Part shown: positions 1-34,588 of the stretch, one piece after another
Numbering within the stretch: the first letter of the stretch is position 1
Layout: each line of letters opens with the position of its first letter
Origin: a virus
Taxonomy: Duplodnaviria; Heunggongvirae; Uroviricota; Caudoviricetes
Strand: one strand, 5' to 3'
Virus record (IMG/VR): IMGVR_UViG_2778261256_000005
Coordinates: 1 to 34,588 of that record
Length of the DNA: 34,588 nt
Program-made: the position numbers and the translations under genes
Notes under the pieces: model-generated
The model's input: the letters and a program-made list of their open reading frames with translations, nothing else
Told to the model about the DNA's origin: nothing
Databases searched by the model: none

Positions 1-45
1 GGAGAACCCCGCTGACCCGGCGGCGTGTTTGCCGTTGTTCCGTGT

Positions 46-110
46 CAGTGGTGGCGCATTATAGGGAGTTATTCCGGCCTGACAAGCGAAAAATATAAAA
101 ACTTTATCGT
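46..110 (-). promoter_or_regulatory. rRNA operon P1 promoter (rrn-type; -35 TTGTCA, -10 TATAAT, GC-rich discriminator, A/T-rich UP-like region)
   Basis: Reverse complement of 46-100 reads ttttatatttttcgcTTGTCAggccggaataactcccTATAATgcgccaccactg, matching the remembered rrnB P1 core; -35 at 80-85 and -10 at 58-63 on minus strand; region downstream (1-45) matches the P1-P2 spacer of rrn operons. Confidence 0.7.
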
Positions 111-164
111 TCGCTCACTTTTCAGGCAAAACATCTTAAATATAGTCTTTTCCGTCTAACTTAT

Positions 165-197
165 AGACAAAAACGAGCCCCGAAGGGCTCGTTTTAT
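165..197 (-). terminator. Rho-independent terminator downstream of clpB (bidirectional hairpin flanked by A and T runs)
   Basis: Stem cgagccc (174-180) / gggctcg (185-191), 4-nt loop, A-run before and T-run after. Confidence 0.7.
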
Positions 198-200
198 CAT

Positions 201-2774
201 TTACTGGACGGCGACAATCCGGTCTTCATTAACTTCCAGGCGAATCACTTTACCCGGAACCAATTCACCAGACAGTATTTGCTGTGCCAGCGGGTTTTCG
301 ATCTGCTGCTGAATTGCACGTTTCAGAGGACGTGCACCATAGACCGGATCGTAACCGTTCTCGCTCAGCAGTTTCAGCGCCTCGTCAGAAATGTGGATTT
401 CATAACCACGTTCTTCCAGACGTTTGTACAGACGTTTCAACTGAATCTGCGCAATCGAGGCAATGTGCTGTTCACCCAGCGGATGGAAGACCACCACTTC
501 ATCGATACGGTTAATGAATTCCGGACGGAAGTTATGGCTTACCACACCGAGCACCAGCTCTTTCATGTGCGCATAATCCAGTTCACCGAAGCGTTCCTGA
601 ATCAGATCGGAACCGAGGTTAGAGGTCATAATGACGACCGTATTACGGAAGTCGACCGTTCTCCCTTGCCCGTCAGTCAGACGCCCATCATCCAGTACCT
701 GCAACAGAATGTTGAAGACATCCGGATGCGCTTTTTCCACTTCATCCAGCAGGATGACGGAATACGGACGACGACGCACCGCTTCGGTCAGGTAGCCACC
801 TTCTTCATAACCGACATATCCCGGAGGCGCACCAACCAAACGAGACACCGAGTGTTTCTCCATAAACTCGGACATATCGATACGGACCATCGCCTCGTCG
901 CTATCAAACATAAAGTTCGCCAGCGCCTTACAAAGCTCTGTTTTCCCCACACCAGTTGGGCCGAGGAACAGGAATGAACCAATCGGGCGATTTGGATCCG
1001 CCAGCCCCGCACGGCTACGACGAATAGCGTTAGATACCGCATCAACCGCTTCGTTCTGACCAATTACGCGATGGTGCAGTTCTTGCTCCATACGCAGCAG
1101 TTTTTCGCGCTCGCTTTCCATCATGCGAGAAACCGGAATCCCCGTCCAACGCGCCAGCACTTCAGCAATTTCGGCGTCGGTCACTTTATTACGCAACAGA
1201 CGCATAGTTTTGCCTTCGAGCTGCGTTGCGGCTTCCAGTTGCTTTTCCAGTTCCGGGATTTTGCCGTATTGCAGTTCAGACATCCGCGCCAGGTCCCCCA
1301 CACGGCGAGCCTGTTCAATAGCGATTTTCGCCTGTTCCAGTTCCGCTTTAATGGTCTGCGTACCAGAAAGCGATGCCTTCTCTGCTTTCCACTCTTCTTC
1401 TAACTCGGAGTACTGACGTTCTTTGTCGCTCAGTTCTTCGTTGAGCATATCCAGACGTTTTTTACTGGCTTCATCAGACTCTTTCATTAACGCCTGTTGT
1501 TCCAGTTTGAGCTGGATGATACGACGATCGAGTCGGTCGAGTTCTTCTGGTTTTGAGTCAATCTGCATACGAATGCTGGATGCTGCTTCATCGATCAGGT
1601 CGATGGCTTTATCCGGCAGCTGACGGTCAGCAATGTAGCGATGAGACAACGTCGCCGCTGCAACAATTGCCGGGTCAGTAATTTGCACATGGTGGTGCAA
1701 TTCGTAACGTTCTTTCAGGCCACGCAGAATCGCAATGGTATCTTCAACAGAAGGCTCGGCAACAAACACTTTCTGGAAACGACGTTCCAGCGCAGCATCT
1801 TTTTCAATGTACTGGCGATATTCGTCAAGCGTCGTGGCACCTACGCAGTGCAATTCACCACGCGCCAGCGCCGGTTTCAGCATGTTTCCGGCGTCCATTG
1901 CGCCATCGGCTTTACCCGCGCCGACCATGGTATGTAATTCGTCGATAAATAGGATGACGTTGCCTTCCTGTTTGGCAAGATCGTTAAGCACGCCTTTTAA
2001 ACGTTCTTCAAACTCACCGCGATATTTCGCCCCAGCCACCAGCGCGCCCATATCCAGCGCCAGTACCCGGCGGCCTTTCAACCCTTCCGGCACTTCGCCG
2101 TTGATAATACGCTGCGCCAGACCTTCAACGATGGCAGTTTTACCGACGCCGGGTTCACCAATCAGTACCGGGTTATTTTTAGTACGACGTTGCAGCACCT
2201 GAATGGTACGGCGAATTTCTTCATCACGACCAATCACCGGATCGAGTTTGCCCTGTTCGGCTCGTTCGGTAAGGTCGATGGTATATTTTTTCAAAGCCTG
2301 ACGTTGGTCTTCAGCACCTTGATCGTTCACGCTTTCACCTCCACGCATTTGTTCAATCGCTTGAGTAATGTTGGCGGTGGTCGCCCCTGCTGCTTTCAGG
2401 ATGTCGGCCAGCGTGCCGCGAGACTCAAGTGCCGCCAGAACGAACAGTTCTGACGAGATAAAGTTATCACCACGTTTTTGCGCCAGCTTGTCGCAAAGAT
2501 TAAGAACGCGCACCAGATCCTGTGATGGCTGGACATCACCACCAGTACCTTCAACCTGCGGTAAACGATTTAATGCCTGATTGATATCTGTGCGCAACTG
2601 GCCAGCATTTATGCCAGTGGATGTTAATAAAGGACTAACCGAACCCCCTTCCTGATTCAGCAGGGCGCTCATTAAATGAAGTGGTTCGATAAATTGGTTG
2701 TCGTGCCCGAGTGCAAGTGATTGGGCATCGGCAAGAGCAAGCTGGAATTTATTAGTAAGACGATCCAGACGCAT
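201..2774 (-). CDS. clpB: ClpB disaggregase (Hsp100 AAA+ chaperone), 857 aa
   Basis: ORF translation begins [10 protein letters not shown] at the second in-frame ATG (2774) preceded by GGGAGGAG; two Walker A motifs ([16 protein letters not shown]); track ORF 201..2786 has a 4-codon 5-prime extension. Confidence 0.96.
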
Positions 2775-2812
2775 AACTCCTCCCATAACGGATCAAAGTT
2801 GCTACTGGAGAT

Positions 2813-2841
2813 TAAATGAGGTCATCCCTCAATTATTCAAG
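2813..2841 (-). promoter_or_regulatory. sigma-32 heat-shock promoter of clpB
   Basis: Minus strand reads CTTGAAtaattgagggatgaCCTCATTTA upstream of clpB, matching sigma-32 consensus CTTGAA-N13/14-CCCCATnTA. Confidence 0.6.
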
Positions 2842-2903
2842 GTTATTGACCAGATTAATGTGAAAAGAAAATCACGCGTACCGGATCGTCTTGATTCTTT
2901 AGG

Positions 2904-3635
2904 TTATATCAGCCAAATGAAACTTGCCATACGACCGGTGGTCTTGTCGCGACGATAAGAGAAGAAAGTCTCATTTTCCGTATATGTACAACGGTCGCCG
3001 CCGAAAATTTGCTCAACACCCACGTTCGCCAGACGCTGCCGGGCAAGCTGATAAATATCCGCCAGATACTTATCACCATGCTGAATGAAAGCTGCACTTG
3101 CTTTAGCGTCTACTGCCATAAACGCCTCGCGAACCTCCCCCCCCACTTCGAACGCGCGTGGACCAATTGCCGGCCCTAACCAGGCGAGAATATTTTCCGG
3201 ATTATCAGCAAAACAGGAAACCGTCTCTTCCAGCACGCCTGCGCACAGTCCACGCCAGCCAGCATGAGCGGCGGCGACTTCCGTTCCCGCTCGATTGCAA
3301 AACAGCACAGGGAGGCAGTCGGCAGTCATCACTGCGCAAACCGTGCCGGGCGTATTGCTATAAGAGGCATCCGCCCGTTTTGAGGCATAAGGTTCGCCAG
3401 TGAGCTTAAGCACATCTTTGCCGTGTACCTGCTCAAGCCAGACCGGTTTAGAAGGCAAATTGCCCGCAGCAAAAAGTCGCTTGCGATTCTCCTCAACGTG
3501 ATCCGGGTTATCGCCACAATGGGCACCGAGGTTGAGTGAGTCATACGGGGGCAAGCTCACGCCGCCGATACGAGTGGAGCTACAGGCCGCAACACCTTTT
3601 GGCTGCGGCCACTGCGGGACAATCAGCTTACTCAT
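2904..3635 (-). CDS. yfiH: YfiH/PgeF family protein (DUF152, laccase-like purine nucleoside phosphorylase / peptidoglycan editing factor)
   Basis: 243 aa ORF between clpB and rluD as in E. coli; start overlaps rluD stop by 4 nt. Confidence 0.85.
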   Translation of the reverse strand: MSKLIVPQWPQPKGVAACSSTRIGGVSLPPYDSLNLGAHCGDNPDHVEENRKRLFAAGNLPSKPVWLEQVHGKDVLKLTGEPYASKRADASYSNTPGTVCAVMTADCLPVLFCNRAGTEVAAAHAGWRGLCAGVLEETVSCFADNPENILAWLGPAIGPRAFEVGGEVREAFMAVDAKASAAFIQHGDKYLADIYQLARQRLANVGVEQIFGGDRCTYTENETFFSYRRDKTTGRMASFIWLI

Positions 3636-4612
3636 AACCAGTCCACTTCATCCTTATGTTCTTCGAAATCGGCGCGCATCACCTCAATCAGCTCCACCAT
3701 ATCTTGTGGAATAGGCGCATGCCATTCCATTTCGATGCCGGAGATCGGGTGATAAAGACGCAGCATGGTTGCATGTAGCGCCTGGCGGTCAAACTTACGC
3801 AGCGTGGAGATAAATGCTTCCGAAGCACCTTTTGGCGGACGCGGACGGCCACCATAAACCGGATCGCCCACCAGCGGATGAGTGATATGGGCCATATGCA
3901 CGCGGATCTGGTGCGTACGTCCAGTTTCCAGACGCAACCGCAGACGCGTGTGCACACGGAAGTGTTCCATGATGCGATAGTGAGTCACCGCTGGTTTGCC
4001 CATCGGATGCACCGCCATATGGGTACGTTTGGTCGGGTGGCGACTGATTGGCTCGTCCACCGTGCCACCTGCGGTCATATGACCAATCGCCACCGCTTCA
4101 TACTCACGAGTAATTTCACGCCGTTGCAAAGATTCGACTAAACGCGTCTGAGCCGGAACGGTTTTTGCCACAACCATCAGGCCAGTGGTGTCTTTATCCA
4201 GACGATGGACGATGCCCGCACGCGGTACATCGGCAATGGGTGGATAGTAATGAAGCAACGCATTCAGTACCGTGCCATCCGGGTTACCCGCGCCAGGATG
4301 TACCACCAGGTCGCGCGGTTTATTAATGATAATAATGTCTTCATCTTCATAGACGATATCCAGCGGGATATCCTGCGGTTCAAAACGCGCTTCTTCTTCA
4401 ATCTCAGCGTTGATGGCAACCTGCTCGCCACCCAATACTTTTTCTTTCGGCTTATCACAAACTTTGCCGTTAACCAGCACTCGCTGGTCGAGGATCCATT
4501 CTTTTATTCGCGAACGTGAATAATCCGGGAACATTTCGGCCAAAGCCTGATCTAAGCGTTGACCGAGTTGGTTTTCGGACACCGTTGCAGTGAGCTGTAC
4601 TCGTTGTGCCAT
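3632..4612 (-). CDS. rluD: 23S rRNA pseudouridine synthase RluD
   Basis: 326 aa, N-terminal S4-like region and pseudouridine synthase core (HRLDKDTTG motif). Confidence 0.93.
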   Translation of the reverse strand: MAQRVQLTATVSENQLGQRLDQALAEMFPDYSRSRIKEWILDQRVLVNGKVCDKPKEKVLGGEQVAINAEIEEEARFEPQDIPLDIVYEDEDIIIINKPRDLVVHPGAGNPDGTVLNALLHYYPPIADVPRAGIVHRLDKDTTGLMVVAKTVPAQTRLVESLQRREITREYEAVAIGHMTAGGTVDEPISRHPTKRTHMAVHPMGKPAVTHYRIMEHFRVHTRLRLRLETGRTHQIRVHMAHITHPLVGDPVYGGRPRPPKGASEAFISTLRKFDRQALHATMLRLYHPISGIEMEWHAPIPQDMVELIEVMRADFEEHKDEVDWL

Positions 4613-4746
4613 ATATACTGCTTCTTCGTTTATCGTTGGGGTTTTACGGCTTTGCCGTTTAATATAGTGTGCTATTGTAGCTGGTCTTAACCGGGAGCAG
4701 GAACAGAGAATCTCCCGTATTACATTTTGAGGAAAGTCAAAACGTC

Positions 4747-5484
4747 ATGACGCGCATGAAATATCTGGTGGCAGCCGCCACACTAAGCCTGTTTTTGGCG
4801 GGTTGCTCGGGGTCAAAGGAAGAAGTACCTGATAATCCGCCAAATGAAATTTACGCGACTGCACAACAAAAGCTGCAGGACGGTAACTGGAGACAGGCAA
4901 TAACGCAACTGGAAGCGTTAGATAATCGCTATCCGTTTGGTCCGTATTCGCAGCAGGTGCAGCTGGATCTCATCTACGCCTACTATAAAAACGCCGATTT
5001 GCCGTTAGCACAGGCTGCCATCGATCGTTTTATTCGCCTTAACCCGACCCATCCGAATATCGATTATGTCATGTACATGCGTGGCCTGACCAATATGGCG
5101 CTGGATGACAGTGCGCTGCAAGGGTTCTTTGGCGTCGATCGTAGCGATCGCGATCCTCAACATGCACGAGCTGCGTTTAGTGACTTTTCCAAACTGGTGC
5201 GCGGCTATCCGAACAGTCAGTACACCACCGATGCCACCAAACGTCTGGTATTCCTGAAAGATCGTCTGGCGAAATATGAATACTCCGTGGCCGAGTACTA
5301 TACAGAACGTGGCGCATGGGTTGCCGTCGTTAACCGCGTAGAAGGCATGTTGCGCGACTACCCGGATACCCAGGCTACGCGTGATGCGCTGCCGCTGATG
5401 GAAAATGCATACCGTCAGATGCAGATGAATGCGCAAGCTGAAAAAGTAGCGAAAATCATCGCCGCAAACAGCAGCAATACATAA
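4747..5484 (+). CDS. bamD: Outer membrane protein assembly factor BamD (lipoprotein, TPR)
   Basis: 245 aa, signal peptide with lipobox LAGC, matches remembered BamD/YfiO sequence. Confidence 0.93.
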
Positions 5485-5503
5485 CAGAAACCTGAAACAC
5501 AAA

Positions 5504-5531
5504 ACGGCAGCCCTTGAGCTGCCGTTTTTTT
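5504..5531 (+). terminator. Rho-independent terminator after bamD
   Basis: Stem acggcagc (5504-5511) / gctgccgt (5518-5525) followed by T7 run. Confidence 0.7.
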
Positions 5532-5700
5532 ATTCTGTCAGTTGTGAAACTGAAGCGATTTAGTCGCTATCGATCTCATCAAATATGGCTCGCTTTGAGA
5601 TATTCCTCAAGTAAAAAAACATCTCTTCCTGCGATTTCTCACAAAAAAGATTCGTTGACAAAAAGTGACAAAATTATGAGATTTTCATCACACATTTTGA

Positions 5701-6096
<396 letters not shown>

Positions 6097-6118
6097 TCCT
6101 TTATATTGAGTGTATCGC

Positions 6119-6146
6119 CAACGCGCCTTCGGGCGCGTTTTATTTA
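6119..6146 (+). terminator. Rho-independent terminator after raiA
   Basis: Stem acgcgcc (6121-6127) / ggcgcgt (6132-6138), loop ttcg, followed by tttattt. Confidence 0.7.
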
Positions 6147-6239
6147 CCTGTAGCACATTGAAATAAAAGGATTTATCTCAACAAACGTCCACATAGTGAC
6201 CACATCGACAATACAAACCCCGTTTCGACGGGGTTTCTT

Positions 6240-7427
6240 ATGCGTGTCAATAAGTCCACAGAGCATTCCCGACATCCGCAAAAAATGTTAACATCCATAA
6301 AAACACCAAGCGTAATTATTATAATGAAATATATTTTTGAATACGGACTTTATCTCAGCATACTTATAGCGACAATATATGTCACTTCTAAGTTATTGGG
6401 TATTACACCTGCAAAACATAAATACGCCTCGCTTGATGGCTTACGTGGAATTTGTGCAGCAATGGTTGCTGTATTCCATCTTTACTGGAGAGCCGGAGGA
6501 GAATCAGATATATACTGGTCTCTTGAGTACATTACACTCAGCAATGTAAAACGCGCCATATATCTAACAGGAGAGTTATCTGTTGGGGTCTTTTTTATGC
6601 TGTCTGCTTTTTTATTTTTCAAAAAGGCACTAGCGGACTCCTTCGATGTAAAAAGCTTTGCAATTTCACGATTCATGCGAATTTACCCACCTGTAGTTGT
6701 TCTTTTATTTATAATATATATTGCAACATTTATCATGAATCCGGATAACCATACTCCAGTATCGCAATGGTTTATATCTTCATTACCATTTATATTCAAT
6801 CCGCCTGGCGCTAACATCAATGGTGTATCGCTCCAGATTGCCACATCTGGTGTGTTCTGGACGTTAGTCTGGGAATTACGCCTATACCTTGCAATTCCAT
6901 TTTTATATCTGATAATGAAAAACATCAAATATAAAGAAGCATTTGTTATTTTTTTAATGGGATGTGTTTTATTATTCAAGTATTTTATAAACAATGAACA
7001 ACACCTGAGTTATATAATGTATTTCCTTGCAGGATTTCTTGTCGCTACAATCAAGAGCAACAAGCGCCCATCAGATATAATCTGCGCTTTATTATTATTC
7101 GCAGCCATATATTTTACTCGACATGCTTACAACACTACAACTCCGCTTTATATGTTTATTGTTTTCTACACAATAAAGTGCGGATGTGATTACTTTGGCT
7201 TACTTACATCCCTGCCTGTAACTATGCTGGGAACCTGCAGTTTCTCCCTTTATTTAGTTCATGGGATAACTCAAACAGTATCTAAACATTATTTATATAG
7301 TGCAGGAAACTATGTTTGGCAGATTTGTGCAATTATTGCGGCAGGTATCATTGCGCCGGTTATGTACAAATATGTCGAAAGTCGCAGCATCATACATAAG
7401 CGTCCTCAACTTCAGATTGCAAAGTAG
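6240..7427 (+). CDS. Acyltransferase family 3 integral membrane protein (Oac/OafA-like, putative surface polysaccharide O-acetyltransferase)
   Basis: Strongly AT-rich ORF; multi-pass hydrophobic protein with LDGLRGICAAMVAVFHL, FFMLSAFL, RFMRIYPP and SFSLYLVH motifs typical of acyltransferase-3 family; start uncertain (ATG 6240, 6285 or 6324, none with a strong SD). Confidence 0.7.
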   Translation: MRVNKSTEHSRHPQKMLTSIKTPSVIIIMKYIFEYGLYLSILIATIYVTSKLLGITPAKHKYASLDGLRGICAAMVAVFHLYWRAGGESDIYWSLEYITLSNVKRAIYLTGELSVGVFFMLSAFLFFKKALADSFDVKSFAISRFMRIYPPVVVLLFIIYIATFIMNPDNHTPVSQWFISSLPFIFNPPGANINGVSLQIATSGVFWTLVWELRLYLAIPFLYLIMKNIKYKEAFVIFLMGCVLLFKYFINNEQHLSYIMYFLAGFLVATIKSNKRPSDIICALLLFAAIYFTRHAYNTTTPLYMFIVFYTIKCGCDYFGLLTSLPVTMLGTCSFSLYLVHGITQTVSKHYLYSAGNYVWQICAIIAAGIIAPVMYKYVESRSIIHKRPQLQIAK

Positions 7428-7434
7428 AACATTT

Positions 7435-7454
7435 GCGCCCCTGAACAGGGGCGC
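7435..7454. other. GC-rich stem-loop just after acyltransferase gene (terminator-like, no U-tract)
   Basis: gcgcccct (7435-7442) gaac aggggcgc (7447-7454), perfect 8-bp stem. Confidence 0.35.
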
Positions 7455-7519
7455 TATCCCACCACGCTGTTAAAATTTTGTTTCGTCTTACTTAGCATTT
7501 TTAAGTTGCCCATCGGAAA

Positions 7520-7790
7520 AACGTCACAACCATCACGCCCCACAAAAAAAACCATTAACCATCTGATTATCATGAATAAATGTTGTGATGGTAAAACCAT
7601 CACAAAACGTAACGTAAACCGTCACACCCTATAAATTCAGCGAGTTATAAAACAGAGTTGTGATGTTTTAAGGCCGTCACACTGTGATGCTCTTGTGATG
7701 CTCTTGTGATGGTTTTCAATATATGAATTTACTTATACATATCATATAGATAAATGATATTTTTTAAATCTGTGATGTTTGTGACGGTTT
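7520..7790. repeat. Cluster of iteron-like TGTGATG / CATCACA motifs incl. 9-bp inverted repeat and 11-bp tandem duplication, next to an AT-rich block
   Basis: GTGATG at 7585, 7660, 7684, 7695, 7706, 7772; CATCAC at 7531, 7598; inverted repeat ttgtgatgg-N5-ccatcacaa (7583-7605); tandem tgatgctcttg x2 (7686-7707); AT-rich stretch 7712-7770; no ORF >=60 aa in 7430-8440. Confidence 0.5.
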
Positions 7791-8420
7791 TCCGATGCTC
7801 CCCCTAAATTTTTGAAAAAATTAGAAGTGGTCAGAAATCACCCTGATTTGTTGGTGGTTTTGTATATATCTCTGTTAGTGATTTGAGCATTGGTGCAGTA
7901 CGTTAATGTAGGTATGGCTATAGTTCAGGCTGTGCAAAGTATTTCAGTTCCGCATCTCACGGTCATTCCGCGCCAGAACACATCAAATAAGGCCTTGTCA
8001 CTTTCTCCCGCTTACGTGATCCCGCTGCGGCCGTTACGTTAAAAGTCACGTAATCACTGTTAAACCCGCATGAAGTCCGGCACCGTCATTTTTCACCCAC
8101 GGCCGGTAATTGCACAAAAACTGTAATCCTTGAAATCTGTTTCACATATTTCAGTCGGTGAACTACCGCCAAAGCCCCAGCGCTGGCGCAGTCTGGCGAT
8201 GTGTTTTGTACCCCCAGAAAAACTGAAATCATTCTCAACACGAAAACCGCAGGCGGGTGCGGTGTAGCGCCGTTTTCGTCACTTCCGCCGTTATTTCGTC
8301 GTGGCAGGCTGCATCAGCGCCTTGCTGTGCTTTTAAAGCTAATTAAGTTGGGATTGGAGCGGGTGTAGATACTGTCGGCGCTCAGAATGCGTCTGGTGAG
8401 GTCTGGTGGGTGCGATAAAG

Positions 8421-8444
8421 CCCGCATGACGCGGGCTGGTTGAG
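8421..8444 (-). terminator. Putative terminator of the phage late (tail) operon
   Basis: Perfect 7-bp stem agcccgc/gcgggct (8421-8438) directly after stop of the 567-aa gene, followed on minus strand by ttat. Confidence 0.4.
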
Positions 8445-8447
8445 AAA

Positions 8448-10151
8448 TCAGGCGATAATGTTCTGGTACTTGCTCCGGGTCTGCCCGGCTTTCGTCGCCG
8501 TCTGTGTAAACTCGGCGGCATTGGTTGGAGTCCCAACGGTGGGGTGTGAATGGTTCGCGCATTGCTGCGCCAGTTCTGCCAGTAAATCAATGGTGTCCAG
8601 CATCATGGTCAGGGCGTTGATACTCTCGCTGCCAATATGGACTGTTGCCCCCATGACCTGCTGACCGCCAGCGGCCACTGATTTACGCAGTGCGGCAATC
8701 TTCTCTGTCAGGCTTTCGCCAACCTCCACGGCTACAGCACCGCCCACTTTAGTGGACTGCTGTCCTGCTATGTCCGTTTCTTCGTTTCCTTCAATACTGG
8801 CCAGCCTGTTACCTTTCACCGCCTGGCTATAATCACCGGCGCTTACCTGCTGGATGGCTCCGGCCAGCAGTGTGGTGGTTCCCAGTACCGTGGTTTTGTC
8901 CGTGGCTTTCACCGTGGTTTCACGGCTGACCAGTTCGCGCTGCTCCGTATCGGCTTTTACGGTTCGCGCCATCGATGTTTCACTGATGGTTTGATCGGTC
9001 TGCCTTACCCAGTCTCCAGCCTGAGTCACCCTCTGGGATACTTCTTCCCTCTGCTGCTGCAATTGCTCACCGGGTTTAACGTCCGGCAGGCTGGTACCAT
9101 CCGGCAGCGTCTGCCTGATAAAGGGTTTATCCGGTCTGCCTCCCGTGAATGCAACCTCAACCAGCGTCCCTTCTGGCGGAAACTGAAACATACCTGAATC
9201 ATTCCCGGCCATTGGCACCGGCAGCGGCACCGCTGAGTAAACAGGCGTCTGATTGTCCGGGTTTCCGTCTGCGTCAAGCAGCTGAACGTCCACGGCATAA
9301 CGTGGCCGGAATGGATCGGCAAAATTACCACTTTTCACGGGTTCAGTATGTGCCACCACTCTGGCCATCTTTGGCAGATGAAGCCCGGAAGCCAGTTCCG
9401 GATAATGGCTCTCAATCTGTCGTTGTGTCGGTGTTTTCTGAAGGGGGCTGCCTGTGACGCGGTTCCGGGGTGTCCAGGTGATAGTCATCGTGTCATTTGT
9501 AAGATGGACTTTGGTGACCCGTTCACCGTTAAGCTCAACGCCGGGTCGTATCGTCTGGATCACCGGTAACGTTATGGTATTCCCGCCAGCAGCCCCCTGG
9601 CTGAACTCTGCCGGCACTTCGACCGGACGACCGGTAAACAGTGACTTTTCAGCACCGCCGACGTAAAGCGAACCATCAGGCAACTGGTACCAGATGTAAT
9701 CCTGGATACTGAATGCCCTGCCCAGGTTGTTCAGCAACTGATAGCCGGTACCGTTATGGGTGAAATGGGGGATCGGAGTATCGCTGTAAGACACATCGGG
9801 TACACTGACACCGATCCCGCTGTTTTCCGTCAGCCAGCCGGCTACATCCCTTAATGTCGGGTGCTGAAATGAACATGGCCACATCCTTTCAAAAACACCG
9901 GCCAGCTCACGAATGAACAGACGCTGATAACCGTTTTCAGCTGGTTGTGAACGTTCAACATAACCGGTAAACCAGCGCAAAAGCAGGTCGGTATATCCCA
10001 CATCCAGCCGCACCAGTTTCCCGGTATAATCAGTGGTTGTCTCTGCGGTAATAAATCCCCGACCGCAACTGTTAAGCTCCAGTACCAGGCTGGCATCAGC
10101 CAGATGCACTTCATCCGTTGAAAGGTAAAGACGTTTAACTGGTTTCATCAT
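8448..10151 (-). CDS. Phage tail/baseplate protein, putative hub-spike (gpD/gpV- or VgrG-like), 567 aa
   Basis: Last gene of translationally coupled tail operon (start overlaps upstream stop, TAATG); C-terminal half is T/V/A/G-rich like spike beta-structure; family assignment is by position and composition only. Confidence 0.4.
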   Translation of the reverse strand: MMKPVKRLYLSTDEVHLADASLVLELNSCGRGFITAETTTDYTGKLVRLDVGYTDLLLRWFTGYVERSQPAENGYQRLFIRELAGVFERMWPCSFQHPTLRDVAGWLTENSGIGVSVPDVSYSDTPIPHFTHNGTGYQLLNNLGRAFSIQDYIWYQLPDGSLYVGGAEKSLFTGRPVEVPAEFSQGAAGGNTITLPVIQTIRPGVELNGERVTKVHLTNDTMTITWTPRNRVTGSPLQKTPTQRQIESHYPELASGLHLPKMARVVAHTEPVKSGNFADPFRPRYAVDVQLLDADGNPDNQTPVYSAVPLPVPMAGNDSGMFQFPPEGTLVEVAFTGGRPDKPFIRQTLPDGTSLPDVKPGEQLQQQREEVSQRVTQAGDWVRQTDQTISETSMARTVKADTEQRELVSRETTVKATDKTTVLGTTTLLAGAIQQVSAGDYSQAVKGNRLASIEGNEETDIAGQQSTKVGGAVAVEVGESLTEKIAALRKSVAAGGQQVMGATVHIGSESINALTMMLDTIDLLAELAQQCANHSHPTVGTPTNAAEFTQTATKAGQTRSKYQNIIA

Positions 10152-10696
10152 TAACCCAAAGCATCATTGACGGGCTTCAGCACCTTGCGTTCAAACCACG
10201 TCAGTTTTTCTTCATCTTCTCCGGCCGTCTGACCACCGGATTGTTCCGCGCTGCCGGTTGTCTGTTTTTTCGCAGTGGTTTTGCCGGTTGATCTGGCTTC
10301 CCGCTTTTCCTGTACGCTAATATGTTCCGCCAGCGTGAAAGTCACCATCCAGGACATTTTCCCGTCCTGCTGTGGTGCATCCAGCATTCCGCTGAATGTG
10401 GCCTCACGAAAATTCACCGCTCTGGCAACCTCATGCGCAACACGGTATGTCTGTCGTTTCCCGCTACTATCGGTAGCGCTGGCCAGTTCAAAGATACGCT
10501 TCAGAATCTCCGGATTTTTGAAAGGAATTTCGCCACTGATACGCAGCTCCTTTCCTTTTGCCCCCTGCTCAGATTTTGACGTTGCGCTGGTCTGCCCTGA
10601 CTGGTCTTTATCCTGAAACTGCTGTGAGACTGTCACGCGCATATTCTTCAGCTGTATGGCCTCGCCGTTAAGCGCCAGTGTCGGGATCGAAGTCAT
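10151..10696 (-). CDS. Phage tail protein, function unknown (181 aa)
   Basis: Within coupled tail operon; low-complexity K/Q/T/G-rich C-terminus; no recognisable motif. Confidence 0.4.
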   Translation of the reverse strand: MTSIPTLALNGEAIQLKNMRVTVSQQFQDKDQSGQTSATSKSEQGAKGKELRISGEIPFKNPEILKRIFELASATDSSGKRQTYRVAHEVARAVNFREATFSGMLDAPQQDGKMSWMVTFTLAEHISVQEKREARSTGKTTAKKQTTGSAEQSGGQTAGEDEEKLTWFERKVLKPVNDALG

Positions 10697-11393
10697 GAAT
10701 CATTCCCTTTATTCCATCAAGATTATCGCCAACCAGCATCATGGCAGCGGTGTAAACGGCAGACTGCTGCGGAATGTCCTTCACCAGTTCCAGTAACATG
10801 GTGCCGGTGTCTCCGCTGGCAGTAAAAACCCACGCTCTGGCACTCTTCCCCTGTAAATCGTTCAGGCCGTTGGCCACATCACTGATAAGTTGGTCACGCA
10901 GCTGCGTGAACTCGCCCAGCTGTTTTTTCAGCCCTTCGATATCAAACCCGGCACCCGCCGCCTTTTGTGCCTGGCTGATTGCCGCAGCAGATAAAGCTGC
11001 CCTGCTGGTTGGTACAGACAGCGGAATGGACGCAGGTAACGCAGCGGCGGTTTTCGCAGGGATCTGCATCTTTTCAATAGCCAGCGCTGCGGCGGATTGC
11101 GCCAGCCGTTTGACCTGCGTGAATGCCGGGGCGGGGAAAATCCCGACCAGGTTATTCAGGCTGGCCATAAAGTTTTCCTGTGTCTGTCCGGTGACCATCA
11201 TAATCACCACGTCCACATTCCCCCCTGTTCCGGCCAGGCGTTCAGCAAGATAGCGAACAGCATTAACCGGGCTGAGATATGCCCCGTTTGCTGTCTGCTG
11301 TCCCAGCCCATAAATCCACGGATGCGCAGGGACGATCGAACAGTTCGACGCAGCAACAGAATCCGTGAAGGCCAGACGTGCTTCACGCCACAT
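10668..11393 (-). CDS. Phage tail protein, function unknown (241 aa from ATG 11393)
   Basis: ATG at 11393 preceded by GGAGGTG at 7-nt spacing; track ORF 10668..11429 has unsupported 5-prime extension. Confidence 0.45.
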   Translation of the reverse strand: MWREARLAFTDSVAASNCSIVPAHPWIYGLGQQTANGAYLSPVNAVRYLAERLAGTGGNVDVVIMMVTGQTQENFMASLNNLVGIFPAPAFTQVKRLAQSAAALAIEKMQIPAKTAAALPASIPLSVPTSRAALSAAAISQAQKAAGAGFDIEGLKKQLGEFTQLRDQLISDVANGLNDLQGKSARAWVFTASGDTGTMLLELVKDIPQQSAVYTAAMMLVGDNLDGIKGMIHDFDPDTGA

Positions 11394-11970
11394 TTCCAGG
11401 CACCTCCGGCCACACAATTTCCGGCGCATCTTCCGGTTGAATACGGTTCATTAAAACGCGGTATTTTTTCCATGCGGTAAGCAGCAGTGCTTCTTCTTCG
11501 GTCGCCATGTCTAAATCTACGGCATCCTGCAATGTGGCAATGGCATCACTGGCCTGTTTAAGTAGTCTTTTCTTTTCTGCATCTGCCTCGCTGACTAATG
11601 CAGTTCGCATGGCCTCCGCATCATCCACCCACGCCTTTCCATTCCATTTTTGCCAGGCATTAGCCGGGGCTGACGTGGTTGTCCCTTCCGGGTAAGCACC
11701 AGGCTCGGTGATTACCAGTTCATTACCGTTTTCCGTGTCAAACACTACCTCACCACGATGATCCTCACGGGAAATCCATCTTTGCTTCTCTGAATCAAAA
11801 ATCGCCACAAATCCCGCTTTTATTGCCTGTGGCTTTATCGTGGTGCAGTTAGCTGGCAGTCCGGTATGTGCAGGAATAAAAGCGTCACCCGAACCAATAA
11901 ATTCATTCGTATCGGAACGCAGGTTATAAACAGTAACTGTTTGATCGGTTTCACTCATTTTAAAAGTCAT
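11383..11970 (-). CDS. Tail fibre assembly protein (Tfa/gpG-like chaperone)
   Basis: 195 aa immediately downstream of tail fibre gene (TAATG overlap); C-terminal region resembles conserved Tfa C-terminus. Confidence 0.7.
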   Translation of the reverse strand: MTFKMSETDQTVTVYNLRSDTNEFIGSGDAFIPAHTGLPANCTTIKPQAIKAGFVAIFDSEKQRWISREDHRGEVVFDTENGNELVITEPGAYPEGTTTSAPANAWQKWNGKAWVDDAEAMRTALVSEADAEKKRLLKQASDAIATLQDAVDLDMATEEEALLLTAWKKYRVLMNRIQPEDAPEIVWPEVPGNVA

Positions 11971-13547
11971 TATGCGAGTCTCACTATGTAGTTGAATGCA
12001 ATATTCTTAACGGTCGTTTCTGTGTTACCCGACGCTGCGACGGTAATGGTGTGACTGTGTGCGCCTATTGCTACAGTGTGAGCATGAGCGCCGATACCTA
12101 CAGTGTGATTGTGCGCGCCAATTCCTACTGTGTGAGCGTGGTTTCCGGCTGATGATGAGTTAGACGCGGATCCCCAGCGTGGCACCTGATTTTGTGTGTT
12201 ATTACCTGAATCAACGTAAGTTCCCCCATAATTCCTAGAATGTACGTGTGCCCCCGTTGTATTCGTCGTTTTAGTCCCATAATCAAAAGTGCTGGCTGTT
12301 TTGGTACCGTAATCGAATGAGGATGTCGATTTCGTCCCCAGATCGGTACTGGATGCACTGGCTGTATGGGTATGGGATTTATTGCCATCATCTTCATAGG
12401 AGAGAACTGCGCGGCCGTCTGGTTTCCCTTTGATCGTCCGCCCACGCGCATCAGGAATTACGCCCGATGGATAAGCAATAGCCAGTAAAGGATATGCCGC
12501 CTTATCAAAAGATTGTCCCTGCATAATTGCCCACCCGGCAGGTGGAATATCCGTTGACCAGGGCAGCGGCACACCAACAGGAAGAACATCACTACGGCTT
12601 AAAACGGCCAGTTCCCCCAGATCCAGGCTTTTCCTGGCTTTTGCCTTGTCGTTAACATCTGCAAGATTTGCATCTTTACGTAAAAAATCACTGCTGGCCT
12701 GCTGTTCGCTCAGGCTACCTTTTGGCCGTAAATCCGTGATGTTGCCGTCTGCATCAATGCTGGCCACCGCAAACACGTAATGCTGAACCCCGTTCTGAAC
12801 GTAATCAGCAAGATTTGCTGCCACCGTGATTTTGCTCTGCACATTCCAGACGCTGGTCAGCGTTCCCGTCCAGCACACATCCAGCCAGACTTTCACTGGC
12901 TTCGTTGCCACCGTTATATTCTGGTTAGCAGCCAGTGATGCCCGGAGTCCTGCCACATAGCCCGTGCCCTTAGTGACGAAAAACTGATTTCCTGTTTTAG
13001 CGACCAGATACCCGTTACCAAAAAACGCCGCCGCGCCATAAATATCTGTATTTTCAATTCGCTGGCGTTCATCCATTCCACCCATGCGTGCAGTGAAGTC
13101 AATCTGCCAGGTTTCTGCTGGCGTATTGATGCCGGTTTCCGTCTGTGCGCCGTTGTATTCCATCAGGAAAGAACGGGTCAGGACATTCCCCTGCTGCCCT
13201 TCTGCAGTTTTCAGCTTTTGCTGGACAGGCGCATGCACAATCATCGCCAGCGTGCCGCTGGCCTTGTTAATCAGGCCGATCCAGTTAAACGAAAAATCGC
13301 CCACATCCGCCCCCAGCACAACGGAGTGCACCACGGCATTTTCATTCACCACACCTTTACGGCTGACTGCCTGCCGGTGAACAATCTGCGCGGCCGGTGG
13401 CAGTGTCTCGCTGCGATCAACGGGTTGTTCTGGATTCAGTCCCGGCACGTTCGCAAAAACAAATTCGTCCAGCAGGACAGGCTCGCCAGTGGCACCCTGC
13501 AGCGCCTTCCACTGTTCAAATGCCAGTGTGATAGCTGTCTGTGACAT
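11970..13547 (-). CDS. Tail fibre protein (gpH-like) with C-terminal His-box repeats
   Basis: 525 aa; GGGAG SD; C-terminus contains repeated GAHxHTVxIGAH units and TKxTSxFDYGTK repeats. Confidence 0.8.
12057..12137. repeat. Three imperfect 27-bp tandem repeats inside tail fibre gene (encode HTVGIGAH units)
   Basis: Units 12057-12083, 12084-12110, 12111-12137 visibly related. Confidence 0.6.
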
Positions 13548-13556
13548 AAAATCTCC

Positions 13557-14144
13557 CTATAAACCCGCGCTGAACGTCGCGCTGTCTGTTTCCGTACTGT
13601 TTAACGCTGCCGGATACGCCACATATTCTCCCTGATCCCATCCCGCCCGGATGGCCAGGCTTTCAGACGTGATCACCTCAAACTGATAACGGCGGCATGT
13701 TCGCCCGTACTGGCGAATTATCTGGATCAGCAACTGCGTGTTGTCCGCAATCTGGCTGTCTGTCACGCGAACCAGTATCACGTCCCAGTCAATCCCCGGC
13801 TGGCGTTCCTGCAGCTCAACGTACCCAATTCCCAGCCGTTCAAAGATGTTGATAAACCCCTCAACGGAACCGGCATCCCGCGCATTGACAAAGGCATATG
13901 CCACGCGCTTACGGAACAATGCCAGCGGTTCACCGTCAAAGCGGGTAATATCGCGGTCATACGCCAGCAGGTTCAGTAATGCCGGCGTACACGTCAGCGG
14001 ATCGAACTGATTCACTGGCCACGTAACCCAGCCGTAAACCTCAGTCCAGAACCGCCGCGCCGTTTTCAGCAGCTTCGCCGGCTCGCCTTTGTTCATCCAG
14101 GAAGGAAGCACCATCCCGGCCAGCTTTTTCAGGAACTCACTCAT
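13557..14144 (-). CDS. Baseplate/tail protein gpI-like
   Basis: ATG 14144 overlaps stop of upstream J-like gene; position between J-like and tail fibre genes as in P2. Confidence 0.6.
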   Translation of the reverse strand: MSEFLKKLAGMVLPSWMNKGEPAKLLKTARRFWTEVYGWVTWPVNQFDPLTCTPALLNLLAYDRDITRFDGEPLALFRKRVAYAFVNARDAGSVEGFINIFERLGIGYVELQERQPGIDWDVILVRVTDSQIADNTQLLIQIIRQYGRTCRRYQFEVITSESLAIRAGWDQGEYVAYPAALNSTETDSATFSAGL

Positions 14145-15321
14145 TTTCAACAACAACCGCAAGCGATTTCAGGCGTGGAACACTCAGTTCGCTGGTGATA
14201 TCACCCAGTGAAAAAGACAGTGATTCCGTCTGAGCAAATGTCCTGTGGATCTCCCGCCCCAGCTGAGAAAAGGAAAAACGCGAATATGGCCACGTCTTCC
14301 TGACGTCATAATCAGCATTCTCACGAAAAGCACAGCGGATCATGTTCTCCACCCCGTCCTTCAGGGTTTTCCTGTCCTCATCGCTGAAATTGGCCAGATT
14401 TTTGACATAAACTGTGACGGACAGATCATGAAGCGTTTCCGGCATGGGATAGCACTGCATATCATCACCGTGGCCGTGATGCCCCTGCGTGTTGATATAG
14501 TCATTGACGGCATCCACGAACGGCGAAGAAGCCACCCCGCTGTCCAGCAACAGATACGCGTTGGCGGTACCGGGTCCCCTCGGCGCTTCATGTTCAAAGA
14601 AAATCCGGTCAATACTCAGCCCTGCAACGCCGGCAATCATCGACCGGTAAACGGCGTCAGTGTGGTAATTCCCCACCAGATTGAACTGATTGCGGCAGCG
14701 TTCGCGCAGCTCGTCATCACTTTCTTCATCCGCGCCCGGTACGGTCAGCCAGTTTTCTTCGCTGGCCACGTGGCTGATACCGTCAACGGCAACCGGCAGA
14801 ATGCGGTAATATCCCGGCGCAAGGTTATATGCGCCCCCGGTGCCGGTGGCTTTTACCGGCAGTAATGCGCAGGCCGTACCGGAAGCGATCACTACATCCT
14901 CACTGGTGGCCAGCTCATACACGCGACCGTTAATGCGCTCTGTCTGGATAACCGTCCCGGCTTTCACCGTCACCACCGCTCTTGCATCTTCTTTGAAGAA
15001 GCGGATCACACCCTGTGCCGCGCTCGCCGGTTTTGCCGTGACGTTCACCGCCCACGCCAGCAGACGCAACATGCTCCCGCTGGCCGTGGCCACAAACATG
15101 TTGGCCAGCACAGTGAACACCAGAACGTCTTTCAGCCACATTACTGGTGCGGTCACAATGGCGGTGATTAACCGCCAGAACGGTGACATGCGGGACGTAT
15201 TGGTGATGATGCCCTCCTCATCCGCGATCGCATTGAAGCGATCGTGAACCTCAGATTCCGTCACCGGCATCCCGCTGGCTTTCACCACTTCTTCAAAATC
15301 AACCTGGGGCTTTTCCGTCAT
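14137..15321 (-). CDS. Baseplate J-like protein (gpJ/gp6 family)
   Basis: ATG 15321 overlaps stop of upstream gene (ATGA); position W-J-I-H-G conserved with P2. Confidence 0.7.
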   Translation of the reverse strand: MTEKPQVDFEEVVKASGMPVTESEVHDRFNAIADEEGIITNTSRMSPFWRLITAIVTAPVMWLKDVLVFTVLANMFVATASGSMLRLLAWAVNVTAKPASAAQGVIRFFKEDARAVVTVKAGTVIQTERINGRVYELATSEDVVIASGTACALLPVKATGTGGAYNLAPGYYRILPVAVDGISHVASEENWLTVPGADEESDDELRERCRNQFNLVGNYHTDAVYRSMIAGVAGLSIDRIFFEHEAPRGPGTANAYLLLDSGVASSPFVDAVNDYINTQGHHGHGDDMQCYPMPETLHDLSVTVYVKNLANFSDEDRKTLKDGVENMIRCAFRENADYDVRKTWPYSRFSFSQLGREIHRTFAQTESLSFSLGDITSELSVPRLKSLAVVVENE

Positions 15322-15647
15322 AAATCCACCTGATATGAAAGCGTGCCAAAATCGTATGTGCTCGCGGTCACCCACAGCCGTTTCTGGCTTTCTTCACTGA
15401 TTTCCACCGTTCCCGGCACAATGCGCTCATCGTTTTCAACCAGTAATTCCAGTTGTGTAAAAATATCTGCCCTCAGTGTCGGACTGCGTTCCGCAATTAA
15501 TTGCGTGGCTAATCCGCTCTCAATAATGGCGTGAATAATGTCCTGCCCGATACTTTTTCGGTTATTGCATAATTCAGGCTCATTACCGGCATTTAATGAG
15601 AAGTCACCATTCTCAATAAGCAGGTCAATATAAAGAATCTCACTCAC
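15318..15647 (-). CDS. Putative baseplate wedge protein (gpW/gp25-like position), 109 aa
   Basis: Small acidic protein between tape measure and J-like gene; ATGA overlap with tape measure stop. Confidence 0.4.
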   Translation of the reverse strand: MSEILYIDLLIENGDFSLNAGNEPELCNNRKSIGQDIIHAIIESGLATQLIAERSPTLRADIFTQLELLVENDERIVPGTVEISEESQKRLWVTASTYDFGTLSYQVDL

Positions 15648-17611
15648 GCATTAAGCTCCTGCCATTCCATTAGCTGGGAGGGTGAAAGCGCTTCTTTAGT
15701 ATGAAAATGCACTTCACCAATTTTACGGCTGTTATCCGTTACTGATTTAGAATTACTGCTAATTGTTTTACTGATACCACCTTTATCAACGCCTTTTAAT
15801 TCACCGCCAGTTGAAAGGGTATTCGTTGTCAGTGCCGGTTGAGATTCGTTCGCCAGTGAAATATCGACGCCCGGAATTTTATTGAGTTTTCCGACAATCC
15901 AGTTCCACGATTTCAGGAACCCGCCTTTGATGGTCTGCCAGACGTTATCAAACAGGGAAACAATCCCGCTGGCCATGCCGCTTAACGCCTGTGACGGTGA
16001 AAACCCGGTCAGCAGCGCAATAAAGCTGTTCCAGCCGTCCGTGATCCATTGCCACGCAGCGGAAAACACGCCGGCAAGCCATTCCACCACACCAGCCACG
16101 GCGGTAAACGCTGCCGTATTCATCACCGCCGCTTTCACATCATCCCAGTGTTTAATCAGCAGATAACACCCGGCTGCCAGCAGAGCAATCGCCCCGATAA
16201 CCAGCAGAACCGGCCAGCTCATCAGGTTGATGCCAATACCGGCCATAATCGCCGCCATGCGCACGGCCAGCAGCGTACCCCGCAGGAATTTCAGCGTCAG
16301 GTTCCACGCCACAACAGCCTTTGAGGTAATCCAGACAGTGGCCGCGTAAATCTTCGTGACCAGCGTCAGGGCGCTCCAGAGTCCCTTCAGACCCACCAGG
16401 ATAAATTTTGAGACGCCCATGACAATATTTGTCACCGCGCCCGCTGCCGCCACACCAAACAGCGCAAGCTGCACGTAACCAATCACCCGCGCAATATTGG
16501 GAAACATCTGCATCCAGCGTCCGAACGTCTGCCCCATATCGGCCAGGCGGTTCAGGACCGGGTACAAAACCGGGATCAACGTCAGTCCGATCACCGTCTG
16601 AATGGCTTTAAGGATTTGTACAAAGCGATCCCACGGCTTGACCAGCTTCCCGGCCATCTCCTGTGTACGCTTCAGCCCGTCAGAGCCGCCCAGTTCGGTG
16701 ATATTACGCTGCAGTAACGCCACATTGCCGTACAGGTGTTTTATCACCGCTGAACTGTCACCAAATGCCGCATCCAGCTCCGCCTGGGCTTTCAGGTTCC
16801 CTTCCAGGCTTTTGCCGTATTTGCCCTGCAGCTTGATCAGCATTTCAGGCATGGACAGCATTTTGCCGGTGGAGTCCGTGAAGGACAGCCCCAGCTTTTT
16901 AGCTCCCTCCATCGCGCCGGTCATGAAGCCTTCGTAAGCGCTACTGGCTTCTGTTCCCAGCGTACGATTTAGCTGTCCCAGCACCGCCAGCTGTTCATCC
17001 AGCCCGACGCCGTAGTTAGTCCCGACACCTCGCGCCCCTTCCATCAGGTCTTTGATGGTACCCATTTCGGTACCGAAGACCTTGCGCATATACACCATTT
17101 TCCCCGCCAGTTGCTCAGCGAACTGGACTTTACCCAGCCGCGCCGCATCGGCGGAAAAGTTACCGTACATCTGCCCCATGAACTCCGCCGTGTCGGCGGA
17201 TGTGGATTTCAGGGCAAATGCCAGCGTATTAGCGACCTTCGTCACTTTCGGCAGCTCGCTGGCGGTAAGGCCGGCAATGGAAGCGTTAATGTTCTCTGTG
17301 GATTTGACGAACTCCACCGCGCTGGCACCGTAGGTCATGCTGAACCGGAGCGCGTCACGCTGTACTGTCTTTAATGCCTGATTATCAATCCCTTTTGCGG
17401 CGGCATCATTCAGCGCGTCGTACATTTCGATAGCCGGCGATAACGCGCCTTTTATGGCCATCCCCGTACCGGCCAGCCCCAGCACGCCGCCGCCAATCTG
17501 CGAAAAGGCCGCTTTTGATTTTTCCGCAAAGCCGGTGACGCTGCCCTGCGCCTGTTTTAACGGGCGCGTCAGCTTATCAATCAGGCTTAATGTAAAATCT
17601 AACTGTTTCAT
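15644..17611 (-). CDS. Tail tape measure protein
   Basis: 655 aa, Ala/Gly-rich with hydrophobic C-terminal segments; follows frameshifted chaperone gene. Confidence 0.8.
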   Translation of the reverse strand: MKQLDFTLSLIDKLTRPLKQAQGSVTGFAEKSKAAFSQIGGGVLGLAGTGMAIKGALSPAIEMYDALNDAAAKGIDNQALKTVQRDALRFSMTYGASAVEFVKSTENINASIAGLTASELPKVTKVANTLAFALKSTSADTAEFMGQMYGNFSADAARLGKVQFAEQLAGKMVYMRKVFGTEMGTIKDLMEGARGVGTNYGVGLDEQLAVLGQLNRTLGTEASSAYEGFMTGAMEGAKKLGLSFTDSTGKMLSMPEMLIKLQGKYGKSLEGNLKAQAELDAAFGDSSAVIKHLYGNVALLQRNITELGGSDGLKRTQEMAGKLVKPWDRFVQILKAIQTVIGLTLIPVLYPVLNRLADMGQTFGRWMQMFPNIARVIGYVQLALFGVAAAGAVTNIVMGVSKFILVGLKGLWSALTLVTKIYAATVWITSKAVVAWNLTLKFLRGTLLAVRMAAIMAGIGINLMSWPVLLVIGAIALLAAGCYLLIKHWDDVKAAVMNTAAFTAVAGVVEWLAGVFSAAWQWITDGWNSFIALLTGFSPSQALSGMASGIVSLFDNVWQTIKGGFLKSWNWIVGKLNKIPGVDISLANESQPALTTNTLSTGGELKGVDKGGISKTISSNSKSVTDNSRKIGEVHFHTKEALSPSQLMEWQELNA

Positions 17612-17808
17612 TCCGTGCCTTTAAATGCAGTGCTGATTCCGTTAGCAACCGCTATTCGCATATTTTCCCAGTGGCGATTATCCAGCCAGATAGCAGCGGA
17701 AATATCATCCACGGAATCCTGACCGTGTGGTAAATAATGGCGACGCAAAATTAAATACTGTTCGAGTCCGTTCTGTTCAATTGCCCGGACTCGTTTTGTC
17801 AGTTTTTT
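17608..17808 (-). other. Programmed -1 frameshift extension of the tail assembly chaperone (E+E-prime-like)
   Basis: Slippery site A_AAA_AAC (minus strand, 17802-17808) at last two codons; -1 frame is open for 64 codons and ends with TGA overlapping the tape measure ATG (gaATGAaa). Confidence 0.7.
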
Positions 17809-18056
17809 ACTTCAATTTCCAGTTCTGGCGCATAAAGCTCATTCACTTTTCCGGCAAGCTGGAGCGCTGCACCCGGACGTTTCAGAATGTCTTCCAGCGC
17901 TTCTTTACTTTCCGTTGCCACAATGCGTACAAGATAATTGTGCGCGGGTGCCACTTTATTATCCATCGCCATTTCGTTGATGAACTTATTATAAGCGGTC
18001 TGATTCGGTTCAAAGGTAATTTCTTTTTTGCATACAACCAGGTTAATTTTTTCCAT
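17799..18056 (-). CDS. Tail assembly chaperone (gpE-like), 85 aa
   Basis: Small ORF immediately upstream of tape measure ending with slippery heptamer A_AAA_AAC. Confidence 0.7.
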   Translation of the reverse strand: MEKINLVVCKKEITFEPNQTAYNKFINEMAMDNKVAPAHNYLVRIVATESKEALEDILKRPGAALQLAGKVNELYAPELEIEVKN

Positions 18057-18342
18057 AAATAACTTTCTCTCTTAAATTAATTTCATCAACAAGCGCGTTA
18101 TGCCGTGCAGCACACTGCCCGTATAACTCCAGATAAAGTGTCAGTAATTCCGCCGCGTCTTTTCCCTGCGTTCCACTCAGGCGCGGCAGCTGCGTGACGC
18201 ATTTAGTTTTCAGGTTTTCCTGATAACGTACGTTCGGTACTGGTGACGGCGTCGTTGTACATGCGGACAAAGTCATCAGACAGACACTTATTGGTAAATA
18301 CCGGCTTAACCACTTCCGTGCGAATTTCACGCGGTGGCGCAT
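18043..18342 (-). CDS. Outer-membrane spanin (Rz1-like lipoprotein), overlapping i-spanin
   Basis: Signal peptide with lipobox LSAC followed by proline-rich CTTTPSPVPN; overlaps 18203-18342 of i-spanin gene in another frame. Confidence 0.7.
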   Translation of the reverse strand: MRHRVKFARKWLSRYLPISVCLMTLSACTTTPSPVPNVRYQENLKTKCVTQLPRLSGTQGKDAAELLTLYLELYGQCAARHNALVDEINLREKVIYGKN

Positions 18343-18535
18343 TTTTCAGTGCCTCCAGTTTATCTTCCAGCCGGCGACCAGATGAACCGGCAATTTCAGC
18401 CAGTTGTTCCCCGGTCGCGGTGACCGCTTTTGAGACAGTCAGATCAATACTGTCCCGCTGCCAGCCGGCCGTTTTCCAGCCGGCTATAAATGCCAGAGCA
18501 AGGGTGAATAACCAGCCTGACACGACGCGATCCAT
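18203..18535 (-). CDS. Inner-membrane spanin (Rz-like)
   Basis: N-terminal TMD (WLFTLALAFIAGW) followed by charged helical region; TGATG overlap with endolysin. Confidence 0.65.
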   Translation of the reverse strand: MDRVVSGWLFTLALAFIAGWKTAGWQRDSIDLTVSKAVTATGEQLAEIAGSSGRRLEDKLEALKNAPPREIRTEVVKPVFTNKCLSDDFVRMYNDAVTSTERTLSGKPEN

Positions 18536-18876
18536 CAGCGCACCCCGTTATGTTCCAGGCTGAAATGATTACCATCAGGGCGGGATTTGAAGCGACCGCC
18601 CCATGAACCACCCAGCGATTCCCAGTATTCGCCCAGTGGCAGATAATCTTCCGTTCGGGTTTTGTATTCCCCCTTCACGAACAGATTAAAATCCACGGCC
18701 AGACGCTGTGTGTGCAGGCTGTTGGAAATGCCGCTGCCTTTCTTCGCATTCAGTGCAGCCTGTTCCGGAGTGCGGTATGCTTCACCAAACGTCAGCCACA
18801 TACCGTTGGCATTGGCATACTGGATCAACAAAGCAATCATTGACGTAAAACGCTGTTGTTTCTCGCTCAGTGTCAT
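18535..18876 (-). CDS. Endolysin, peptidase M15 family (L-alanyl-D-glutamate peptidase-like)
   Basis: 113 aa with His/Asp zinc-ligand pattern (SLHTQRLAVDF ... DGNHFSLEH). Confidence 0.7.
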   Translation of the reverse strand: MTLSEKQQRFTSMIALLIQYANANGMWLTFGEAYRTPEQAALNAKKGSGISNSLHTQRLAVDFNLFVKGEYKTRTEDYLPLGEYWESLGGSWGGRFKSRPDGNHFSLEHNGVR

Positions 18877-19169
18877 TTCCCTGCCCCTTTATCAAAAATC
18901 CCTGTAAAACCCCGCTTACGCAGCCAGGCTTCCACCGCATTCTGCCCCAGAATACCCAGCGCCGAGCCAAATCCGGCCAGCGCGAGCGGATGAATATCCG
19001 GTACAAAGTACAGCGCCACCCCGGCAATCAGTGACAGCCCGCTGCCCACAATGACACGCCCCGCCACCAGACGAAGGGTGATCGGTTCATCACTGTTGAG
19101 CAATTTACCCAGCGCAATCAGCGCCCCCATGACTGCCAGTGCAATGAACCCCTTTTCGTACTCCTGCAT
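18873..19169 (-). CDS. Putative holin (small 3-TMD membrane protein)
   Basis: 98 aa, three hydrophobic segments, charged C-terminus, directly upstream of endolysin (ATGA overlap). Confidence 0.6.
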   Translation of the reverse strand: MQEYEKGFIALAVMGALIALGKLLNSDEPITLRLVAGRVIVGSGLSLIAGVALYFVPDIHPLALAGFGSALGILGQNAVEAWLRKRGFTGIFDKGAGK

Positions 19170-19181
19170 CCCTGCTGCCTC

Positions 19182-19637
19182 TTATCCAATCAGGTTTTCC
19201 GTGGCTTCCGCTTCCAGATACGGCACACCGTTGATGTTGACGAACTTCGGACTTGTCACGAAGTATTTGATTTTATGCGTGGACACACTGCCACCCTTCG
19301 GATCACCATCCAGAACGCTGTTGAGCTGCAGCTTGTTACCAAAGGTTTCCACCTTCATTTCTTCTCTGCCGGCTTTGGCGTAAAAAAGGAAGTCAACCGG
19401 AGGAATGCCACGCCATGACCCCGCTGAACGGGCTTTGGCTGTCAGAACCTGCAGCACTTTGGAACTGACTTCAATTTCACCCTCGGCAGCAACATCACCG
19501 TCCACATACCCGTCAGGGACACCGCGCGTCTGTGCCGCCGCTCTGTTATCGGTGATATCCAGCGAAATTTTTTCAATGTGGATCAGGTCGCCGTCCAGAT
19601 AGATGTCAAAGGACATCCCTGAAATACGTTTGGTCAT
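19182..19637 (-). CDS. Tail tube protein (gpFII-like position)
   Basis: 151 aa immediately after sheath-like gene; size and position fit P2 FII. Confidence 0.55.
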   Translation of the reverse strand: MTKRISGMSFDIYLDGDLIHIEKISLDITDNRAAAQTRGVPDGYVDGDVAAEGEIEVSSKVLQVLTAKARSAGSWRGIPPVDFLFYAKAGREEMKVETFGNKLQLNSVLDGDPKGGSVSTHKIKYFVTSPKFVNINGVPYLEAEATENLIG

Positions 19638-20761
19638 GCGCTGGCCTCCAGACTTGCATCCAGTAACAGACTGATGGTGATCTGCAGCGGTACTTCATAC
19701 GTACGCACCACAATGTAAATATCCACCGCCTTTTTGTTCTTCCAGACAATGGTCACGTCACCGTCCTGTGGTGGTTTCACCTCGCCCGGAAATGACACGC
19801 CGTTGATGCTGGCCGCAGTGGACATTTCCCGCAACGGACGGGCAAACAGCGTCTGGTGTGCGGCAATACTGCCCGGTGTACTGTTAAGTGAGCGATCGGC
19901 AATCTTACCGATGGCCAGCAGACGAACGCGGCGTGCAGCCTTATCCACAATACGCAGCGTCTCGATGGACTGGTAATCACCGCCCTCAACGTCCAGCGTG
20001 CGCCCGTCAGCCCAGTAAAAGCCGTCATAGTCCGGATACCACATCGGCACGCTGTAGCGCTGTGCTTCCAGCGCCTGAAGGGTCGCCAGTTCCAGCGTTT
20101 CGCCGGCACCATCTTTCGGCAGTTCATCACTGCCCGTACTCAGCAACGCGCCTGTTTTCACCCGTGCCGGACTGTCGGCGATGGTGACCGCACGGTTGCA
20201 GAGACGACCAGCCAGCACGCCCGGTTCATTCCCCCAGAGACGGGGTACCAGCTGTACCGCTTTTTCCGCAATACCTTCCTGAAGGGTGGACAGACGCACC
20301 AGATAATCCGCCTGGGCTTCACCCTGCTGCATCCCCTGAACCGCCAGAATGAACCACACCCAGCGCCCGTATTTAGCAATCAGTTCAGATCGCAGCGTTG
20401 CCGCCTGGTTAATCTGCGCTTTCGCGGCCACATCATCAGACAGCACCACACCTTCCACCGAACAGGAGACCTGTGCGGCCTTAACGGCATCCACCCATGC
20501 CCCCGGCTCGCTGTCTGCGGCCAGCACATGAACAAATCCCCACCAGTTCTGGCCGGCGTTCGCCAGTGCGGCCAGAACATCACTTTTTAACGGGCTGTCA
20601 CCCTCGCCCAGCAGCGCATCAAAATCACTCTGTGCGTTAACTGCCAGCGTCTTACCTACATTTTTGGTTCCCGTGCCGATAAACAGCAGCGTGCGCTCCA
20701 CTTCCGTGGTTTCACCCAGCAGCTGATTTACCTGGTTTACGGTCACAATTGGCCAGGTCAT
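19634..20761 (-). CDS. Tail sheath protein (gpFI-like position)
   Basis: 375 aa; size and position relative to tube/chaperone/tape measure. Confidence 0.55.
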   Translation of the reverse strand: MTWPIVTVNQVNQLLGETTEVERTLLFIGTGTKNVGKTLAVNAQSDFDALLGEGDSPLKSDVLAALANAGQNWWGFVHVLAADSEPGAWVDAVKAAQVSCSVEGVVLSDDVAAKAQINQAATLRSELIAKYGRWVWFILAVQGMQQGEAQADYLVRLSTLQEGIAEKAVQLVPRLWGNEPGVLAGRLCNRAVTIADSPARVKTGALLSTGSDELPKDGAGETLELATLQALEAQRYSVPMWYPDYDGFYWADGRTLDVEGGDYQSIETLRIVDKAARRVRLLAIGKIADRSLNSTPGSIAAHQTLFARPLREMSTAASINGVSFPGEVKPPQDGDVTIVWKNKKAVDIYIVVRTYEVPLQITISLLLDASLEASA

Positions 20762-21462
20762 GCTCTCCCCCTGATATCCTGCGCGTTAACATCCCAGCCG
20801 AACCCGATAGCCTGCAGCTGTCGCGCCAGCGCTTTGTTAAAATCATCCTGACCTATCCCCAGAAACGCCCTGGCAGGTAAATCAATCTGCCAGGACGTTT
20901 TGACCGGTTTGTCCTCCAGTATCCGGATAAGCAAACCTGCCTGTCTGGCGGTCATCCTTTCCTGTATTTCCTTATAACCGGGCTTACGCCAGCGCTTACC
21001 GCGCCTGACTTTATACCCGGCCTTGCGCAGACGTTTCGCCTGTCGCAGTGATGCAGGCTTGTCCCCCTGCTCACGGCCTTCCACCTGCTTACGGTTGACG
21101 GTCACGCTCATGCCGTTCTGCTGGACATACCCCACCACGCCGGCAGGCAGATTTCCCTTCGCATTCCGGTAATGACCGCCGGCCAGATACAGCCTGACCG
21201 ACTCTGTTTCAGGCATTTCCCGGATGCGGATCAGTTTCGGCATATTGCGCAACATTTTGCCTTTACGCCGGGTCTGTCGCGCCTGCCACTTATCACCCTC
21301 CGGCGACTGCTGATTGCGCACATTACGCTTTGCTGCAGCTTCCACGCCGTATTTCGCCATACGCCACAACAGCCGGTGACGTTTCGCAGAAGGTAAATCC
21401 AGTTTTTTCAGCGCCTCCTGGAGCTGGCGGAACTGTTCCTTGTTCAGCTCGCCATTTATCAT
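20758..21462 (-). CDS. Phage virion morphogenesis / tail completion protein (gpS-like)
   Basis: Basic 234-aa protein in S-like position; assignment by synteny. Confidence 0.45.
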   Translation of the reverse strand: MINGELNKEQFRQLQEALKKLDLPSAKRHRLLWRMAKYGVEAAAKRNVRNQQSPEGDKWQARQTRRKGKMLRNMPKLIRIREMPETESVRLYLAGGHYRNAKGNLPAGVVGYVQQNGMSVTVNRKQVEGREQGDKPASLRQAKRLRKAGYKVRRGKRWRKPGYKEIQERMTARQAGLLIRILEDKPVKTSWQIDLPARAFLGIGQDDFNKALARQLQAIGFGWDVNAQDIRGRA

Positions 21463-21941
21463 TCCTGCCCCTCACTGACCGGGATCACCGTCACCTCATC
21501 AGCCGTCCAGACTTCGGGGTTTGCCAGCTTCCAGCGCTGGCCATCAAACGGGATCTGGCCTTTGGGATCGGGAACCAGATTAAGTTCCTCCACCATTGGC
21601 AGCGTCACCACCATGATGGCGGTTTCCTGGTCGATGGTTTCGATATCAAATTCCGGCAGCTCGGCGTCAATGCCGGTTTCCTCAAAGAGCGTGCGCTCAT
21701 CCTGGCAAAGCCACGACATAAACAAAGCCATCAGGATTTTGGGATCGTACTCGCGGTAGGGATAACGCTCCCACGTCAGCACGGCGTTATAACGGATGAT
21801 GGCAATACGGTACTGCCCCAGCCCGGTGTCCCGCTGTGCCGGGATGAACGCGATCTCGTCCATCTGGCTGTCAAATCCCTGCATTGCCCGTCTGGGCATG
21901 TTCGCAATGAGAAAATCGGTTAATGCCGTTAACTGGCTCAT
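21459..21941 (-). CDS. Putative tail completion protein (gpR-like)
   Basis: 160 aa, position after head completion gene; ATGA coupling. Confidence 0.4.
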   Translation of the reverse strand: MSQLTALTDFLIANMPRRAMQGFDSQMDEIAFIPAQRDTGLGQYRIAIIRYNAVLTWERYPYREYDPKILMALFMSWLCQDERTLFEETGIDAELPEFDIETIDQETAIMVVTLPMVEELNLVPDPKGQIPFDGQRWKLANPEVWTADEVTVIPVSEGQE

Positions 21942-22390
21942 ATCATGGCCACCGTAATGCGTTTCAGCCCTTTGATGCGGCGTACTGCCAGTGTGGACTC
22001 TGCAATCAGGCTGGAGCGGGTTTCGTCACTTTCCTGCCCCGGATGGCTCTCACGGCGACCAACAGACGCAAATTCGCCCATCAAATCAGCTTTGGCACGT
22101 GCATATACCGCTTTGCGATAACGGGCGCACAACAGATTTTCGCCGTCAATTTCCACGCCCGAAACGTCCGCCGCGCGCTCATGGCCAGCATTGCGATACC
22201 TTGCCGCCACACTGACCAGATCATCATTGATTTCGCCGGCTGCAGTCAGCAGTGCCTGGCGGATGGTGGCCGCATCAATATCGGCCGGAATGGTGCGCTG
22301 GGACTGAAAATCTTTCACGCTCAGGTCAGGCCAGAAGCCATCATTCGTCAGAGTGGCATCGTCAAAATCAATTGAAGTTCCGCTGAACAT
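21938..22390 (-). CDS. Head completion/stabilisation protein (gpL-like)
   Basis: ATG 22390 preceded by GGAGA; track ORF starts at upstream GTG 22429. Confidence 0.6.
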   Translation of the reverse strand: MFSGTSIDFDDATLTNDGFWPDLSVKDFQSQRTIPADIDAATIRQALLTAAGEINDDLVSVAARYRNAGHERAADVSGVEIDGENLLCARYRKAVYARAKADLMGEFASVGRRESHPGQESDETRSSLIAESTLAVRRIKGLKRITVAMI

Positions 22391-22483
22391 CCTGTTTCTC
22401 CGGAAAAAAGCGGGCTGGCCGGTTTCCACGGGCGATACGCTTATGCGATCCCCTCCACCGCGCCCGCTTTCGGGTCGGTAGTC

Positions 22484-22675
22484 TTACTCGCCGCGTTTTG
22501 CGGCCTGAATCTCACCTTCTTCAAACCACGCATCAGATGCGCGGCCGTCAGCAGTCTGATAGTGGATCAGATACTGATTGCAGCTGTTGGTGTACTCCGC
22601 ACGGGCTTTGATATGCCCCTCTTCGCCGCTAATGGAAACTTCAACAACCCGGCCTAACTCATGCTTAAACGACAT
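22484..22675 (-). CDS. Small hypothetical protein (63 aa), translationally coupled to small terminase
   Basis: TGAtATG junction with upstream gene. Confidence 0.4.
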   Translation of the reverse strand: MSFKHELGRVVEVSISGEEGHIKARAEYTNSCNQYLIHYQTADGRASDAWFEEGEIQAAKRGE

Positions 22676-22676
22676 A

Positions 22677-23390
22677 TCAAACTCCCGTAGACTCTTTTTT
22701 CAGCGCCCGCAGACGCGCAGCAATACGCTGCAACATCGTGCCAACACCACATTTAGGGTCGAATCCCTTCGCCTGCTCCAGCAGTTCCTTAGCCCGGAGC
22801 AATACTTCCCTGTCTTCCGTTGCCGCTGCGCGTGGCTCTCCGTTTTCATCGCGTAGCAGGTGCAGACCGGCAAACTTCAGGTATTTGGCCTTAATGACCT
22901 CATACACATTCCAGTGCTGCGTCACGTTTTCCAGCGTACGGCCAAAATACGGCTCCACATCATGCCCCTGTACGGCTTCCGCTTCCGCCCAGGACAACAC
23001 CGTATCCGCCACAAACACCGGGAACGTACTGCCGAACGCGGCCGGGGTTTCCTGCCCCCGCTGGATTGCCACATCCGCCCAGTCCAGCGCCTGGTCAAAC
23101 TGGCCTGTATCAAACAGCCAGACGACACACCAGGCAAAAACAGGATTCTGTTGCACACTGTCACCTTCCAGCCAGGATTGCGCGGTTGGCATCCAGCGCG
23201 GTAACAGCACATCACGCTTAAATTCCATTCGCTCAGCGCGGCTTTCAATCGCTGCAGCTGCGGCGACATCTTTCTCCAGCGCGACAATCTGAATATGCAG
23301 GCTGGTTTCCGTGTCCAGAGACTGCTGCTGTCGCAGTAACCGCTCCGCTTCAATTCGTGCGCTGTGGCGCTGTGCCGGTGACAGTTGCAT
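22677..23390 (-). CDS. Terminase small (endonuclease) subunit, gpM-like
   Basis: 237 aa, AGGGGG SD; position after capsid gene; size close to P2 M. Confidence 0.75.
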   Translation of the reverse strand: MQLSPAQRHSARIEAERLLRQQQSLDTETSLHIQIVALEKDVAAAAAIESRAERMEFKRDVLLPRWMPTAQSWLEGDSVQQNPVFAWCVVWLFDTGQFDQALDWADVAIQRGQETPAAFGSTFPVFVADTVLSWAEAEAVQGHDVEPYFGRTLENVTQHWNVYEVIKAKYLKFAGLHLLRDENGEPRAAATEDREVLLRAKELLEQAKGFDPKCGVGTMLQRIAARLRALKKESTGV

Positions 23391-23400
23391 TAAATCCCCC

Positions 23401-24429
23401 TTACTCGCCTGCCGGAGGCGCGACAGGTGCCCCGATAGCTACCGCACTTTCATCAAACGCGGCGTACAGTTCCGGATACTCAACCGCATAACCTTCGTTA
23501 CGCAGGTATTTGTTTTCGTACTGTTTACGGTCTTCCACAAACTCCGCTTTACGCTGACGCGTGCCGCGCTGGGTGTAGATGTGCAGGTTTGGCAGTGTCG
23601 TAACAATCATGCGTTTGCCTGGCATAAACGGCGGTACGTAAGCCGTGCGGCCGGCGATGCTGTCAGACAGCAGTTGCGCGGCGATCTTCTCCGTGGGTTT
23701 GTCTGCTTTCTGATACAGACGGAACGACTCCGCCGCGACCAGATCAGCGCCGACAAGAACCACCAGGCGTGGATCATTACGGTACTGTGCCGGGATTTTG
23801 GCGTTGATAAGGTCGGAGGCCATTGCATCCAGCGACACGTAATCGCCTTTCCCGTCACCGTCAAGCACCACCGCATCAGTGATGATCTGCTGGCCGTCCT
23901 TCCACTCTTTGACGATCTGATGCCAGCCCTTGTTCACATCCTCGCCGTTCGGGTTGGTTTCCGCGTTCGTGGTCTCGGCCACTTTGGTACCGTTAAAGCC
24001 GATACGCAGCATATCCAGCGCAAACGCCTGATTGGTGAACTCCTGAACACGCTGGAAAAACTCGTTTTCATCGCCGGCGTTCGCCCAGACAGAAAGCAAC
24101 TGCCAGGTGAGTGCGGCGCATGAGTCGGTCTCGACCAGACTGTAATCATTACCACTCACGCCCACTTTCTTACGGAAGCGGCCATCCAGTACACGCCCGG
24201 TATACAGGCCAGAGCTGCCAACCGGAACCACCTGCCCCTGCAGCTGATCGACATCGGCAACGGTGATCAGATTCAGGAAATCAGACTGCTCCATCAGCGC
24301 ATTGCGCAGCTGGGTTTCTTTGGGGTCGGTGAGTGCAAACCAGCGTTCGCTGTCGGTCGCCCCGTAGGATTCACGCAGCCCGGTGTGATACTGAAGCAGA
24401 AACTCACGGGCTTTCGCATTTAATTGCAT
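23401..24429 (-). CDS. Major capsid protein, P2 gpN family
   Basis: 342 aa; position between scaffold and small terminase; size close to P2 N. Confidence 0.8.
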   Translation of the reverse strand: MQLNAKAREFLLQYHTGLRESYGATDSERWFALTDPKETQLRNALMEQSDFLNLITVADVDQLQGQVVPVGSSGLYTGRVLDGRFRKKVGVSGNDYSLVETDSCAALTWQLLSVWANAGDENEFFQRVQEFTNQAFALDMLRIGFNGTKVAETTNAETNPNGEDVNKGWHQIVKEWKDGQQIITDAVVLDGDGKGDYVSLDAMASDLINAKIPAQYRNDPRLVVLVGADLVAAESFRLYQKADKPTEKIAAQLLSDSIAGRTAYVPPFMPGKRMIVTTLPNLHIYTQRGTRQRKAEFVEDRKQYENKYLRNEGYAVEYPELYAAFDESAVAIGAPVAPPAGE

Positions 24430-24463
24430 ATTCTTTTTCCTTAAAGAAAAGTAGTGTTATCCC

Positions 24464-25303
24464 TTACAGGAAATTGAAGCCTTTTTTGCCCTTGCTGAAT
24501 TTCTTGTCCGGCAGTTGAGTAACTTTGTTATTCAGCTTGCTGAAGTTTTTCACCAGCTCCGGCAGGTTCCCCACCAGACGCGCAAAATCTTCGGTGTCCA
24601 CTACTTCCTTCACGGTGTCCACATCGTCCTGCACATCAGATACCGCTTCTTCCGCCTCACCCAGACGGGTTTCAATAGCAGATACGCGCTTATCAATGGC
24701 ATCCAGCGCTTCAGCCAGCGCCTGTAAGGCATCAGACTGTGAAGGTTCCTGCTCCGGGGTCTGCTCCGGTTCTTCGATACTGAAAAAATGGCGCCAGCCC
24801 TTTTTCGCTGTCTTTGACATTCCCTTTTCCTTTTTAAATTCCCTGACTTCATCAAACGCCAGCGGCTTGTATGGTCCGATGCGTTTTCCCCTGGTGCGGC
24901 TGAAACGTAACCGTGTGGTGCTTACCCCGGCCGGACTGTCAGTAATGGCCAGTCCCTCAAGATAGGTTTTCCCGGTATTTCTGAAATTGCCGTCCGGTGT
25001 AAACTCCGGTGATAAAAATAAAAGCTGACCGTCTGCATTTGCCTGTAGCAATGAAATCGCCGGACAGAGGCGGGCATATAAACGAAGAATACCTTCATCA
25101 TCCCGCTCGGCTTTTACTTCCAGCACCTCCCCCATATTCCCGAAATTACGGGAATGTTCCGGCCATAACAGCGCGGTATACAAAGAGGGGTCATATAATT
25201 CAGCGGCATCAAGCAACCATTGTTCTTCAATAAATCGCTTATCAACCGTTTCACCCGCAGTGGCGATACAAATCCAGTTTGTTGCCAGTTGTGAACCTGA
25301 CAT
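24464..25303 (-). CDS. Capsid scaffolding protein, gpO family
   Basis: ATG 25303 preceded by GGAGG; acidic coiled-coil C-terminus; divergent from terminase as in P2. Confidence 0.8.
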   Translation of the reverse strand: MSGSQLATNWICIATAGETVDKRFIEEQWLLDAAELYDPSLYTALLWPEHSRNFGNMGEVLEVKAERDDEGILRLYARLCPAISLLQANADGQLLFLSPEFTPDGNFRNTGKTYLEGLAITDSPAGVSTTRLRFSRTRGKRIGPYKPLAFDEVREFKKEKGMSKTAKKGWRHFFSIEEPEQTPEQEPSQSDALQALAEALDAIDKRVSAIETRLGEAEEAVSDVQDDVDTVKEVVDTEDFARLVGNLPELVKNFSKLNNKVTQLPDKKFSKGKKGFNFL

Positions 25304-25446
25304 ATTGCCTCCGTTCATGCTGCGGTTTTCAGTATCGCCAATAAAATTAACCGCCGCATTCACTTCATTTCGGATATAGGCTATTAGCCGAACACATCAG
25401 AAATAAAGCGGGATTTAATATACAAACGCCCGTGCATAATGTGTGC

Positions 25447-27228
25447 ATGGCTAAATATTCAGAAGAATTAAAAGGCGTTGCGCGGGCGCTTTATTTAAAA
25501 CGCTATACCCCGCAGGAAATTGCCAGCGAACTTAATCTGCCTAACAGACGCATTGTCTATTACTGGGCGGAGAAATATTGCTGGGCGGAATTACTCAGTC
25601 ATGAATCCACCGAAGATGCATTAAACCGTCGCATTCAGTCACTGACATTACGTGAAGGGAAATCGGAGCTGGAGCTGCGGGAGCTGGACAGTCTCGTTTC
25701 TCACCTGGTGAAACTACGTGCACAGCACAATAAGCATCAGGAAAAGCTGGCAGAAATTAAACACAGTGAAAATGATGCGCCGGCGCGTCAGTCCGGTGGC
25801 GACGAAAAGCCCCGGAAACGTGGCAAGTACAAAAAGAACGACATCAGCGGACTGACACAGGAAGATTTTGACCGGTTCGCGCTGGAGCACCTTTTCGGTT
25901 ACCAGAAACACCTTCGCGCTAATCTTCATCAGCAAATCAGGAACATCCTGAAAAGCCGCCAGATTGGTGCAACCTGGTATTTCTCAATAGAAGCCTTTGA
26001 GAATGCGGTCATGACAGGCGATCCGCAAATCTTCCTGTCCGCATCAAAGGCTCAGGCGGAAGTATTCCGCAGCTATATCGTCAACATTGCGGAGCAGTAT
26101 TTCGGCGTGGAGCTGACGGGAAACCCCATCCGCCTCTCCAACGGCGCGGAGATGCGATTCCTGTCCACCAACAAGAACACCGCCCAGTCATACAGCGGCC
26201 ATCTGTACTGCGATGAATATTTCTGGGTACCCAACTTTGCAAAATTAAACGAAGTGGCCAGCGCGATGGCCACACACGACAAATGGCGAACCACCTACTT
26301 TTCCACCCCCAGCAGCAAAACGCACCAGGCGTACCCGTTCTGGACTGGTGAAGAATGGAAGCGCGGTGACAAAAAACGCGCGCGCGTACAATTTCCCACG
26401 GAGAAGGAGCTGCGCGACGGTGGACGGTTATGTCCTGATGGGCAGTGGCGCTACATCATCACAATGGAAGACGCGATCGCAGGCGGGTTTAATCTCGCCA
26501 GCATCGGGAAGCTGCGCAACCGCTACAACCGCGACACTTTCAACATGCTGTATATGTGCGTGTTCGTGGACAGCAAGGACAGCGTATTTTCGTTCTCTCA
26601 CGTAGAACGCTGCTGTGTAGATCCGGATATCTGGGAGGATCATGACGAAAACCTGCCCCGGCCGTTCGGCAACCGTGAAGTGTGGGCGGGTTATGACCCG
26701 GCTCGCAGCGGAGACACCTCCACCTTCGTGATCATCGCGCCGCCGATAGTGGCCGGCGAAAAATTTCGGGTACTGCGTGTATTCCACTGGCAGGGGATGA
26801 ACTGGAAGTGGCAGGCGGCACAGATTAAGAAGCTGTTTGGCCAGTACAACATGACCTACATCGGCATTGATATCACTGGACTGGGTAGCGGTGTCTTTGA
26901 AGACGTTCAGCACTTTGCCATGCGTCAGGCAGTGGCGATCCGCTACGGCGTCGAGACCAAAAATCGTCTGGTGATGAAGATGATCGACGTTATCGAAGAC
27001 GGCCGCGTGGAATGGGATAAGGAGAAGACCGAAATCGCCGCCAGCTTTATGACCATCCGCCGTACGTCCACGGCCAGCGGCAACGCAATGACTTTCGTCG
27101 CCGATCGCACAGCAGAAACAGGACACGCAGACAGTTTCTGGGCTATCGCCCATGCCATTGACAACGAGCCATTAAACTTTGAAAACCAGCGAAAATCACG
27201 CTGGGGTAACTTAGGGAAAGCAGCATGA
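25447..27228 (+). CDS. Terminase large (ATPase) subunit, gpP-like
   Basis: ~593 aa; first ATG 25447 (track ORF starts at GTG 25432); followed by overlapping portal gene. Confidence 0.8.
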   Translation: MAKYSEELKGVARALYLKRYTPQEIASELNLPNRRIVYYWAEKYCWAELLSHESTEDALNRRIQSLTLREGKSELELRELDSLVSHLVKLRAQHNKHQEKLAEIKHSENDAPARQSGGDEKPRKRGKYKKNDISGLTQEDFDRFALEHLFGYQKHLRANLHQQIRNILKSRQIGATWYFSIEAFENAVMTGDPQIFLSASKAQAEVFRSYIVNIAEQYFGVELTGNPIRLSNGAEMRFLSTNKNTAQSYSGHLYCDEYFWVPNFAKLNEVASAMATHDKWRTTYFSTPSSKTHQAYPFWTGEEWKRGDKKRARVQFPTEKELRDGGRLCPDGQWRYIITMEDAIAGGFNLASIGKLRNRYNRDTFNMLYMCVFVDSKDSVFSFSHVERCCVDPDIWEDHDENLPRPFGNREVWAGYDPARSGDTSTFVIIAPPIVAGEKFRVLRVFHWQGMNWKWQAAQIKKLFGQYNMTYIGIDITGLGSGVFEDVQHFAMRQAVAIRYGVETKNRLVMKMIDVIEDGRVEWDKEKTEIAASFMTIRRTSTASGNAMTFVADRTAETGHADSFWAIAHAIDNEPLNFENQRKSRWGNLGKAA

Positions 27229-28244
27229 AAAAACGGAAATACAGGGAACGCCGCACCGCCAGCAAGCCGCGCCATATGAGCCTTATTACCCTGGGTAAAC
27301 CGGAACCCATTCTGACGACCGGCACAAACTACACAGACGTCTGGTATGACAATGAAGCGGAACACTGGACGCTCCCGATTGACCGGCTGGCGCTGGCGCA
27401 ACTGGTGAACCTGAACGCGCAGCACGGCGGTGTGCTGTATGCCCGTCGCAATATGGTGACGGCAAACTATAAAGACGGCGGACTGACGCATGAACAGCTT
27501 GGTGCAGCCGTGTTCGACTGGCTGACCTTCGGTGATGTGGCCATTCTGAAAGTGCGTAACGGCTGGGGGGATGTGGTGGCACTGTACCCGCTGCCGGCAC
27601 TCTATACCCGCCAGCGTAAGACCGGGGAGTTTGTGGTACTGCAGCAGGGTGAACCGATGATTTATCCGCCTGAAGATATTATTTTTCTCAGGCAGTACGA
27701 TCCGCAACAGGCGATTTATGGTCTGCCGGATTATATCAGCGGTATCCATTCTGCCCTGCTTAACGGTGAGGCAACAATTTTTCGTCGGCGTTACTACCAT
27801 AACGGCGGACACACAGGTGGCATGATCTACTGTAACGACCCAAATATGACTGATGAAGTGGAAGAAGAAATTATTCAGAAGCTGGAGCAGTCAAAGGGGA
27901 TCGGGAACTTCAGCACCATGTTTGTGAACATCCCCAAAGGCGATCCGGACGGCATCAAATTTATCCCGATTGGGGATATCAGCGCCAAAGATGAGTTTCA
28001 GAACATCAAGAGCATCAGCGCCCAGGACGTACTGACCGCGCATCGATTCCCGGCAGGACTGGCGGGGATTATCCCGACGAACGGCGCAGTAATGGGAGAT
28101 GTTGAGAAAGCGTCCAAAACCTACCGCAAAGCAGAAATTTTGCCCATTCAGCGCATGTTTACCGCCGCAGTGGAACAGGAAAGTGATGTACCGCCCCACC
28201 TGTACCTTAATTTCCTGAAAGACAGTGAGCTGGAAGGTGATTAA
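27225..28244 (+). CDS. Portal protein, gpQ-like
   Basis: 339 aa; ATGA overlap with terminase stop; size close to P2 Q. Confidence 0.8.
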   Translation: MKKRKYRERRTASKPRHMSLITLGKPEPILTTGTNYTDVWYDNEAEHWTLPIDRLALAQLVNLNAQHGGVLYARRNMVTANYKDGGLTHEQLGAAVFDWLTFGDVAILKVRNGWGDVVALYPLPALYTRQRKTGEFVVLQQGEPMIYPPEDIIFLRQYDPQQAIYGLPDYISGIHSALLNGEATIFRRRYYHNGGHTGGMIYCNDPNMTDEVEEEIIQKLEQSKGIGNFSTMFVNIPKGDPDGIKFIPIGDISAKDEFQNIKSISAQDVLTAHRFPAGLAGIIPTNGAVMGDVEKASKTYRKAEILPIQRMFTAAVEQESDVPPHLYLNFLKDSELEGD

Positions 28245-28297
28245 TGTTCGCAAAAAGGCTAAAATATCATCGTTTTCCAACTTCCGGAGCGATGGAT

Positions 28298-28573
28298 ATG
28301 CGGGTAATGAAGGTTTACTGTCCGGTATGTGAGGCAAGGGCTGTTATCAAAAAAACAGCCCGAAAACACAAGGAACTGTCGGATTTATATTGCGCGTGTA
28401 CCGATGTTGAATGTGGTCACACTTTTGTGATGAATATGACATTCTCACATACCATCAGCCCCAGCGCCAAATCCAGCGATGCGTTGATCGCCACTATCTG
28501 TAACAGCCTTGATATCCAGCAAAAGCAGCTGATGTTAAAGTTTCTGAGTCAGGACGGCACTGCTGCCGCATAG
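28298..28573 (+). CDS. Ogr/Delta-family zinc-finger late-gene activator
   Basis: CPVC-x21/23-CAC-x4-C-GHTF pattern aligns with P2 Ogr CPLC...C...C..TF; start ambiguous (ATG 28244 TAATG-coupled to portal, 28298 with GGAG, or 28307). Confidence 0.6.
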   Translation: MRVMKVYCPVCEARAVIKKTARKHKELSDLYCACTDVECGHTFVMNMTFSHTISPSAKSSDALIATICNSLDIQQKQLMLKFLSQDGTAAA

Positions 28574-28575
28574 AA

Positions 28576-28605
28576 AAAAGCACCGCTACCGGTGCTTTTA
28601 TTTTC
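28576..28605 (+). terminator. Rho-independent terminator after ogr-like gene
   Basis: Stem agcaccg (28579-28585) / cggtgct (28590-28596), loop ctac, T-run. Confidence 0.65.
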
Positions 28606-28678
28606 TGAGATGTAACAGATTCCCATCTATCAACGTCGATGAATGACCAAGTGATTAATAGTCCCCCCCTCCTAAACA

Positions 28679-28687
28679 TGATATTAT
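28679..28687 (+). promoter_or_regulatory. Candidate extended -10 promoter element (TGaTATTAT) for the glycosyltransferase cargo gene
   Basis: TG at 28679-28680, hexamer tattat 28682-28687, about 25 nt upstream of ATG with GGGAGG SD. Confidence 0.3.
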
Positions 28688-28712
28688 CTTTCCAAATTTT
28701 GGGAGGCATCTT

Positions 28713-29432
28713 ATGTTAATAGTCTCAGTTCTTAAATGTAGTAAAGAGTTTACCCCTAAACACGCCCAATGGCTTCATCGTCAGTTCAAAGATATTCCAT
28801 CTATATGTTTAACCGATGCAGATAATATTCCTGGAGTTAACACAACCCCTTTGCTTTATAACTGGCCGGGATGGTGGTCTAAAATTGAACTATTTAATCC
28901 TAATCACCCAGTCCTTGGAGACCAAGATTTACTCTATTTTGACGTAGATGTTGTGGTCACGGGAGATATTCATATTTTCGAAGGTGCGAAGAAATTTACA
29001 ATGCTTCGGGAGTTTAACCATGCCTCAAGAGTAAACTCATCAATAATGATGATTCCGGCGTCGATTAAAAAGACGATTTGGGAACAATTCATTATTGATC
29101 CTGAGAAAATTATGCGCAATTGTCAGACTGAAGACAAATGGGGTGATCAGGGATTTCTCGGTAGCATCATAAAACCAGCCCTATGGCAGGATATCATTCC
29201 TGGCTCAATTGTTAGTTATAAATGTGACATCGCCACCCCCTCGATGATTGGCTTCAATGCAAATTTAGCCTCTGAGGCTGCGACAGGGAAAGTCCCTGAT
29301 AATGTGGCGGTTGTTTGCTTTCATGGCAGTCCACGCCCCTGGCGTACTGGTTTTGATTGGGTTCCTTCGTTTTCCCTGCGGGATACTCTGTACGGTAAAT
29401 TAAAGAACTTTAAAATAAGAATGAAGCAATAA
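28713..29432 (+). CDS. GT8-family (GT-A fold, retaining) glycosyltransferase-like protein, 239 aa
   Basis: AT-rich ORF with strong SD (GGGAGG); motifs LLYFDVDVVV (DxD), WGDQGFL and VVCFHGSPRPW align with LgtC/WaaJ-type GT8 motifs (YLDIDVLV, QDQDILN, HYCGPAKPW); no signal peptide or TMD. Confidence 0.6.
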   Translation: MLIVSVLKCSKEFTPKHAQWLHRQFKDIPSICLTDADNIPGVNTTPLLYNWPGWWSKIELFNPNHPVLGDQDLLYFDVDVVVTGDIHIFEGAKKFTMLREFNHASRVNSSIMMIPASIKKTIWEQFIIDPEKIMRNCQTEDKWGDQGFLGSIIKPALWQDIIPGSIVSYKCDIATPSMIGFNANLASEAATGKVPDNVAVVCFHGSPRPWRTGFDWVPSFSLRDTLYGKLKNFKIRMKQ

Positions 29433-29500
29433 AGATAACGCCCCTATTGCTTCAATGTTCGCTCCTTCCCCTAACAATAAAGTTAGGCACTAGTGAACCG

Positions 29501-32158
29501 TTACTTTTCCCGGCCAAATATCCAGCAGCGGAATGTTTCCGGCATCCGTTGCATATCCCCTTTACCACGATTATGGCGCTCACTTACCGCGCTGCGCGTG
29601 GTGCTTTGTCTGATAAACCGGCGCTCATTGCCGTTTTTAAGCAGCTTTTTAATTTCCGTTAACGTGAACGGAATACGCTGCCGGTGTGCTGCGGCGACCT
29701 CTTCCATGTGATTGAAATTAACCGCGATTTCATTTTCATCTGATGAATGATTGATGCCATAAGGTGCCAGTTCATCCAAGTAATCAAACAGCTCCCAGAA
29801 CTCCTGCACCAGAGGATGATCCTTTTTAAGTGCCTGACAACGTTCAACGGCCAGCGCGGTGATGGCTTCACGCGTTTTTTCTATACGTTCAACCGGCACC
29901 GGTACAACAAGTGCAAGCGCCTCCAGCAAGCCCACAAGCTGCGCGTGATTCTTTGCAATACGGATATGGCGAATACTGCTATTAGACTCCAGCTCATTCC
30001 TAGCTCGCTCGTACCCCCTGCCGAACGTCTGCATGATTTCTTTTTCGCGCATGGTGGCCAGTAATGTGAATCCGGATACCTGGCTAACGGGGAGTTGTTC
30101 AAGTCGTTCTGCAGCGTGGCGCGTCTGAATGGACTGGCCGCGCTTGTCGGTATAGATGTGGATGATACGCTCCAGAAACGCCTTGCTGCCGTCTGTGTCG
30201 GCATTTTGCGCTATCACAATACTTCCCCTGAACGGCGGCTCATACGTCTCGTTATTGTTCGATTTGATACCCACGGCGCGGGAGGCACGACCGTTATACA
30301 GTGATTTCAGCTCGTCCCAGTCAAAAGCGCGTTGCTTGGCGTTATCGGTAGTACGGTCGCCCTCAATCAGCACAACCGGCAGATTACCGACCTGGGCGAA
30401 GTTACGGCCACGCGCGGCGGCGGTAGATTTAGATGGGTCAAACCCTTCGTATTCCTCACGGCCGGCGAGCTTCCAGAGAAATTCTATCAGCGTGGATTTA
30501 CCTGTCCCCGGCTCGCCCACGATTTCCAGAAACGGAAATGACTTGTCACGCTCGCGGATTTGTTCGGCAAACAGCGACCCCAGCCAGAACGCCAGCGCCA
30601 CATACCCTTTTTCACCAAATGCCGTCCAGATATCGTCTACCCAACCCGTAGTAAACTCGTTCAGCTTCGGATTCAGATCCAGCGCCGGCGTGAGGCTCAG
30701 GCTCTTAACGCTGGCACTGTTGATTTCGAAGTAATCCTCGTCGTTCATCTCATACAGCCGGCCATCGCAAACGGCCACGCGGTTAAACAACCAGGCGGCA
30801 TAATCCTTGTTATAGCCGATGAAATTCTGCGTCTTTACCTCTTTGATTTCAGGGAGGCGCATCTGGATGAACTTATCCAGCTGTTTGGTGCTGCCTGTGT
30901 ACACCGCCCCTTTGGCGATGTGCAGCAGACGCTTTTTGAACTCGGCGGAGCTGGTGAGCTGATTAGCCGTGAAAGTATCTTTCACGGCTGGCCGGTTAGG
31001 CATACTGACTTTCACGTAATACCAGGACTCGTCCGTAGGTTCAGACCGCTGAAAGTAAAGCGGCGTCAGCCAGCAGTTAGCTATTTCGGTCACGCCGCCT
31101 GACTCTTTAACCGCCCGTTCTTTGGCCTCCCACTCCATCACCACTTCGGTACCGGTATTGGTGATGCGCTCATAGGCTCGCATATACCTGTCCAGATCCA
31201 GCTCAAACCAGTACATGCGGGAGTTATGCTCAAAGTAGAACGAGTGCCACTCGTTATGCTGATGCATGAGCAGCGCTTTCTCAGTCGGGCTTTTTGCCAG
31301 AAGGAGATCGCCATAGTAGCGATAATTTTTAATGTCCGACTTACTGAACCGGTTACGTAACAACAGGTCATTCCAGTCCAGCGATGCCGATGATTTCACC
31401 GGCTGCGCGGCACGAGTTTTCCATCCTGCAGCATCACTACGGGCAGCGAACGCCAGTGTGTGCTTTGTGCCGGCTTTATCGCCGTCAAACGCCCATACAA
31501 GACGTGGACGTGGTTTTTCACCCAGTTCTTTGGCCAGCGTATCCAGTGCGGCCAGCGGATAGTTGTTACTGCTCAGTGTGGCAACTGCAGGTAACCCTGC
31601 CTGGCACAGACTCAGCGCGTTGAAGATTCCCTCAGTGATCCAGATTTCGTTCACTTCCTGCAGGTTGATAAAGGGAGGAACCCACCAGTGACCGACATAG
31701 CTTCCCCTGATGTTGGCTTTCTGCTTACCGAAGCGCTGCGGCTGGTCAATGATGCGCTCCCATGTTGCACCGCATGACAGCGAAAATCTGACCGTTGCCG
31801 ACCCCATGCCATCTTTCACGAATGCACCCTGGGTAAAACAGCCTTTTAATGGCTCAGTCTCCAGCCCTCTGGCCTCGCGCAGATACGCCTCAGCTACTGC
31901 ATGGGGGTTATCTTCTGTGGTCTGGTAACGTTTTGACCAGTCTTCAAAGATATCCGGATACAGCTCTTTCACGACAATCTGATGTGCGCAGTTATTTTCA
32001 CGGCCACATTTCAGAATCCAGGGCTTTTCTATGCTGGTAAATAATTCGCGCTTACGACAGGCAGGGCAAACGCCCTGCTGCAAATACTTATCCCGCTCTT
32101 TAAATTCAAAGTCCCGAACAAGACGGCGCACAACGTCCTGTTGTATCGTTTCGTTCAT
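29501..32158 (-). CDS. Replicative primase-helicase (N-terminal zinc finger, TOPRIM primase, D5-like P-loop NTPase)
   Basis: 885 aa; CPACx15CGRENNCAH zinc-binding pattern, acidic TOPRIM-like segment (WITEG ... DGDKAG), Walker A VGEPGTGKST. Confidence 0.8.
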   Translation of the reverse strand: MNETIQQDVVRRLVRDFEFKERDKYLQQGVCPACRKRELFTSIEKPWILKCGRENNCAHQIVVKELYPDIFEDWSKRYQTTEDNPHAVAEAYLREARGLETEPLKGCFTQGAFVKDGMGSATVRFSLSCGATWERIIDQPQRFGKQKANIRGSYVGHWWVPPFINLQEVNEIWITEGIFNALSLCQAGLPAVATLSSNNYPLAALDTLAKELGEKPRPRLVWAFDGDKAGTKHTLAFAARSDAAGWKTRAAQPVKSSASLDWNDLLLRNRFSKSDIKNYRYYGDLLLAKSPTEKALLMHQHNEWHSFYFEHNSRMYWFELDLDRYMRAYERITNTGTEVVMEWEAKERAVKESGGVTEIANCWLTPLYFQRSEPTDESWYYVKVSMPNRPAVKDTFTANQLTSSAEFKKRLLHIAKGAVYTGSTKQLDKFIQMRLPEIKEVKTQNFIGYNKDYAAWLFNRVAVCDGRLYEMNDEDYFEINSASVKSLSLTPALDLNPKLNEFTTGWVDDIWTAFGEKGYVALAFWLGSLFAEQIRERDKSFPFLEIVGEPGTGKSTLIEFLWKLAGREEYEGFDPSKSTAAARGRNFAQVGNLPVVLIEGDRTTDNAKQRAFDWDELKSLYNGRASRAVGIKSNNNETYEPPFRGSIVIAQNADTDGSKAFLERIIHIYTDKRGQSIQTRHAAERLEQLPVSQVSGFTLLATMREKEIMQTFGRGYERARNELESNSSIRHIRIAKNHAQLVGLLEALALVVPVPVERIEKTREAITALAVERCQALKKDHPLVQEFWELFDYLDELAPYGINHSSDENEIAVNFNHMEEVAAAHRQRIPFTLTEIKKLLKNGNERRFIRQSTTRSAVSERHNRGKGDMQRMPETFRCWIFGREK

Positions 32159-32417
32159 AAATAATCCAGATGTGAATAATGGGTAAAAGGCAAAAACTAT
32201 ATTCTGTACTGCTTGTTATATCGCTCATGTGTCATTAGTTCCCAGCTTCTGCCCTTATCCTTACTCAGTAATCGTCAGCGATAAGAAACATGAACAGAGA
32301 AATAATGTTTTGGCTTAATAACCTGATATACCTTTTTGCCGTTGTAATATTCTGTCAGCACTGAAAATGCCTTGTGAATGACACTTTCACTTGCATGAGA
32401 GGTCACTGTAAGCATCG

Positions 32418-32987
32418 TTATTTCACACTGGCTATTTTTACAAGATACATCCAGACATAAGAAACAACTTTAGCCTGATGAATGGCATCATATAAAGCGT
32501 GATGTTTAACACCATCAAACTTAATAATATTACGAACATTCAGCCCAAGTGTTTTTGACAGTTCAACAACCGTTCTTACATCACGGTCATTCCAGTAGTA
32601 CCAAAGTGGATCGGCAAACCCGCATTTCTCTGATGCATTACGTAAAATAACATTGTCGAACGCTGCACTATTCCCCCATACCTGTACTTTAGATGGGTCA
32701 GAATGCTCAGTAATAAAAGCTTCCAGATTAGCTAACGTCAGAGGCAAGTCCAGACAATCGTCATTAAGCAGCTCGCTACGCGCTTCGGCATCCTGACGCA
32801 TCCACCATAATACGGTTTCTGACCCCATAGTGAGACCGTGGCCTACACAGCTGCCCAGGCTGACACGTTGATAAAACTGTTCACCCATTTCGCCAGTTTC
32901 AGGGTCAAAGAATACAGCACCGATAGAAGCAATCGCAGAAGTCGGTTTATTATCCATTGTTTCAAGATCAATCATTAAATGTTTCAT
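32418..32987 (-). CDS. DnaQ-like 3-prime-5-prime exonuclease (DEDDh family)
   Basis: 189 aa, N-terminal MIDLETM Exo I motif, downstream H..D motif; AAGGA SD. Confidence 0.65.
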   Translation of the reverse strand: MKHLMIDLETMDNKPTSAIASIGAVFFDPETGEMGEQFYQRVSLGSCVGHGLTMGSETVLWWMRQDAEARSELLNDDCLDLPLTLANLEAFITEHSDPSKVQVWGNSAAFDNVILRNASEKCGFADPLWYYWNDRDVRTVVELSKTLGLNVRNIIKFDGVKHHALYDAIHQAKVVSYVWMYLVKIASVK

Positions 32988-32996
32988 ATCGGTTCC

Positions 32997-33332
32997 TTAA
33001 CGTTGGGAAGCTGCAACAGATTTAAGATGCGAGTTATTACTTTTTAACGCTGTGGTAGCCAGCGACATAAGACCGGAAATGTTATTTTCAGTTGGTATAT
33101 TTCCGCCAAATACCATAAGCGTGATTTTGTGCAGTTCTTCAAAATCATCACTATCATTATTAAAGCGAGCAGTGGAGGTTATACCCTCAAGGCATTTTGC
33201 AAGCTGAATGTTTAATTCCATTAACTGCAAGCCATCGCTATGTACAGAGAATGTTTCTTTATCAATGGTTTTTGCCTGAGCGTGATAGTTTTGCAACAGA
33301 CTACGAATCAGCGTGGCATATTTAGTCTTCAT
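32997..33332 (-). CDS. Hypothetical early-operon protein (111 aa from ATG 33332)
   Basis: Track ORF start 33344 is a TTG; ATG 33332 has GGGGA SD. Confidence 0.4.
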   Translation of the reverse strand: MKTKYATLIRSLLQNYHAQAKTIDKETFSVHSDGLQLMELNIQLAKCLEGITSTARFNNDSDDFEELHKITLMVFGGNIPTENNISGLMSLATTALKSNNSHLKSVAASQR

Positions 33333-33358
33333 GATAATCCCCAATAATATTTAGTTTA

Positions 33359-33640
33359 CTAACGAGCACTTTTATCTTTCGTGAATAAACGGTTCTTCCA
33401 GTCATGCCATTCAGGCGGGGCAATTTGAGCCAAATGAATGGCATAAGCATCCCATTCCCCCCGATGGATATAGATTTCTCCACCTTTTTTTGATGGATTT
33501 AGAGGGTCTTTCATGCGGATTACCGGCAGTTTTCCAGCCGTGGCCATTTTGCGAATTGCAGCAGGCGTTTTGCCTATATATTCGGCAAAAAGCTCAGGGG
33601 TCACCAACTCTGAAAGCGCCTTTTCTGCTGGTTCCTTCAT
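33359..33640 (-). CDS. Cox-like excisionase/early-operon regulator
   Basis: 93 aa first gene of leftward early operon divergent from C repressor; HTH-like region ending GKLPVIRM; size matches P2 Cox (91 aa). Confidence 0.55.
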   Translation of the reverse strand: MKEPAEKALSELVTPELFAEYIGKTPAAIRKMATAGKLPVIRMKDPLNPSKKGGEIYIHRGEWDAYAIHLAQIAPPEWHDWKNRLFTKDKSAR

Positions 33641-33659
33641 CTGTGGTATCCTTCGTTAG

Positions 33660-33748
33660 TTTGGGTTCCTAGGGCGCTTTAAGTCGTTCTAGGGTTCTTT
33701 TGTCAAGGTTCTTTTGTAAGAACCAATAATAGTTGCGATACAAGAACC
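33660..33748. promoter_or_regulatory. Immunity switch region with repeated GGTTCTT half-sites (putative C/Cox operators and divergent promoters)
   Basis: GGTTC(T/C)T in direct orientation at 33664, 33693, 33707 and inverted (aagaacc) at 33719 and 33742; TTGTCA -35-like at 33700. Confidence 0.45.
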
Positions 33749-34048
33749 ATGCCAAGAAATTATGCGGAGAAACTCCGGCAGATCCGGAAAGCTGAAGGGT
33801 TAACTCAAAAAGATTTTTCAGAGCTTACTGGGGTAGCTCTTGGAACAATAAAAAAGTACGAAACTGGCCATCAGCCAGCTCGTGCAGAAGTCTTAGAAAG
33901 TGTTATAGAGGTACATATGTTTGAAAAATATACACTCTGGTTAATGACAGATAAGACGGCACCAATTGCGGGGCAGGTGTCCCCGTCTCTCTCCCCTGAT
34001 GGGCAAGACAACATAACATCATCCCGTTCCACCCGGAAAATTGGCTAA
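33749..34048 (+). CDS. Immunity repressor, P2 C-like
   Basis: 99 aa (same length as P2 C); HTH plus KYTLWLMTDKTAPIAGQVSP resembling remembered P2 C KYTLWFMTNQIAPESGQIAP. Confidence 0.75.
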   Translation: MPRNYAEKLRQIRKAEGLTQKDFSELTGVALGTIKKYETGHQPARAEVLESVIEVHMFEKYTLWLMTDKTAPIAGQVSPSLSPDGQDNITSSRSTRKIG

Positions 34049-34114
34049 ACATCTGGTTTTTCTATGCGTTAGCGCAAAATTTACATAATGATTCATACAT
34101 CGGAGGGCTTCGCT

Positions 34115-34511
34115 ATGTCGATTAAGAAGCTTGATGATGGTCGTTTTGAAGTGGACGTTAGACCGCGCGGAACCTCAGGAAGAAGGATTCGACGCAAATT
34201 TGACAGAAAGGCGGAAGCACAGGCATACGAGCGGTATGTACTGACAAACTTTCACGATAAAGAATGGCAGGATAAACCCGCAGACAGGAGGCTTGTATCC
34301 GAGTTAATTTCTTTATGGTGGAGCTACCATGGAAAGAATCACAACTATGGTGACTCATATAAAAAGCGTTTGGAAAAAATCAACCGAGAAATGGCGGAAC
34401 CCAGAGTGTACGAGCTTACCCGCAACTTTCTGATGAAATATCGTGCAGAACGACTTCATAGTGGAGTATCTGCTGGCACGGTAAACAGGGATTTCTGTTC
34501 CATGTCCAGCA
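34115..34511 (+). pseudogene. P2-like tyrosine integrase, N-terminal ~132 codons only, interrupted by IS10
   Basis: MSIKKLDDGRFEVDVRPRGTSGRRIRRKFDRK matches remembered P2 Int N-terminus (MAIKKLDDGRYEVDIRP...RIRRKFDKK); GGAGGG SD; reading frame runs into IS10 end at 34512 and stops at 34549; catalytic domain absent from window. Confidence 0.8.
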
Positions 34512-34588
34512 CTGATGAATCCCCTAATGATTTTGGTAAAAATCATTAAGTTAAGGTGGATACACATCTTGTCATATGATCAAATGGT
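34512..34588 (+). mobile_element. IS10 (Tn10-type) outside end, first 77 bp (element continues beyond window)
   Basis: ctgatgaatcccctaatgattttggtaaaaatcattaagttaaggtggatacacatcttgtcatatgatcaaatggt matches the remembered IS10 outside terminus containing the pIN/pOUT region. Confidence 0.8.

Follow-up and report, generated by a model that had tools for sequence, protein, structure and literature searches.

The window, a stretch of 34,588 nucleotides deposited as IMG/VR virus record IMGVR_UViG_2778261256_000005, contains an acyltransferase family 3 (AT3) gene that belongs to an integrated temperate phage of the P2 family (Peduoviridae), which is ESSI-2-like and has Escherichia phage ESSI2_ev239 (ev239) as a near relative. 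The encoded enzyme joins a well-known kind, the phage-borne AT3 acetylases of surface glycans, which have been known since Sf6 Oac. RefSeq and the ev239 record already label the gene an acyltransferase or O-acetyltransferase, and no publication that deals with it or with acetyltransferases of ESSI-2-like phages turned up in a literature search. The protein is probably a membrane O-acyltransferase of lysogenic conversion that is carried as phage cargo, and its likeliest acceptor would be an undecaprenyl-linked O-antigen unit or another LPS sugar.

Gene structure and local sequence

The genes at the window start (clpB, yfiH, rluD, bamD and raiA, the last at 5755..6096) are all E. coli genes. A P2-family prophage is located downstream of raiA and continues past the window end. 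The acyltransferase open reading frame after the raiA terminator extends over 6240..7427 on the + strand and encodes 395 aa from an in-frame upstream ATG at 6240. The ATG at 6324 is the start kept among homologs and the PGAP choice in most genomes, and it yields a protein of 367 aa (MKYIFEYG...). An earlier sequence-only reading of this DNA had described the region after the raiA terminator as very AT-rich. The coding sequence indeed has a GC content of 0.364 (GC3 0.33), compared with 0.46 for raiA, 0.51 for bamD and 0.55 for the adjacent phage baseplate gene, that is, 36% against 46-55% in its neighbours. The low-GC block comprises approximately 6142-7913, and GC content steps from 35% to 51.5% at 7914. 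Position 7454, where the sequence-only reading had placed the end of the acyltransferase region, is the 3' end of a GC-rich hairpin (Table 1); this hairpin is absent from the terminator-like sites scored in the window.

Sequence reading and a promoter scan revealed no confident promoter or Shine-Dalgarno sequence upstream of the ATG at 6324. The site counts of the scan equalled the shuffled expectation, and none of the sites was upstream of the acyltransferase gene. Expression in the lysogen may be aided by read-through from raiA. No structured RNA in 5600-8600 was matched in Rfam at E<=1.

Table 1. Coordinates of the acyltransferase gene and of the elements around it in the window.
Feature	Position	Strand	Remarks
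attL core, the raiA intrinsic terminator (AACGCGCCTTCGGGCGCGTTTT)	6120..6141	+	left boundary of the integrated prophage
attP-arm-derived segment (putative, by resemblance)	6142..6239	+	GTCCACA/GACCACA repeats at 6188-6205, hairpin at 6215-6236
AT3-only acyltransferase CDS	6324..7427	+	367 aa; 395 aa if the ATG at 6240 is used
GC-rich hairpin GCGCCCCTGAACAGGGGCGC	7435..7454	+	8 nt past the stop codon; terminator-like, without a T tract
Non-coding iteron block in the low-GC module	7500..7808		11 TGTGAYG copies in both orientations
Right edge of the low-GC module, deletion endpoint	7911..7914		left end common to two independent prophage deletions
Conserved 33-nt element GCAGGCGGGTGCGGTGTAGCGCCGTTT, probable cos	8248..8280		97% identity to the Citrobacter prophage, which has otherwise diverged
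Baseplate protein, 567 aa, first late/tail gene	8448..10151	-	phrog_2258, E=4e-275; convergent with the acyltransferase gene

The acyltransferase gene is part of the prophage

Whether the gene belongs to the prophage or to a separate insertion had been left open by the sequence-only reading, and mapping of the attachment site settles this question in favour of the prophage. Of 5426 complete E. coli genomes, 5404 show chromosome similarity to the window that breaks off at the final base of the raiA terminator (6141). A second copy of AACGCGCCTTCGGGCGCGTTTT with one mismatch is located at the far prophage end, between the phage integrase gene and pheL. The empty site of an O157:H7 genome consists of the left half of the raiA-side copy and the right half of the pheL-side copy. 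No third copy of the att core was found in the window between the acyltransferase gene and the phage genes.

The DNA that separates raiA from the gene is also related to phage sequences. Positions 6143-6260 are 75-81% similar to DNA adjoining ogrK in P2-like prophages, and partial matches to this interval occur in up to ~1400 E. coli genomes, with two under ogrK among the matches listed. The interval thus resembles a P2-type attP arm and is read as such. An 80%-identical gene fills the same slot in a prophage of Citrobacter amalonaticus whose tail module is the same, and TGTCCACA repeats and a hairpin occupy the equivalent place before this homologous gene. The Citrobacter prophage adjoins a P-type ATPase gene, not raiA. 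Among the 5426 complete E. coli genomes, the acyltransferase gene was found in 22, and the prophage was present in all 22.

The gene is therefore a prophage gene: copies of the att core enclose it, the attP arm precedes it, ev239 and the Citrobacter prophage at another site carry it, and it co-occurs with the prophage in 22/22 genomes. A separate insertion beside the prophage would account for the sharp low-GC block at 6142-7913, which is unlike the phage backbone, and for the flanking non-coding DNA that is missing from most ESSI-2-like relatives. This explanation is already contradicted, however, and we give it hardly any credence. The two att core copies surround the gene with no third copy to set the phage apart, the attP-arm homology sits between raiA and the gene, and the gene is present both in the isolated phage ev239 and at a different chromosomal site in Citrobacter. 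Moreover, the comparison with prophage-free genomes, which the sequence-only reading had recommended, revealed the gene at raiA without the prophage in 0/5426 genomes. An islet between raiA and the prophage is rejected on the att mapping, the attP-arm homology, ev239 and the location of the Citrobacter prophage elsewhere. The prophage boundary at raiA is now fixed.

Protein family, conserved residues and fold

The protein matches the Pfam family PF01757 (Acyl_transf_3) with E=5.9e-29 and 101.6 bits against a cutoff of 31, the alignment covering positions 2-322 of the 326 in the profile. A second match, with E=1e-40, is to phrog_3333 'O-acetyltransferase'. Three sequence motifs had led to the proposal of acyltransferase family 3, and all three are present in the protein: SLDGLRG...H at aa 36-52, VFFMLSAFLF at aa 89-98 and RFMRIYPP at aa 116-123. 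The near-full profile match, the three motifs and the low GC content together confirm that the earlier observation was correct.

The defining motifs of the AT3 family are R-X10-H, which is absolutely conserved in the first core transmembrane (TM) helix, and RXXR, which is located at the cytoplasmic face of the third core TM helix (PMC9833829); both motifs are needed in OafB (PMC9833829). R-X10-H corresponds to R41/H52, which lie on the helix formed by residues 35-57 in the AF2 model, the first core TM helix. RXXR corresponds to R116-F-M-R119 at the start of the helix formed by residues 109-138. In an alignment of 40 homologs (20-81% identity), R41, H52, R116, R119, W179, E184, S308 and Y310 are invariant.

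The AF2 model (pLDDT 92.8) comprises 11 long helices, in line with the multi-pass membrane protein anticipated from the sequence. Ten of these helices form the core with the transmembrane acyltransferase fold, and one additional helix (residues 2-25) is located at the N-terminus. The helices of the model, combined with alternating K/R-rich loops, predict 11 TM helices in an N-out, C-in topology. A Kyte-Doolittle scan at a threshold of 1.5 missed helices, and the AF2 model was used in its place. In the fused acetyltransferases OafA, OafB and OatA, a periplasmic SGNH domain at the C-terminus follows an 11th helix. The window protein bears no SGNH domain: its 367 aa contain PF01757 alone and the model stops after the last TM helix. 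No NCBIfam equivalog scored above its cutoff, the sole match being a partial one to SucT (15 bits against a cutoff of 1275). The PADLOC models of anti-phage defence gave no family at E<=0.01.

Comparison with characterized acyltransferases

The nearest characterized relative found was OacB of the Shigella flexneri phage Sf101 (27% identity over 307 aa, E=1e-20), which is responsible for 3/4-O-acetylation of rhamnose III of the O-antigen. Mutagenesis of OacB has identified R47, H58, W71, F98, R116, R119 and S146 as essential residues. Six of these seven are identical in the window protein, in which they correspond to R41, H52, W65, F98, R116 and R119, respectively. In contrast, S146 is not conserved and aligns with P145. 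Both proteins are AT3-only, and the reported OacB topology likewise comprises an additional N-terminal helix and 11 TM helices with the N-terminus out and the C-terminus in. The gene order is also alike. In Sf101, oacB is located between int/attP and a convergent tail gene, giving an int, oacB, tail-protein layout, and the gene of the window occupies a temperate phage genome by attP/int and the tail genes. The two phages themselves are different, as Sf101 is a P22-like Lederbergvirus and the window phage is a P2-family myovirus. The phrog_3333 match, the 27% identity to OacB, the equal gene position and the six shared essential residues substantiate the analogy with phage O-antigen acetylases on which the sequence-only reading had drawn. 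The O-antigens of the hosts do not have the Shigella rhamnose backbone; hence, the acceptor must differ from that of OacB.

Sf6 Oac and the AT3-SGNH proteins OafA and OafB of Salmonella share PF01757, R-X10-H, RXXR and the proposed transmembrane transfer of acetyl from acetyl-CoA with the window protein. In the window protein, the SGNH domain is missing and the N-terminal helix is additional to the 10-helix core. Sf6 Oac itself gave no match at E<=1e-3 in a tblastn search against the phage collection. The best Foldseek matches of the model were HGSNAT and GWT1, two solved eukaryotic transmembrane acyl-CoA acyltransferases. Sequence identity to these proteins is 12-14%, the Foldseek E is only 0.05-0.15, and both have other substrates and domain additions.

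By analogy with the AT3 model of OafB and with HGSNAT and GWT1, acetyl-CoA would enter a cavity that opens to the cytoplasm and is lined with R41, R116 and R119. Its acetyl group would then pass through the membrane, with H52 taking part, and would be placed on a sugar hydroxyl at the periplasmic face, the likeliest recipient being an O-antigen unit linked to undecaprenyl or some other sugar of the LPS.

A variable slot between attP and cos

The closest phage homolog is gp35 of ESSI2_ev239 (NC_049392, Peduoviridae, Evevirus), which is annotated 'O-acetyltransferase' and has 96.5% aa identity to the window protein. According to its description, this coliphage was isolated from infant faeces. 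Its acyltransferase gene is placed between the integrase gene and the end of the record, which wraps to the baseplate gene. The order of the slot is accordingly the same in both phages: int, attP, acyltransferase, non-coding iteron region, cos and baseplate gene. Both phages also have a toprim primase replication module, and their backbones are ~92% identical; the toprim protein of the window phage has a length of 885 aa. ev239 is represented by a free phage genome, whereas the window phage is a prophage in the raiA terminator, with a presumed IS10-type end breaking its int.

The slot between attP and cos is variable in the ESSI-2-like family. It contains the AT3 gene in the window, ev239 and the Citrobacter prophage, a gene annotated 'serine acetyltransferase' (205-208 aa) in ev129 and ev015, and hypothetical genes in vB_YenM_324; in ESSI-2, the slot contains no annotated gene. 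P2 phages are known for cargo ('moron') slots, such as Z/fun, tin and old. The acyltransferase gene would be a cargo gene of this kind, located just inside the attP arm, in the interval that separates the att site and integrase from cos and the tail genes. Features shared with P2-like cargo slots are the low GC content, an orientation independent of the late operon and a variable site in a conserved P2-family genome. The position between attP and cos, however, differs from that of these slots.

The non-coding DNA downstream of the gene (7456-8447) contains 11 of the 18 TGTGAYG sites of the window within 265 bp. This iteron block has an AT-rich centre, and a 37-nt inverted repeat (7500-7536 / 7772-7808) encloses the TGTGAYG sites. 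The copy number of the 11-nt iteron unit TGTGATGCTCT differs among strains, and other repeats (TTTGCAAAA) are found at the position of the block in the Citrobacter phage. The block is present in both toprim-primase phages (window and ev239) and absent from the gpA-type phages ev129, ev015 and ev040. The block is suspected to be a replication origin.

The GC step that closes the low-GC module on the right is also the precise starting point of two independent deletions, which show microhomology of 2-4 nt. A tRNA-like sequence at this breakpoint was considered and rejected, as ARAGORN detected no tRNA in the whole window. The proposal that the ev239 record ends at the 7914 hotspot was also discarded. 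The ends of that record map near 8256-8260 and coincide with the conserved 33-nt element, which is probably the cos site.

Homologs, selection and retention

Prophages form the context of six of eight homologs, with at least five architectures. A canonical P2-like prophage has a homolog with 63% identity between its sheath and tail-fibre-assembly genes, and two Enterobacter phage types carry homologs with 52% identity that are convergent with tailspike genes. A Klebsiella homolog (35% identity) adjoins the J gene and the gene for a 929-aa fibre, and a Kosakonia homolog (47% identity) lies in a lambdoid early region. The remaining two, from Kosakonia (70%) and Salmonella (50%), have no nearby phage genes. 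This AT3 clade travels with several phage types and adjoins receptor-binding genes.

The acyltransferase is under purifying selection. The dN/dS ratio amounts to 0.20 in the comparison with ev239 and to 0.05 in that with the Citrobacter gene; selection was gauged by these two comparisons, since the 22 E. coli copies diverge too little to show selection within E. coli. The open reading frame is intact in all 22 E. coli genomes, ev239 and Citrobacter. Large internal deletions with loss of tail or head genes were observed in five of the 22 prophages, in three independent patterns, and the acyltransferase gene is annotated as intact in all five.

A decaying or silent passenger with no present function in these hosts would be consistent with the failure of sequence reading and scan to find a convincing promoter or ribosome-binding site, with the presumed IS10-type end inside int of the window prophage and the large deletions in 5/22 relatives, and with the variable O types of the hosts. 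We nevertheless regard this as quite improbable, given that the frame is unbroken in the 22 genomes, ev239 and Citrobacter, that dN/dS is as low as 0.05-0.2, that the catalytic residues are all conserved and that the gene is kept where adjacent tail genes are deleted.

Acceptor and predicted effect in the lysogen

The O-antigen clusters of the carriers give indirect and mixed evidence on the acceptor. Among three carrier strains whose prophages share 99.4% identity or more, the O-antigen cluster differs from strain to strain (O41-like, O5 and O81), and the hosts thus comprise at least three cluster types. A link to a single serogroup was considered and rejected: no more than four genomes have the O cluster of strain 2018-18.25PC, one of them with the prophage, and two other carriers, strain 54 and HZ13, are O5 and O81, respectively. 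O-antigen acetylases are usually specific for sugar and linkage. The three host clusters fit poorly with this usual specificity, so that a glycan other than the O-antigen is possible. Alternatively, the phage may have been acquired once in a lineage whose O locus was swapped later.

The same enzyme, carried as the same cargo, could thus act on a serogroup-independent envelope glycan in place of the O-antigen repeat. Its acceptor might be the LPS core, a shared reducing-end GalNAc or GlcNAc, enterobacterial common antigen, peptidoglycan or osmoregulated periplasmic glucans. The unrelated O-antigen clusters of the three strains point in this direction, as do the GlcNAc-PP-Und 4-epimerase gene that adjoins galF in 3/3 strains and the receptor-binding equipment of the window phage, which has P2-type tail fibres and a fibre-assembly protein and is without a tailspike or depolymerase. 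AT3-only enzymes that act on non-O-antigen glycans, WecH and IcaC, also exist (PMC9833829). Several observations argue against such an acceptor. No curated AT3 family was matched in NCBIfam; among characterized proteins, the closest relative found, OacB, acts on the O-antigen; and the more distant homologs adjoin tailspikes, the usual targets of which are O-antigen or capsule. In addition, the flanks are 99.9% identical, and the hosts may be members of a single clonal complex that exchanged its O locus after acquiring the phage. On balance, a serogroup-independent acceptor is possible but not what we expect.

P2-type phages typically bind the LPS core. A bolder proposal, which we consider unlikely, is that acetylation of a core or shared reducing-end sugar would allow this P2-family phage to mask its own core-type receptor whatever the O type of the host. 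On this view, the attP-cos slot would be dedicated to the repeated capture of acetyltransferase genes, being occupied by the AT3 gene here and by the 'serine acetyltransferase' gene in ev129 and ev015.

PF01757 is functionally broad (PMC9833829), and a non-glycan substrate (a small molecule, an antibiotic or a lipid), like that of some AT3 proteins of antibiotic producers, would be compatible with this breadth. The repeated placement of the gene beside phage receptor-binding genes and the O-antigen acetylase as closest characterized relative make such a substrate very improbable.

On the favoured reading, in which an O-antigen unit on undecaprenyl or a different LPS sugar is acetylated, the lysogen would display a changed surface epitope and a changed phage receptor, resulting in lysogenic conversion and superinfection exclusion. 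If active, the enzyme would alter surface chemistry in mainly livestock- and wastewater-associated E. coli, and serotyping, phage susceptibility and vaccine or antibody recognition could be affected.

The suggestion that the element carries a second surface-glycan gene, of a GT8-like glycosyltransferase, finds support at the level of annotation: the open reading frame at 28713..29432 gave no Pfam match, and it matches phrog_1962 'glycosyltransferase' with E=6e-81. At the far end of the window, the integrase gene of the prophage breaks off at 34512, and the DNA after this position is taken to be an IS10-type end by its likeness to the IS10 terminal sequence.

Repeats downstream of the acyltransferase gene and a probable cos site

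The non-coding DNA that follows the PF01757 acyltransferase (AT3) gene contains an iteron block, which may be a replication origin. Eleven TGTGAYG sites are located in both orientations inside 265 bp, where ~0.1 is expected. The block also contains a 37-nt inverted repeat (7500-7536 and 7772-7808), and its centre is AT-rich. A unit of 11 nt, TGTGATGCTCT, is repeated in tandem, with two copies in the window and three in strain 54, another E. coli carrier of the gene and prophage. The block was observed in both phages with a toprim primase (the window's prophage and the isolated coliphage ev239) and is absent from the gpA-type relatives. In the Citrobacter relative, a prophage of the same family, TTTGCAAAA repeats occupy the equivalent position.

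The GC-rich 33-nt element beyond this block is the probable cos site. It is 97% conserved in the Citrobacter prophage, although the surrounding DNA is not alignable, and the point at which the ESSI2_ev239 record starts and ends coincides with it. If this element is cos, the acyltransferase gene lies close to the right end of the virion DNA.

Features of the prophage and its relatives (window coordinates unless a locus is named)
Feature	Location	Strand	Remarks
Iteron block	7500-7808		Non-coding, 3' of the AT3 gene; TGTGAYG sites and inverted repeat
33-nt element GCAGGCGGGTGCGGTGTAGCGCCGTTT	8248-8280		GC-rich; conserved in the Citrobacter prophage
239-aa ORF	28713-29432	+	In a second low-GC patch, between ogr and the primase gene
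Small ParE family toxin-like protein	L020 24290-24508 (equivalent to window ~32160-32420)		Strain PK5; PGAP annotation
Interrupted integrase ORF	34115-34588		Break at 34512
'Serine acetyltransferase' (annotation), 205-208 aa	L006 29934-30551; L018 9697-10323		ESSI2_ev129; ev015

Internal deletions and retained cargo

Among the 22 carrier genomes, five contain a prophage with multiple large internal deletions, by which tail or head genes have been lost. In these prophages, including those of strains PSJ-12, YPE10 and PK5 (L003, L004 and L020), the acyltransferase and putative glycosyltransferase genes persist together with int and the replication genes, as would be expected of a decaying prophage that has kept its cargo. 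The left endpoints of two independent deletions fall in the same 4 bp (7911-7914); one deletion extends to 21809 in PSJ-12 and 23CRST024 and the other to 14949 in YPE10, with microhomologies of GGTA and TA. This point coincides with a step in GC content from 35% to 51.5%. No tRNA was found there in a scan of the whole window, nor was an Rfam match; the breakpoint was also ruled out as the cos site, the candidate for which lies elsewhere.

The 239-aa ORF, probably the gene described as 'GT8-like' in the sequence-only reading, matches phrog_1962 ('glycosyltransferase', moron category; E=6e-81); Pfam and PADLOC searches of this ORF gave no match. In the PK5 prophage, the ParE family toxin-like gene sits between the primase and exonuclease genes.

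The att site and the attP-cos slot in relatives

The slot between attP and cos is occupied by the 'serine acetyltransferase' gene in ev129 and ev015, whereas the window's prophage carries the AT3 gene there. The slot may be a recurrent site for acetyltransferase cargo. In E. coli O158:H23, a different mosaic prophage remnant (L007) was observed beside raiA, in the raiA-terminator att site that the window's prophage also uses. The two elements have the initial ~34 nt of the arm in common. The remnant encodes TM2-domain, Hok/Gef, ogr-like, tail-fibre, Lom and partial J genes, with no acyltransferase gene.

The integrase of the window's prophage is interrupted by DNA reading CTGATGAATCCCCTAATGATTTTGGTAAAAATCATTAAG..., which we take to be an IS10-type terminal sequence. 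The gene is intact in the reference strain, which is otherwise 99.96% identical. Excision is probably not possible in the window's strain.

Follow-up and report, generated by a model that had tools for sequence, protein, structure and literature searches.

A mosaic Evevirus-type prophage downstream of raiA, with an IS10 end in its integrase gene

Introduction

The late-gene architecture of the 'HP1-like viruses' of Lavigne et al. 2009 is known, and in both HP1 and phiCTX cos adjoins attP (PMC2771037). Haemophilus phage HP1 (Hpunavirus), unlike the element described here, has a gpA-type Rep nickase, a lambda-CI-like repressor and a cos–attP interval without a cargo gene. The Pseudomonas phage phiCTX (Citexvirus), which integrates into a tRNA gene, encodes the 895-aa primase orf37, and its attP–cos interval contains a dense, AT-rich array of repeats, with the cargo gene ctx adjoining cos. 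Closest to the present element is Escherichia phage ESSI2_ev239 (Peduoviridae; Evevirus ev239; NC_049392 / LR597637). We analysed a stretch of viral DNA of 34,588 nt (the window), in which a preliminary description had placed a mosaic P2-family prophage of Peduovirus type directly downstream of raiA.

Results and discussion

Integration site and boundaries

The insertion point lies 24 nt after E. coli raiA, in the raiA/RaiZ terminator hairpin, and K-12 carries the empty raiA|pheL site, confirming the proposed location.

6120–6141, plus strand: attL core AACGCGCCTTCGGGCGCGTTTT, the raiA/RaiZ terminator hairpin, a direct repeat with the pheL-adjacent sequence in NZ_AP023286 (empty site in K-12)
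6158–6209, minus strand: attP P-arm remnant, with an IHF-like site (~6158–6180) and the Int arm repeats ATGTGGTC and ATGTGGAC (6186–6209)

Host sequence identical to K-12 runs up to position 6141, which sets the left boundary at 6141/6142. This is 9 nt to the left of the bracket of 6150–8440 given before, so that the start claimed at 6150 is already 8 nt into the prophage. As stated before, the right boundary falls outside the window: attR, read from an otherwise 99.98% identical genome, lies ~605–625 nt past its end, giving an intact prophage of ~29.05 kb. The perfect attL/attR repeat is 16 bp (6126–6141) within the 22-bp att core, whose hairpin (6120–6141) scored as terminator-like. In P2, the annotated P arm TCGATGTGGTCAATGTGTGGACGT and IHF site are nearly identical to the P-arm remnant, which is also 78–79% identical to the attP regions of P2-like coliphages. 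Entry was very probably by P2-type Int/IHF site-specific recombination into the hairpin; because the phage carries a 22-bp copy of it, the raiA/RaiZ terminator is rebuilt at attL.

Identity of the element

ESSI2_ev239 was the closest match, with 91.9% identity over 94% of the query. The intergenomic similarity of ~81% is below the species threshold of 95%, and on these sequence comparisons the prophage is placed as a separate species-level member of the already-classified Evevirus, not in Peduovirus, the genus of P2. We conclude that positions 6142–34511 are very probably a single temperate myovirus prophage (Peduoviridae, genus Evevirus, ESSI2_ev239-like), in which four known module types are combined and int is cut by IS10.

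The left end might suggest two separate elements, a low-GC acyltransferase island (6142–8440) beside an unrelated prophage, as the GC content is 38% at 6001–8000 against 51–58% in the late genes, and a stretch of ~1 kb (7428–8447) has no annotated gene. However, the low-GC left end with its acetyltransferase and spacer occurs between int and the tail end in the virion DNA of ESSI2_ev239 (90.6% identity), and therefore belongs to the phage. In addition, the search for att direct repeats gave one pair only, which encloses the entire 29 kb, the P2-type Int arm and IHF sites lie to the left of the acetyltransferase, and the gene-free stretch holds cos and the iteron array. Two elements are therefore highly improbable.

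The prophage is structurally complete. All of its ORFs are full length relative to their ESSI2_ev239 counterparts, and no pseudogenes were flagged by PGAP in the near-identical genome. Contractile-tail clusters are sometimes kept alone, and the primase is of the general Toprim/SF3 type used also by P4-like satellites, but a tailocin (a domesticated tail-only element) or a phage satellite is scarcely conceivable here, as the head, portal, terminase, scaffold, lysis, immunity and integration genes are complete and of full length, and the nearest relative was classified and deposited as a phage genome.

Lysogeny switch, integrase and IS10

The right part of the window holds the immunity and integration genes.

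33359–33640, minus strand: Phage_Cox, 93 aa (profile match; 38% identity to P2 Cox)
33641–33755, minus strand: immunity switch region with an early promoter candidate (−35 TTGGCA at 33755–33750, −10 TATTAT at 33731–33726)
33749–34048, plus strand: immunity repressor of the C type with an HTH_3 match, 99 aa (P2 C, 38% identical across 99/99 aa)
34115–34511, plus strand: 5′ part of a tyrosine integrase, codons 1–132 of 330 (55% identity to P2 Int), the catalytic domain (residues 164–307) being absent
34512–34588, plus strand: end of IS10/ISVsa5 (IS4 family) inserted in int, the last 77 nt of the window

Direct repeats TGGTTCTT at 33749–33742 and 33725–33718 flank the −10 element of the early promoter candidate. 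The annotated Pe, O1 and O2 of P2 have the same geometry, and by this analogy the two 8-bp repeats are putative C operators.

The prophage had been taken to run to 34588; this holds up to 34511, and the remaining nucleotides are not prophage DNA. The 77-nt IS10 end was found at 100% identity in at least 2,000 plasmids and adjoins an IS4-like transposase in R100, IS10 being an element of 1,329 bp with 17/23 terminal repeats. An artefact of assembly (a chimeric contig or a repeat that was collapsed), which would leave int intact and the prophage fully competent, has to be considered, since the junction is only 77 nt from the window end, where assemblies often break, was found in 0 of 5,426 complete E. 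coli genomes searched, and is spanned by an uninterrupted int in all of the prophage-carrying genomes among the matches listed. Yet int gives way to IS10 with the very first base of the element's terminal repeat (CTGATGAATCC...), as in a true insertion, and a chimera is unlikely to break precisely at the terminus of an element; assemblers usually terminate contigs within genuine repeat copies. An artefact is thus unlikely, and IS10 has very probably inserted after int codon 132 in this strain. From the truncated reading frame, the prophage is probably unable to excise on its own.

Replication genes, iteron array and cos

The early operon and two non-coding elements at the opposite end are as follows.

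29501–33640, minus strand: early operon of cox (93 aa), orf111, an Rv2179c-like 3′–5′ exonuclease (189 aa) and an 885-aa Toprim plus SF3-helicase-like primase
7522–7786, no strand: iteron-like array in which TGTGA(T/C)G occurs 11 times, in both orientations, together with a stretch of 86% AT at 7715–7770
8253–8267, no strand: candidate cos GCGGGTGCGGTGTAG, the identical 15 nt being present at both ends of the ESSI-2 record

The primase is 40.7% identical to phiCTX orf37 over its full length, which indicates replication via a phiCTX-type primase instead of gpA. The iteron array is kept in ESSI2_ev239 and absent from relatives with gpA-type replication, and phiCTX has an analogous array at the equivalent relative position. 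As the array goes with the primase in two lineages and is missing from four gpA-type relatives, it is a candidate replication origin. Alternatively, it could be a packaging accessory (a cosB-like terminase-binding or IHF-binding site) or a regulatory site, as it lies 470–730 bp from the cos candidate and the phiCTX repeat region has annotated IHF sites and adjoins cos. This possibility is a doubtful one: no such array exists in ev129, ESSI-2 or HP1, whose terminases are homologous and whose cos side is arranged in the same way. Late-gene DNA is 84% identical between ev129 and the prophage. Its distribution follows that of the primase-type replication module instead, and the repeats of the prophage and of phiCTX have diverged in sequence along with the primases, which are 40% identical. 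We therefore retain the origin as the candidate function.

Two further observations point to cos. The linear ESSI2_ev239 record breaks at window positions 8256–8260, and the candidate follows the end of the tail genes at a distance of ~180–195 nt, the HP1 value being 192 nt.

Head, packaging and late control

The head genes form two divergent groups.

25447–27228, plus strand: terminase large subunit
27225–28244, plus strand: portal, directly after the terminase
28244–28573, plus strand: Ogr/Delta-like zinc-finger activator (C26-X2-C29-X22-C52-X4-C57)
28576–28599: terminator-like hairpin after ogr, closing the block 25447–28599 (plus strand)
22484–25303, minus strand: head operon of GPO scaffold, P2-family major capsid, gpM small terminase and a 63-aa ORF

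The ogr ORF begins at the portal stop codon, and the scaffold, capsid, gpM and GPL genes (25303 down to 21938, minus strand) are divergent from terminase and portal. Pfam, PHROG and tblastn searches supported the P2-family head genes (Q, P, O, N, M, L), the Ogr/Delta zinc finger, Cox, the C-type repressor and the tyrosine integrase. All of the genes previously listed were present in the sizes and orientations given and matched the expected families, so that the P2-family head and immunity assignments withstood the homology searches. The reading as one mosaic P2-family prophage with a P2-like head and C, Cox and Ogr regulators thus holds, but the term Peduovirus-type does not, the tail proteins being of HP1 families and the phage an Evevirus. 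No P2-type late activator sites (TGT-N12-ACA) were found upstream of the late operons, and hence we infer Ogr-dependent late control from the protein alone.

Tail and lysis genes

The tail and lysis genes occupy the minus strand down to the cos side.

19182–22390, minus strand: gpL head completion, gpR-like and gpS-like tail completion, sheath (DUF2586) and tube (HP1 Orf24)
18043–19169, minus strand: lysis cassette of holin, M15 endolysin, Rz-like spanin and an overlapping LysC/Rz1-like gene
15644–18056, minus strand: tail assembly chaperone (85 aa) with a −1 frameshift extension, then tape measure (655 aa)
11383–15647, minus strand: DUF2590 (W position), Baseplate_J, Tail_P2_I, tail fibre (525 aa) and tail-fibre assembly
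8448–11393, minus strand: distal baseplate/spike proteins, 567-aa HP1 orf35-like, 181-aa HP1_ORF34 and 241-aa orf33-like

The tail proteins are 28–62% identical to those of HP1 (sheath 56%, tube 60%; 41%, 40% and 28% for orf35, orf34 and orf33 respectively). Against P2, nothing was detectable for the tail proteins except the C-terminus of the tail-fibre assembly protein, with no match for sheath, tube, tape measure or baseplate proteins; the holin also matches P2. The chaperone has the slippery heptamer A AAA AAC at 17808–17802, and its extension is annotated in RefSeq as a DUF6890 ORF. Baseplate_J, Tail_P2_I, tail fibre and Caudo_TAP matches run from 15321 down to 11383, and the 567-aa protein gave weak gpV OB and gp5 C-terminal signals. 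The W-like gene proposed before agrees in position only, as DUF2590 had no BLASTP similarity to P2 gpW.

Sheath, tube, holin, endolysin, Rz/Rz1, chaperone and tape measure precede the baseplate and fibre genes. The three departures from P2 noted in the preliminary description (baseplate and fibre genes after the tape measure, ogr joined to the portal operon, lysis genes inside the tail cluster) are therefore real, but since the whole late region is colinear with HP1, they represent the known HP1-type layout and not rearrangements of P2.

Cargo genes

Two genes lie outside the modules described above.

6324–7427, plus strand: O-acetyltransferase (Acyl_transf_3, 367 aa), low GC (PF01757, E=5e-29; phrog_3333 O-acetyltransferase; phrog_6705 O-antigen acetylase)
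28713–29432, plus strand: orf239, a GT-A fold, GT8-like glycosyltransferase with an invariant DxD (D77, D79) (phrog_1962)

The O-acetyltransferase, between attP and cos, is 96% identical to ev239 gp35. The predicted structure of orf239 (pLDDT 95.5) matched LgtC and glycogenin with probability 1.00, although the TM-score of the GT8 fold match was modest (0.5–0.58). This gene follows ogr and has terminator-like hairpins on either side; no counterpart was found in ESSI2_ev239, which has two small genes at this place. Both products are probably modifiers of the lysogen cell envelope. The preliminary description mentioned neither these two genes nor the IS10 end, the 11-copy array or cos.

Comparison with known phages

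ESSI2_ev239 has an identical gene order throughout and the same cos position, and its DNA covers everything from the acetyltransferase to int, with late proteins 83–100% and primase 95% identical. It differs in the immunity and integration module (C 43%, Cox 45%, Int 50% identity; another attP core), and its ogr (61%) and exonuclease (48%) have diverged.

The late region of HP1, orf15–orf35, has the order of the prophage gene by gene, with portal and terminase divergent from scaffold, capsid, gpM and gpL, then R/S-like genes, sheath, tube, holin, lysin, Rz, chaperone, tape measure, DUF2590, J, I, fibre, tfa and orf33–35, followed by cos and attP/int. In the HP1 record as deposited, the ogr-like frame that follows portal has no ATG and is missing one Cys.

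With P2, the prophage had no nucleotide similarity at the megablast level. P2 shares Q, P, O, N, M and L with the same division into divergent operons (27–46% identity), an Ogr-type activator, the C/Cox switch geometry, the C–int operon, the E/E+E′-type chaperone frameshift and overlapping lysB/lysC-type spanins. In contrast, the tail/lysis gene order and att core differ, cos is not beside the portal gene in the prophage, ogr follows portal instead of gene D, and gpA/gpB, old, tin and fun(Z) are absent. phiCTX differs in its P2-type tail order and proteins, its repeat sequence and its host.

Cronobacter phage ESSI-2 (Seongnamvirus) and ESSI2_ev129 (Quadragintavirus) share the HP1-type late region with an ogr-like gene at the portal stop, and ESSI2_ev129 has a different acetyltransferase at the equivalent attP–cos position; both differ in having a gpA-type nickase, DNA methyltransferases and CI/CII-type regulators.

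Taken together, the prophage combines P2-type lysogeny, with C and Cox opposed across the switch and C and int in one operon; phiCTX-type replication, the primase-helicase probably acting on the iteron array; a P2-family head and packaging module with an Ogr-type late activator after the portal gene; and an HP1-type contractile tail and lysis module ending at cos on the attP side. Each of these four module types (lysogeny, replication, head and tail/lysis) is already known in the Peduoviridae.

Integration site and extent of the prophage

The first 6.1 kb of the window is E. coli chromosome (clpB, yfiH, rluD, bamD and raiA), and each of the 5,426 complete E. coli genomes searched matched part of this host stretch. 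Only 22 of the 5,426 matched at least 80% of window 1-8500. One E. coli genome, NZ_AP023286, was essentially identical to the window (eight substitutions up to position 34511) and carried the complete prophage between raiA and pheL/pheA. In K-12 the site is empty, with pheL directly after raiA. Host identity extends to window 6141 on the left and restarts in the reference genome at the equivalent of ~35191 on the right, and the sequence AACGC(G/A)CCTTCGGGCGCGTTTT was found at both prophage junctions, its final 16 bp being identical. Thus the element is ~29.05 kb of phage DNA, running from window 6142 to ~600 nt past the window end.

The preliminary description had put the prophage immediately downstream of raiA, with a left boundary within 6150-8440 and a right boundary beyond the window, and had proposed a comparison with prophage-free relatives and a search for att direct repeats. 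The placement holds, as the att core begins 24 nt past the raiA stop codon, and the right boundary does lie outside the window, whereas the actual left boundary is 9 nt to the left of the bracket. K-12 supplied the unoccupied site, and the right flank of NZ_AP023286 supplied the second copy of the repeat.

The junction sequence corresponds to the raiA/RaiZ terminator, stem-loop plus U-tract. The integration core is the terminator of the RaiZ sRNA (raiA 3′ UTR), which still scored as terminator-like at attL. The attL hairpin (6120-6141; compare K-12 sequence L003, 4382-4543) is intact, but its U-tract is changed from TTTTTTGTT to TTTTATTTA. The attR copy has a phage-derived left arm with one stem mismatch and sits just upstream of the pheL promoter region. 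A tRNA scan found no tRNA gene and an Rfam scan found no RNA family within the prophage, so a tRNA-targeting integrase was ruled out. Rfam did detect the RyfD sRNA in the host flank (2755-2893, minus strand), upstream of clpB, an ordinary feature annotated in K-12. A literature search returned no paper on prophage integration at raiA/pheL.

Classification and closest relatives

Among 50,697 phage records, the best megablast match was Escherichia phage ESSI2_ev239 (hereafter ev239), classified in the family Peduoviridae, genus Evevirus, with 91.9% identity over 94% of the query. All of the ORFs are full length compared with ev239. In total, 89% of the prophage aligned to ev239, and the length-summed identity was 81% (a blastn-based intergenomic similarity of ~81%). 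Since the ICTV thresholds for intergenomic nucleotide similarity are at least 70% for a genus and 95% for a species, this value places the prophage within Evevirus and under the species threshold relative to ev239, as a new species-level member of an already classified genus. Six segments of the prophage had no alignment to ev239:

6142-6279, attP arm
28471-29497, ogr end and orf239
32473-32856, part of the exonuclease gene
33336-34095, cox-C switch
most of int
the other attP arm

The reading of this element as a mosaic P2-family prophage was essentially correct at the family level. Its assignment as Peduovirus-type, that is, to the genus of P2, was not sustained. For that genus we required a nucleotide similarity to P2 of 70% or more, together with the gene order of P2, in which lysis genes follow X, V-W-J-I-H-G precede FI-FII-E-T-U-D and cos lies next to Q. 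Megablast gave no match to P2-genus phages, and the gene order was HP1-like with cos on the attP side. The late gene order, the HP1 tail families and a cos adjoining attP are all those of the HP1-like group; the HP1-type early region, with a CI repressor of ~190 aa and a Rep nickase, was absent. Among the papers listed by literature searches, none described the biology of Evevirus or ev239. Positions 1-116 of the ev239 record (LR597637) resemble a tail-fibre interior (window 13240-13355, 83% identity) rather than cos-adjacent sequence, and this end of the linear record was probably misassembled.

A P2-family head joined to an HP1-type tail

Pfam and PHROG searches confirmed the head, tail, Ogr, C and Cox gene calls of the preliminary description, with the following products:

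Head: portal, gpP-type large terminase, GPO scaffold, P2-family capsid, gpM small terminase, GPL head completion
Tail: gpR-like and gpS-like tail completion, Baseplate_J, Tail_P2_I, collar-domain tail fibre, tail-fibre assembly protein
Regulators and integrase: Ogr/Delta zinc finger, Phage_Cox, HTH_3 repressor of 99 aa, tyrosine integrase

The P2-family capsid module Q, P, O, N, M and L is present in divergent PQ and ONML operons, with Pfam matches all above the cut-offs (PF04860, PF03237/PF17289/PF06056, PF05929, PF05125, PF05944 and PF05926). By tblastn the head genes, and these only, were 27-46% identical to those of P2. Pfam, PHROG and tblastn together support the P2-family identity proposed for the head and immunity genes.

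The Ogr/Delta zinc finger (PF04606, E=1e-15) has an intact CX2CX22CX4C motif; over the finger, BLASTP matched it weakly to P2 Ogr (E=2e-4). The longest ogr ORF begins at the stop codon of the portal gene, its zinc finger starts from residue 26, and a hairpin with a T-run lies 3′ of the ogr stop codon. In Cronobacter phage ESSI-2, ev239 and Escherichia phage ESSI2_ev129 (ev129), the ogr-like gene likewise directly follows the portal gene. HP1 also has an ogr-like frame after the portal gene, but as deposited it has no start codon and only three of the four cysteine residues. This unannotated frame (NC_001697, 10420-10635, minus strand; 39% identity over 72 aa, E=6e-15) has no ATG, and F replaces the second cysteine, which points either to a remnant or to an error in the old sequencing.

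The tail is contractile, with J/I baseplate proteins and a −1-frameshift chaperone (Baseplate_J, Tail_P2_I and Phage_TAC_10). Its sheath (DUF2586), tube (HP1 Orf24), DUF2590 protein, HP1_ORF34 protein and 567-aa distal protein are of HP1-type families, with Pfam matches to PF10772 (HP1 Orf24), PF25759 (HP1_ORF34), PF10758 and PF10761. The whole late region was colinear, gene for gene, with annotated HP1 orf15 to orf35: in both, the lysis cassette separates tube from chaperone, and the tape measure precedes the baseplate and fibre genes. The late-region proteins were 28-62% identical to those of HP1, and tblastn at E<1e-3 detected none of the sheath, tube, tape-measure or baseplate proteins of P2, so the tail is a different lineage within the family and not P2 genes reordered. 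The departures from P2 noted in the preliminary description (baseplate and fibre genes after the tape measure, an ogr-like gene joined to the portal operon and lysis genes inside the tail cluster) are all present, but they are standard HP1-type architecture and not oddities. 'HP1-like viruses' had already been split from 'P2-like viruses' by Lavigne et al. 2009 (PMC2771037).

The chaperone gene ends in a frameshift region:

17608-18056, minus strand, tail chaperone gene ending in the slippery heptamer A AAA AAC, with the DUF6890 ORF

The −1 frame is open from A AAA AAC through a 46-aa 'DUF6890 family protein' of RefSeq up to the tape-measure start. By analogy with E+E′ of P2, the DUF6890 ORF is most likely the frameshift extension of the chaperone and not an independent gene. 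The E/E+E′ arrangement of P2 matches this frameshift, as does the region between HP1 orf26 and orf27. The prophage spanin genes overlap as do P2 lysB and lysC. The DUF2590 gene had been labelled W-like; it does occupy that position, but BLASTP against P2 gpW gave no similarity, and the label is thus by position only.

Two further comparisons with P2 were made for the late operons. The P2 late-promoter dyad TGT-N12-ACA was rejected, with eight matches against 8.7 expected and none upstream of a late operon. Inspection of the P/O intergenic region and of the sequence upstream of L showed no obvious shared motif. At the fibre/fibre-assembly junction, a stretch of 178 nt (11842-12019) was 93.8% identical to TfaE of Erwinia phage RF1, which is typical tail-fibre mosaicism.

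A probable cohesive end and the cargo genes

The ESSI-2 record has GCGGGTGCGGTGTAG at both of its ends, and the window carries the same 15-mer exactly at 8253-8267; the linear ev239 record breaks at window 8256-8260. This site, the probable cohesive end, lies ~180-195 nt past the final tail gene; the corresponding distance in HP1 is 192 nt. In HP1 and phiCTX, cos likewise adjoins attP and is not beside the portal gene (Lavigne et al. 2009, PMC2771037).

Two genes of the prophage are not needed for phage growth:

6324-7427, O-acetyltransferase (Acyl_transf_3), low GC, between attP and cos
28713-29432, orf239, in place of two small ev239 genes, with terminator-like hairpins on both sides

The acetyltransferase matched PHROG families annotated as O-acetyltransferase and O-antigen acetylase. 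A different (serine) acetyltransferase is found at the same position in ev129 (NC_049394, 11935-12552), and the ctx toxin gene lies beside cos in phiCTX (362-1222). Since these phages bear different cargo at or near it, the attP-cos region suggests a conserved cargo hotspot in Peduoviridae with the HP1/phiCTX layout.

The second gene, orf239, looks like an independent transcription unit. Searches of Pfam, NCBIfam, PADLOC and PDB sequences gave no match; its family has 602 homologues and no Pfam model, and the informative searches were those of PHROG and of folds only. The structure model (pLDDT 95.5) matched LgtC and glycogenin with a probability of 1.00 and TM of 0.5-0.58, and the DxD motif (D77 and D79) is invariant. 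A GT-A fold with a DxD motif, as in GT8 retaining glycosyltransferases, is thus present at the fold level, with no Pfam GT8 match, and orf239 is predicted from its model to be a GT-A/GT8-like glycosyltransferase. The idea that the orf239 site is an anti-phage defence hotspot was unsupported, as PADLOC gave no system-level match for the cargo and early genes. We infer that both cargo enzymes modify the LPS of the lysogen; as two envelope-modifying genes, they are candidates for lysogenic conversion and phage-receptor blocking.

Replication module and repeat array

The early operon comprises cox, orf111, an Rv2179c-like 3′-5′ exonuclease and an 885-aa Toprim protein with an SF3-helicase-like region (phrog_1139, Toprim/DUF5906). 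No match was detected by tblastn to P2 A or B, which encode the rolling-circle initiator gpA and gpB. The 885-aa primase was 40.7% identical to phiCTX orf37 over residues 1-881, and all of its relatives other than ev239 were at most 47% identical. The recognised relatives (phiCTX orf37, Ralstonia RSY1 and Stenotrophomonas Smp131) belong to P2-like phages of other hosts.

Between the acetyltransferase gene and the end of the tail cluster the DNA is AT-rich and without genes, and here a repeat array adjoins a segment of 86% AT:

7522-7786, 11 TGTGA(T/C)G repeats of mixed orientation spanning 265 bp (repeat as an oligonucleotide, TTGTGATGGTTT)

Eleven of the 18 TGTGA(T/C)G matches in the whole window fall within the array, against ~0.08 expected. 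The array is conserved in ev239 but absent from HP1, ESSI-2, P2 and ev129, all of which use a gpA-type nickase. Unbiased k-mer clustering placed the densest repeat array of phiCTX in the equivalent interval, from attP to cos, with a different repeat sequence; that region of phiCTX is annotated as 'R3 repeats' with IHF sites. Judged from these sequence patterns, the array and its AT-rich flank are a candidate origin recognised by the 885-aa primase-helicase, a proposal for and against which we weigh the evidence about equally. The array might instead serve in packaging, but this is less likely because it is missing in relatives with homologous terminases. If the array is an origin, Evevirus and phiCTX-type Peduoviridae would replicate by iteron-dependent, P4-alpha-like initiation and not by the gpA rolling-circle nick of P2 and HP1, and the origin would sit between attP and cos, not inside the initiator gene. 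A literature search found no paper on the phiCTX origin and no experimental description of the array as an origin. The array offers a testable handle on replication of primase-bearing P2-family phages.

Lysogeny module and disruption of the integrase gene

The lysogeny genes are nearest to those of P2, with identities of 38% for C (full length), 38% for Cox and 55% for Int. In tblastn searches against HP1, no match was found for C, Cox or the primase, and Int was only 40% identical to HP1 Int. The attL-adjacent sequence is an approximately base-for-base copy of the annotated P2 P arm (TCGATGTGGTCA...TGTGGACGT) and IHF site, whereas the core differs. The −35 element of the early promoter falls within the opening codons of C, and its −10 element lies between two direct repeats of 8 bp (TGGTTCTT) with a spacing of 24 bp. 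O1/O2 are arranged around the Pe −10 of P2 with the same geometry, and the C-int operon is likewise shared. By this analogy, we infer that the TGGTTCTT repeats are putative C operators. A P2-type C/Cox switch with putative repeated operators and a C-int operon is recognizable from both its families (Phage_Cox and HTH_3) and its geometry. A consensus scan of the switch region gave no plus-strand Pc promoter candidate.

Window 34512-34588 no longer matches the reference prophage. An IS4-family element carried by thousands of plasmids has an end that was 100% identical to these last 77 nt; on R100 that end adjoins a transposase annotated as 'IS4-like element ISVsa5 family'. The plasmid element measures 1,329 bp and has 17/23 terminal repeats, its transposase starting ~108 nt from the outside end. 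The length and the terminal repeats match those of IS10, an identity read from the plasmid copies, as only 77 nt of the present copy are within the window. Both a lone IS10 and a Tn10 edge are compatible with these 77 nt. The insertion interrupts int after codon 132, so that the catalytic domain (residues 164-307) lies beyond the break. The int/IS10 junction occurs in none of the 5,426 complete E. coli genomes, and the window ends within IS10, as might be expected of an assembly artefact; the switch out of int coincides exactly with base 1 of the terminal repeat, and we regard an artefact as improbable. With a genuine insertion, the IS10-disrupted integrase would strand the prophage in the source strain, where it probably cannot excise without help.

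Distribution and relation to known phages

This prophage type is rare, being present in 55 of the 5,426 complete E. coli genomes. Twenty-two of the 55 copies were at least 99% identical, and those listed were mostly from pigs and pork. Some of the 55 are deletion derivatives at raiA, such as those in NZ_AP027622 (H43/H85) and NZ_CP182159 (H84); in one example the match covers window 1-7914, after which most tail genes are lost. Since some strains hold such derivatives, the prophage is decaying in part of the E. coli population.

The outcome is mostly bookkeeping, in that a rare E. coli prophage type is placed precisely and its integration site in the raiA/RaiZ terminator is defined; the candidate iteron origin is the sole mildly novel thread. 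The apparent oddities of the element come down to the established layout of HP1-type phages, joined to a replication module of phiCTX type and a lysogeny module of P2 type.

Follow-up and report, generated by a model that had tools for sequence, protein, structure and literature searches.

An ORF-free kilobase of an Escherichia coli P2-family prophage probably combines an iteron-type replication origin with a cos site

Introduction

A kilobase without a recognizable gene, lying between an acyltransferase gene and the end of a tail operon, raises the question of what it contributes to the prophage that carries it. The locus is part of a 34,588-nucleotide stretch of DNA, the whole of which is referred to here as the window. 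An earlier note, made from the nucleotide sequence, pointed to a cluster of short repeats, an inverted repeat, a tandem duplication and an AT-rich stretch, and proposed an iteron-type origin with a DNA-unwinding element. It also offered an attachment-site remnant, a partition-like site or a non-coding RNA locus as alternatives. The analysis described below suggests that the kilobase is probably a composite of two adjacent cis-acting sites, an origin at 7508-7855 and a cos site at 7930-8290. The earlier treatment of the whole kilobase as one feature does not hold, as its right third (7930-8290) is a separate cos site that had been missed.

Genomic setting of the ORF-free kilobase

The window opens with E. 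coli chromosomal DNA (clpB, yfiH, rluD, bamD, raiA) and continues into a P2-family prophage of the Evevirus/ESSI-2-like type, located between raiA and pheL. It spans the prophage except for the end of int. The nearest described phage is Escherichia phage ESSI2_ev239 (Evevirus; ev239 below), whose primase is 95% identical and which shows 82.5% identity over 7430-8260. The region is rare, occurring in 26 of 5,426 complete E. coli genomes, and none of the 19 genomes that contain it in full carries a RefSeq annotation there.

The bounds given in the earlier note are correct. The acyltransferase ORF (domain Acyl_transf_3) ends at 7427, and a 567-aa baseplate-hub gene on the − strand ends at 8448. 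No ORF of at least 60 aa lies wholly within 7430-8447, the largest contained ORF being 55 aa. The right edge is crossed by two ORFs of the − strand, 8314-8562 (82 aa) and 8339-8590 (83 aa), which start inside the 567-aa gene in other frames. The elements that delimit the region are:

6120-6141, + strand: attL core, identical to the raiA terminator hairpin AACGCGCCTTCGGGCGCGTTTT; prophage boundary, outside the ORF-free region
7435-7454, + strand: GC-rich hairpin with a 9-bp stem and a 2-nt loop, directly 3' of the acyltransferase stop
8414-8437, − strand: Rho-independent terminator of the tail/baseplate operon, AGCCCGC-GTCAT-GCGGGCT followed by TTTAT on the − strand

At the far end of the prophage, a second copy of the att core (22-24 nt, one mismatch) lies between pheL and int (NZ_AP023286). 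The core at 6120-6141 places both the acyltransferase gene and the ORF-free kilobase inside the prophage, at its int-distal end. The core sits 1.3 kb to the left of the ORF-free region, with a 1.3-kb cargo gene between it and the array. Since the duplicated core is the raiA terminator, repeated near int, the kilobase is not an attachment-site remnant. The hairpin at 7435-7454 is confined to relatives with the same acyltransferase (the window, ev239 and L057), the other relatives having unrelated sequence at this position; the acyltransferase cargo cassette probably ends here. At the opposite side of the region, the operon terminator at 8414-8437 takes the place of the terminal hairpin in a weak match to isrK.

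A bounded repeat array with an AT-rich core

The motif TGTGAYG has 18 matches in the 34.6-kb window, 11 of which fall within 7522-7786 (Poisson P for at least 11 matches in 265 bp, 2.7e-22). A 7-mer scan of the whole window for dense short-repeat clusters returned this array alone; applied to P4 as a control, the scan gave crr and ori as its two top matches. At least eight copies of GTGATG/CATCAC had been noted earlier. Counting by eye confirms these 8 and adds four copies of GTGACG/CGTCAC, for 12 sites. With degenerate copies counted, the longer form of the 12-site consensus is TTGTGAYGGTTTT. The anatomy of the array is as follows:

7508-7805, no strand assigned: iteron array of 12 TGTGAYG(G) sites, the proposed origin core
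7510-7536, − strand: left terminal double iteron with CATCGGAAAA
7583-7605: perfect 10-bp inverted repeat pair with a 3-nt spacer (7583-7592 / 7596-7605)
7616-7626, 7657-7669 and 7672-7681: single TGTGAYG sites
7683-7716: three tandem copies with an 11-bp period
7716-7770, no strand assigned: AT-rich block inside the array with the invariant core ATATCATATAGATA, the proposed DNA-unwinding element
7771-7799, + strand: right terminal double iteron with GGTTTTCCGATG
7800-7805: C-run at the right end of the array
7826-7885, no strand assigned: conserved right flank of the array module, GGTCAGAAATCACCCTGATTTGTTGGT...TGTATAT..CTGTTAGTGATTTG

The 12 TGTGAYG(G) sites occupy both strands between 7510 and 7799, the left sites mostly on the − strand and the right sites on the + strand. 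The terminal double sites (7510-7536, −; 7771-7799, +) give rise to a 37-nt imperfect inverted repeat that bounds the array. The overall design consists of a G-run, terminal double repeats with TTTTCCGA, an AT core and a C-run. The 11-bp tandem duplication reported earlier, two copies of TGTGATGCTCT at 7683-7704, is followed by a third TGTGATG at 7705. The copy number of this unit varies, as ten otherwise near-identical prophages have four tandem copies, not three. Inverted repeats exist as well, with dimensions slightly different from those given earlier (9 bp, 5-bp spacer); they are the perfect 10-bp pair with a 3-nt spacer at 7583-7605 and a perfect 9-bp pair with a 2-nt spacer at 7435-7443 / 7446-7454. 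The AT-rich block is real and extends over 7716-7770, with 82-85% A+T in 40-bp windows.

Conservation of the array among related elements

An alignment of 13 array-bearing sequences shows that the array module, 7508-7855, is kept in 13 relatives whose left flanks are unrelated; absence of the repeats from related elements would have counted against an origin. In these relatives, neither the TGTGAYG sites nor the core ATATCATATAGATA vary, and the spacers at 7537-7565 and 7716-7735 drift. Homology sets in abruptly at ~7505, to the left of which at least five unrelated cargo sequences are found. The array is thus independent of the acyltransferase cassette. To the right, the flank is conserved to ~7855-7885 in all array-bearing relatives and in L102, with L060 and L101 diverging after ~7855. 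Two relatives carry a 550-bp insertion between the array and cos.

L102 is a non-integrated metagenomic ESSI-2-like genome that has a homologous module at the same position, with GGTTACA replacing TGTGAYG and the AT core ATATCATATAGATA still recognizable. Scans for its initiator with the primase profile, the L142 primase and the early-region exonuclease did not return the L102 contig. Simple tandem repeats at similar positions in L113 and L009 (GGGACTCC and CTTCATCG) were considered and set aside as another kind of element.

Association of the array with a primase-helicase gene

The candidate initiator is encoded by the prophage itself:

29501-32158, − strand: primase-helicase of 885 aa with Toprim and SF3-type P-loop helicase domains (Pfam), the proposed initiator

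The Pfam result bears out the earlier statement that the prophage has a primase-helicase. The comparison with other prophages carrying the same protein, recommended at that time, was carried out on ESSI-2-like viral contigs that share the baseplate gene and cos. The array is present in 4 of 4 evaluable contigs with the primase and in 0 of 17 with a P2 A-type initiator, the A protein being of the ESSI-2 type (Fisher p=1.7e-4, uncorrected for common descent). In genomes with two such prophages, the array occurs only in the primase-bearing one (L065 and L067 are without it). Once the genome is circular, a single contiguous arc contains the array, attP, int, the immunity genes and the primase gene, which could have been inherited together. 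The distance from the array to the initiator gene is 22 kb in the prophage and ~6.5 kb in the circle.

In SaPIs the origin directly follows the initiator gene. The window departs from this rule, as the 69 nt that follow its primase gene contain no repeats. Most relatives conform to it. Distant primases were collected by a profile search, followed by a scan for repeats. The primases of L133-L144 are 51-56% identical to that of the window, and arrays of 7-13 copies of GTCACA, GTTACA or CGTTACA lie directly downstream of the primase gene. The array lies 0.2-1.3 kb after this gene in L133-L140, L142 and L144; in L141 it follows the int gene, which adjoins the primase gene. The repeats of the individual arrays are:

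L133: GTCACA x10, 250 nt after the primase stop
L137, L139, L142 and L144: GGTTACA x9-13
L134, L136 and L138: CGTTACA
L140: CCTTACA
L141: GGTCACA x10

In L137, a P2-like phage, the int, C, cox and primase genes are followed by the array and then by the portal, terminase and capsid genes. The contigs with L141, L142 and L144 are satellite-sized. The relatives' arrays match the design seen in the window, with a G-run, CGGAAAAC(G)-repeat-repeat, AT-rich segments, repeat-repeat-GTTTTCCGA(G/T) and a C-run, the internal repeats lying in both orientations. This bounded architecture is common to the window, L133, L137, L141, L102 and the R3 repeats of phiCTX. Smp131 has AGGTAAC x6 near its cos end. 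L078/L135, with a primase 61% identical, was considered as a counter-example and discarded, its contig stopping just before the expected start of an array.

Structure of the candidate initiator

The primase-helicase is 40-47% identical to phiCTX orf37 and the RSY1 primase, and belongs to the phiCTX orf37 family (phiCTX 41%). Conservation within the primase family drops after residue ~705. The C-terminal domain (residues ~690-885) was modelled with AlphaFold as residues 690-885 from a 14-sequence alignment. The model (pLDDT 91) exhibits a helical bundle followed by a winged-helix-like unit. The best PDB match identified by Foldseek is the SCCmec Cch helicase, 5dgk (probability 0.97, E 0.018), and the best meaningful structural matches are Cch 5dgk and SaPI Rep 8tch. 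The polypeptide therefore carries a primase, an SF3-type helicase and a modelled C-terminal winged-helix-like domain. Similarity to P4 alpha is marginal but colinear, involving the Toprim domain and the P-loop (E about 0.002-0.004); a PDB sequence search run beside this comparison gave no match.

The variation of the C-terminal domain was compared with that of the repeats. Between L141 (GTCACA) and L142/L144 (GTTACA), the N-terminal 700 residues are 95-96% identical and the C-terminal domains 75-79%, a divergence that hints at a role for this domain in repeat specificity. Two groups of primases beside GGTTACA arrays have C-terminal domains that are only ~36% identical, and covariation of repeat and domain is therefore only partial.

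Comparison with characterized origins

In origins of the SaPI/Cch type, 6-12 repeats lie on both sides of an AT-rich center, pointing in opposite directions on each side, and the repeats are read by a C-terminal winged helix (PMC9371898). The array in the window follows this layout (PMC9371898), its AT block being flanked by repeats with oppositely pointing terminal double sites. Like the SaPI origins (Rep/PriRep) and that of SCCmec Cch, it has short repeats around an AT-rich center with at least two oppositely pointing sites per end. The initiator is likewise a fused primase-helicase whose C-terminal domain model fits Cch and SaPI Rep best, and, as in SaPIs, the array directly follows the initiator gene in the window's relatives. 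In contrast, SaPI Rep shows no detectable sequence homology to the window's primase-helicase, and the element in the window is a P2-family phage of a Gram-negative host, with 12 repeats of 7-8 bp and an origin that is unlinked from the initiator gene and lies beside cos.

P4 ori and crr are the Gram-negative analogue of the SaPI/Cch-type origins. Together with the alpha protein they resemble the present system in belonging to the P2/P4 world, in having octamer repeats in both orientations at ~10-11 bp spacing, in an initiator that joins primase, helicase and origin-binding functions, and in an ori several kb away from the initiator gene. They differ in the repeat itself, TGTTCACC in P4 versus TGTGAYGG in the window, and in having ori plus crr rather than a single cluster. 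The closest counterpart in gene order is the stretch annotated as R3 repeats in phiCTX (NC_003278 35100-35390). This phage has a homologous primase (41%) and the order int, attP, array, cos. Its ~15 short repeats form oppositely oriented halves, carry a terminal double repeat with TTTTCC and are enclosed by an imperfect inverted repeat of 45 nt. The repeat differs, being GGTAAT(TT), as does the host, Pseudomonas, and the record assigns the region no function.

Taken with the anatomy and conservation of the array, these comparisons and the domain model make it a well-supported candidate for the replication origin used by the phage primase-helicase. Co-occurrence with the primase, the primase-adjacent arrays and the Cch/SaPI-Rep-like domain strongly support the proposal of an iteron origin with an unwinding element for 7508-7800. 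By analogy, 7508-7855 would be an iteron-type origin of the kind used by the self-loading primase-helicases P4 alpha, SaPI Rep/PriRep and SCCmec Cch, a class whose mechanism is already well known. After excision, the C-terminal winged-helix domain of the 885-aa protein would bind the 12 TGTGAYG(G) sites, and the oppositely oriented terminal double sites would seat oligomers to the left and right of the AT-rich core (55 bp, 7716-7770). At this core the duplex would then open, and the primase-helicase would load as a helicase and prime synthesis. Binding, melting and origin firing are what we infer from the comparisons described above. A literature search found no binding or origin-activity experiments for any phage with a phiCTX-type primase, no defined origin for phiCTX, RSA1, RSY1 or Smp131, and no mapped origin for P2-like phages in which a phiCTX-type primase-helicase replaces the rolling-circle A protein.

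The comparison with P4 also suggests another role for the array, namely that of an auxiliary site like crr, or of a copy-control (handcuffing) site, bound by the primase-helicase while replication starts elsewhere. P4 requires two separate repeat clusters, ori and crr, and the relatives' arrays occupy the position of the P4 crr, right after the primase gene. However, the window, which covers the prophage except for the end of int, has one repeat cluster and no second TGTGAYG group, and this cluster has its own conserved AT-rich core between oppositely oriented double sites, which is the layout of a SaPI ori. An auxiliary role is thus unlikely.

The cos site

The region to the right of the predicted origin is of a different nature and contains:

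7930-8239, no strand assigned: cos-flanking region with candidate binding sites for the terminase small subunit
7941-7948 (−), 8120-8127 (+), 8148-8155 (−) and 8222-8229 (+): ACTGWAAT repeats
8033-8056: conserved TTACGT-N10-ACGTAA, an island in the relatives' alignments
8170-8189: conserved CAAAGCCCCAGCGCTGGCGC, an island in the relatives' alignments
8240-8279, + strand: cos cleavage site with the cohesive-end core GGCGGGTGCGGTGTAGCGC at 8252-8270 and the inverted arms ACGAAAACCGC / GCCGTTTTCGT at 8240-8250 and 8269-8279

The core GGCGGGTGCGGTGTAGCGC occurs once in the window. Its assignment rests in part on the physical ends of two virion-derived genomes of relatives, which are indirect evidence for this prophage. 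The Cronobacter phage ESSI-2 record carries the 15 nt of 8253-8267 at both of its ends: it starts with GCGGGTGCGGTGTAGTGCCG and ends with ...GCAGGCGGGTGCGGTGTAG, giving a 15-nt terminal repeat with GCGGGTGCGGTGTAG at either end. Comparable records have terminal repeats of 19 nt (P2) and 21 nt (phiCTX) at their cohesive ends. The contig of ev239, a virome-derived phage (PMC6969025), stops at ...CGCAGGCGGG with read-through into Nextera adapter, and restarts at GTGCGGTGTAGCGCC after ~112 nt of chimeric sequence. The breaks in both ESSI-2 and ev239 thus fall inside 8252-8270 of the window.

The site is also widely conserved among phages that share the packaging module. A survey of 80 viral contigs encoding a baseplate protein 77-95% identical to that of the window yielded 72 with enough downstream DNA, and the cos core was found with 0-1 mismatch in ~70 of these, usually ~185 nt after the baseplate gene. 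Most of the 70 relatives have 4-5 copies of ACTGAAA beside the core; in the window, four of five matches to ACTGWAAT lie within 7941-8229. Satellites have borrowed the site: a P4-like satellite (JJ1886) carries the whole cos, repeats included. More than 400 E. coli genomes contain a match to the core alone.

Like the cos sites of P2, 186, P4, phiCTX and Smp131, the core is GC-rich, begins with GGCG and is shared with P4-like satellites (PMC3931495). It also lies ~150-170 nt from the terminator of a leftward late operon, and in P2 itself cos is separated by ~160 nt from the terminator tQ. It differs from these sites in being located beside the baseplate-hub gene and the attP side, not beside the portal gene, and in the overlap implied by the ESSI-2 record, 15 nt versus 19. 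Alignment to the P2, P4 and phiCTX cos shows weak similarity. Because GGCGGGTGCGGTGTAGCGC agrees with the P2 19-mer GGCGAGGCGGGGAAAGCAC (PMC3931495) at only 11 of 19 positions, the assignment as a P2-type cos is based on position and physical ends and not on sequence. The region 7930-8290 is a cos site, at which the genome is cut for packaging. The terminase presumably recognizes the ACTGAAAT repeats beside cos and would make staggered nicks within 8252-8270, generating the cohesive ends of virion DNA. The exact nick positions are inferred from the ends in the relatives, and the overhang may be 15 or 19 nt.

The proximity of the two sites raises the possibility that the array is a packaging or recombination accessory site unrelated to replication, either an extended cosB for the terminase small subunit or a site for Int/Cox at excision. 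The array is located between attP and cos, at 450 bp from the cos core; the arrays of phiCTX and Smp131 are near cos as well, and phiCTX R3 has annotated IHF sites. Against this, the array is found in 0 of 17 ESSI-2-like phages with an A-type initiator, although their cos core is the same and their baseplate gene closely related (77-95% identical). The arrays of L133 and L137 follow the primase gene, and that of L141 follows the int gene next to the primase; in L137, ~3 kb separate the array from the presumed cos, which adjoins the portal gene. The separate ACTGAAAT repeats beside cos are the better candidates for terminase sites. With respect to Int, a different repeat, GTCCACA, clusters at attP and is likely to represent the arm sites, and the cargo gene mentioned above parts the array from the att core. 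An accessory function of this kind is improbable.

Other readings of the kilobase

That hitch-hiking has preserved a decayed small mobile element here, or an array bound by another regulator or a partition protein, is very unlikely. The 37-nt terminal inverted repeats and the G/C runs at both ends would suit a mobile element, as would the truncated copies found elsewhere, on an IncF Salmonella plasmid and in another prophage of P2-like type, but these out-of-context copies are degenerate as well as truncated. The array proper is single-copy per element and always accompanies one primase family, and divergence has altered its spacers but left the internal sites conserved. The genes annotated in the prophage include no transposase, partition gene or additional regulator, and the earlier suggestion of a partition-like site fares poorly for want of annotated partition genes. 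A plasmid-type iteron origin was likewise rejected, since neither the RefSeq annotation nor the Pfam scans contain a rep or par gene and there are no DnaA boxes (TTWTNCACA) within 7430-8447. Sites for CRP, DnaA or IHF were also considered and rejected; apart from the missing DnaA box, the region gave one weak IHF-like and one Fis-like match.

Degraded coding sequence, a small protein or a non-coding RNA is an equally slight prospect: although a frame of 42-55 aa (7914-8042, +) is open in most relatives and ev239 has two small ORFs annotated here, no ORF matches Pfam or PHROG at E<0.01, the frame at 7914-8042 differs in ev239 and L057, with mostly non-synonymous substitutions and several frames open together, the ev239 ORFs overlap the cos region, and all Rfam matches are below the gathering score. 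Homology to a degraded gene, which would have spoken against an origin, was thus sought in Pfam and PHROG for every small ORF and not found. The RNA locus proposed earlier is equally disfavored, as the Rfam gathering and E-value scans produced chance-level matches, the isrK-like one being the operon terminator.

Implications

An origin and a cos site together explain the "empty" kilobase, and their recognition improves annotation, as a RefSeq phage record is seen to contain small ORFs that are spurious, as well as adapter sequence. For the ESSI-2/Evevirus group, the outcome is a precise cos and a precise, testable candidate origin consisting of a 350-bp fragment and one protein. The phiCTX repeat region, annotated without function, gains a functional link.

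Tentatively, a widespread and exchangeable origin cassette (G-run, double repeat with TTTTCCGA, AT core, double repeat, C-run) may serve phiCTX-type primase-helicases in P2-like phages and satellite-sized elements from Pseudomonas to E. coli, with the array as one of its alleles; the cassette would have been moved beside cos in ESSI-2-like phages. This wider proposal is a possibility rather than an expectation. If true, it would explain the R3 repeats, which are given no function in the phiCTX record, and replicon specificity between co-resident prophages and satellites would be set by the alleles TGTGAYG, GTCACA, GGTTACA and GGTAAT. The natural repeat swaps could be used to study origin specificity and incompatibility among helper phages, co-resident prophages and satellites.

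Variation and displaced copies of the repeat array

The 11-bp unit TGTGATGCTCT of the TGTGAYG(G) array (window 7683-7716) differs in copy number between prophages, with three TGTGATG copies in the window versus four in ten isolates from pig, pork and cattle (e.g. strain NT1F10). The ESSI-2-like metagenomic genome IMGVR_UViG_3300010279_000222 carries an origin-like module in the same place (8340-8640) in which the repeats are 11 copies of GGTTACA.

A truncated copy of the array was also observed in the Salmonella IncF plasmid CP053580 (7000-7225 of locus L318), and likewise in CP054717. The copy in CP053580, a conjugative plasmid, comprises the left two-thirds of the array as far as the AT core, is 71.5% identical and adjoins microcin-type secretion genes; no primase gene lies nearby, and the copy is probably a captured fragment. 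E. coli S1-CHI-01-A (14860-15060 of locus L009) retains a 57-bp array remnant (AAACCGTCACAC...GTTGTGAT) within another P2-like prophage that likewise occupies the raiA site, flanked by an old-like nuclease gene on one side and hok on the other, with nine tandem CTTCATCG copies adjoining it.

Distinct from the TGTGAYG array are GTCCACA repeats clustered around attP, six copies of which occur in Escherichia phage ESSI2_ev239 (ev239; 18441-18741 of locus L005), with the window counterpart at about 6180-6262. These are probably integrase arm-type sites.

The ev239 record and chromosomal content

The ev239 RefSeq record (NC_049392) ends in Nextera adapter sequence and poly-A, and its first ~112 nt are apparently chimeric. 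The small hypothetical proteins gp36 and gp37 of ev239 are both annotated within non-coding sequence that separates the array from the cos core. The gp37 frame overlaps the cos-flanking repeats, and both are probably spurious gene calls. One sRNA in the window is ordinary chromosomal content:

RyfD (Ysr155), 2755-2893 on the minus strand, upstream of clpB; Rfam score 125 bits

The cos site in deletion derivatives and other elements

Deletion derivatives of the prophage in strain YPE10 and two other genomes retain the array and have lost cos. Their junction fuses the sequence at window position 7914 with mid-gene sequence of baseplate J, and head genes are missing through a second deletion. In E. 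coli Combat13F7, a sequence (6001-6149 of locus L004) with 77% identity to the cos-flanking region (window 8131-8280) resides inside a 186-like cryptic prophage by mntR, adjoining a homologue of the 239-aa hypothetical protein that is encoded at window 28713-29432.

A complete cos of the ESSI-2 rather than the P2 type, with ACTGAAAA repeats and GGCGGGTGCGGTGTAGTGC, was found in a P4-like satellite in E. coli JJ1886 (ST131; NC_022648; 5860-6040 of locus L010). The satellite encodes a DUF927 primase, ogr/delta, a sce7726/cII-like gene and an integrase at tRNA-Arg, and a GGTAACA array of nine copies lies directly 3' of the primase gene. By core sequence match alone, over 400 further E. coli genomes also match the 39-bp cos core. 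The cos of the JJ1886 satellite, with its repeats, suggests that its helper is an ESSI-2/Evevirus-like phage.

Follow-up and report, generated by a model that had tools for sequence, protein, structure and literature searches.

We propose that a programmed -1 ribosomal frameshift at the heptamer A_AAA_AAC makes a second, extended form of a tail assembly chaperone in an E. coli prophage, and on comparative grounds we consider this very probable. The window, by which we mean the whole 34,588-nt stretch of viral DNA that was analysed, holds a short chaperone gene directly upstream of an extension in the -1 frame. A preliminary description of this DNA had already read the locus as a programmed frameshift, and that reading fits the gene order, the Pfam assignments, the lack of a conserved start codon for the extension, the purifying selection in the -1 frame and the family-wide presence of the heptamer. 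On this proposal most ribosomes would stop at UGA after 85 codons and release the short chaperone. The minority that slip back one base on A_AAA_AAC would go on with CUG and translate 64 more codons in total, and the resulting 149-aa fusion would end where the tape measure gene begins.

The chaperone gene, its extension and their surroundings

The 0-frame chaperone gene occupies 18056..17799 on the minus strand and encodes, by its open reading frame and translation, 85 aa plus TGA, the short 'G-like' product. Its 3' end reads GAA ATT GAA GTA AAA AAC TGA. The slippery heptamer A_AAA_AAC (17808..17802, minus strand) is read in the X_XXY_YYZ phase and takes up the final two sense codons, AAA AAC (K84 and N85), just as had been described. 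The 0-frame stop, TGA at 17801..17799 (minus strand), adjoins the 3' end of the heptamer and is followed by C, so the context is UGA-C and the codon is a possible 'shifty stop' stimulator. A TGA at 17814..17812 (minus strand) ends the -1 frame upstream and so leaves an overlap with the 0 frame of just 13 nt (17811..17799), which contains the heptamer; this is the sole region in which both frames are open and a shift can succeed. AAAAAAC occurs 13 times in the window where 8.7 copies are expected, and the heptamer alone is thus no more than chance would supply; what exceeds chance is its position, phase and conservation.

The -1 extension, putatively a 'T-like' domain (17802..17608, minus strand), comprises 64 sense codons, from CTG (17802..17800) to GAA (17613..17611), and a TGA (17610..17608) that overlaps the ATG of the tape measure gene (17611..17609) within an ATGA (17611..17608). 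Both its length and this overlap agree with the earlier account. The predicted fusion joins residues 1-85 to the extension (149 aa; junction …EIEVKN-LTKRVRAIEQ…), and the sequence across its junction is IEVKNLTKRVRAIE. Pfam assigns the chaperone to PF10963 Phage_TAC_10, the HP1 orf26 type (E=2.8e-35, 120.8 bits against a cut-off of 25.7), with profile positions 1-82 of 82 matched by fusion residues 4-85. The extension matches PF21830 DUF6890 (E=7.6e-25, 86.8 bits against a cut-off of 23.6, fusion residues 104-147), a profile of 44 positions that spans only the C-terminal two thirds of the 64 codons. PHROGs places both halves in families of unknown function (phrog_7050 for the extension), NCBIfam returned no matching family, and the PDB sequence search gave no meaningful match (best E=0.59). 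An AlphaFold2 model of the 149-aa fusion, built on a 38-row alignment, was too poor to inform on a T-like domain (mean pLDDT 44.8, pTM 0.27).

We read the locus as the tail assembly chaperone locus of a contractile-tail module of HP1 type, carried by an E. coli prophage. Its minus strand encodes, in this order, sheath, tube, holin, endolysin, spanins, chaperone, extension and tape measure, and the tube and chaperone genes are separated by the holin-endolysin-spanin cassette, as they are in HP1. By Pfam, the nearby tube gene, at 19182..19637, is of the HP1 Orf24 type and the sheath is DUF2586, and the tape measure gene (17611..15644, minus strand) carries both a match to PF10145 PhageMin_Tail (E=1.8e-21) and the corresponding RefSeq annotation. 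The head and regulatory genes of the prophage are P2-like (GPO scaffold, P2-family capsid, ogr/Delta and Cox). Across the 1-kb query, 13 complete E. coli genomes match the locus at 100% identity and Escherichia phage ESSI2_ev239 (Peduoviridae, Evevirus) matches it at 98%. No promoter-like sites were found in 17300..18400, and the only terminator-like site in that interval, at 17727..17710, falls within chance expectation. An Rfam scan of 17500..18150 returned only a sub-threshold chance match on the opposite strand (ybhL leader, 20.5 bits against 50). The plus-strand open reading frame 17727..18062 (111 aa), antisense to the chaperone, was rejected as a gene because it is stop-free in only 18 of 38 distinct relatives.

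The slip site in related phages and its candidate stimulators

The slip site is conserved throughout the family. Five chaperone queries (the E. coli window, Pseudomonas phi3, Vibrio PV94, Haemophilus HP1 and Aeromonas phiO18P) seeded a set of 279 distinct related sequences, and 278 of them carry an in-phase A_AAA_AAN within the 0/-1 overlap, ending in C, A or G. Closer to the prophage, GTA AAA AAC followed by a stop is present at all 38 distinct loci; the stop is exchanged between TGA and TAA among them, and leucine (CTG or CTA) is retained in the -1 frame. Across 15 diverse phages the only invariant chaperone residues are F15 and K84, the latter encoded within the heptamer. The stop codon follows the heptamer directly in 170/170 distinct sequences with A_AAA_AAC and in 31/32 with A_AAA_AAA (201/202 together), and the base after the stop is C in 154 of 171 A_AAA_AAC sequences. 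Where the heptamer is A_AAA_AAG, which is intrinsically strong, the stop lies seven codons later (76/76 distinct sequences).

The site had been called classic, which is accurate for eukaryotic ribosomes, on which A_AAA_AAC is a high-efficiency heptamer, and not for E. coli, where it is a low-efficiency one (PMC4066793; PMC5009743), though proven in IS1. The yield of fusion could therefore be very low. Since the heptamer slips poorly in E. coli, the adjacent stop in its weak UGA-C context and a downstream hairpin probably lift the rate to a useful level. The candidate hairpin (17793..17763, minus strand) begins 8 nt past the heptamer and consists of an 8-bp stem, CGAGUCCG/CGGACUCG, in which 17793..17786 pairs with 17770..17763 around a 15-nt loop; it is present in both the minimum free energy and the centroid structures (z=-2.3). 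It has no U-tract directly after its stem. Among 30 distinct close relatives the stem is paired in 240 of 240 cells, and control registers with the partners shifted by 1-3 columns pair in just 5-39% of cells. Covariation amounts to one compensatory change from G-C to A-U, carried by 11 sequences; three other pairs vary solely by G-U wobble, and the third position of a Leu CTC codon in the 3' arm (extension nt 39) is invariant in 57 distinct sequences. This conservation in the close clade is confounded, because the stem is also coding sequence and the sequences share ancestry. The downstream structure raised in the preliminary description has a candidate in the prophage and its close relatives, and its register is not kept in distant ones (a Yersinia phage, HP1 and F108). 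Across the family, RNA downstream of the site is more stable than control segments in the AAC and AAA clades and not in the AAG clade. Inspection by eye for a Shine-Dalgarno-like upstream stimulator (GGAG/AGGA-type, 6-17 nt before the heptamer) revealed none in GAACTGGAAATTGAAGT, nor was such a motif seen in the homologous sequence of HP1, CCAGAAATTCAAATTACCGT.

Taken together, the heptamers, stops and structures might form a composite, tunable signal in which the weak heptamers (…AAC and …AAA) are combined with an adjacent stop and downstream structure in a stop-assisted -1 slip ('shifty stop'), a tentative idea about HP1-type phages that we regard as possible rather than probable. Under such a model AAC would occupy the P site during the slip, with the stop codon waiting in the A site.

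The same extended protein could in principle arise by slippage of RNA polymerase on the A6 run: a single inserted A in some transcripts would let normal translation read …V-K-K-L-T… into the extension. The site is a homopolymer, A6 in the prophage and A7 in the Vibrio clade, and AAAAAAA runs have been noted as slippage-prone (PMC4066793). Transcriptional slippage nevertheless leaves unexplained both the stop that adjoins the weak heptamers in 201/202 sequences and the stable structure downstream, features that fit ribosome pausing. Six As are, moreover, a short run for efficient slippage by E. coli RNA polymerase. A_AAA_AAC is itself a demonstrated ribosomal -1 site in IS1, and we consider an origin in transcription very improbable.

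Selection on the extension and the position of its start

Strong purifying selection acts on the extension in the -1 frame, as judged from its pattern of substitution. In an alignment of 57 distinct sequences the variable columns at codon positions 1, 2 and 3 number 22, 18 and 57, and 79% of single-base codon differences are synonymous when read in the -1 frame, compared with 15% and 8% in the other two. Among 16 diverse HP1-like phages, with chaperone identities of 32-100%, the alignment of the extension is gap-free starting at the codon next to the heptamer, where amino-acid conservation also begins. Reading frame was scored in 14 phages, and in each of them the extension lies in the -1 frame. 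No start codon is conserved among the 16 aligned phages: the first in-frame ATG, GTG or TTG falls at codon 4, 12, 15, 16, 18, 26, 37, 39 or 47, depending on the phage, and the earliest possible start is as late as codon 37 in SMHB1, codon 39 in the Yersinia phage and codon 47 in ESSI-2.

These observations bear directly on the way in which the extension is currently annotated. RefSeq names the chaperone 'putative phage tail assembly chaperone' and gives the extension as a separate 'DUF6890 family protein', a 46-aa CDS at 17748..17608 on the minus strand with a TTG start at 17748. Taken at face value, this would be an independent small gene translated from its own TTG with no frameshift. The TTG is indeed present, PGAP and several phage records give free-standing open reading frames at this place, and Pfam keeps DUF6890 as a family of its own. 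Such a gene would, however, lack a conserved start codon (the first candidate ranging from codon 4 to 47), and both the conservation and the synonymous excess continue over the 18 codons upstream of the TTG, up to the heptamer. Database entries for this reading frame differ in their starts and vary in length from 45 to 71 aa, some beginning at a CTG directly after the heptamer, and no Shine-Dalgarno-like sequence was seen by eye ahead of 17748. Translation from a separate start is accordingly very unlikely in our estimation, and in our judgement the 46-aa RefSeq CDS is an artefact of annotation that represents the 3' portion of the frameshift extension.

That the arrangement is fortuitous or decayed, with the extension unexpressed in a possibly defective prophage, is barely credible: AAAAAAC is not over-represented in the window, but the arrangement is found in 278/279 distinct relatives that include the isolated infectious phages HP1, K139, phiO18P and ESSI-2, the -1 frame is clearly under purifying selection, and the 1-kb query is identical in 13 complete E. 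coli genomes.

Known frameshift systems and significance for the family

A programmed -1 frameshift is the expected, textbook kind of arrangement for the chaperone of a long-tailed phage, and the prophage is best understood beside its nearest counterparts. The closest are orf26 of Haemophilus phage HP1 and its relatives in HP1-like Peduoviridae. HP1 has 44% identity to the chaperone and 48% to the extension, the same order of lysis cassette, chaperone and tape measure, the same GTA AAA AAC with an immediate stop, and an extension in the same -1 frame; the HP1 record itself carries no frameshift annotation. Only one related phage record has such an annotation: the entry for the homologous gene of Pseudoalteromonas phage ACA1, gp36/gp36a, is a joined CDS that bears the description 'projected programmed frameshift analogous to P2'. 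ACA1 differs from the prophage in its slip site, which is A_AAA_AAA, and in its stop, which lies seven codons further on. In our literature search the genome papers of ACA1 and SMHB1 contained no discussion of a chaperone frameshift, and the search returned neither a mention of 'DUF6890' nor any direct mass-spectrometric, reporter-based or genetic evidence of the fusion in a Phage_TAC_10 phage. We infer production of the fusion from the comparative evidence above.

The preliminary description likened the locus to G/GT of lambda or E/E+E' of P2, and this comparison is sound for the architecture; with P2 it does not extend to detectable sequence similarity. Both the prophage and P2 belong to the contractile-tailed Peduoviridae. 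In each, a short chaperone gene comes shortly before the tape measure gene, a -1 slip towards the 3' end of the chaperone gene, proposed for the prophage, adds about 57-64 codons, and the end of the extension overlaps the tape measure start. The protein families differ, E+E' being PF10109 Phage_TAC_7 plus PF06528 Phage_P2_GpE and the prophage fusion PF10963 plus PF21830, and a BLASTP comparison of the prophage chaperone and extension with those of P2 (E and E') gave no match even at E<=100. The slip site in P2 is T_TTT_TTG with the 0-frame stop six codons later, in contrast to A_AAA_AAC with an adjacent stop, and P2 has no lysis cassette between its chaperone gene and the tube gene FII, which immediately precedes it.

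The likeness to lambda lies in a -1 slip, encoded between the tail shaft and tape measure genes, that results in a fixed low ratio of extended chaperone. Lambda is a siphovirus and its slip site is G_GGA_AAG. Under the G/GT paradigm both products are required for tail assembly and do not occur in virions. We compared it through a Pfam scan alone, in which the fusion matched only PF10963 and PF21830 and no lambda G or T family. The short domain of the lambda chaperone has the tape measure as its binding partner and the extension has the tube protein, and frameshifting of the G-T kind is conserved widely among long-tailed phages (PMC5009743). Functions in the prophage can be suggested by this analogy: the N-terminal part shared by the two products may bind the tape measure protein, the C-terminal DUF6890 domain encoded in the -1 frame may recruit the tube protein, and the slip rate would set the ratio of the two chaperone forms, as with gpG and gpGT. 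For the heptamer itself the pertinent precedent is insA-insB' of IS1, where A_AAA_AAC is a proven -1 site that yields a low level of fusion protein (PMC4066793). IS1 thus shares with the prophage the same low-efficiency heptamer in an enterobacterial host; it differs in being an unrelated transposase system with no established stimulator, whereas the prophage has the adjacent stop and the hairpin.

Genome databases have missed the frameshift in this prophage as well as in some 280 distinct related sequences. In RefSeq (PGAP), PHROGs and Pfam the -1 extension figures as a small orphan protein (phrog_7050, of unknown function, in PHROGs), and no database entry of the extension reading frame is fused to PF10963. 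The evidence says that DUF6890 is probably the frameshift-encoded C-terminal domain of the HP1-type chaperone and the likely counterpart of lambda T and P2 E'. Re-annotation as a joined CDS would mend many prophage records from Enterobacterales, Vibrio, Aeromonas, Pasteurellaceae and Pseudomonas. The family also brings together three heptamers (…AAC, …AAA and …AAG), with or without an adjacent stop and hairpin, for a comparison made by nature, and it could serve to test whether stop codons stimulate -1 slippage in bacteria. If the stop-assisted slip is true, the ratio of short to long chaperone would depend on the release-factor activity of the host.

Slip-site anatomy and conservation

Every gene around the chaperone is encoded on the minus strand of the window. 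The chaperone ORF (18056..17799, 85 codons) ends GAA ATT GAA GTA AAA AAC TGA, and the heptamer A_AAA_AAC (17808..17802), in X_XXY_YYZ phase, spans its final two sense codons. Because a TGA upstream of the heptamer (17814..17812) closes the -1 frame, the two frames overlap by only 13 nt (17811..17799), with the heptamer in mid-overlap. After a slip the next codon is CUG (17802..17800), and the extension (17802..17608) has exactly 64 sense codons before it closes at TGA 17610..17608. The TG of this stop (17610..17609) also belongs to the start codon (ATG, 17611..17609) of the tape measure gene, which has 655 codons. The preliminary description, which had claimed the in-phase heptamer, the 64-codon extension and the overlap of its stop with the tape measure start, was right in coordinates and in every detail. 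The heptamer by itself is not unusual (13 copies of AAAAAAC in the window, both strands, against 8.7 expected); its weight lies in position, phase and conservation.

GTA AAA AAC followed by a stop is found in 38/38 distinct close loci, where TGA and TAA are swapped and Leu (CUG/CUA) is kept in the -1 frame. When 15 diverse chaperones are aligned, F15 and K84 are the sole invariant residues, with V83 nearly invariant; conservation within the gene is therefore highest at the heptamer. Four more scans of viral contigs, seeded with Pseudomonas, Vibrio, Haemophilus and Aeromonas proteins, were pooled with the earlier loci (333 loci, 279 distinct sequences), and an in-phase heptamer lies inside the overlap in 278 of the 279. 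The 0-frame stop comes right after the heptamer in 170/170 distinct sequences with A_AAA_AAC and in 31 of the 32 with A_AAA_AAA (seven codons on in the remaining one); with A_AAA_AAG it is seven codons on in 76/76.

A programmed -1 ribosomal frameshift at A_AAA_AAC is the best-supported reading of these sequences. Unshifted translation would yield the 85-aa chaperone, and a -1 slip a minor 149-aa fusion. In E. coli, ribosomes slip poorly on A_AAA_AAC, yet IS1 has been proven to use this heptamer, which is also frequent among IS elements that require little fusion protein (PMC4066793, PMC5009743). The lambda G:GT ratio is ~30:1 (PMC5009743), and by analogy a low fusion yield would meet the needs of a G:GT-type system. 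To judge by lambda, one of the two domains would bind the tape measure and the other would recruit the tube. A literature search found no experimental data on the Phage_TAC_10 chaperone family, and structure prediction of the fusion gave a pLDDT of 44.8, too low to inform on its fold.

Candidate stimulatory elements

A downstream stimulatory RNA structure had been raised as something to check, and a candidate 8-bp stem (CGAGUCCG/CGGACUCG, minus strand, 17793..17786 pairing with 17770..17763) does begin 8 nt past the heptamer, appearing in both the MFE and centroid folds (z=-2.3). Standard pairing holds in 240/240 stem cells across 30 distinct close relatives, and drops to 5-39% of cells if the 3' partners are offset by 1-3 columns. 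One stem pair changes from G-C to A-U in 11 sequences, three vary to G-U wobble only, the loop varies freely, and extension nt 39, the synonymous third base of a Leu CTC codon in the 3' arm, never varies. This conservation is suggestive of a stimulatory role rather than conclusive, given that the stem lies in coding sequence and the relatives share ancestry. In the distant relatives compared the hairpin register is not kept, although strong hairpins occur at an equal distance from the heptamer in several Vibrio and Salinivibrio phages.

Family-wide, the 42 nt beginning 4 nt past the heptamer were folded against control windows of the same loci. Mean MFE downstream was -11.8 in the AAC clade (controls -6.7; median rank 0.09), -15.9 in the AAA clade (-6.7; 0.04) and -12.0 in the AAG clade (-10.3; 0.37), an excess of structure in the first two and none such in the third. 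The adjacent stop and a hairpin may assist weak heptamers, and the strong AAG may need neither, although the pattern of heptamer, stop and structure is confounded by phylogeny; the AAG sequences seem to form one clade, having been recovered with the Pseudomonas phage phi3 seed. The base 3' of the stop is C in 154/171 AAC sequences. At the RF2 frameshift site a C after the stop disfavours termination (PMC5009743); here, however, a conserved Thr codon of the -1 frame has this base as its second position, and the two explanations are therefore inseparable. No Shine-Dalgarno-like element was seen by eye upstream of the heptamer in the window or HP1, an Rfam scan of the locus region returned nothing above threshold, and promoter and terminator signals around the locus did not rise above chance level.

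RNA polymerase slippage on the A6 run would also join the two frames, with a K-K-L junction instead of the ribosomal K-N-L. We consider it very unlikely, as it explains neither the adjacent stop nor the downstream structure.

Coding character of the extension

Among 57 distinct 64-codon extensions of close relatives, the variable columns at codon positions 1/2/3 number 22/18/57, and single-base codon differences are synonymous in 79% of cases in the -1 frame vs 15% and 8% in the other two. On the strength of this codon-position pattern and synonymous excess, we take the -1 frame to be a real coding frame. By tblastn the extension lies immediately 3' of the chaperone, in the -1 frame every time, in HP1, HP2, K139, Kappa, F108, phiO18P, SI7, PV94, SMHB1, phi3 and others.

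The DUF6890 ORF could instead initiate independently, and databases do hold it as a separate entry. The lengths of the NCBI entries, however, range over 45-71 aa and their starts differ, some lying at the CUG right after the heptamer. Translated from the heptamer's last base, the extensions of 16 phages whose chaperones share 32-100% identity align from the very first codon with zero internal gaps, whereas the first in-frame ATG/GTG/TTG falls anywhere from codon 4 to codon 47, so that no start is conserved. The -1-frame synonymous excess likewise contradicts independent initiation. Among the matches listed, no protein combined PF10963 with PF21830 and no chaperone match exceeded 99 aa. Entry from the upstream gene can account for these findings, whereas independent initiation, most improbable on these grounds, cannot. 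A chance or decayed arrangement is ruled out for practical purposes by site conservation and by selection on the -1 frame.

Genomic setting, known systems and annotation

Fusion residues 4-85 match PF10963 (Phage_TAC_10, E=2.8e-35) and residues 104-147 match PF21830 (DUF6890, E=7.6e-25); the gene downstream matches PF10145 (tape measure). Upstream, Pfam identifies an HP1 Orf24-type tube gene (19182..19637) and a DUF2586 sheath gene (19634..20761), both minus. As in HP1, a lysis cassette (18043-19169, minus) separates tube from chaperone: a holin (18873..19169), an M15 endolysin (18535..18876), an Rz-like spanin ORF (18203..18535; named from related phage records, no Pfam match) and an embedded ORF (18043..18342) with a weak, sub-threshold Rz1/LysC match (23.5 bits vs a cut-off of 27), whose 3' end runs 14 nt into the start of the chaperone gene. 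A plus-strand ORF antisense to the chaperone (17727..18062, 111 aa) is stop-free in only 18/38 distinct relatives and was rejected as a gene.

Thirteen complete E. coli genomes carry a prophage that matches a 1-kb query across the locus (17400..18400) at 100% identity, and Escherichia phage ESSI2_ev239 (Peduoviridae, Evevirus) matches it at 98%; the copy in E. coli 2018-18.25PC adjoins raiA-bamD-rluD-yfiH-clpB. The prophage is a mosaic of P2-type head and regulatory genes (GPO scaffold, P2-family capsid, gpM, ogr/Delta, Cox) and an HP1-type tail module (sheath, tube, chaperone, tape measure). The integrase (~34115-34588) is truncated by the window end. An acyltransferase-family gene on the opposite strand (6240-7427, plus), between the last tail gene and raiA, may be prophage cargo (a 'moron'), e.g. 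for O antigen modification.

The frameshift interpretation of the preliminary description is supported, and its likening of the locus to lambda G/GT or P2 E/E+E' holds for architecture and logic. At the sequence level, BLASTP of the window proteins against P2 E/E' gave no similarity, and their Pfam scan matched no lambda family. In P2 (NC_001895) the slip site is T_TTT_TTG, the 0-frame stop lies 6 codons past it rather than adjacent, the 57-codon extension overlaps the gene T start, and the families are Phage_TAC_7 and Phage_P2_GpE. The locus would thus work like both systems while standing, given the BLASTP result, outside the P2 family at the sequence level; its domain matches place it in the HP1 orf26 (Phage_TAC_10) family. 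Among the records of that family compared, only Pseudoalteromonas phage ACA1 has the shift annotated (gp36a, a 'projected programmed frameshift analogous to P2'); HP1, K139, F108, phiO18P, SI7, phi3, ESSI-2 and the RefSeq E. coli genomes do not. The frameshift type is very well known, and this locus is a so far unannotated instance.

Annotations in two related phage records also look doubtful. In Yersinia phage vB_YenM_324 (NC_070917; L003 1-192) RefSeq labels the gene directly upstream of the tube 'topoisomerase', probably a misannotation, since the sheath gene occupies that position in the related ESSI2_ev239. Vibrio phage K139 orf30 (L087 626-1204), annotated as 192 aa and ending at heptamer-plus-stop, appears to merge upstream sequence with a chaperone of ~85 aa, and its start is therefore probably mis-called.

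RefSeq gives the chaperone and a separate 46-aa 'DUF6890 family protein' from TTG 17748 (17608-17748, minus), with no frameshift. In Pfam (PF21830) and PHROGs (PHROG 7050) the extension stands alone as a family with no assigned function, and the two profiles (44 and 47 positions) span no more than the C-terminal two thirds of its 64 codons. DUF6890/phrog_7050 can now be identified as a frameshift-encoded chaperone domain, and the family pattern linking heptamer strength, adjacent stop and downstream structure is open to experimental test.

Follow-up and report, generated by a model that had tools for sequence, protein, structure and literature searches.

A P2-family prophage of Escherichia coli carries a lone AT-rich gene that is predicted to encode a soluble GT8-like glycosyltransferase, and on balance we favor the interpretation that its product is a lysogenic-conversion enzyme that would add a hexose to lipopolysaccharide (LPS). 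The prophage lies in a 34,588-nucleotide stretch of DNA (hereafter, the window; IMG/VR record IMGVR_UViG_2778261256_000005) and has the raiA terminator as its insertion site, in the interval separating raiA from pheL. The pertinent features, in window positions, are as follows.

6126-6141, + strand: attL core CCTTCGGGCGCGTTTT, corresponding to the raiA terminator; start of the prophage
6324-7427, + strand: Acyl_transf_3 membrane acyltransferase, a second AT-rich cargo gene (PF01757, 5.9e-29; 36.4% GC)
27225-28244: portal gene, immediately 5' of ogr
28244-28573, + strand: ogr/Delta-like zinc-finger late activator, the left flank (PF04606, 1.1e-15)
28576-28599, + strand: terminator-like hairpin with a 10-pair stem (5 G-C pairs) and a T-run, then ATTTTCTGAG
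28663-28669, + strand: C7 homopolymer tract, just 5' of the -10 element at the expected -35 position
28679-28687, + strand: extended -10 element TGaTATTAT, read from the sequence; the -35 is weak
28701-28706, + strand: Shine-Dalgarno sequence GGGAGG, 6 nt 5' of the ATG, read from the sequence
28713-29432, + strand: coding sequence of the GT8-like GT-A glycosyltransferase, a single open reading frame of 239 residues, predicted to be soluble
29422-29454: hairpin of 14 pairs between the convergent glycosyltransferase and primase genes, a terminator-like site on the - strand
29501-32158, - strand: toprim/DUF5906 primase-helicase of 885 residues, the replication gene and right flank (phrog_1139, "DNA primase")

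The glycosyltransferase gene has a GC content of 41.0% and a GC3 of 37.9%, compared to 51.9% GC for the prophage and a GC3 of 60-65% for the neighboring genes; a GC content this low (41%) sets the gene apart as foreign within a prophage of 52% GC. Enterobacterial waa and rfb genes are also typically GC-poor. A preliminary description of this DNA had noted the AT-richness, the consensus Shine-Dalgarno sequence, and the extended -10 element, all of which were recovered at the positions given above. It had further assigned the gene an orientation opposite to both flanks. The extended -10 element is present, but a two-hexamer sigma-70 scan called no + strand promoter 5' of the gene, and the promoter is only a sequence match to that element. 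The orientation was misread: the gene shares its strand with the terminase, portal, and ogr genes. Of its neighbors, only the primase gene converges with it, and the hairpin at 29422-29454 overlaps the glycosyltransferase stop codon. The hairpin at 28576-28599 is terminator-like and appears to close the terminase-portal-ogr transcription unit, insulating the cargo gene; late read-through expression is possible, the gene being co-directional with the late operon. That co-directionality and the status of the promoter as a sequence match both count against the LPS interpretation. We also considered phase variation at the C7 tract, which found no support in that the tract length is constant in 18 E. 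coli genomes. We read the gene as a lone AT-rich moron with its own predicted promoter, situated in the cargo site between portal/ogr and the replication gene.

An alignment of 43 homologues revealed invariant residues at D77, D79, G144-D145, S168, K170, H204-G205, and P207, with Q146, R208-P209-W210, and a WPGWW.K motif being near-invariant. The putative catalytic residues are accordingly grouped as D77-x-D79, G144-D145-Q146, and H204-G-x-P-R208-P-W210. The DxD and GDQ motifs had been recognized in the preliminary description; the HxGxxxPW motif given there is instead HGSPRPW (residues 204-210), a HGxPRPW variant of the HxxGxxKPW type. In a profile alignment these motifs fall in register with the DAD, GDQG, and H..KPW motifs of glycogenin. 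When the profile of the 43-sequence alignment was searched against the Protein Data Bank (PDB), only GT8 chains were retrieved (Gat1, 3e-7; glycogenin, 2e-5; GlyE, 3e-3), and a search of the PDB with the single sequence of the window protein gave no match. The AlphaFold model (pLDDT 96.4, pTM 0.92) shows a Rossmann-like fold of the GT-A type and can be superposed on solved GT8 structures, and Foldseek ranked LgtC first (4e-8), followed by further GT8 structures. The comparison with LgtC, proposed earlier as a check on the assignment, thus bore it out. HMM searches, proposed at the same time, gave a divided answer. Scans of the window protein at E<=1 matched no Pfam family (including PF01501 and PF08437), no NCBIfam model (including those for Waa proteins), and no PADLOC-DB v2 defense-protein model, and none of about 600 homologues carries a precomputed Pfam domain. 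The phrog_1962 HMM, annotated "glycosyltransferase", matched at 5.8e-81, with residues 1-223 aligned to profile positions 1-224 of 230. Since no Pfam family was matched at E<=1 and the homologues also lack a Pfam domain, we call the protein GT8-like and not a GT8 member; by sequence it appears too divergent for Pfam GT8 assignment. By these models it is likewise neither a Waa protein nor a member of a PADLOC family, and it is not a Gtr protein. The missing matches to Pfam GT8 and NCBIfam Waa models argue against the LPS interpretation.

The window protein lacks a membrane segment (the maximum Kyte-Doolittle 19-residue mean is 1.0), as had been stated before. Its C-terminal tail (residues 219-239) is polybasic, with a net charge of +5 after the HGxPRPW motif compared to +2 for the whole protein. 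An amphipathic-helix reading of the tail was ruled out by a helical hydrophobic moment of only 0.21; a polybasic stretch with hydrophobic residues scattered through it is the more apt description. Because this moment is low, any binding of the tail to a membrane is predicted to be electrostatic, and the same value counts against the LPS interpretation. The motifs and the model together are consistent with a soluble GT-A enzyme that has intact catalytic motifs and is predicted to be metal-dependent (DxD); it is probably retaining. Compared to LgtC, WaaI, WaaJ, WaaO, WaaR, and WaaT, the window protein is shorter (239 residues versus about 280-340), shares only 12-14% identity, and differs in its nucleotide-binding N-terminus and WPGWWSK motif, which are family-specific.

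A true homologue of the window protein is PmgQ of phage P1 (HdmD of phage P7), which is 40% identical over 92% of the protein (tblastn, 2e-39) and matches the family HMM at 2.3e-76. The glycosyltransferase annotation is already known from PHROGs and, for P1, from RefSeq; the RefSeq entry for the window protein (WP_000909748.1) is labeled "hypothetical protein". The family comprises more than 600 members. PmgQ shares the WPGWW.K, DxD, GDQG, and HGxPRPW motifs with the window protein and is likewise phage-borne, P1 being an enterobacterial phage that adsorbs to the LPS core. The two differ in that PmgQ has 19 residues after the last motif as opposed to 29, and in that pmgQ occupies the final position in a C1-repressed operon (pmgN-pmgO-pmgP-ppp-pmgQ), whereas the window gene is alone, has the polybasic tail, and appears to form its own transcription unit. 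PmgO and PmgP both belong to the MptE-like family (PF01973, sub-threshold), also related to WaaZ as described below, and this family recurs beside the glycosyltransferase in many loci. CRISPRi has shown pmgO, pmgP, ppp, and pmgQ to be non-essential for plaque formation (PMC10695390), and our literature search on the functions of pmgQ, pmgO, and pmgP recovered only this non-essentiality; a search on prophage glycosyltransferases in connection with the LPS core or lysogenic conversion recovered nothing relevant.

To place the window gene within this family, about 100 loci from IMG/VR, genomes, and metagenomes were compared, and partners were sought by six-frame HMM searches, with a partner defined as an MptE-like gene on the same strand at a distance of <=2.5 kb. 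Short and intermediate forms have 4-24 residues after HGxPRPW and long forms have 28-43. An MptE/WaaZ-like partner, sometimes fused to the glycosyltransferase, accompanies the short or intermediate form in 51 of 69 loci, and an FkbM-type methyltransferase lies nearby in 16 of the 69. In contrast, the partner was absent from all long-form loci (29/29), and no MptE-like homologue was found anywhere in the window; the window gene belongs to this partner-less subclade. The long-form tails are rich in lysine and arginine (net charge +3 to +11). Long forms do not make up a clean clade, a grouping that we rejected after recovering it in 5 of 40 bootstrap trees, with a short-tailed group of 220-residue proteins nesting inside. 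When the upstream regions of ten long-form loci were aligned, homology began only at the ribosome-binding site, the exception being a Salmonella orphan (L097, 83% identical) that has a similar -10 element and Shine-Dalgarno sequence upstream; hence, no conserved promoter travels with the long-form gene in general.

The two kinds of locus also differ in position. In HK97-like siphoviruses, the short form and its MptE-like partner often lie between the major capsid gene and a gp6-like head-tail connector gene, after the portal and protease genes; in Citrobacter rodentium phage phiNP they are found between the lysis genes and terminase; and in three true P2-like phages (L029-31) they occupy exactly the interval between portal and gpA. 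The sites of partnered short forms include the P1 early operon, the P2 Q-A hotspot, and the capsid-connector interval of many siphoviruses. Long forms are located at prophage ends, convergent with tail genes (Chlobot, L004, L019-21), or after tail-fibre assembly genes (L006-9, L022-28), and often are convergent with the late operon (L002, L004, L019-21). A hexapeptide acetyltransferase gene adjoins the long form in L022-28 and L098. The absence of a partner from all 29 long-form loci, together with these prophage-end and tail-fibre or assembly-gene sites, points to moron behavior.

These contexts bear on the possibility that the enzyme O-glycosylates the virion or another phage protein, such as the capsid or tail fibre, as mycobacteriophage glycosyltransferases do, thereby altering stability or host recognition. 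The capsid-connector placement of short-form relatives fits virion modification better than it fits the LPS interpretation. Some short forms are fused to MptE/Maf-like domains. Maf proteins glycosylate flagellin. The annotators of P7 named the operon hdm for "head morphogenesis", and tail-fibre genes often adjoin the long forms. Moreover, the nearest PDB relatives by profile modify proteins or protein-linked glycans, which counts against LPS; Gat1 (the Skp1 alpha-galactosyltransferase) and glycogenin are eukaryotic GT8 enzymes that act on such acceptors. No context evidence for a protein acceptor was found for the lone form, however, and several observations oppose virion glycosylation: the partner is consistently missing from long-form loci, in several prophages the gene faces the late structural operon in convergent orientation, the window gene is preceded by a terminator and has a -10 element of its own, long-form orphans are found where phage genes are not nearby, one copy resides in a waa operon, and the P1 genes pmgO, pmgP, and pmgQ are dispensable for plaques (PMC10695390). 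We regard virion glycosylation by the window enzyme as unlikely.

The chromosomal copies bear on the acceptor. The long form is sporadic, with eight loci among 185,579 species (one genome per species). Single-gene long-form orphans occur among housekeeping genes in Salmonella (beside flhDC), Shimwellia, Vitreoscilla, and Yokenella, and Pantoea has a similar orphan of the short-tailed form; these long-form orphans suggest that the enzyme is independent of phage proteins. In Pectobacterium sp. B1J-3, a homologue with 49% identity is located inside the LPS core (waa) operon, in the co-directional order waaF-waaC-waaL-waaQ-GT4 (waaG-like)-waaP-pEtN transferase-GT8 (WaaI/J-like)-WaaZ_KDO_III-like-[homologue]-GT25, with the RfaQ (waaQ) and waaP model matches above cutoff. 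Of 40 bootstrap trees, 37 place this homologue within the lone long forms. Its WaaZ_KDO_III-like neighbor gives a faint MptE-like signal. The same neighbor matches the phage-partner HMM at 6e-8 and PmgP at 1e-5, and these matches link the phage partners to the Pfam family of the third-Kdo (KDO III) transferase WaaZ. The waa-operon copy is a single case without close relatives (best, 54% identity), which weighs against the LPS interpretation. The preliminary description had listed, as a refuting observation, the occurrence of the same gene as an ordinary LPS-cluster gene of the chromosome in related genomes. Such a copy exists in this one instance, and it argues for an LPS function, not against cargo status.

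The same comparison addresses whether another envelope glycan could be the acceptor, for example the O-antigen repeat unit, enterobacterial common antigen, colanic acid or capsule, or the osmoregulated periplasmic glucans. The surface-remodeling logic would be unchanged, but the waa operon is the sole biosynthetic cluster that contains a long form, none being found in an rfb, wec, or cps cluster, and the orphans are spread across genera with unrelated O-antigens, a distribution more easily reconciled with a conserved acceptor such as the core. We consider an acceptor of this kind improbable.

A second indication comes from the prophage itself. Its attL core is an exact 16-nt repeat of positions 26624-26639 in L001, which follow int and lie outside the window; the P2 cos 19-mer was not found with up to three mismatches allowed. 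Just inside attL, at the left prophage end, is the Acyl_transf_3 gene. In related phages that have the same tail module as the window phage (L016-18), the glycosyltransferase occupies the left-end site that this acyltransferase gene fills in the window prophage. This shared site and the waa-operon copy of B1J-3 both favor the LPS interpretation. LPS modification had been put forward previously as plausible, with a different substrate deemed equally possible. The Pectobacterium homologue and the acyltransferase gene are consistent with the former prediction, and they make LPS the better supported choice. Among 5426 complete E. coli genomes, 18 contain the prophage with an identical locus, and most of these come from pig isolates; no alternative cargo was found at the glycosyltransferase locus in E. 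coli, where the backbone is limited to these 18 identical genomes.

The locus corresponds to a known site of accessory genes. The P2 cargo hotspot has been defined as the region between gpA and gpQ (Rousset et al. 2022, PMC9122126), and the order terminase-portal-ogr-[glycosyltransferase]-primase places the window gene between portal and the replication gene, although that replication gene is not gpA. In P2, old and tin fill the same syntenic slot, beside portal and opposite the replication gene; the window locus differs in having ogr between portal and cargo and a primase-helicase as the replication gene. The synteny proposed in the preliminary description therefore holds, with the order P-Q-(ogr)-[cargo]-replication gene and with the family members of L029-31 between portal and gpA. 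The gene does lie between the 3' end of the replication gene and ogr/portal, as was stated, but the replication gene encodes the toprim/DUF5906 primase-helicase and there is no gpA homologue. P2 Old and Tin are intracellular exclusion proteins and not glycosyltransferases.

GT-A toxins that glucosylate proteins exist. It is very unlikely, in our assessment, that the window enzyme serves in defense or counter-defense apart from surface glycans by glycosylating an intracellular target (a host factor, incoming phage DNA or protein, or a signaling nucleotide) to block competitors: anti-phage genes, old and tin among them, are documented to accumulate at the gpQ-gpA locus (PMC9122126), and the family member of L029 shares its portal-gpA locus with a 1354-residue KAP-family NTPase, but no PADLOC model was matched, glycosyltransferases go unmentioned in two P2/P4 hotspot surveys and in the accessible supplements of the first, the family also resides at non-hotspot sites (with tail fibres, acetyltransferases, and LPS genes), and the polybasic tail and waa context point to a membrane glycolipid.

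According to the LPS interpretation, the enzyme would be made in the lysogen and its polybasic C-terminal tail would keep it bound to the inner membrane on the cytoplasmic side. We infer that at this position it would use a UDP-sugar to add a hexose to a lipid-linked envelope glycan, most likely the LPS core oligosaccharide, with an Und-PP-linked O-unit as second choice. The exported LPS would be altered, such that the receptor for LPS-core-dependent phages would be masked, and serology may change. P2 and P1 use the LPS core for adsorption. Lipid-linked core is also the substrate of LgtC and the Waa GT8 enzymes, which associate peripherally with the membrane.

With the proposed function, the enzyme would work much as LgtC and the Waa GT8 enzymes do, and its biological role would be akin to that of TarP, Gtr, and Oac. 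Like the window gene, the GtrABC and Oac/OafA genes are prophage-borne, AT-rich, and located near tail genes or prophage ends. Their products change the LPS receptor, and the window prophage itself has the Acyl_transf_3 gene. Gtr systems consist of three membrane proteins, act at the periplasmic face, and use Und-P-glucose. Instead of a GtrA flippase, a GtrB GT2 enzyme, and a serotype-specific GT-C enzyme, the window locus has a single gene whose product lacks a transmembrane segment, and no Gtr-like open reading frames adjoin it, the neighbors being ogr and the primase gene. The window enzyme, as one soluble protein, would act at the cytoplasmic face during assembly of the core or O-unit. The prophage-encoded TarP of Staphylococcus aureus reportedly redecorates wall teichoic acid. 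TarP is similarly a single soluble prophage GT-A enzyme whose surface glycopolymer is also a phage receptor; it differs from the window enzyme in being a GT2-type inverting enzyme from a Gram-positive host, with no sequence relationship.

A broader proposal can be offered only tentatively, as we consider it possible but doubtful. The PmgQ family and its MptE/WaaZ-like partners (PmgO and PmgP in P1) may constitute a widespread, unrecognized pathway by which phages, working from the cytoplasm, remodel the LPS core, and in which partnered short forms would act during lytic growth and the lone long form would be a streamlined, lysogen-expressed exclusion gene that masks the receptor, as cargo invisible to defense-finding tools.

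Phage-directed changes in LPS are known mainly from the membrane-bound Gtr and Oac systems that act on the O-antigen. If the LPS interpretation is correct, lysogenic conversion would gain a new variant in which a single gene in the P2 cargo slot encodes a soluble LPS editor, and editing of LPS during its cytoplasmic assembly would represent a different and simpler route to receptor masking. The gene sits in a locus that has been mined for defense genes, yet it was missed by PADLOC, Pfam, and NCBIfam. Such genes could shift phage-therapy host range and serotyping. The interpretation would also provide the first testable function for P1 pmgO, pmgP, and pmgQ, which have been labeled "putative morphogenetic" since the genome was annotated, and it could explain the related genes in the head modules of many environmental phages. 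Even if the LPS prediction fails, the gene would still offer a clean entry to an uncharacterized phage family; its importance would be greater if the PmgO/PmgP/PmgQ cassette proves to be a phage pathway for LPS-core remodeling.

The backbone of the window prophage departs from that of canonical P2. The ogr gene (window 28244-28573) directly follows the portal gene, and the place of gpA is taken by an 885-aa toprim/DUF5906 primase-helicase (phrog_1139; window 29501-32158), which in the early operon adjoins a gene for a Rv2179c-like exoribonuclease. The baseplate includes an HP1 ORF34-like protein (10151-10696), and the P2 cos 19-mer was absent from the backbone. The features of the window discussed here are as follows.

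Window 6126-6141: attL
Window 6324-7427 (+): second cargo gene, AT-rich (36% GC), for an OafA/Oac-class membrane acyltransferase (Acyl_transf_3)
Window 7500-7810 (both orientations): repeat array of ∼10-12 copies of TTGTGATGGTTTT / AAAACCATCACAA, within the non-coding gap 7428-8447
Window 28663-28669: C7 homopolymer tract, at the expected -35 position of the putative glycosyltransferase promoter
Window 32418-32987 (-): 3'-5' exoribonuclease, Rv2179c-like (PF16473, 1.1e-67)

The acyltransferase gene, the product of which is labeled in RefSeq simply as "acyltransferase family protein", lies just inside the left prophage end, with raiA on one side and the phage spike gene on the other. Between it and the spike gene, a 1-kb stretch devoid of genes harbors the repeats, which contain a perfect palindrome (window 7583-7605) and could constitute a protein-binding array. 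The C7 tract upstream of the glycosyltransferase is reminiscent of phase-variable LOS genes; all 18 E. coli genomes carrying the prophage were identical at this tract, with no variation in its length.

Outside the window, a cassette of two MptE-like genes plus a GT8-like gene was common to P1-, lambda-, and P2-type phages. PmgO and PmgP of P1, along with their counterparts in the C. rodentium phage phiNP and in the P2-like phages, are paralogous MptE-like proteins, and a distant relative is encoded by a WaaZ_KDO_III-like gene in a Pectobacterium waa operon. In one P2-like phage (L029), the cassette shares the portal-gpA hotspot with a KAP-family NTPase, a possible defense gene. Metagenomic HK97-like siphoviruses possess an MptE-like gene paired with the short-form glycosyltransferase, sometimes accompanied by an FkbM methyltransferase, between the genes for the major capsid protein and a gp6-like head-tail connector, which is an unusual site for glycan enzymes.

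L095 (phage P1) 5144-7702: MptE-like + GT8-like cassette
L005 (phiNP) 6882-8666: MptE-like + GT8-like cassette
L029-31 (P2-like phages) 5827-7660: MptE-like + GT8-like cassette
L029 8154-12218 (-): KAP-family P-loop NTPase, 1354 aa
L092 3300-4545, L048 6297-7582, L011 6828-8583, and ∼25 further IMG/VR loci: MptE-like + short-form glycosyltransferase pair

In prophages of the E. albertii/E. coli type (L022-L028), the long-form glycosyltransferase is preceded by a ∼200-aa hexapeptide-repeat acetyltransferase (e.g., L026 5817-6422), upstream of which are tail-fiber assembly genes; the order of the two enzymes is reversed in a Salmonella prophage (L098). In L007, the next gene after the glycosyltransferase is a GT4 gene in fragments. 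Taken as a group, the long-form gene and its acetyltransferase or GT4 neighbors resemble a small island for glycan modification, placed where the prophage ends.

Follow-up and report, generated by a model that had tools for sequence, protein, structure and literature searches.

A P2-like prophage without A and B proteins

How does a prophage with a P2-like backbone initiate replication when the P2 initiator is missing? The window analyzed here (the whole stretch of DNA, 34,588 nucleotides) holds an E. coli prophage of the Evevirus type, for which ESSI2_ev239 (hereafter ev239) is the closest phage. Queries with P2 Q, P, O, N, M, L, Y, G, int, C and cox all matched within the window by tblastn. 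No homolog of P2 A, 186 A or P2 B was found in the whole window (tblastn, E ≤ 0.01), and the nine proteins of the replication region that were scanned gave no HUH or A-type Pfam match. The first-pass annotation had proposed that a primase-helicase, and not a rolling-circle HUH protein, takes the place of a P2-type A protein, and these searches upheld that proposal. Its open reading frame positions for the replication region also agreed exactly with the ORF list, all on the minus strand. The early operon runs from cox through a 111-115-aa ORF, a DEDDh exonuclease and a 46-aa ORF to the primase-helicase, as follows.

33,726 to 33,755, minus strand: promoter-like site upstream of cox, TTGGCA-18-TATTAT, 10/12 to consensus (consensus match only)
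33,359 to 33,640, minus strand: Cox-family excisionase/repressor, first gene of the operon (Pfam Phage_Cox, E = 7.7e-25; 37.5% identity to P2 Cox)
32,997 to 33,344, minus strand: 111-115-aa protein, PHROG 7058 (RefSeq start at 33,332)
32,418 to 32,987, minus strand: DEDDh 3'-5' exonuclease, Rv2179c-like, 189 aa (PF16473, E = 1e-67)
32,275 to 32,415, minus strand: 46-aa ORF, PHROG 1525, in the gap between the exonuclease and primase genes
29,501 to 32,158, minus strand: 885-aa primase-helicase initiator of the phiCTX orf37 / PHROG 1139 family (Pfam, PHROG, alignment, structure model)
29,422 to 29,454, minus strand: terminator-like hairpin, 14-bp stem and T run, about 50 bp past the primase stop codon (pattern match only)

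The promoter-like site is a candidate early promoter of the cox-to-primase operon; as a class, promoter-like sites showed no enrichment over shuffles. Proteins of the PHROG 7058 type are represented by only 43 protein clusters, the named ones all enterobacterial and none annotated, and the 46-aa ORF is without annotation in the RefSeq record examined and in ev239.

The 885-aa protein matches PHROG 1139 'DNA primase' over its full length (residues 3-884, 1241 bits). By tblastn, it is 95% identical to ev239 gp29 and 40.7% identical to phiCTX orf37 over 100% of its length, with 29-47% identity over about 100% of the length to relatives other than ev239. Full-length members in the Peduoviridae include phiCTX orf37, Ralstonia RSY1 ORF47, Smp131 orf39, Dobby gp41, phi3 gp05 and Evevirus ev239 gp29. 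The family comprises at least 2188 protein clusters; 40 phage records carry a primase of this type and 385 an A-type protein, putting the primase type at about 10% of P2-like records. Here the PHROG 1139 gene is an early-region gene of a P2-like (Peduoviridae) genome lacking an A protein, which places the prophage with the phiCTX orf37-type systems. The replication swap itself is not new, and this type of protein has long been annotated in phiCTX-like phages.

The exonuclease had been described as DnaQ-like and as part of the same swap. The description holds at the level of fold and superfamily; at the family level the 189-aa protein matches Rv2179c-like PF16473 (227.6 bits, cut-off 27), and RNase_T (PF00929) scores 17.2 bits, under its cut-off of 24. 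Its DEDDh catalytic residues are D7, E9, D111, H162 and D167, and among solved chains it is closest to 8ken/8kel, 'Exodeoxyribonuclease' (E = 1.7e-9). Membership in the swap was rejected: the exonuclease is absent from beside the primase in 42 other genome loci, the window and ev239 exonucleases share 47.6% identity though the primases are 95% identical, and a homolog is present in an A-type Klebsiella phage. Similarity to an exonuclease-like ORF of the 186 early operon is only marginal (E = 0.022). By these comparisons, the exonuclease is an accessory early gene, carried as an independently exchangeable cassette.

An origin-like module shared among primase-helicase phages

The first-pass annotation had linked the primase-helicase to repeats at 7,520-7,790, and comparison across relatives supports this link. 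The repeats form part of a larger element.

7,509 to 7,799, unstranded: origin-like module of about 290 bp with 12 iterons, inverted ends and an A+T-rich stretch

The iterons read TGTGAYG (one is CGTGATG) and occur in both orientations, the inverted ends consist of CATCGGAAAA with CGTCACA and CATCAC, and the stretch at 7,716-7,770 is 85% A+T. The architecture common to such modules is a total length of 280-320 bp with inverted ends, each combining a G-rich element, a TCGGAAA-like element and two iterons 9-10 bp apart. We recognized it in phages ev239, phiCTX, Smp131, RSY1, Dobby, phi3, Halomonas 4908 and PfPro, as well as in five prophage loci (L009, L020, L041, L043 and L044). Among complete phage genomes, it was found in nine of ten with a PHROG 1139-type primase-helicase and in none of seven A-type phages (P2, 186, Yen56.17, Kp ST16, ev129, PHL101 and FUB5b); P4 and 3.3 Mb of shuffled sequence were also negative. 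ZY1 gave no match to the module, and in about 35 of 42 genome loci a search of 10 kb to each side of the primase gene likewise found none; in these cases it may lie beyond the flank or have diverged. The reverse search, with the arm motif alone, returned 91 stretches of viral contigs, 30 of them encoding the primase family and none encoding an A protein within the stretch fetched.

The first strict detectors (exact 7-mers, inverted-repeat identity of at least 22/30, tandem identity of at least 6/7) missed the window module and that of L041, and thresholds were relaxed. Pseudomonas variants escape a PWM trained on TCGGAAA-type arms and were picked up by counting k-mers instead, a method that also retrieves P4 ori and crr, both defined experimentally. 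No relation was drawn between iteron sequence and residues of the C-terminal domain across nine lineages, a sample too small for a wing this variable.

In this prophage, the module lies close to the predicted DNA ends.

8,251 to 8,268, unstranded: region of probable cos cleavage between the two arms of an 11-nt inverted repeat (8,240-8,250 / 8,269-8,279), with the module some 450 bp away

The ev239 and ev129 records end in sequence resembling a sequencing adapter, which we take to be Nextera, and this places the DNA ends here. In the window, phiCTX, RSY1 and Smp131, the module is 0.15-0.5 kb from cos, between attP and cos (sources include PMC5694545), so that a packaging or IHF-related role is possible in these four. 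The array might then be an accessory packaging or site-specific recombination site, bound near cos or attP by the terminase small subunit, IHF or Int/Cox, with replication starting elsewhere, for example inside or next to the primase gene. IHF sites annotated in GenBank inside the phiCTX repeat region and the many viral-contig matches located just beyond the portal gene are in keeping with such a role. We nevertheless consider it unlikely, chiefly on account of ev129 and of loci in which module and cos are far apart. Phage ev129, which shares the DNA-end junction and has homologous virion genes (84% nucleotide identity over 13 kb), carries an A-type gene and no module; P2 and 186 likewise have homologous terminase genes without the module. 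The module sits right beside the primase gene in L009, L043, L041 and phi3 (directly after the stop codon in phi3, L009 and L041), kilobases away from P2-type cos sequences (2.4 kb in L009 and 4.1 kb in L043). Moreover, the window and ev239 show little conservation in the stretch that separates module from cos, and the 34.6-kb window contains no second such iteron array.

In its position the module tracks the replication gene and not cos, and we regard the module at 7,509-7,799 as the probable replication origin of the prophage. For the family as a whole, the evidence tips slightly towards the module of about 290 bp, with its paired end iterons one helical turn apart, serving all Peduoviridae with a phiCTX-type primase-helicase as their common origin, across a range from E. 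coli to Desulfovibrionaceae. Lineage-specific iterons would be read by the variable winged-helix C-terminal domain, and the invariant flanking element either by a host factor or by some conserved region of the protein. Such a common origin may be hitherto undescribed. A literature search, with the original phiCTX papers outside its scope, found P2-like phage primases mentioned at the annotation level only, no origin assignment, and no biochemical or genetic data on any PHROG 1139-family member.

Domain structure of the primase-helicase

The 885-aa protein had been described from its sequence as a primase-helicase with a zinc finger, a TOPRIM domain and a Walker A motif. Pfam searches, invariant residues and structure matches bear this out, and the following domains could be delimited.

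31,988 to 32,068, minus strand: zinc ribbon, CPxC (31-34) ... CGRENxC (51-57), four of four Cys invariant
31,355 to 31,645, minus strand: TOPRIM catalytic core of the DnaG-type primase domain, residues 172-268, with E176, D225/D227 and D261
30,149 to 30,643, minus strand: P-loop AAA+/SF3-like ATPase core, residues ~506-670, with Walker A at 548-556, Walker B at 595-602, motif C at 647-653 and R664
29,504 to 29,836, minus strand: C-terminal winged-helix domain, residues 775-885, the presumed origin-recognition domain

Of the families suggested earlier for a domain search, Toprim was found (Toprim_3 at residues 172-268, E = 6e-11; Toprim_2, E = 4.5e-10) and D5_N was absent; the P-loop family DUF5906 aligned to residues 546-654 at 22.8 bits (E = 1.5e-4), under its cut-off of 27.6, with Walker A, Walker B and motif C all present. 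In an alignment of 35 homologs with identity down to 49%, invariant residues include the zinc-ribbon cysteines C31, C34, C51 and C57, the TOPRIM acidic residues E176, D225 and D261, the Walker A residues G548, G553, K554 and T556, the Walker B residues E599 and D601, Q651 and N652 of motif C, and R664. The sequence retrieved nothing significant from the PDB (best E = 0.34), and structure comparison was therefore needed. An AlphaFold model (pLDDT 87) resembles the primase domains of DnaG and T7 and SF3/MCM-like helicases, and the whole model matches structures containing zinc-binding domains, namely Aquifex DnaG ZBD+RPD (2au3) and a T7 primase fragment (1nui). Absence of TOPRIM or helicase motifs, which would have argued against the original description, was looked for, and motifs and folds were both confirmed. 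Together, these data show that the protein is a DnaG-type primase (zinc ribbon and TOPRIM) fused to an initiator helicase, the helicase half consisting of an N-terminal domain, an AAA+/SF3-like ATPase and a C-terminal winged helix.

Across the family, the DxD motif of the TOPRIM domain does not keep its second Asp, D227 in this protein (variants DGD, DNG, DTG and DDG), so that primase activity is not certain for every member. This variation, the modest Pfam Toprim scores and a low score against NCBIfam dnaG (TIGR01391, 20.5 bits against a cut-off of 283.6) would fit a protein confined to initiator and helicase roles, with a TOPRIM domain that is catalytically weak or has another function and with host DnaG doing the priming. 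We consider this improbable. It is very improbable that the replication module is a foreign satellite-like or defense cassette riding in the prophage: P4-like satellites do carry primase-helicases, and P2-like prophages are hotspots of gene insertion (PMC9122126), but the primase-helicase gene occupies the position of P2 A in the Cox-led early operon, no other replication initiator was found in the window, the primase is the only recognizable replication gene in every complete family phage genome examined, and no capsid-size or other satellite genes are adjacent.

A proposed model for replication of the prophage

Our preferred reading, to which we assign a probability of roughly 0.7 taken as a whole, is that one multifunctional primase-helicase serves as replication initiator in place of the P2 A nickase and B protein, with the module as its origin. 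After derepression, the winged-helix domain would bind the TGTGAYG iterons of the 7,509-7,799 module, located, in the excised circle, between the acyltransferase gene and cos, some 5.4 kb upstream of the primase gene. Hexamers would then self-load to both sides of the A+T-rich stretch, which they would melt; the helicase would unwind the DNA, the fused primase would make primers, and host DNA polymerase III would elongate them. The outcome would be origin-dependent replication without a site-specific nick, for which we infer a theta mode by analogy. Monomeric circles would be produced, and such circles suit P2-type cos packaging, as for P4.

The basic picture is unchanged, in that both the initiator and the phage are of known kinds. 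What is new beyond the known swap is the recognition of the repeat array as a copy of a conserved, origin-like module of about 290 bp. The swap shows P2-like phages exchanging whole replication systems freely while keeping the same virion and cos, with ev129 and ev239 as a natural matched pair for this exchange. In practice, the comparison yields an origin prediction that can be tested, for a large family for which no experimental characterization was found in the literature. The 885-aa protein and the 290-bp site could constitute a compact, self-loading replicon; if the module is the common origin of the family, one protein and one such site would make a portable minimal replicon for many Proteobacteria.

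Comparison with known replication systems

The P2 / 186 A protein (an HUH rolling-circle nickase with its ori inside the A gene) and B protein occupy the same genomic slot, late in a Cox-led early operon, but the prophage primase-helicase shares no homology with them. Their mechanism is nicking and rolling-circle replication; that of the prophage protein would be origin melting and priming. With bacterial DnaG, the protein shares a zinc-binding domain and a TOPRIM RNA-polymerase domain with catalytic E and DxD, yet similarity does not reach the equivalog level and the helicase replaces the C-terminal DnaB-binding part.

The first-pass annotation had likened the protein to the initiator used by P4, which is right for the order of functions and not for the family. 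P4 alpha combines in one polypeptide, in the same order, a zinc ribbon, a TOPRIM primase, a P-loop helicase and C-terminal winged-helix-type origin binding (PMC4889955), and the P4 origin (ori and crr, with type I repeats) likewise has short repeats in both orientations, kilobases from the gene. The Toprim_3 match expected of P4 alpha / D5-type SF3 primase-helicases is present. In a profile alignment with P4 alpha, however, the TOPRIM stretch alone aligns (hhalign probability 43%). Zn_Ribbon_Prim (PF08273), which P4 alpha matches with E = 1.9e-18, has no Pfam match in the 885-aa protein at E ≤ 0.01, its invariant four-Cys ribbon being of a different kind; D5_N (PF08706) and Pox_D5 (PF03288), both carried by P4 alpha, are also without a match. 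Membership in the P4 alpha family was rejected on these grounds.

The best structural matches of the helicase half, extending over about 420-440 residues, are SaPI Rep / PriRep and SCCmec Cch, which also match the C-terminal winged helix best when it is modelled separately. The succession of N-terminal domain, AAA+/SF3-like ATPase and C-terminal domain and the C-terminal winged helix are both present, and SaPI5 also has a primase-Rep fusion. The structural alignments show 11-17% identity, and at the sequence level the protein falls outside the SaPI Rep / Cch family, with no significant PDB sequence match and no common Pfam family. The origin logic is the same: SaPI origins, to which the Rep winged helix binds, are described as 6-12 iterons around an A+T-rich center, with at least two per side and opposed in direction (PMC9371898), and in the module, too, iterons flank an A+T-rich center with the terminal ones oppositely oriented. 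The prophage system would offer a Gram-negative counterpart to SaPI Rep / Cch for studying self-loading of initiator helicases.

The closest likeness is to the phiCTX orf37-type systems, with full-length homologs, all in P2-like phages, and a similar origin-like module in those genomes. Nothing essential differs from these. The prophage has its own iteron sequence (TGTGAYG), int, attP and a moron lie between its module and the gene, and its neighboring exonuclease cassette is different.

The prophage and its replication genes

E. coli STK78-E carries a prophage 100% identical to the window, the replication region under study occurs at ≥99% identity in 19 of 5426 complete E. coli genomes, and the insertion site lies between raiA and pheL/pheA. 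Among isolated phages, Escherichia phage ESSI2_ev239 (Peduoviridae, genus Evevirus; hereafter ev239) is the closest, with 87.7% nucleotide identity over a stretch that covers the primase gene and the beginning of the exonuclease gene. Searches by tblastn (E ≤ 0.01) identified homologues of P2 Q, P, O, N, M, L, Y, G, int, C and cox in the window; P2 A, P2 B and 186 A gave no match. The first-pass annotation, whose ORF positions were all confirmed, had proposed a primase-helicase in place of a P2-type A protein, and this is correct in its main line, since a TOPRIM domain is matched and A and B are absent. The P2 tail queries FI, FII, E, T, U, D, V, W, J, I and H also gave no tblastn match in the window, and the tail module is therefore of a non-P2 type. 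RefSeq names within it (9600-21400) include DUF2586 and DUF2590 family proteins and a baseplate J/gp47 family protein; Pseudomonas phi3 and PfPro have the same tail type.

Features of the window
29501-32158, minus strand: 885-aa ORF with Pfam and PHROG matches
7509-7799, no strand: origin-like module, in the 1-kb intergenic region from the acyltransferase moron to the tail genes
6240-7427, plus strand: acyltransferase, moron-like, low GC (38-46%), between the prophage end and the origin-like module
28713-29432, plus strand: PHROG 1962 'glycosyltransferase', moron-like, low GC (38-46%), between ogr and the primase gene

Both moron-like genes are likely to be surface-modification (serotype-conversion) genes.

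The swap is an already known alternative replication module of Peduoviridae. Proteins annotated 'DNA primase' in phiCTX (orf37), Ralstonia RSY1, Stenotrophomonas Smp131, Dobby, phi3 and others belong to the same family as the 885-aa protein, and the homologues from these five phages align with it at full length, with 29-47% identity. The family was present in 40 phage records, versus 385 with an A-type protein, i.e., a P2/186 A-like nicking initiator. A 'DNA primase-like protein' is listed for Smp131 (PMC3931495), and our literature search on phiCTX orf37-type primase-helicases found neither experimental work nor an origin assignment. The present analysis adds a closer placement of the 885-aa protein, removal of the exonuclease from the module, and a comparative case for 7509-7799 as the origin. 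The deposited Smp131 primase gene (locus L053, 25406-28085) has an apparent 3'-end frameshift or truncation; its tblastn match is split in two, and the annotated C-terminus cannot be aligned with the family.

Domain architecture of the primase-helicase

The 885-aa protein matches PHROG 1139 'DNA primase' end to end (1241 bits) and has homologues in at least 2188 protein clusters from Gamma-, Beta-, Alpha- and Deltaproteobacteria, with source names such as 'toprim domain-containing protein' or 'bifunctional DNA primase/helicase'. A domain search for Toprim, D5_N and a P-loop helicase bore out the expected set in part: Toprim_3 and Toprim_2 (Pfam) match residues 172-268, D5_N is missing, and the P-loop family DUF5906 matches residues 546-654 below its cut-off, with Walker A present. 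In a 35-member alignment, invariant positions comprise four cysteines (C31, C34, C51 and C57), E176, D225 and D261, the Walker A sequence GEPGTGKST (residues 548-556), Walker B E599 and D601, motif C Q651 and N652, and R664. At the second Asp of the TOPRIM DxD (D227 in the window protein) the family varies, which leaves primase activity uncertain in some members. An AlphaFold model was built on the same alignment (mean pLDDT 87). Structure comparisons of this model, with which Foldseek agreed, identify the protein as a fusion of a DnaG-type primase with a self-loading initiator helicase that resembles Cch and SaPI Rep and has a winged helix as its tail.

The protein had also been described as a P4-type initiator, which holds for functional layout, identical in the two proteins, but not for family membership. 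P4 alpha contains Zn_Ribbon_Prim, Toprim_3, D5_N, DUF5906 and Pox_D5 domains, and of these just the Toprim match and the sub-threshold DUF5906 match recur in the window protein; in a profile comparison, the TOPRIM stretch alone aligned (probability 43%). Membership of the alpha/D5 family was therefore rejected, although by analogy the two proteins probably have a similar working mode. A global survey of dsDNA viruses had already reported phage proteins in which a DnaG-type primase is joined to an SF3 helicase, from the D5 group as well as the DUF927 group (PMC4889955).

An exonuclease independent of the primase

The 189-aa protein belongs to the Rv2179c-like family of DEDDh exonucleases (PF16473, E 1e-67); among solved structures, an 'Exodeoxyribonuclease' (8ken/8kel) is closest to it. 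Because its RNase_T score falls under the cut-off, the earlier description as DnaQ-like applies at the superfamily level and not at the family level. Its assignment to the replication swap did not survive comparison. In 42 other genomes, the 10 kb on either side of the primase contained no homologue, and one is present in the early operon of an A-type Klebsiella phage. The exonucleases of the window (32418-32987) and ev239 (L004, 24075-24632) are 47.6% identical in amino acids, with the adjacent primases 95% identical; the gene has been exchanged between the two. Nucleotide homology between window and ev239 breaks inside or beside this gene (query position 2972).

Exonuclease-like genes occur in the A-type early operons of 186 (L054, 24890-25474), the Klebsiella phage (L152, 4286-4852) and ev129 (L153, 24964-25668), and seem to be a frequent early accessory of P2-like phages, whatever the initiator; among the possible roles are counter-defence and the processing of primers or 3' ends. 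The exonuclease-primase gap holds a conserved 46-aa ORF (32275-32415, minus strand; PHROG 1525, E 2.5e-12), unannotated in ev239 and in the RefSeq record examined. Some RefSeq genomes have a 'ParE family toxin-like protein' annotated somewhere under 29501-33700.

A conserved origin-like module

The module at 7509-7799 carries TGTGAYG 12 times, once as CGTGATG, with copies in both orientations. Positions 7716-7770 are 85% A+T, and the ends of the module form an inverted repeat of CATCGGAAAA, then CGTCACA, then CATCAC. No second such array occurs elsewhere in the window. The module is conserved at the same location in ev239, and in phiCTX it coincides with the GenBank 'region3, R3 repeats' and IHF sites. 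The same architecture, i.e., inverted ends, 280-320 bp overall and inner iterons, was found in Smp131, RSY1, Dobby, phi3, Halomonas phage 4908 and PfPro, and in prophages of Providencia, Microbulbifer, Comamonas, a Caulobacteraceae MAG and a Desulfovibrionaceae MAG. Each arm combines a G-rich segment, TCGGAAA (or TGGGAAA / CGGGAAA) and two iterons 9-10 bp apart; the TCGGAAA-like flank is largely constant in enterobacterial and TCGGAAA-type lineages, with variants elsewhere. Iterons are lineage-specific (CGTCACA, CGTTACA, GGTAACA, GGTAAT, CCTAACC, CCCGACC, CCGGAACA and CTGACA), and most appear to be variations on a shared sGTnAC-type core.

The module was absent from 3.3 Mb of shuffled sequence and from P2, 186, P4 and five further A-type phages; as a control, the k-mer detector recovered the experimentally mapped P4 ori and crr. 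It was undetected in phage ZY1 and near the primase in most prophage loci, where it may lie beyond the 10-kb flank, as in the integrated map of the window.

A Providencia rustigianii prophage locus (L009) has two complete modules in tandem (12996-13290 and 13390-13673) directly 3' of the primase gene and a further arm-like copy near 12850. The tandem recalls P4, which needs two cis regions (ori and crr). In ev239, a second repeat cluster (GTCCACA x6; L004, 26661-27040) lies just 3' of the integrase gene and probably represents Int arm-type sites at attP; the equivalent region falls past the window end.

Origin or packaging accessory

The array could instead be a cos/packaging accessory site, given that the module lies 0.15-0.5 kb from cos in the window, phiCTX, RSY1 and Smp131. 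The deposited ev239 and ev129 sequences run into what we take to be a Nextera-like adapter exactly at the cos site. With the DNA ends marked by this adapter and an 11-nt inverted repeat (8240-8279) flanking the site, the cos cleavage region was placed at ~8251-8268. Three observations set the module apart from packaging. In the Providencia and Comamonas prophages, P2-type cos (GGCGAGGCGGGG...GCGCGC) is 2.4 and 4.1 kb from the module, which lies 0.4 and 1.3 kb past the primase stop codon, and in phi3 and the Microbulbifer prophage the module begins within about 80 bp of that codon. P2 and 186 have homologous terminase genes but lack the module. The most telling split of module from packaging is ev129. 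Its replication gene is of the A type, and the interval from its acetyltransferase gene to cos lacks an iteron module, although its virion genes match those of the window (84% nucleotide identity across 13 kb of tail genes and 65-69% across head genes) and the DNA-end junction is common to both (...ACCGCAGGCG | GTAGCGCCGTTTT). A packaging role in place of an origin is thus unlikely, and ev129 and the window prophage form a natural matched pair for the replication-module swap.

In the comparison with window 8380-28486, ev129 (L153) was also seen to carry dcm and dam methylases and a CII/CI switch. The apparent terminal adapter (CTGTCTCTTATACACATCT...) in the ev239 (L004, 29123-29203) and ev129 (L153, about 30790-30927) records is public-record contamination; the opening 116 nt of the ev239 record, possibly misassembled, cannot be aligned with the window.

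In the converse test, 2.9 million viral contigs were screened using just the arm motif, which retrieved 91 stretches. P2-type Q, P, N, ogr or int genes were present in 38 of the 45 stretches of at least 9 kb; within the fetched DNA, the primase family occurred in 30 of the 91 and an A protein in none. The module is associated with the primase-helicase family, and the proposed link between the initiator and the repeats at 7520-7790 gains comparative support, since the module tracks this family and was found in none of the A-type phages searched. From this comparison we infer that 7509-7799 is the cognate origin of the primase-helicase and a member of a widely conserved origin family.

Proposed mechanism and comparison with known origins

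The Cox-led early operon, which may run from a promoter-like site (33755-33726) to a terminator-like hairpin (29454-29422), would yield the primase-helicase, whose winged helix would bind the iterons of 7509-7799. Hexamers would then self-load on either side of the A+T-rich DNA and unwind it, the fused primase would prime, and host polymerase III would copy the circle bidirectionally. Monomeric circles are the packaging substrate of P2-type terminase, and P4 replication is of the theta type, so a theta-type initiator is compatible with the virion module of the window; by analogy, we infer theta-type initiation by the 885-aa protein. The layout of the module agrees with the published description of SaPI origins, in which 6-12 iterons, at least two per side and in opposite directions, surround an A+T-rich centre and are bound by the Rep winged helix (PMC9371898).

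Follow-up and report, generated by a model that had tools for sequence, protein, structure and literature searches.

In all likelihood, a single copy of IS10 (IS10-Right/ISVsa5) has recently transposed into the integrase gene, int, of an otherwise intact ~29-kb P2/ESSI-2-like prophage in one Escherichia coli isolate. The stretch of DNA that we analyzed (hereafter, the window) is the complete draft contig NNVY01000048.1 of assembly GCA_002485945.1, 34,588 bp in length. Its outside end abuts the 132nd codon of int, within the core-binding domain, and the int message now encodes 132 Int residues and 12 residues derived from the IS, with no catalytic domain. About 1.25 kb beyond the end of the window, we would expect the opposite end of IS10, the target TGTCCAGCA once more, int codons 133–330, attR and pheL.

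An IS10 outside end at a breakpoint in int

The breakpoint can be read directly from the sequence and lies at 34511/34512, where GATTTCTGTTCCATGTCCAGCA is immediately followed by CTGATGAATCCCCTAATGATTTTGGTAAAAATCATTAAG. In a megablast comparison of positions 33700–34588 with 5,426 complete E. coli genomes, 18 genomes matched the window at 99.6–100%, with all matches ending at 34511. In the best match, NZ_AP023286.1 (strain 2018-18.25PC), the allele is intact and continues from GTCCAGCA into TGTTCAGTTTGCTG, forming an int gene of 993 bp; read further, the uninterrupted junction joins GTCCAGCA to TGTTCAGTTTG.

The last 77 nucleotides of the window (34512–34588, plus strand) start with the terminal sequence of the IS10 (IS4 family) outside end, CTGATGAATCCCC, and are identical at 77/77 positions to the first 77 nt of 1329-bp copies of IS10-Right/ISVsa5 type from two other loci (L003 and L004), an identity which, judged by the sequence, cannot be due to chance. 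The matching copies are annotated as "IS4-like element ISVsa5 family transposase." A reference copy read in its entirety spans 1329 bp, starts with CTGATGAATCCCC, ends with GGGGATCTCTCAG, carries the transposase coding sequence from nt 108 and, in L003, is flanked by the 9-bp duplication TATCAAGCA, which together constitute the anatomy of IS10. Compared with the full element, the window has 77 of 1329 nt and ends before both the transposase gene and the inside end. Thus, the proposal of the initial annotation that an IS10 outside end begins at 34512 is borne out by the complete identity of the 77 nt and by the exact breakpoint relative to the 18 intact genomes.

The resemblance to IS10 (IS10-Right of Tn10; ISVsa5 family of IS4 in the NCBI nomenclature) extends from the terminal 77 nt to the place and orientation of the antisense RNA-OUT and perhaps to the target, which fits the consensus in part. 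The 3′ half of RNA-OUT is found at 34557–34588 on the minus strand (Rfam RF00240, 35.2 bits, E = 2.3e-5, model positions 39–70); the match falls below the Rfam gathering score only because the contig end removes the 5′ half of the RNA. RNA-OUT points outward from IS10, toward int and the repressor gene C. Its location on the minus strand fixes the orientation of the element, with the outside end at the junction and pOUT directed leftward, facing the 5′ fragment of int. The expected 9-bp target, TGTCCAGCA, corresponds to the nine bases abutting the IS end (34503–34511, plus strand), of which the window contains the single, left copy. Of the 6 positions that the IS10 consensus NGCTNAGCN specifies, it fits 4, and its AGC half-site is perfect; degenerate sites are also used by IS10 (PMC4574204). 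Unlike in known IS10 insertions, the site is int codon 132/133, which was found in no other record searched.

Some matches (H26–H28) run 17–19 bp into int, and a misplacement of the IS boundary was considered; on alignment, they proved to be unrelated insertion sites with a partly similar target or flank, and the boundary at 34512 stands. Two such unrelated IS10 sites (L003 2501–2517 and L004 2501–2519) share 13–14 of ~17 IS-flanking bases with window positions 34495–34511 (TTCCATGTCCAGCA-like). This similarity exceeds the expectation from the 9-bp consensus and could point to a target preference of IS10 that extends into the surrounding sequence.

Matches to the IS10 end are present in about one-third of complete E. 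coli genomes, often in multiple copies, and a short-read assembler could not cross such a repeat, so the contig, and the window with it, stop 77 bp into the IS. The opposite end of the window (positions 1–100) is the region upstream of an rrn operon; its first ~100 bases are multi-copy in E. coli (median of four places per genome) and, in the reference, are separated by ~240 bp from a 16S rRNA gene. The short-read assembly therefore broke at a repeat on either side, in the rrn region at the left end and in IS10 at the right end, and the 77-bp IS stub would correspond to a typical assembler k-mer overlap (k = 77).

The truncated integrase and its probable consequences for excision

The 5′ fragment of int (34115–34511, plus strand) comprises codons 1–132 and the first base of codon 133, and, as far as 34511, does not differ at any position from int of NZ_AP023286.1 (100% identity). 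A GGAGG Shine-Dalgarno motif is located 7 nt 5′ of the ATG at 34115, where RefSeq also starts int. An in-frame ATG lies upstream (34088–34114, encoding MIHTSEGFA-), at which some GenBank partial proteins (P0021 and P0029) begin and from which the fusion would be 153 aa long; no such 153-aa protein was found among the protein records, and the position of the Shine-Dalgarno motif favors the start at 34115 over that at 34088. The resulting fusion open reading frame (34115–34549, plus strand) begins with MSIKKLDDGRFEVDVRP, its native part ends with NRDFCSMSS after 132 codons, and 12 IS10-encoded residues (TDESPNDFGKNH) precede the TAA at 34547–34549, as the initial annotation had stated. The codon that opens the added part is a hybrid, with A contributed by int and CT by IS10. 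The 144-aa fusion product is on record as WP_244578707.1, from NNVY01000048.1 only.

The intact allele encodes 330 aa, with the Pfam domains Int_N at residues 57–156 and Phage_integrase at 164–307. It matches the structure of P2 Int (5C6K) with E = 4e-97 and is 57.5% identical to P2 Int over 322 aa, the homology covering the core-binding and catalytic domains; the window fragment is its first 132 residues, so the P2 Int-like nature of the N-terminus is confirmed. As in the P2 integrase (5C6K and 5DOR), the intact allele has the arm-binding, core-binding and catalytic domains in this order; in integrases of the P2 type, arm sites are bound by the N-terminal domain and the core by the middle one, whereas catalysis resides in the C-terminal domain (PMC3448106). 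What remains in the window fragment is the arm-binding N-domain with roughly three-quarters of the core-binding domain, Int_N covering residues 57–132 (profile positions 1–76 of 100). All catalytic motifs of the intact protein are located past codon 132 (GARWGE at 192, HVLRH at 268, LGH at 292 and TYAHF at 302), and the window frame does not contain the R-K-H-R-H-Y set of the catalytic domain, which agrees with the earlier statement that this domain is missing after the first 132 codons. On its sequence, the window holds a fragment of the int gene and not a functional member of the P2-type heterobivalent tyrosine integrases, and the fusion product could at most bind arm DNA.

Excision of P2 requires both Int and Cox (PMC3936717). 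The annotation of the near-identical prophage of strain 2018-18.25PC, which is collinear with that of the window, lists no second integrase. Given P2 biology and a prophage with no other annotated integrase, Int-dependent excision would be lost, and it is a sound inference that the element can neither excise nor re-integrate in a site-specific manner. Without Int, Int/Cox/IHF-dependent excision and re-integration would not take place, and the prophage would be lost by deletion only, unless an Int of the same arm and core specificity acted in trans; a related P2-like prophage elsewhere in the genome could supply a compatible Int. With this qualification, which it also made, the suggestion of the initial annotation that the prophage is locked in the chromosome appears sound. 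P2-type phages are not known to be inducible by the SOS response and depend on spontaneous induction. Since the repressor is of the P2 C type (2XCJ/2L49), mitomycin C is poorly suited for an excision assay.

The prophage and its attachment site

The prophage occupies positions 6143–34588 and is collinear with the annotated prophage of NZ_AP023286.1. The preceding segment of the window (1–6100) is chromosomal, with clpB, yfiH, rluD, bamD and raiA. Just upstream of clpB, the sRNA RyfD (RF02768, 125 bits; 2755–2893, minus strand) was the sole Rfam match in the window above the gathering score and represents ordinary chromosomal content. The prophage is inserted between raiA and pheL of E. coli, and in 2018-18.25PC int is followed by pheL and then pheA. 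The attL core (AACGCGCCTTCGGGCGCGTTTT; 6120–6142, plus strand) lies in the raiA terminator at the left end of the prophage, and a copy of its 23 bp with one mismatch is located between int and pheL in the intact reference (L005 ~35191–35213), the variants of the core being AACGC[G/A]CCTTCGGGCGCGTTTT. Next to attL are two P2-type arm repeats, GTCCACA and GACCACA (6187–6204, plus strand), 11 bp apart (6187 and 6198), and a second pair of arm repeats overlaps the 3′ end of int in the intact reference; the repeats in the window fit the P2-type arm consensus tgTGGaCa (PMC3448106).

The order of modules in the window is acyltransferase cargo, tail and baseplate, lysis, head, terminase, portal, ogr, primase (of the Toprim type), exonuclease, cox, C and the truncated int. 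The P2-family capsid, GPO scaffold, terminase, portal, Ogr, C and Cox, recognized by Pfam and in the RefSeq annotation, assign the element to the P2-like (Peduoviridae-type) prophages. Upstream of int and on the same strand is the gene for a 99-aa C-type immunity repressor (33749–34048, plus strand; PDB 2L49/2XCJ "C protein," E = 1.8e-19 over residues 3–99; Pfam HTH_3), whereas cox (33359–33640, minus strand; Pfam Phage_Cox, E = 7.7e-25; PDB 4LHF, E = 5.4e-9), encoding the excision directionality factor and Pc repressor, is the first gene of the divergent early operon. This layout is that of the P2 switch, in which the C-int operon likewise faces cox; the att core, too, is flanked by arm repeats of the P2 type. 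The window prophage differs from P2 in its attachment site, the raiA terminator adjoining pheL, and in having int cut after codon 132.

The nearest sequenced phage, Escherichia phage ESSI2_ev239, and Cronobacter phage ESSI-2 have the same structural and replication modules, and ESSI2_ev239 shows 92% nucleotide identity over 95% of window positions 6140–31000. By contrast, no Int more than 60% identical to the intact allele was found among phage records, indicating that the integration module differs from those of sequenced phages. The tail module is HP1/ESSI-2-like and the head and switch modules are P2-like. Among the genes on the minus strand at 8448–11429, annotated as "hypothetical" and located by the tail fibers, are structural ones, for a gp5/Phage_base_V-like spike (567 aa) and an HP1 ORF34 baseplate protein (181 aa). 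Defense-system cargo was considered and rejected, given that the regions tested yielded no PADLOC matches and that these "hypothetical" genes encode baseplate and spike proteins.

At the attL end, a low-GC (31–38%) gene encodes a membrane acyltransferase of the Acyl_transf_3 family (6240–7427, plus strand; 395 aa from the ATG at 6240, or 367 aa from the RefSeq start at 6324), likely a moron that modifies a surface polysaccharide. The adjoining ~1 kb up to the gene for the 567-aa spike (7428–8447) contains no open reading frame of at least 90 aa and no annotation in the reference, and its GC content rises from ~35% to ~55%.

Recurrent inactivation of int and alternative explanations

Apart from the IS, comparison of the window with the corresponding region of 2018-18.25PC, which has an intact int, shows 8 substitutions in 34,511 bp and not a single indel. 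Among ~15 billion proteins, the fusion protein was encoded on 1 contig and the intact Int on 567 contigs, and the int::IS10 junction was absent from the 5,426 complete E. coli genomes. Exact scans of genome, viral and metagenome contig collections for the left junction, and of genome and metagenome contig collections for the predicted right junction, returned 0 matches; the source assembly is not among these collections, so the zero counts mean only that the allele was not seen elsewhere. A literature search for the assembly accession GCA_002485945.1 found nothing. By these sequence comparisons, the insertion is recent and, in the data searched, unique to one isolate.

The same int gene has been inactivated in other ways. 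In E. coli E89 (NZ_CP121157.1; L007 5416–8369), IS100 splits int at codon 95/96, with the C-terminal part of int, attR and pheL directly after the IS. The E89 allele involves the same prophage family and chromosomal site and likewise splits the gene in its 5′ third, but IS100 is an element of the IS21 family, is ~2 kb long and is inserted at another position, and thus represents an independent event. In BY63 (L009 2238–4263), BY68 and I3, an IS1-linked deletion of ~17 kb extends from the tape-measure gene to int codon 77, and in PSJ-12 and 23CRST024 int is frameshifted by a 1-bp insertion. Draft assemblies encode further fusion or split Int proteins (...GTVN+DLTQQ, ...FCSM+WLC, LLLGKI+RLHSG... 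and one split at residue 124); taken together, the E89 and BY63 loci and the proteins P0011, P0012, P0021, P0022 and P0025 show independent inactivation by IS100, the IS1-linked deletion, the 1-bp insertion and at least three other insertions. Overall, int is inactive in 6 of the 22 complete genomes that carry it, many of which are probably clonal. Such repeated inactivation of int is usual prophage decay. The listed E. coli breakpoints all fall within int codons ~77–133, which may be a hotspot or an artefact of clustering and listing, and we give this pattern little weight.

The resolved E89 allele serves as a model of what probably lies beyond the contig end, where the remainder of int and attR are likely to be contiguous past the IS. 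The predicted right junction is the IS10 inside end GGGGATCTCTCAG joined to TGTCCAGCATGTTCAG, or, written at greater length, GGGGAAATTATGAGGGGATCTCTCAG followed by TGTCCAGCATGTTCAGTTTGCTGATAGATATGG, with pheL ~0.8 kb downstream. The frame after the IS is predicted to read TGA and then GDLSVSSMFSLL, and a C-terminal product, if made, would be without the arm-binding domain and would retain only a minor part of the core-binding domain.

The window covers the left side of the junction only, and its 77 bp of IS cannot separate a lone IS10 from the IS10-Right end of a composite Tn10; the outside end found at the junction is also the terminus of Tn10. The IS10 end could accordingly belong to a larger event, either insertion of a composite Tn10 carrying tet(B) or an IS10-mediated deletion or inversion, by which the 3′ part of int and attR would have been displaced or lost. 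Tn10-derived tet(B) segments with IS10 are common, and the IS1-linked deletion in BY63, BY68 and I3 demonstrates that IS-associated deletions occur at this locus. However, the 77 bp of the window are those of the abundant solitary variant of IS10, which we take to be IS10-Right, whereas the tet(B)-linked variant (L008, a Shigella plasmid, beside tetR(B)/tet(B)), which differs from the abundant one at 16 positions, has four of these differences within the first 77 nt (IS positions 24, 25, 27 and 47). Moreover, IS10 ends are frequent and often multi-copy in E. coli genomes, collinearity with intact prophages holds for the whole sequence up to the junction, and the resolved IS100 case is a simple insertion, so that we regard a larger event as unlikely. 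It is highly improbable that the junction is an assembly artefact or stems from a subpopulation, for instance one in which IS10 hopped during laboratory growth, the isolate being essentially int+. IS10 does transpose readily in culture (PMC4574204) and the junction is present in one assembly only; yet a contig from a de Bruijn graph that includes the full 77 bp of the IS needs reads that span the junction, a mixed culture would be expected to end the contig at a branch point at 34511, and two samples are reported for NNVY01000048.1. That the contig continues for the full 77 bp into IS10 suggests that crossing reads carried the junction, with no competing branch at 34511.

A simple, recent IS10 insertion, our preferred reading, could also have been adaptive, if loss of int were selected because it fixes the prophage, with its acyltransferase cargo or immunity, in the chromosome. 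The independent knock-outs described above, the proportion of inactive alleles among complete genomes and the low-GC Acyl_transf_3 gene at the attL end would fit this idea, but every one of the alleles is rare and int::IS10 is a singleton, many of the 22 genomes are probably clonal, and the way in which sequence clusters were formed and listed biases the set of truncated proteins. Recurrent IS insertions and frameshifts are also the outcome of neutral prophage decay, and, since excision of P2-type prophages is rare to begin with, losing int would bring little benefit. A grounded prophage under selection would be marked by a knock-out that is old or fixed and by purifying selection on its cargo; instead, we found a singleton 8 SNPs away from an int+ strain. 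We consider adaptive fixation to be most improbable, and the domestication-like state stabilizing the cargo genes, as put forward in the initial annotation, finds no indication of selection in an insertion that is both recent (8 SNPs over 34,511 bp) and a singleton (1 contig versus 567). A broader version of the idea, in which the 5′ third of int (codons ~77–133) is a preferred or selected target of several IS families (IS10, IS100, IS1 and at least 2 others), grounding of the raiA-pheL prophage is favored, for example by cargo or immunity, and the arm-binding fragment together with antisense transcription from pOUT into C could have a regulatory role, strikes us as quite doubtful. Int::IS10 would rather look like a neutral step of decay than a selected state.

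We conclude that this is an ordinary IS10 insertion in an ordinary P2-like prophage, a kind of decay that is already known and of little import beyond annotation. For annotation, WP_244578707.1, a 144-aa "phage integrase," is an artefact of the fusion of truncated int to IS10 and not a small integrase, and the prophage of the GCA_002485945.1 isolate should be scored as excision-defective although its other genes look intact. Being within 8 SNPs of an intact copy, the allele provides a dated example of the first step in prophage decay and, together with the IS100, IS1-deletion and frameshift alleles, material for estimating the rate at which the integrase is lost from P2-like prophages.
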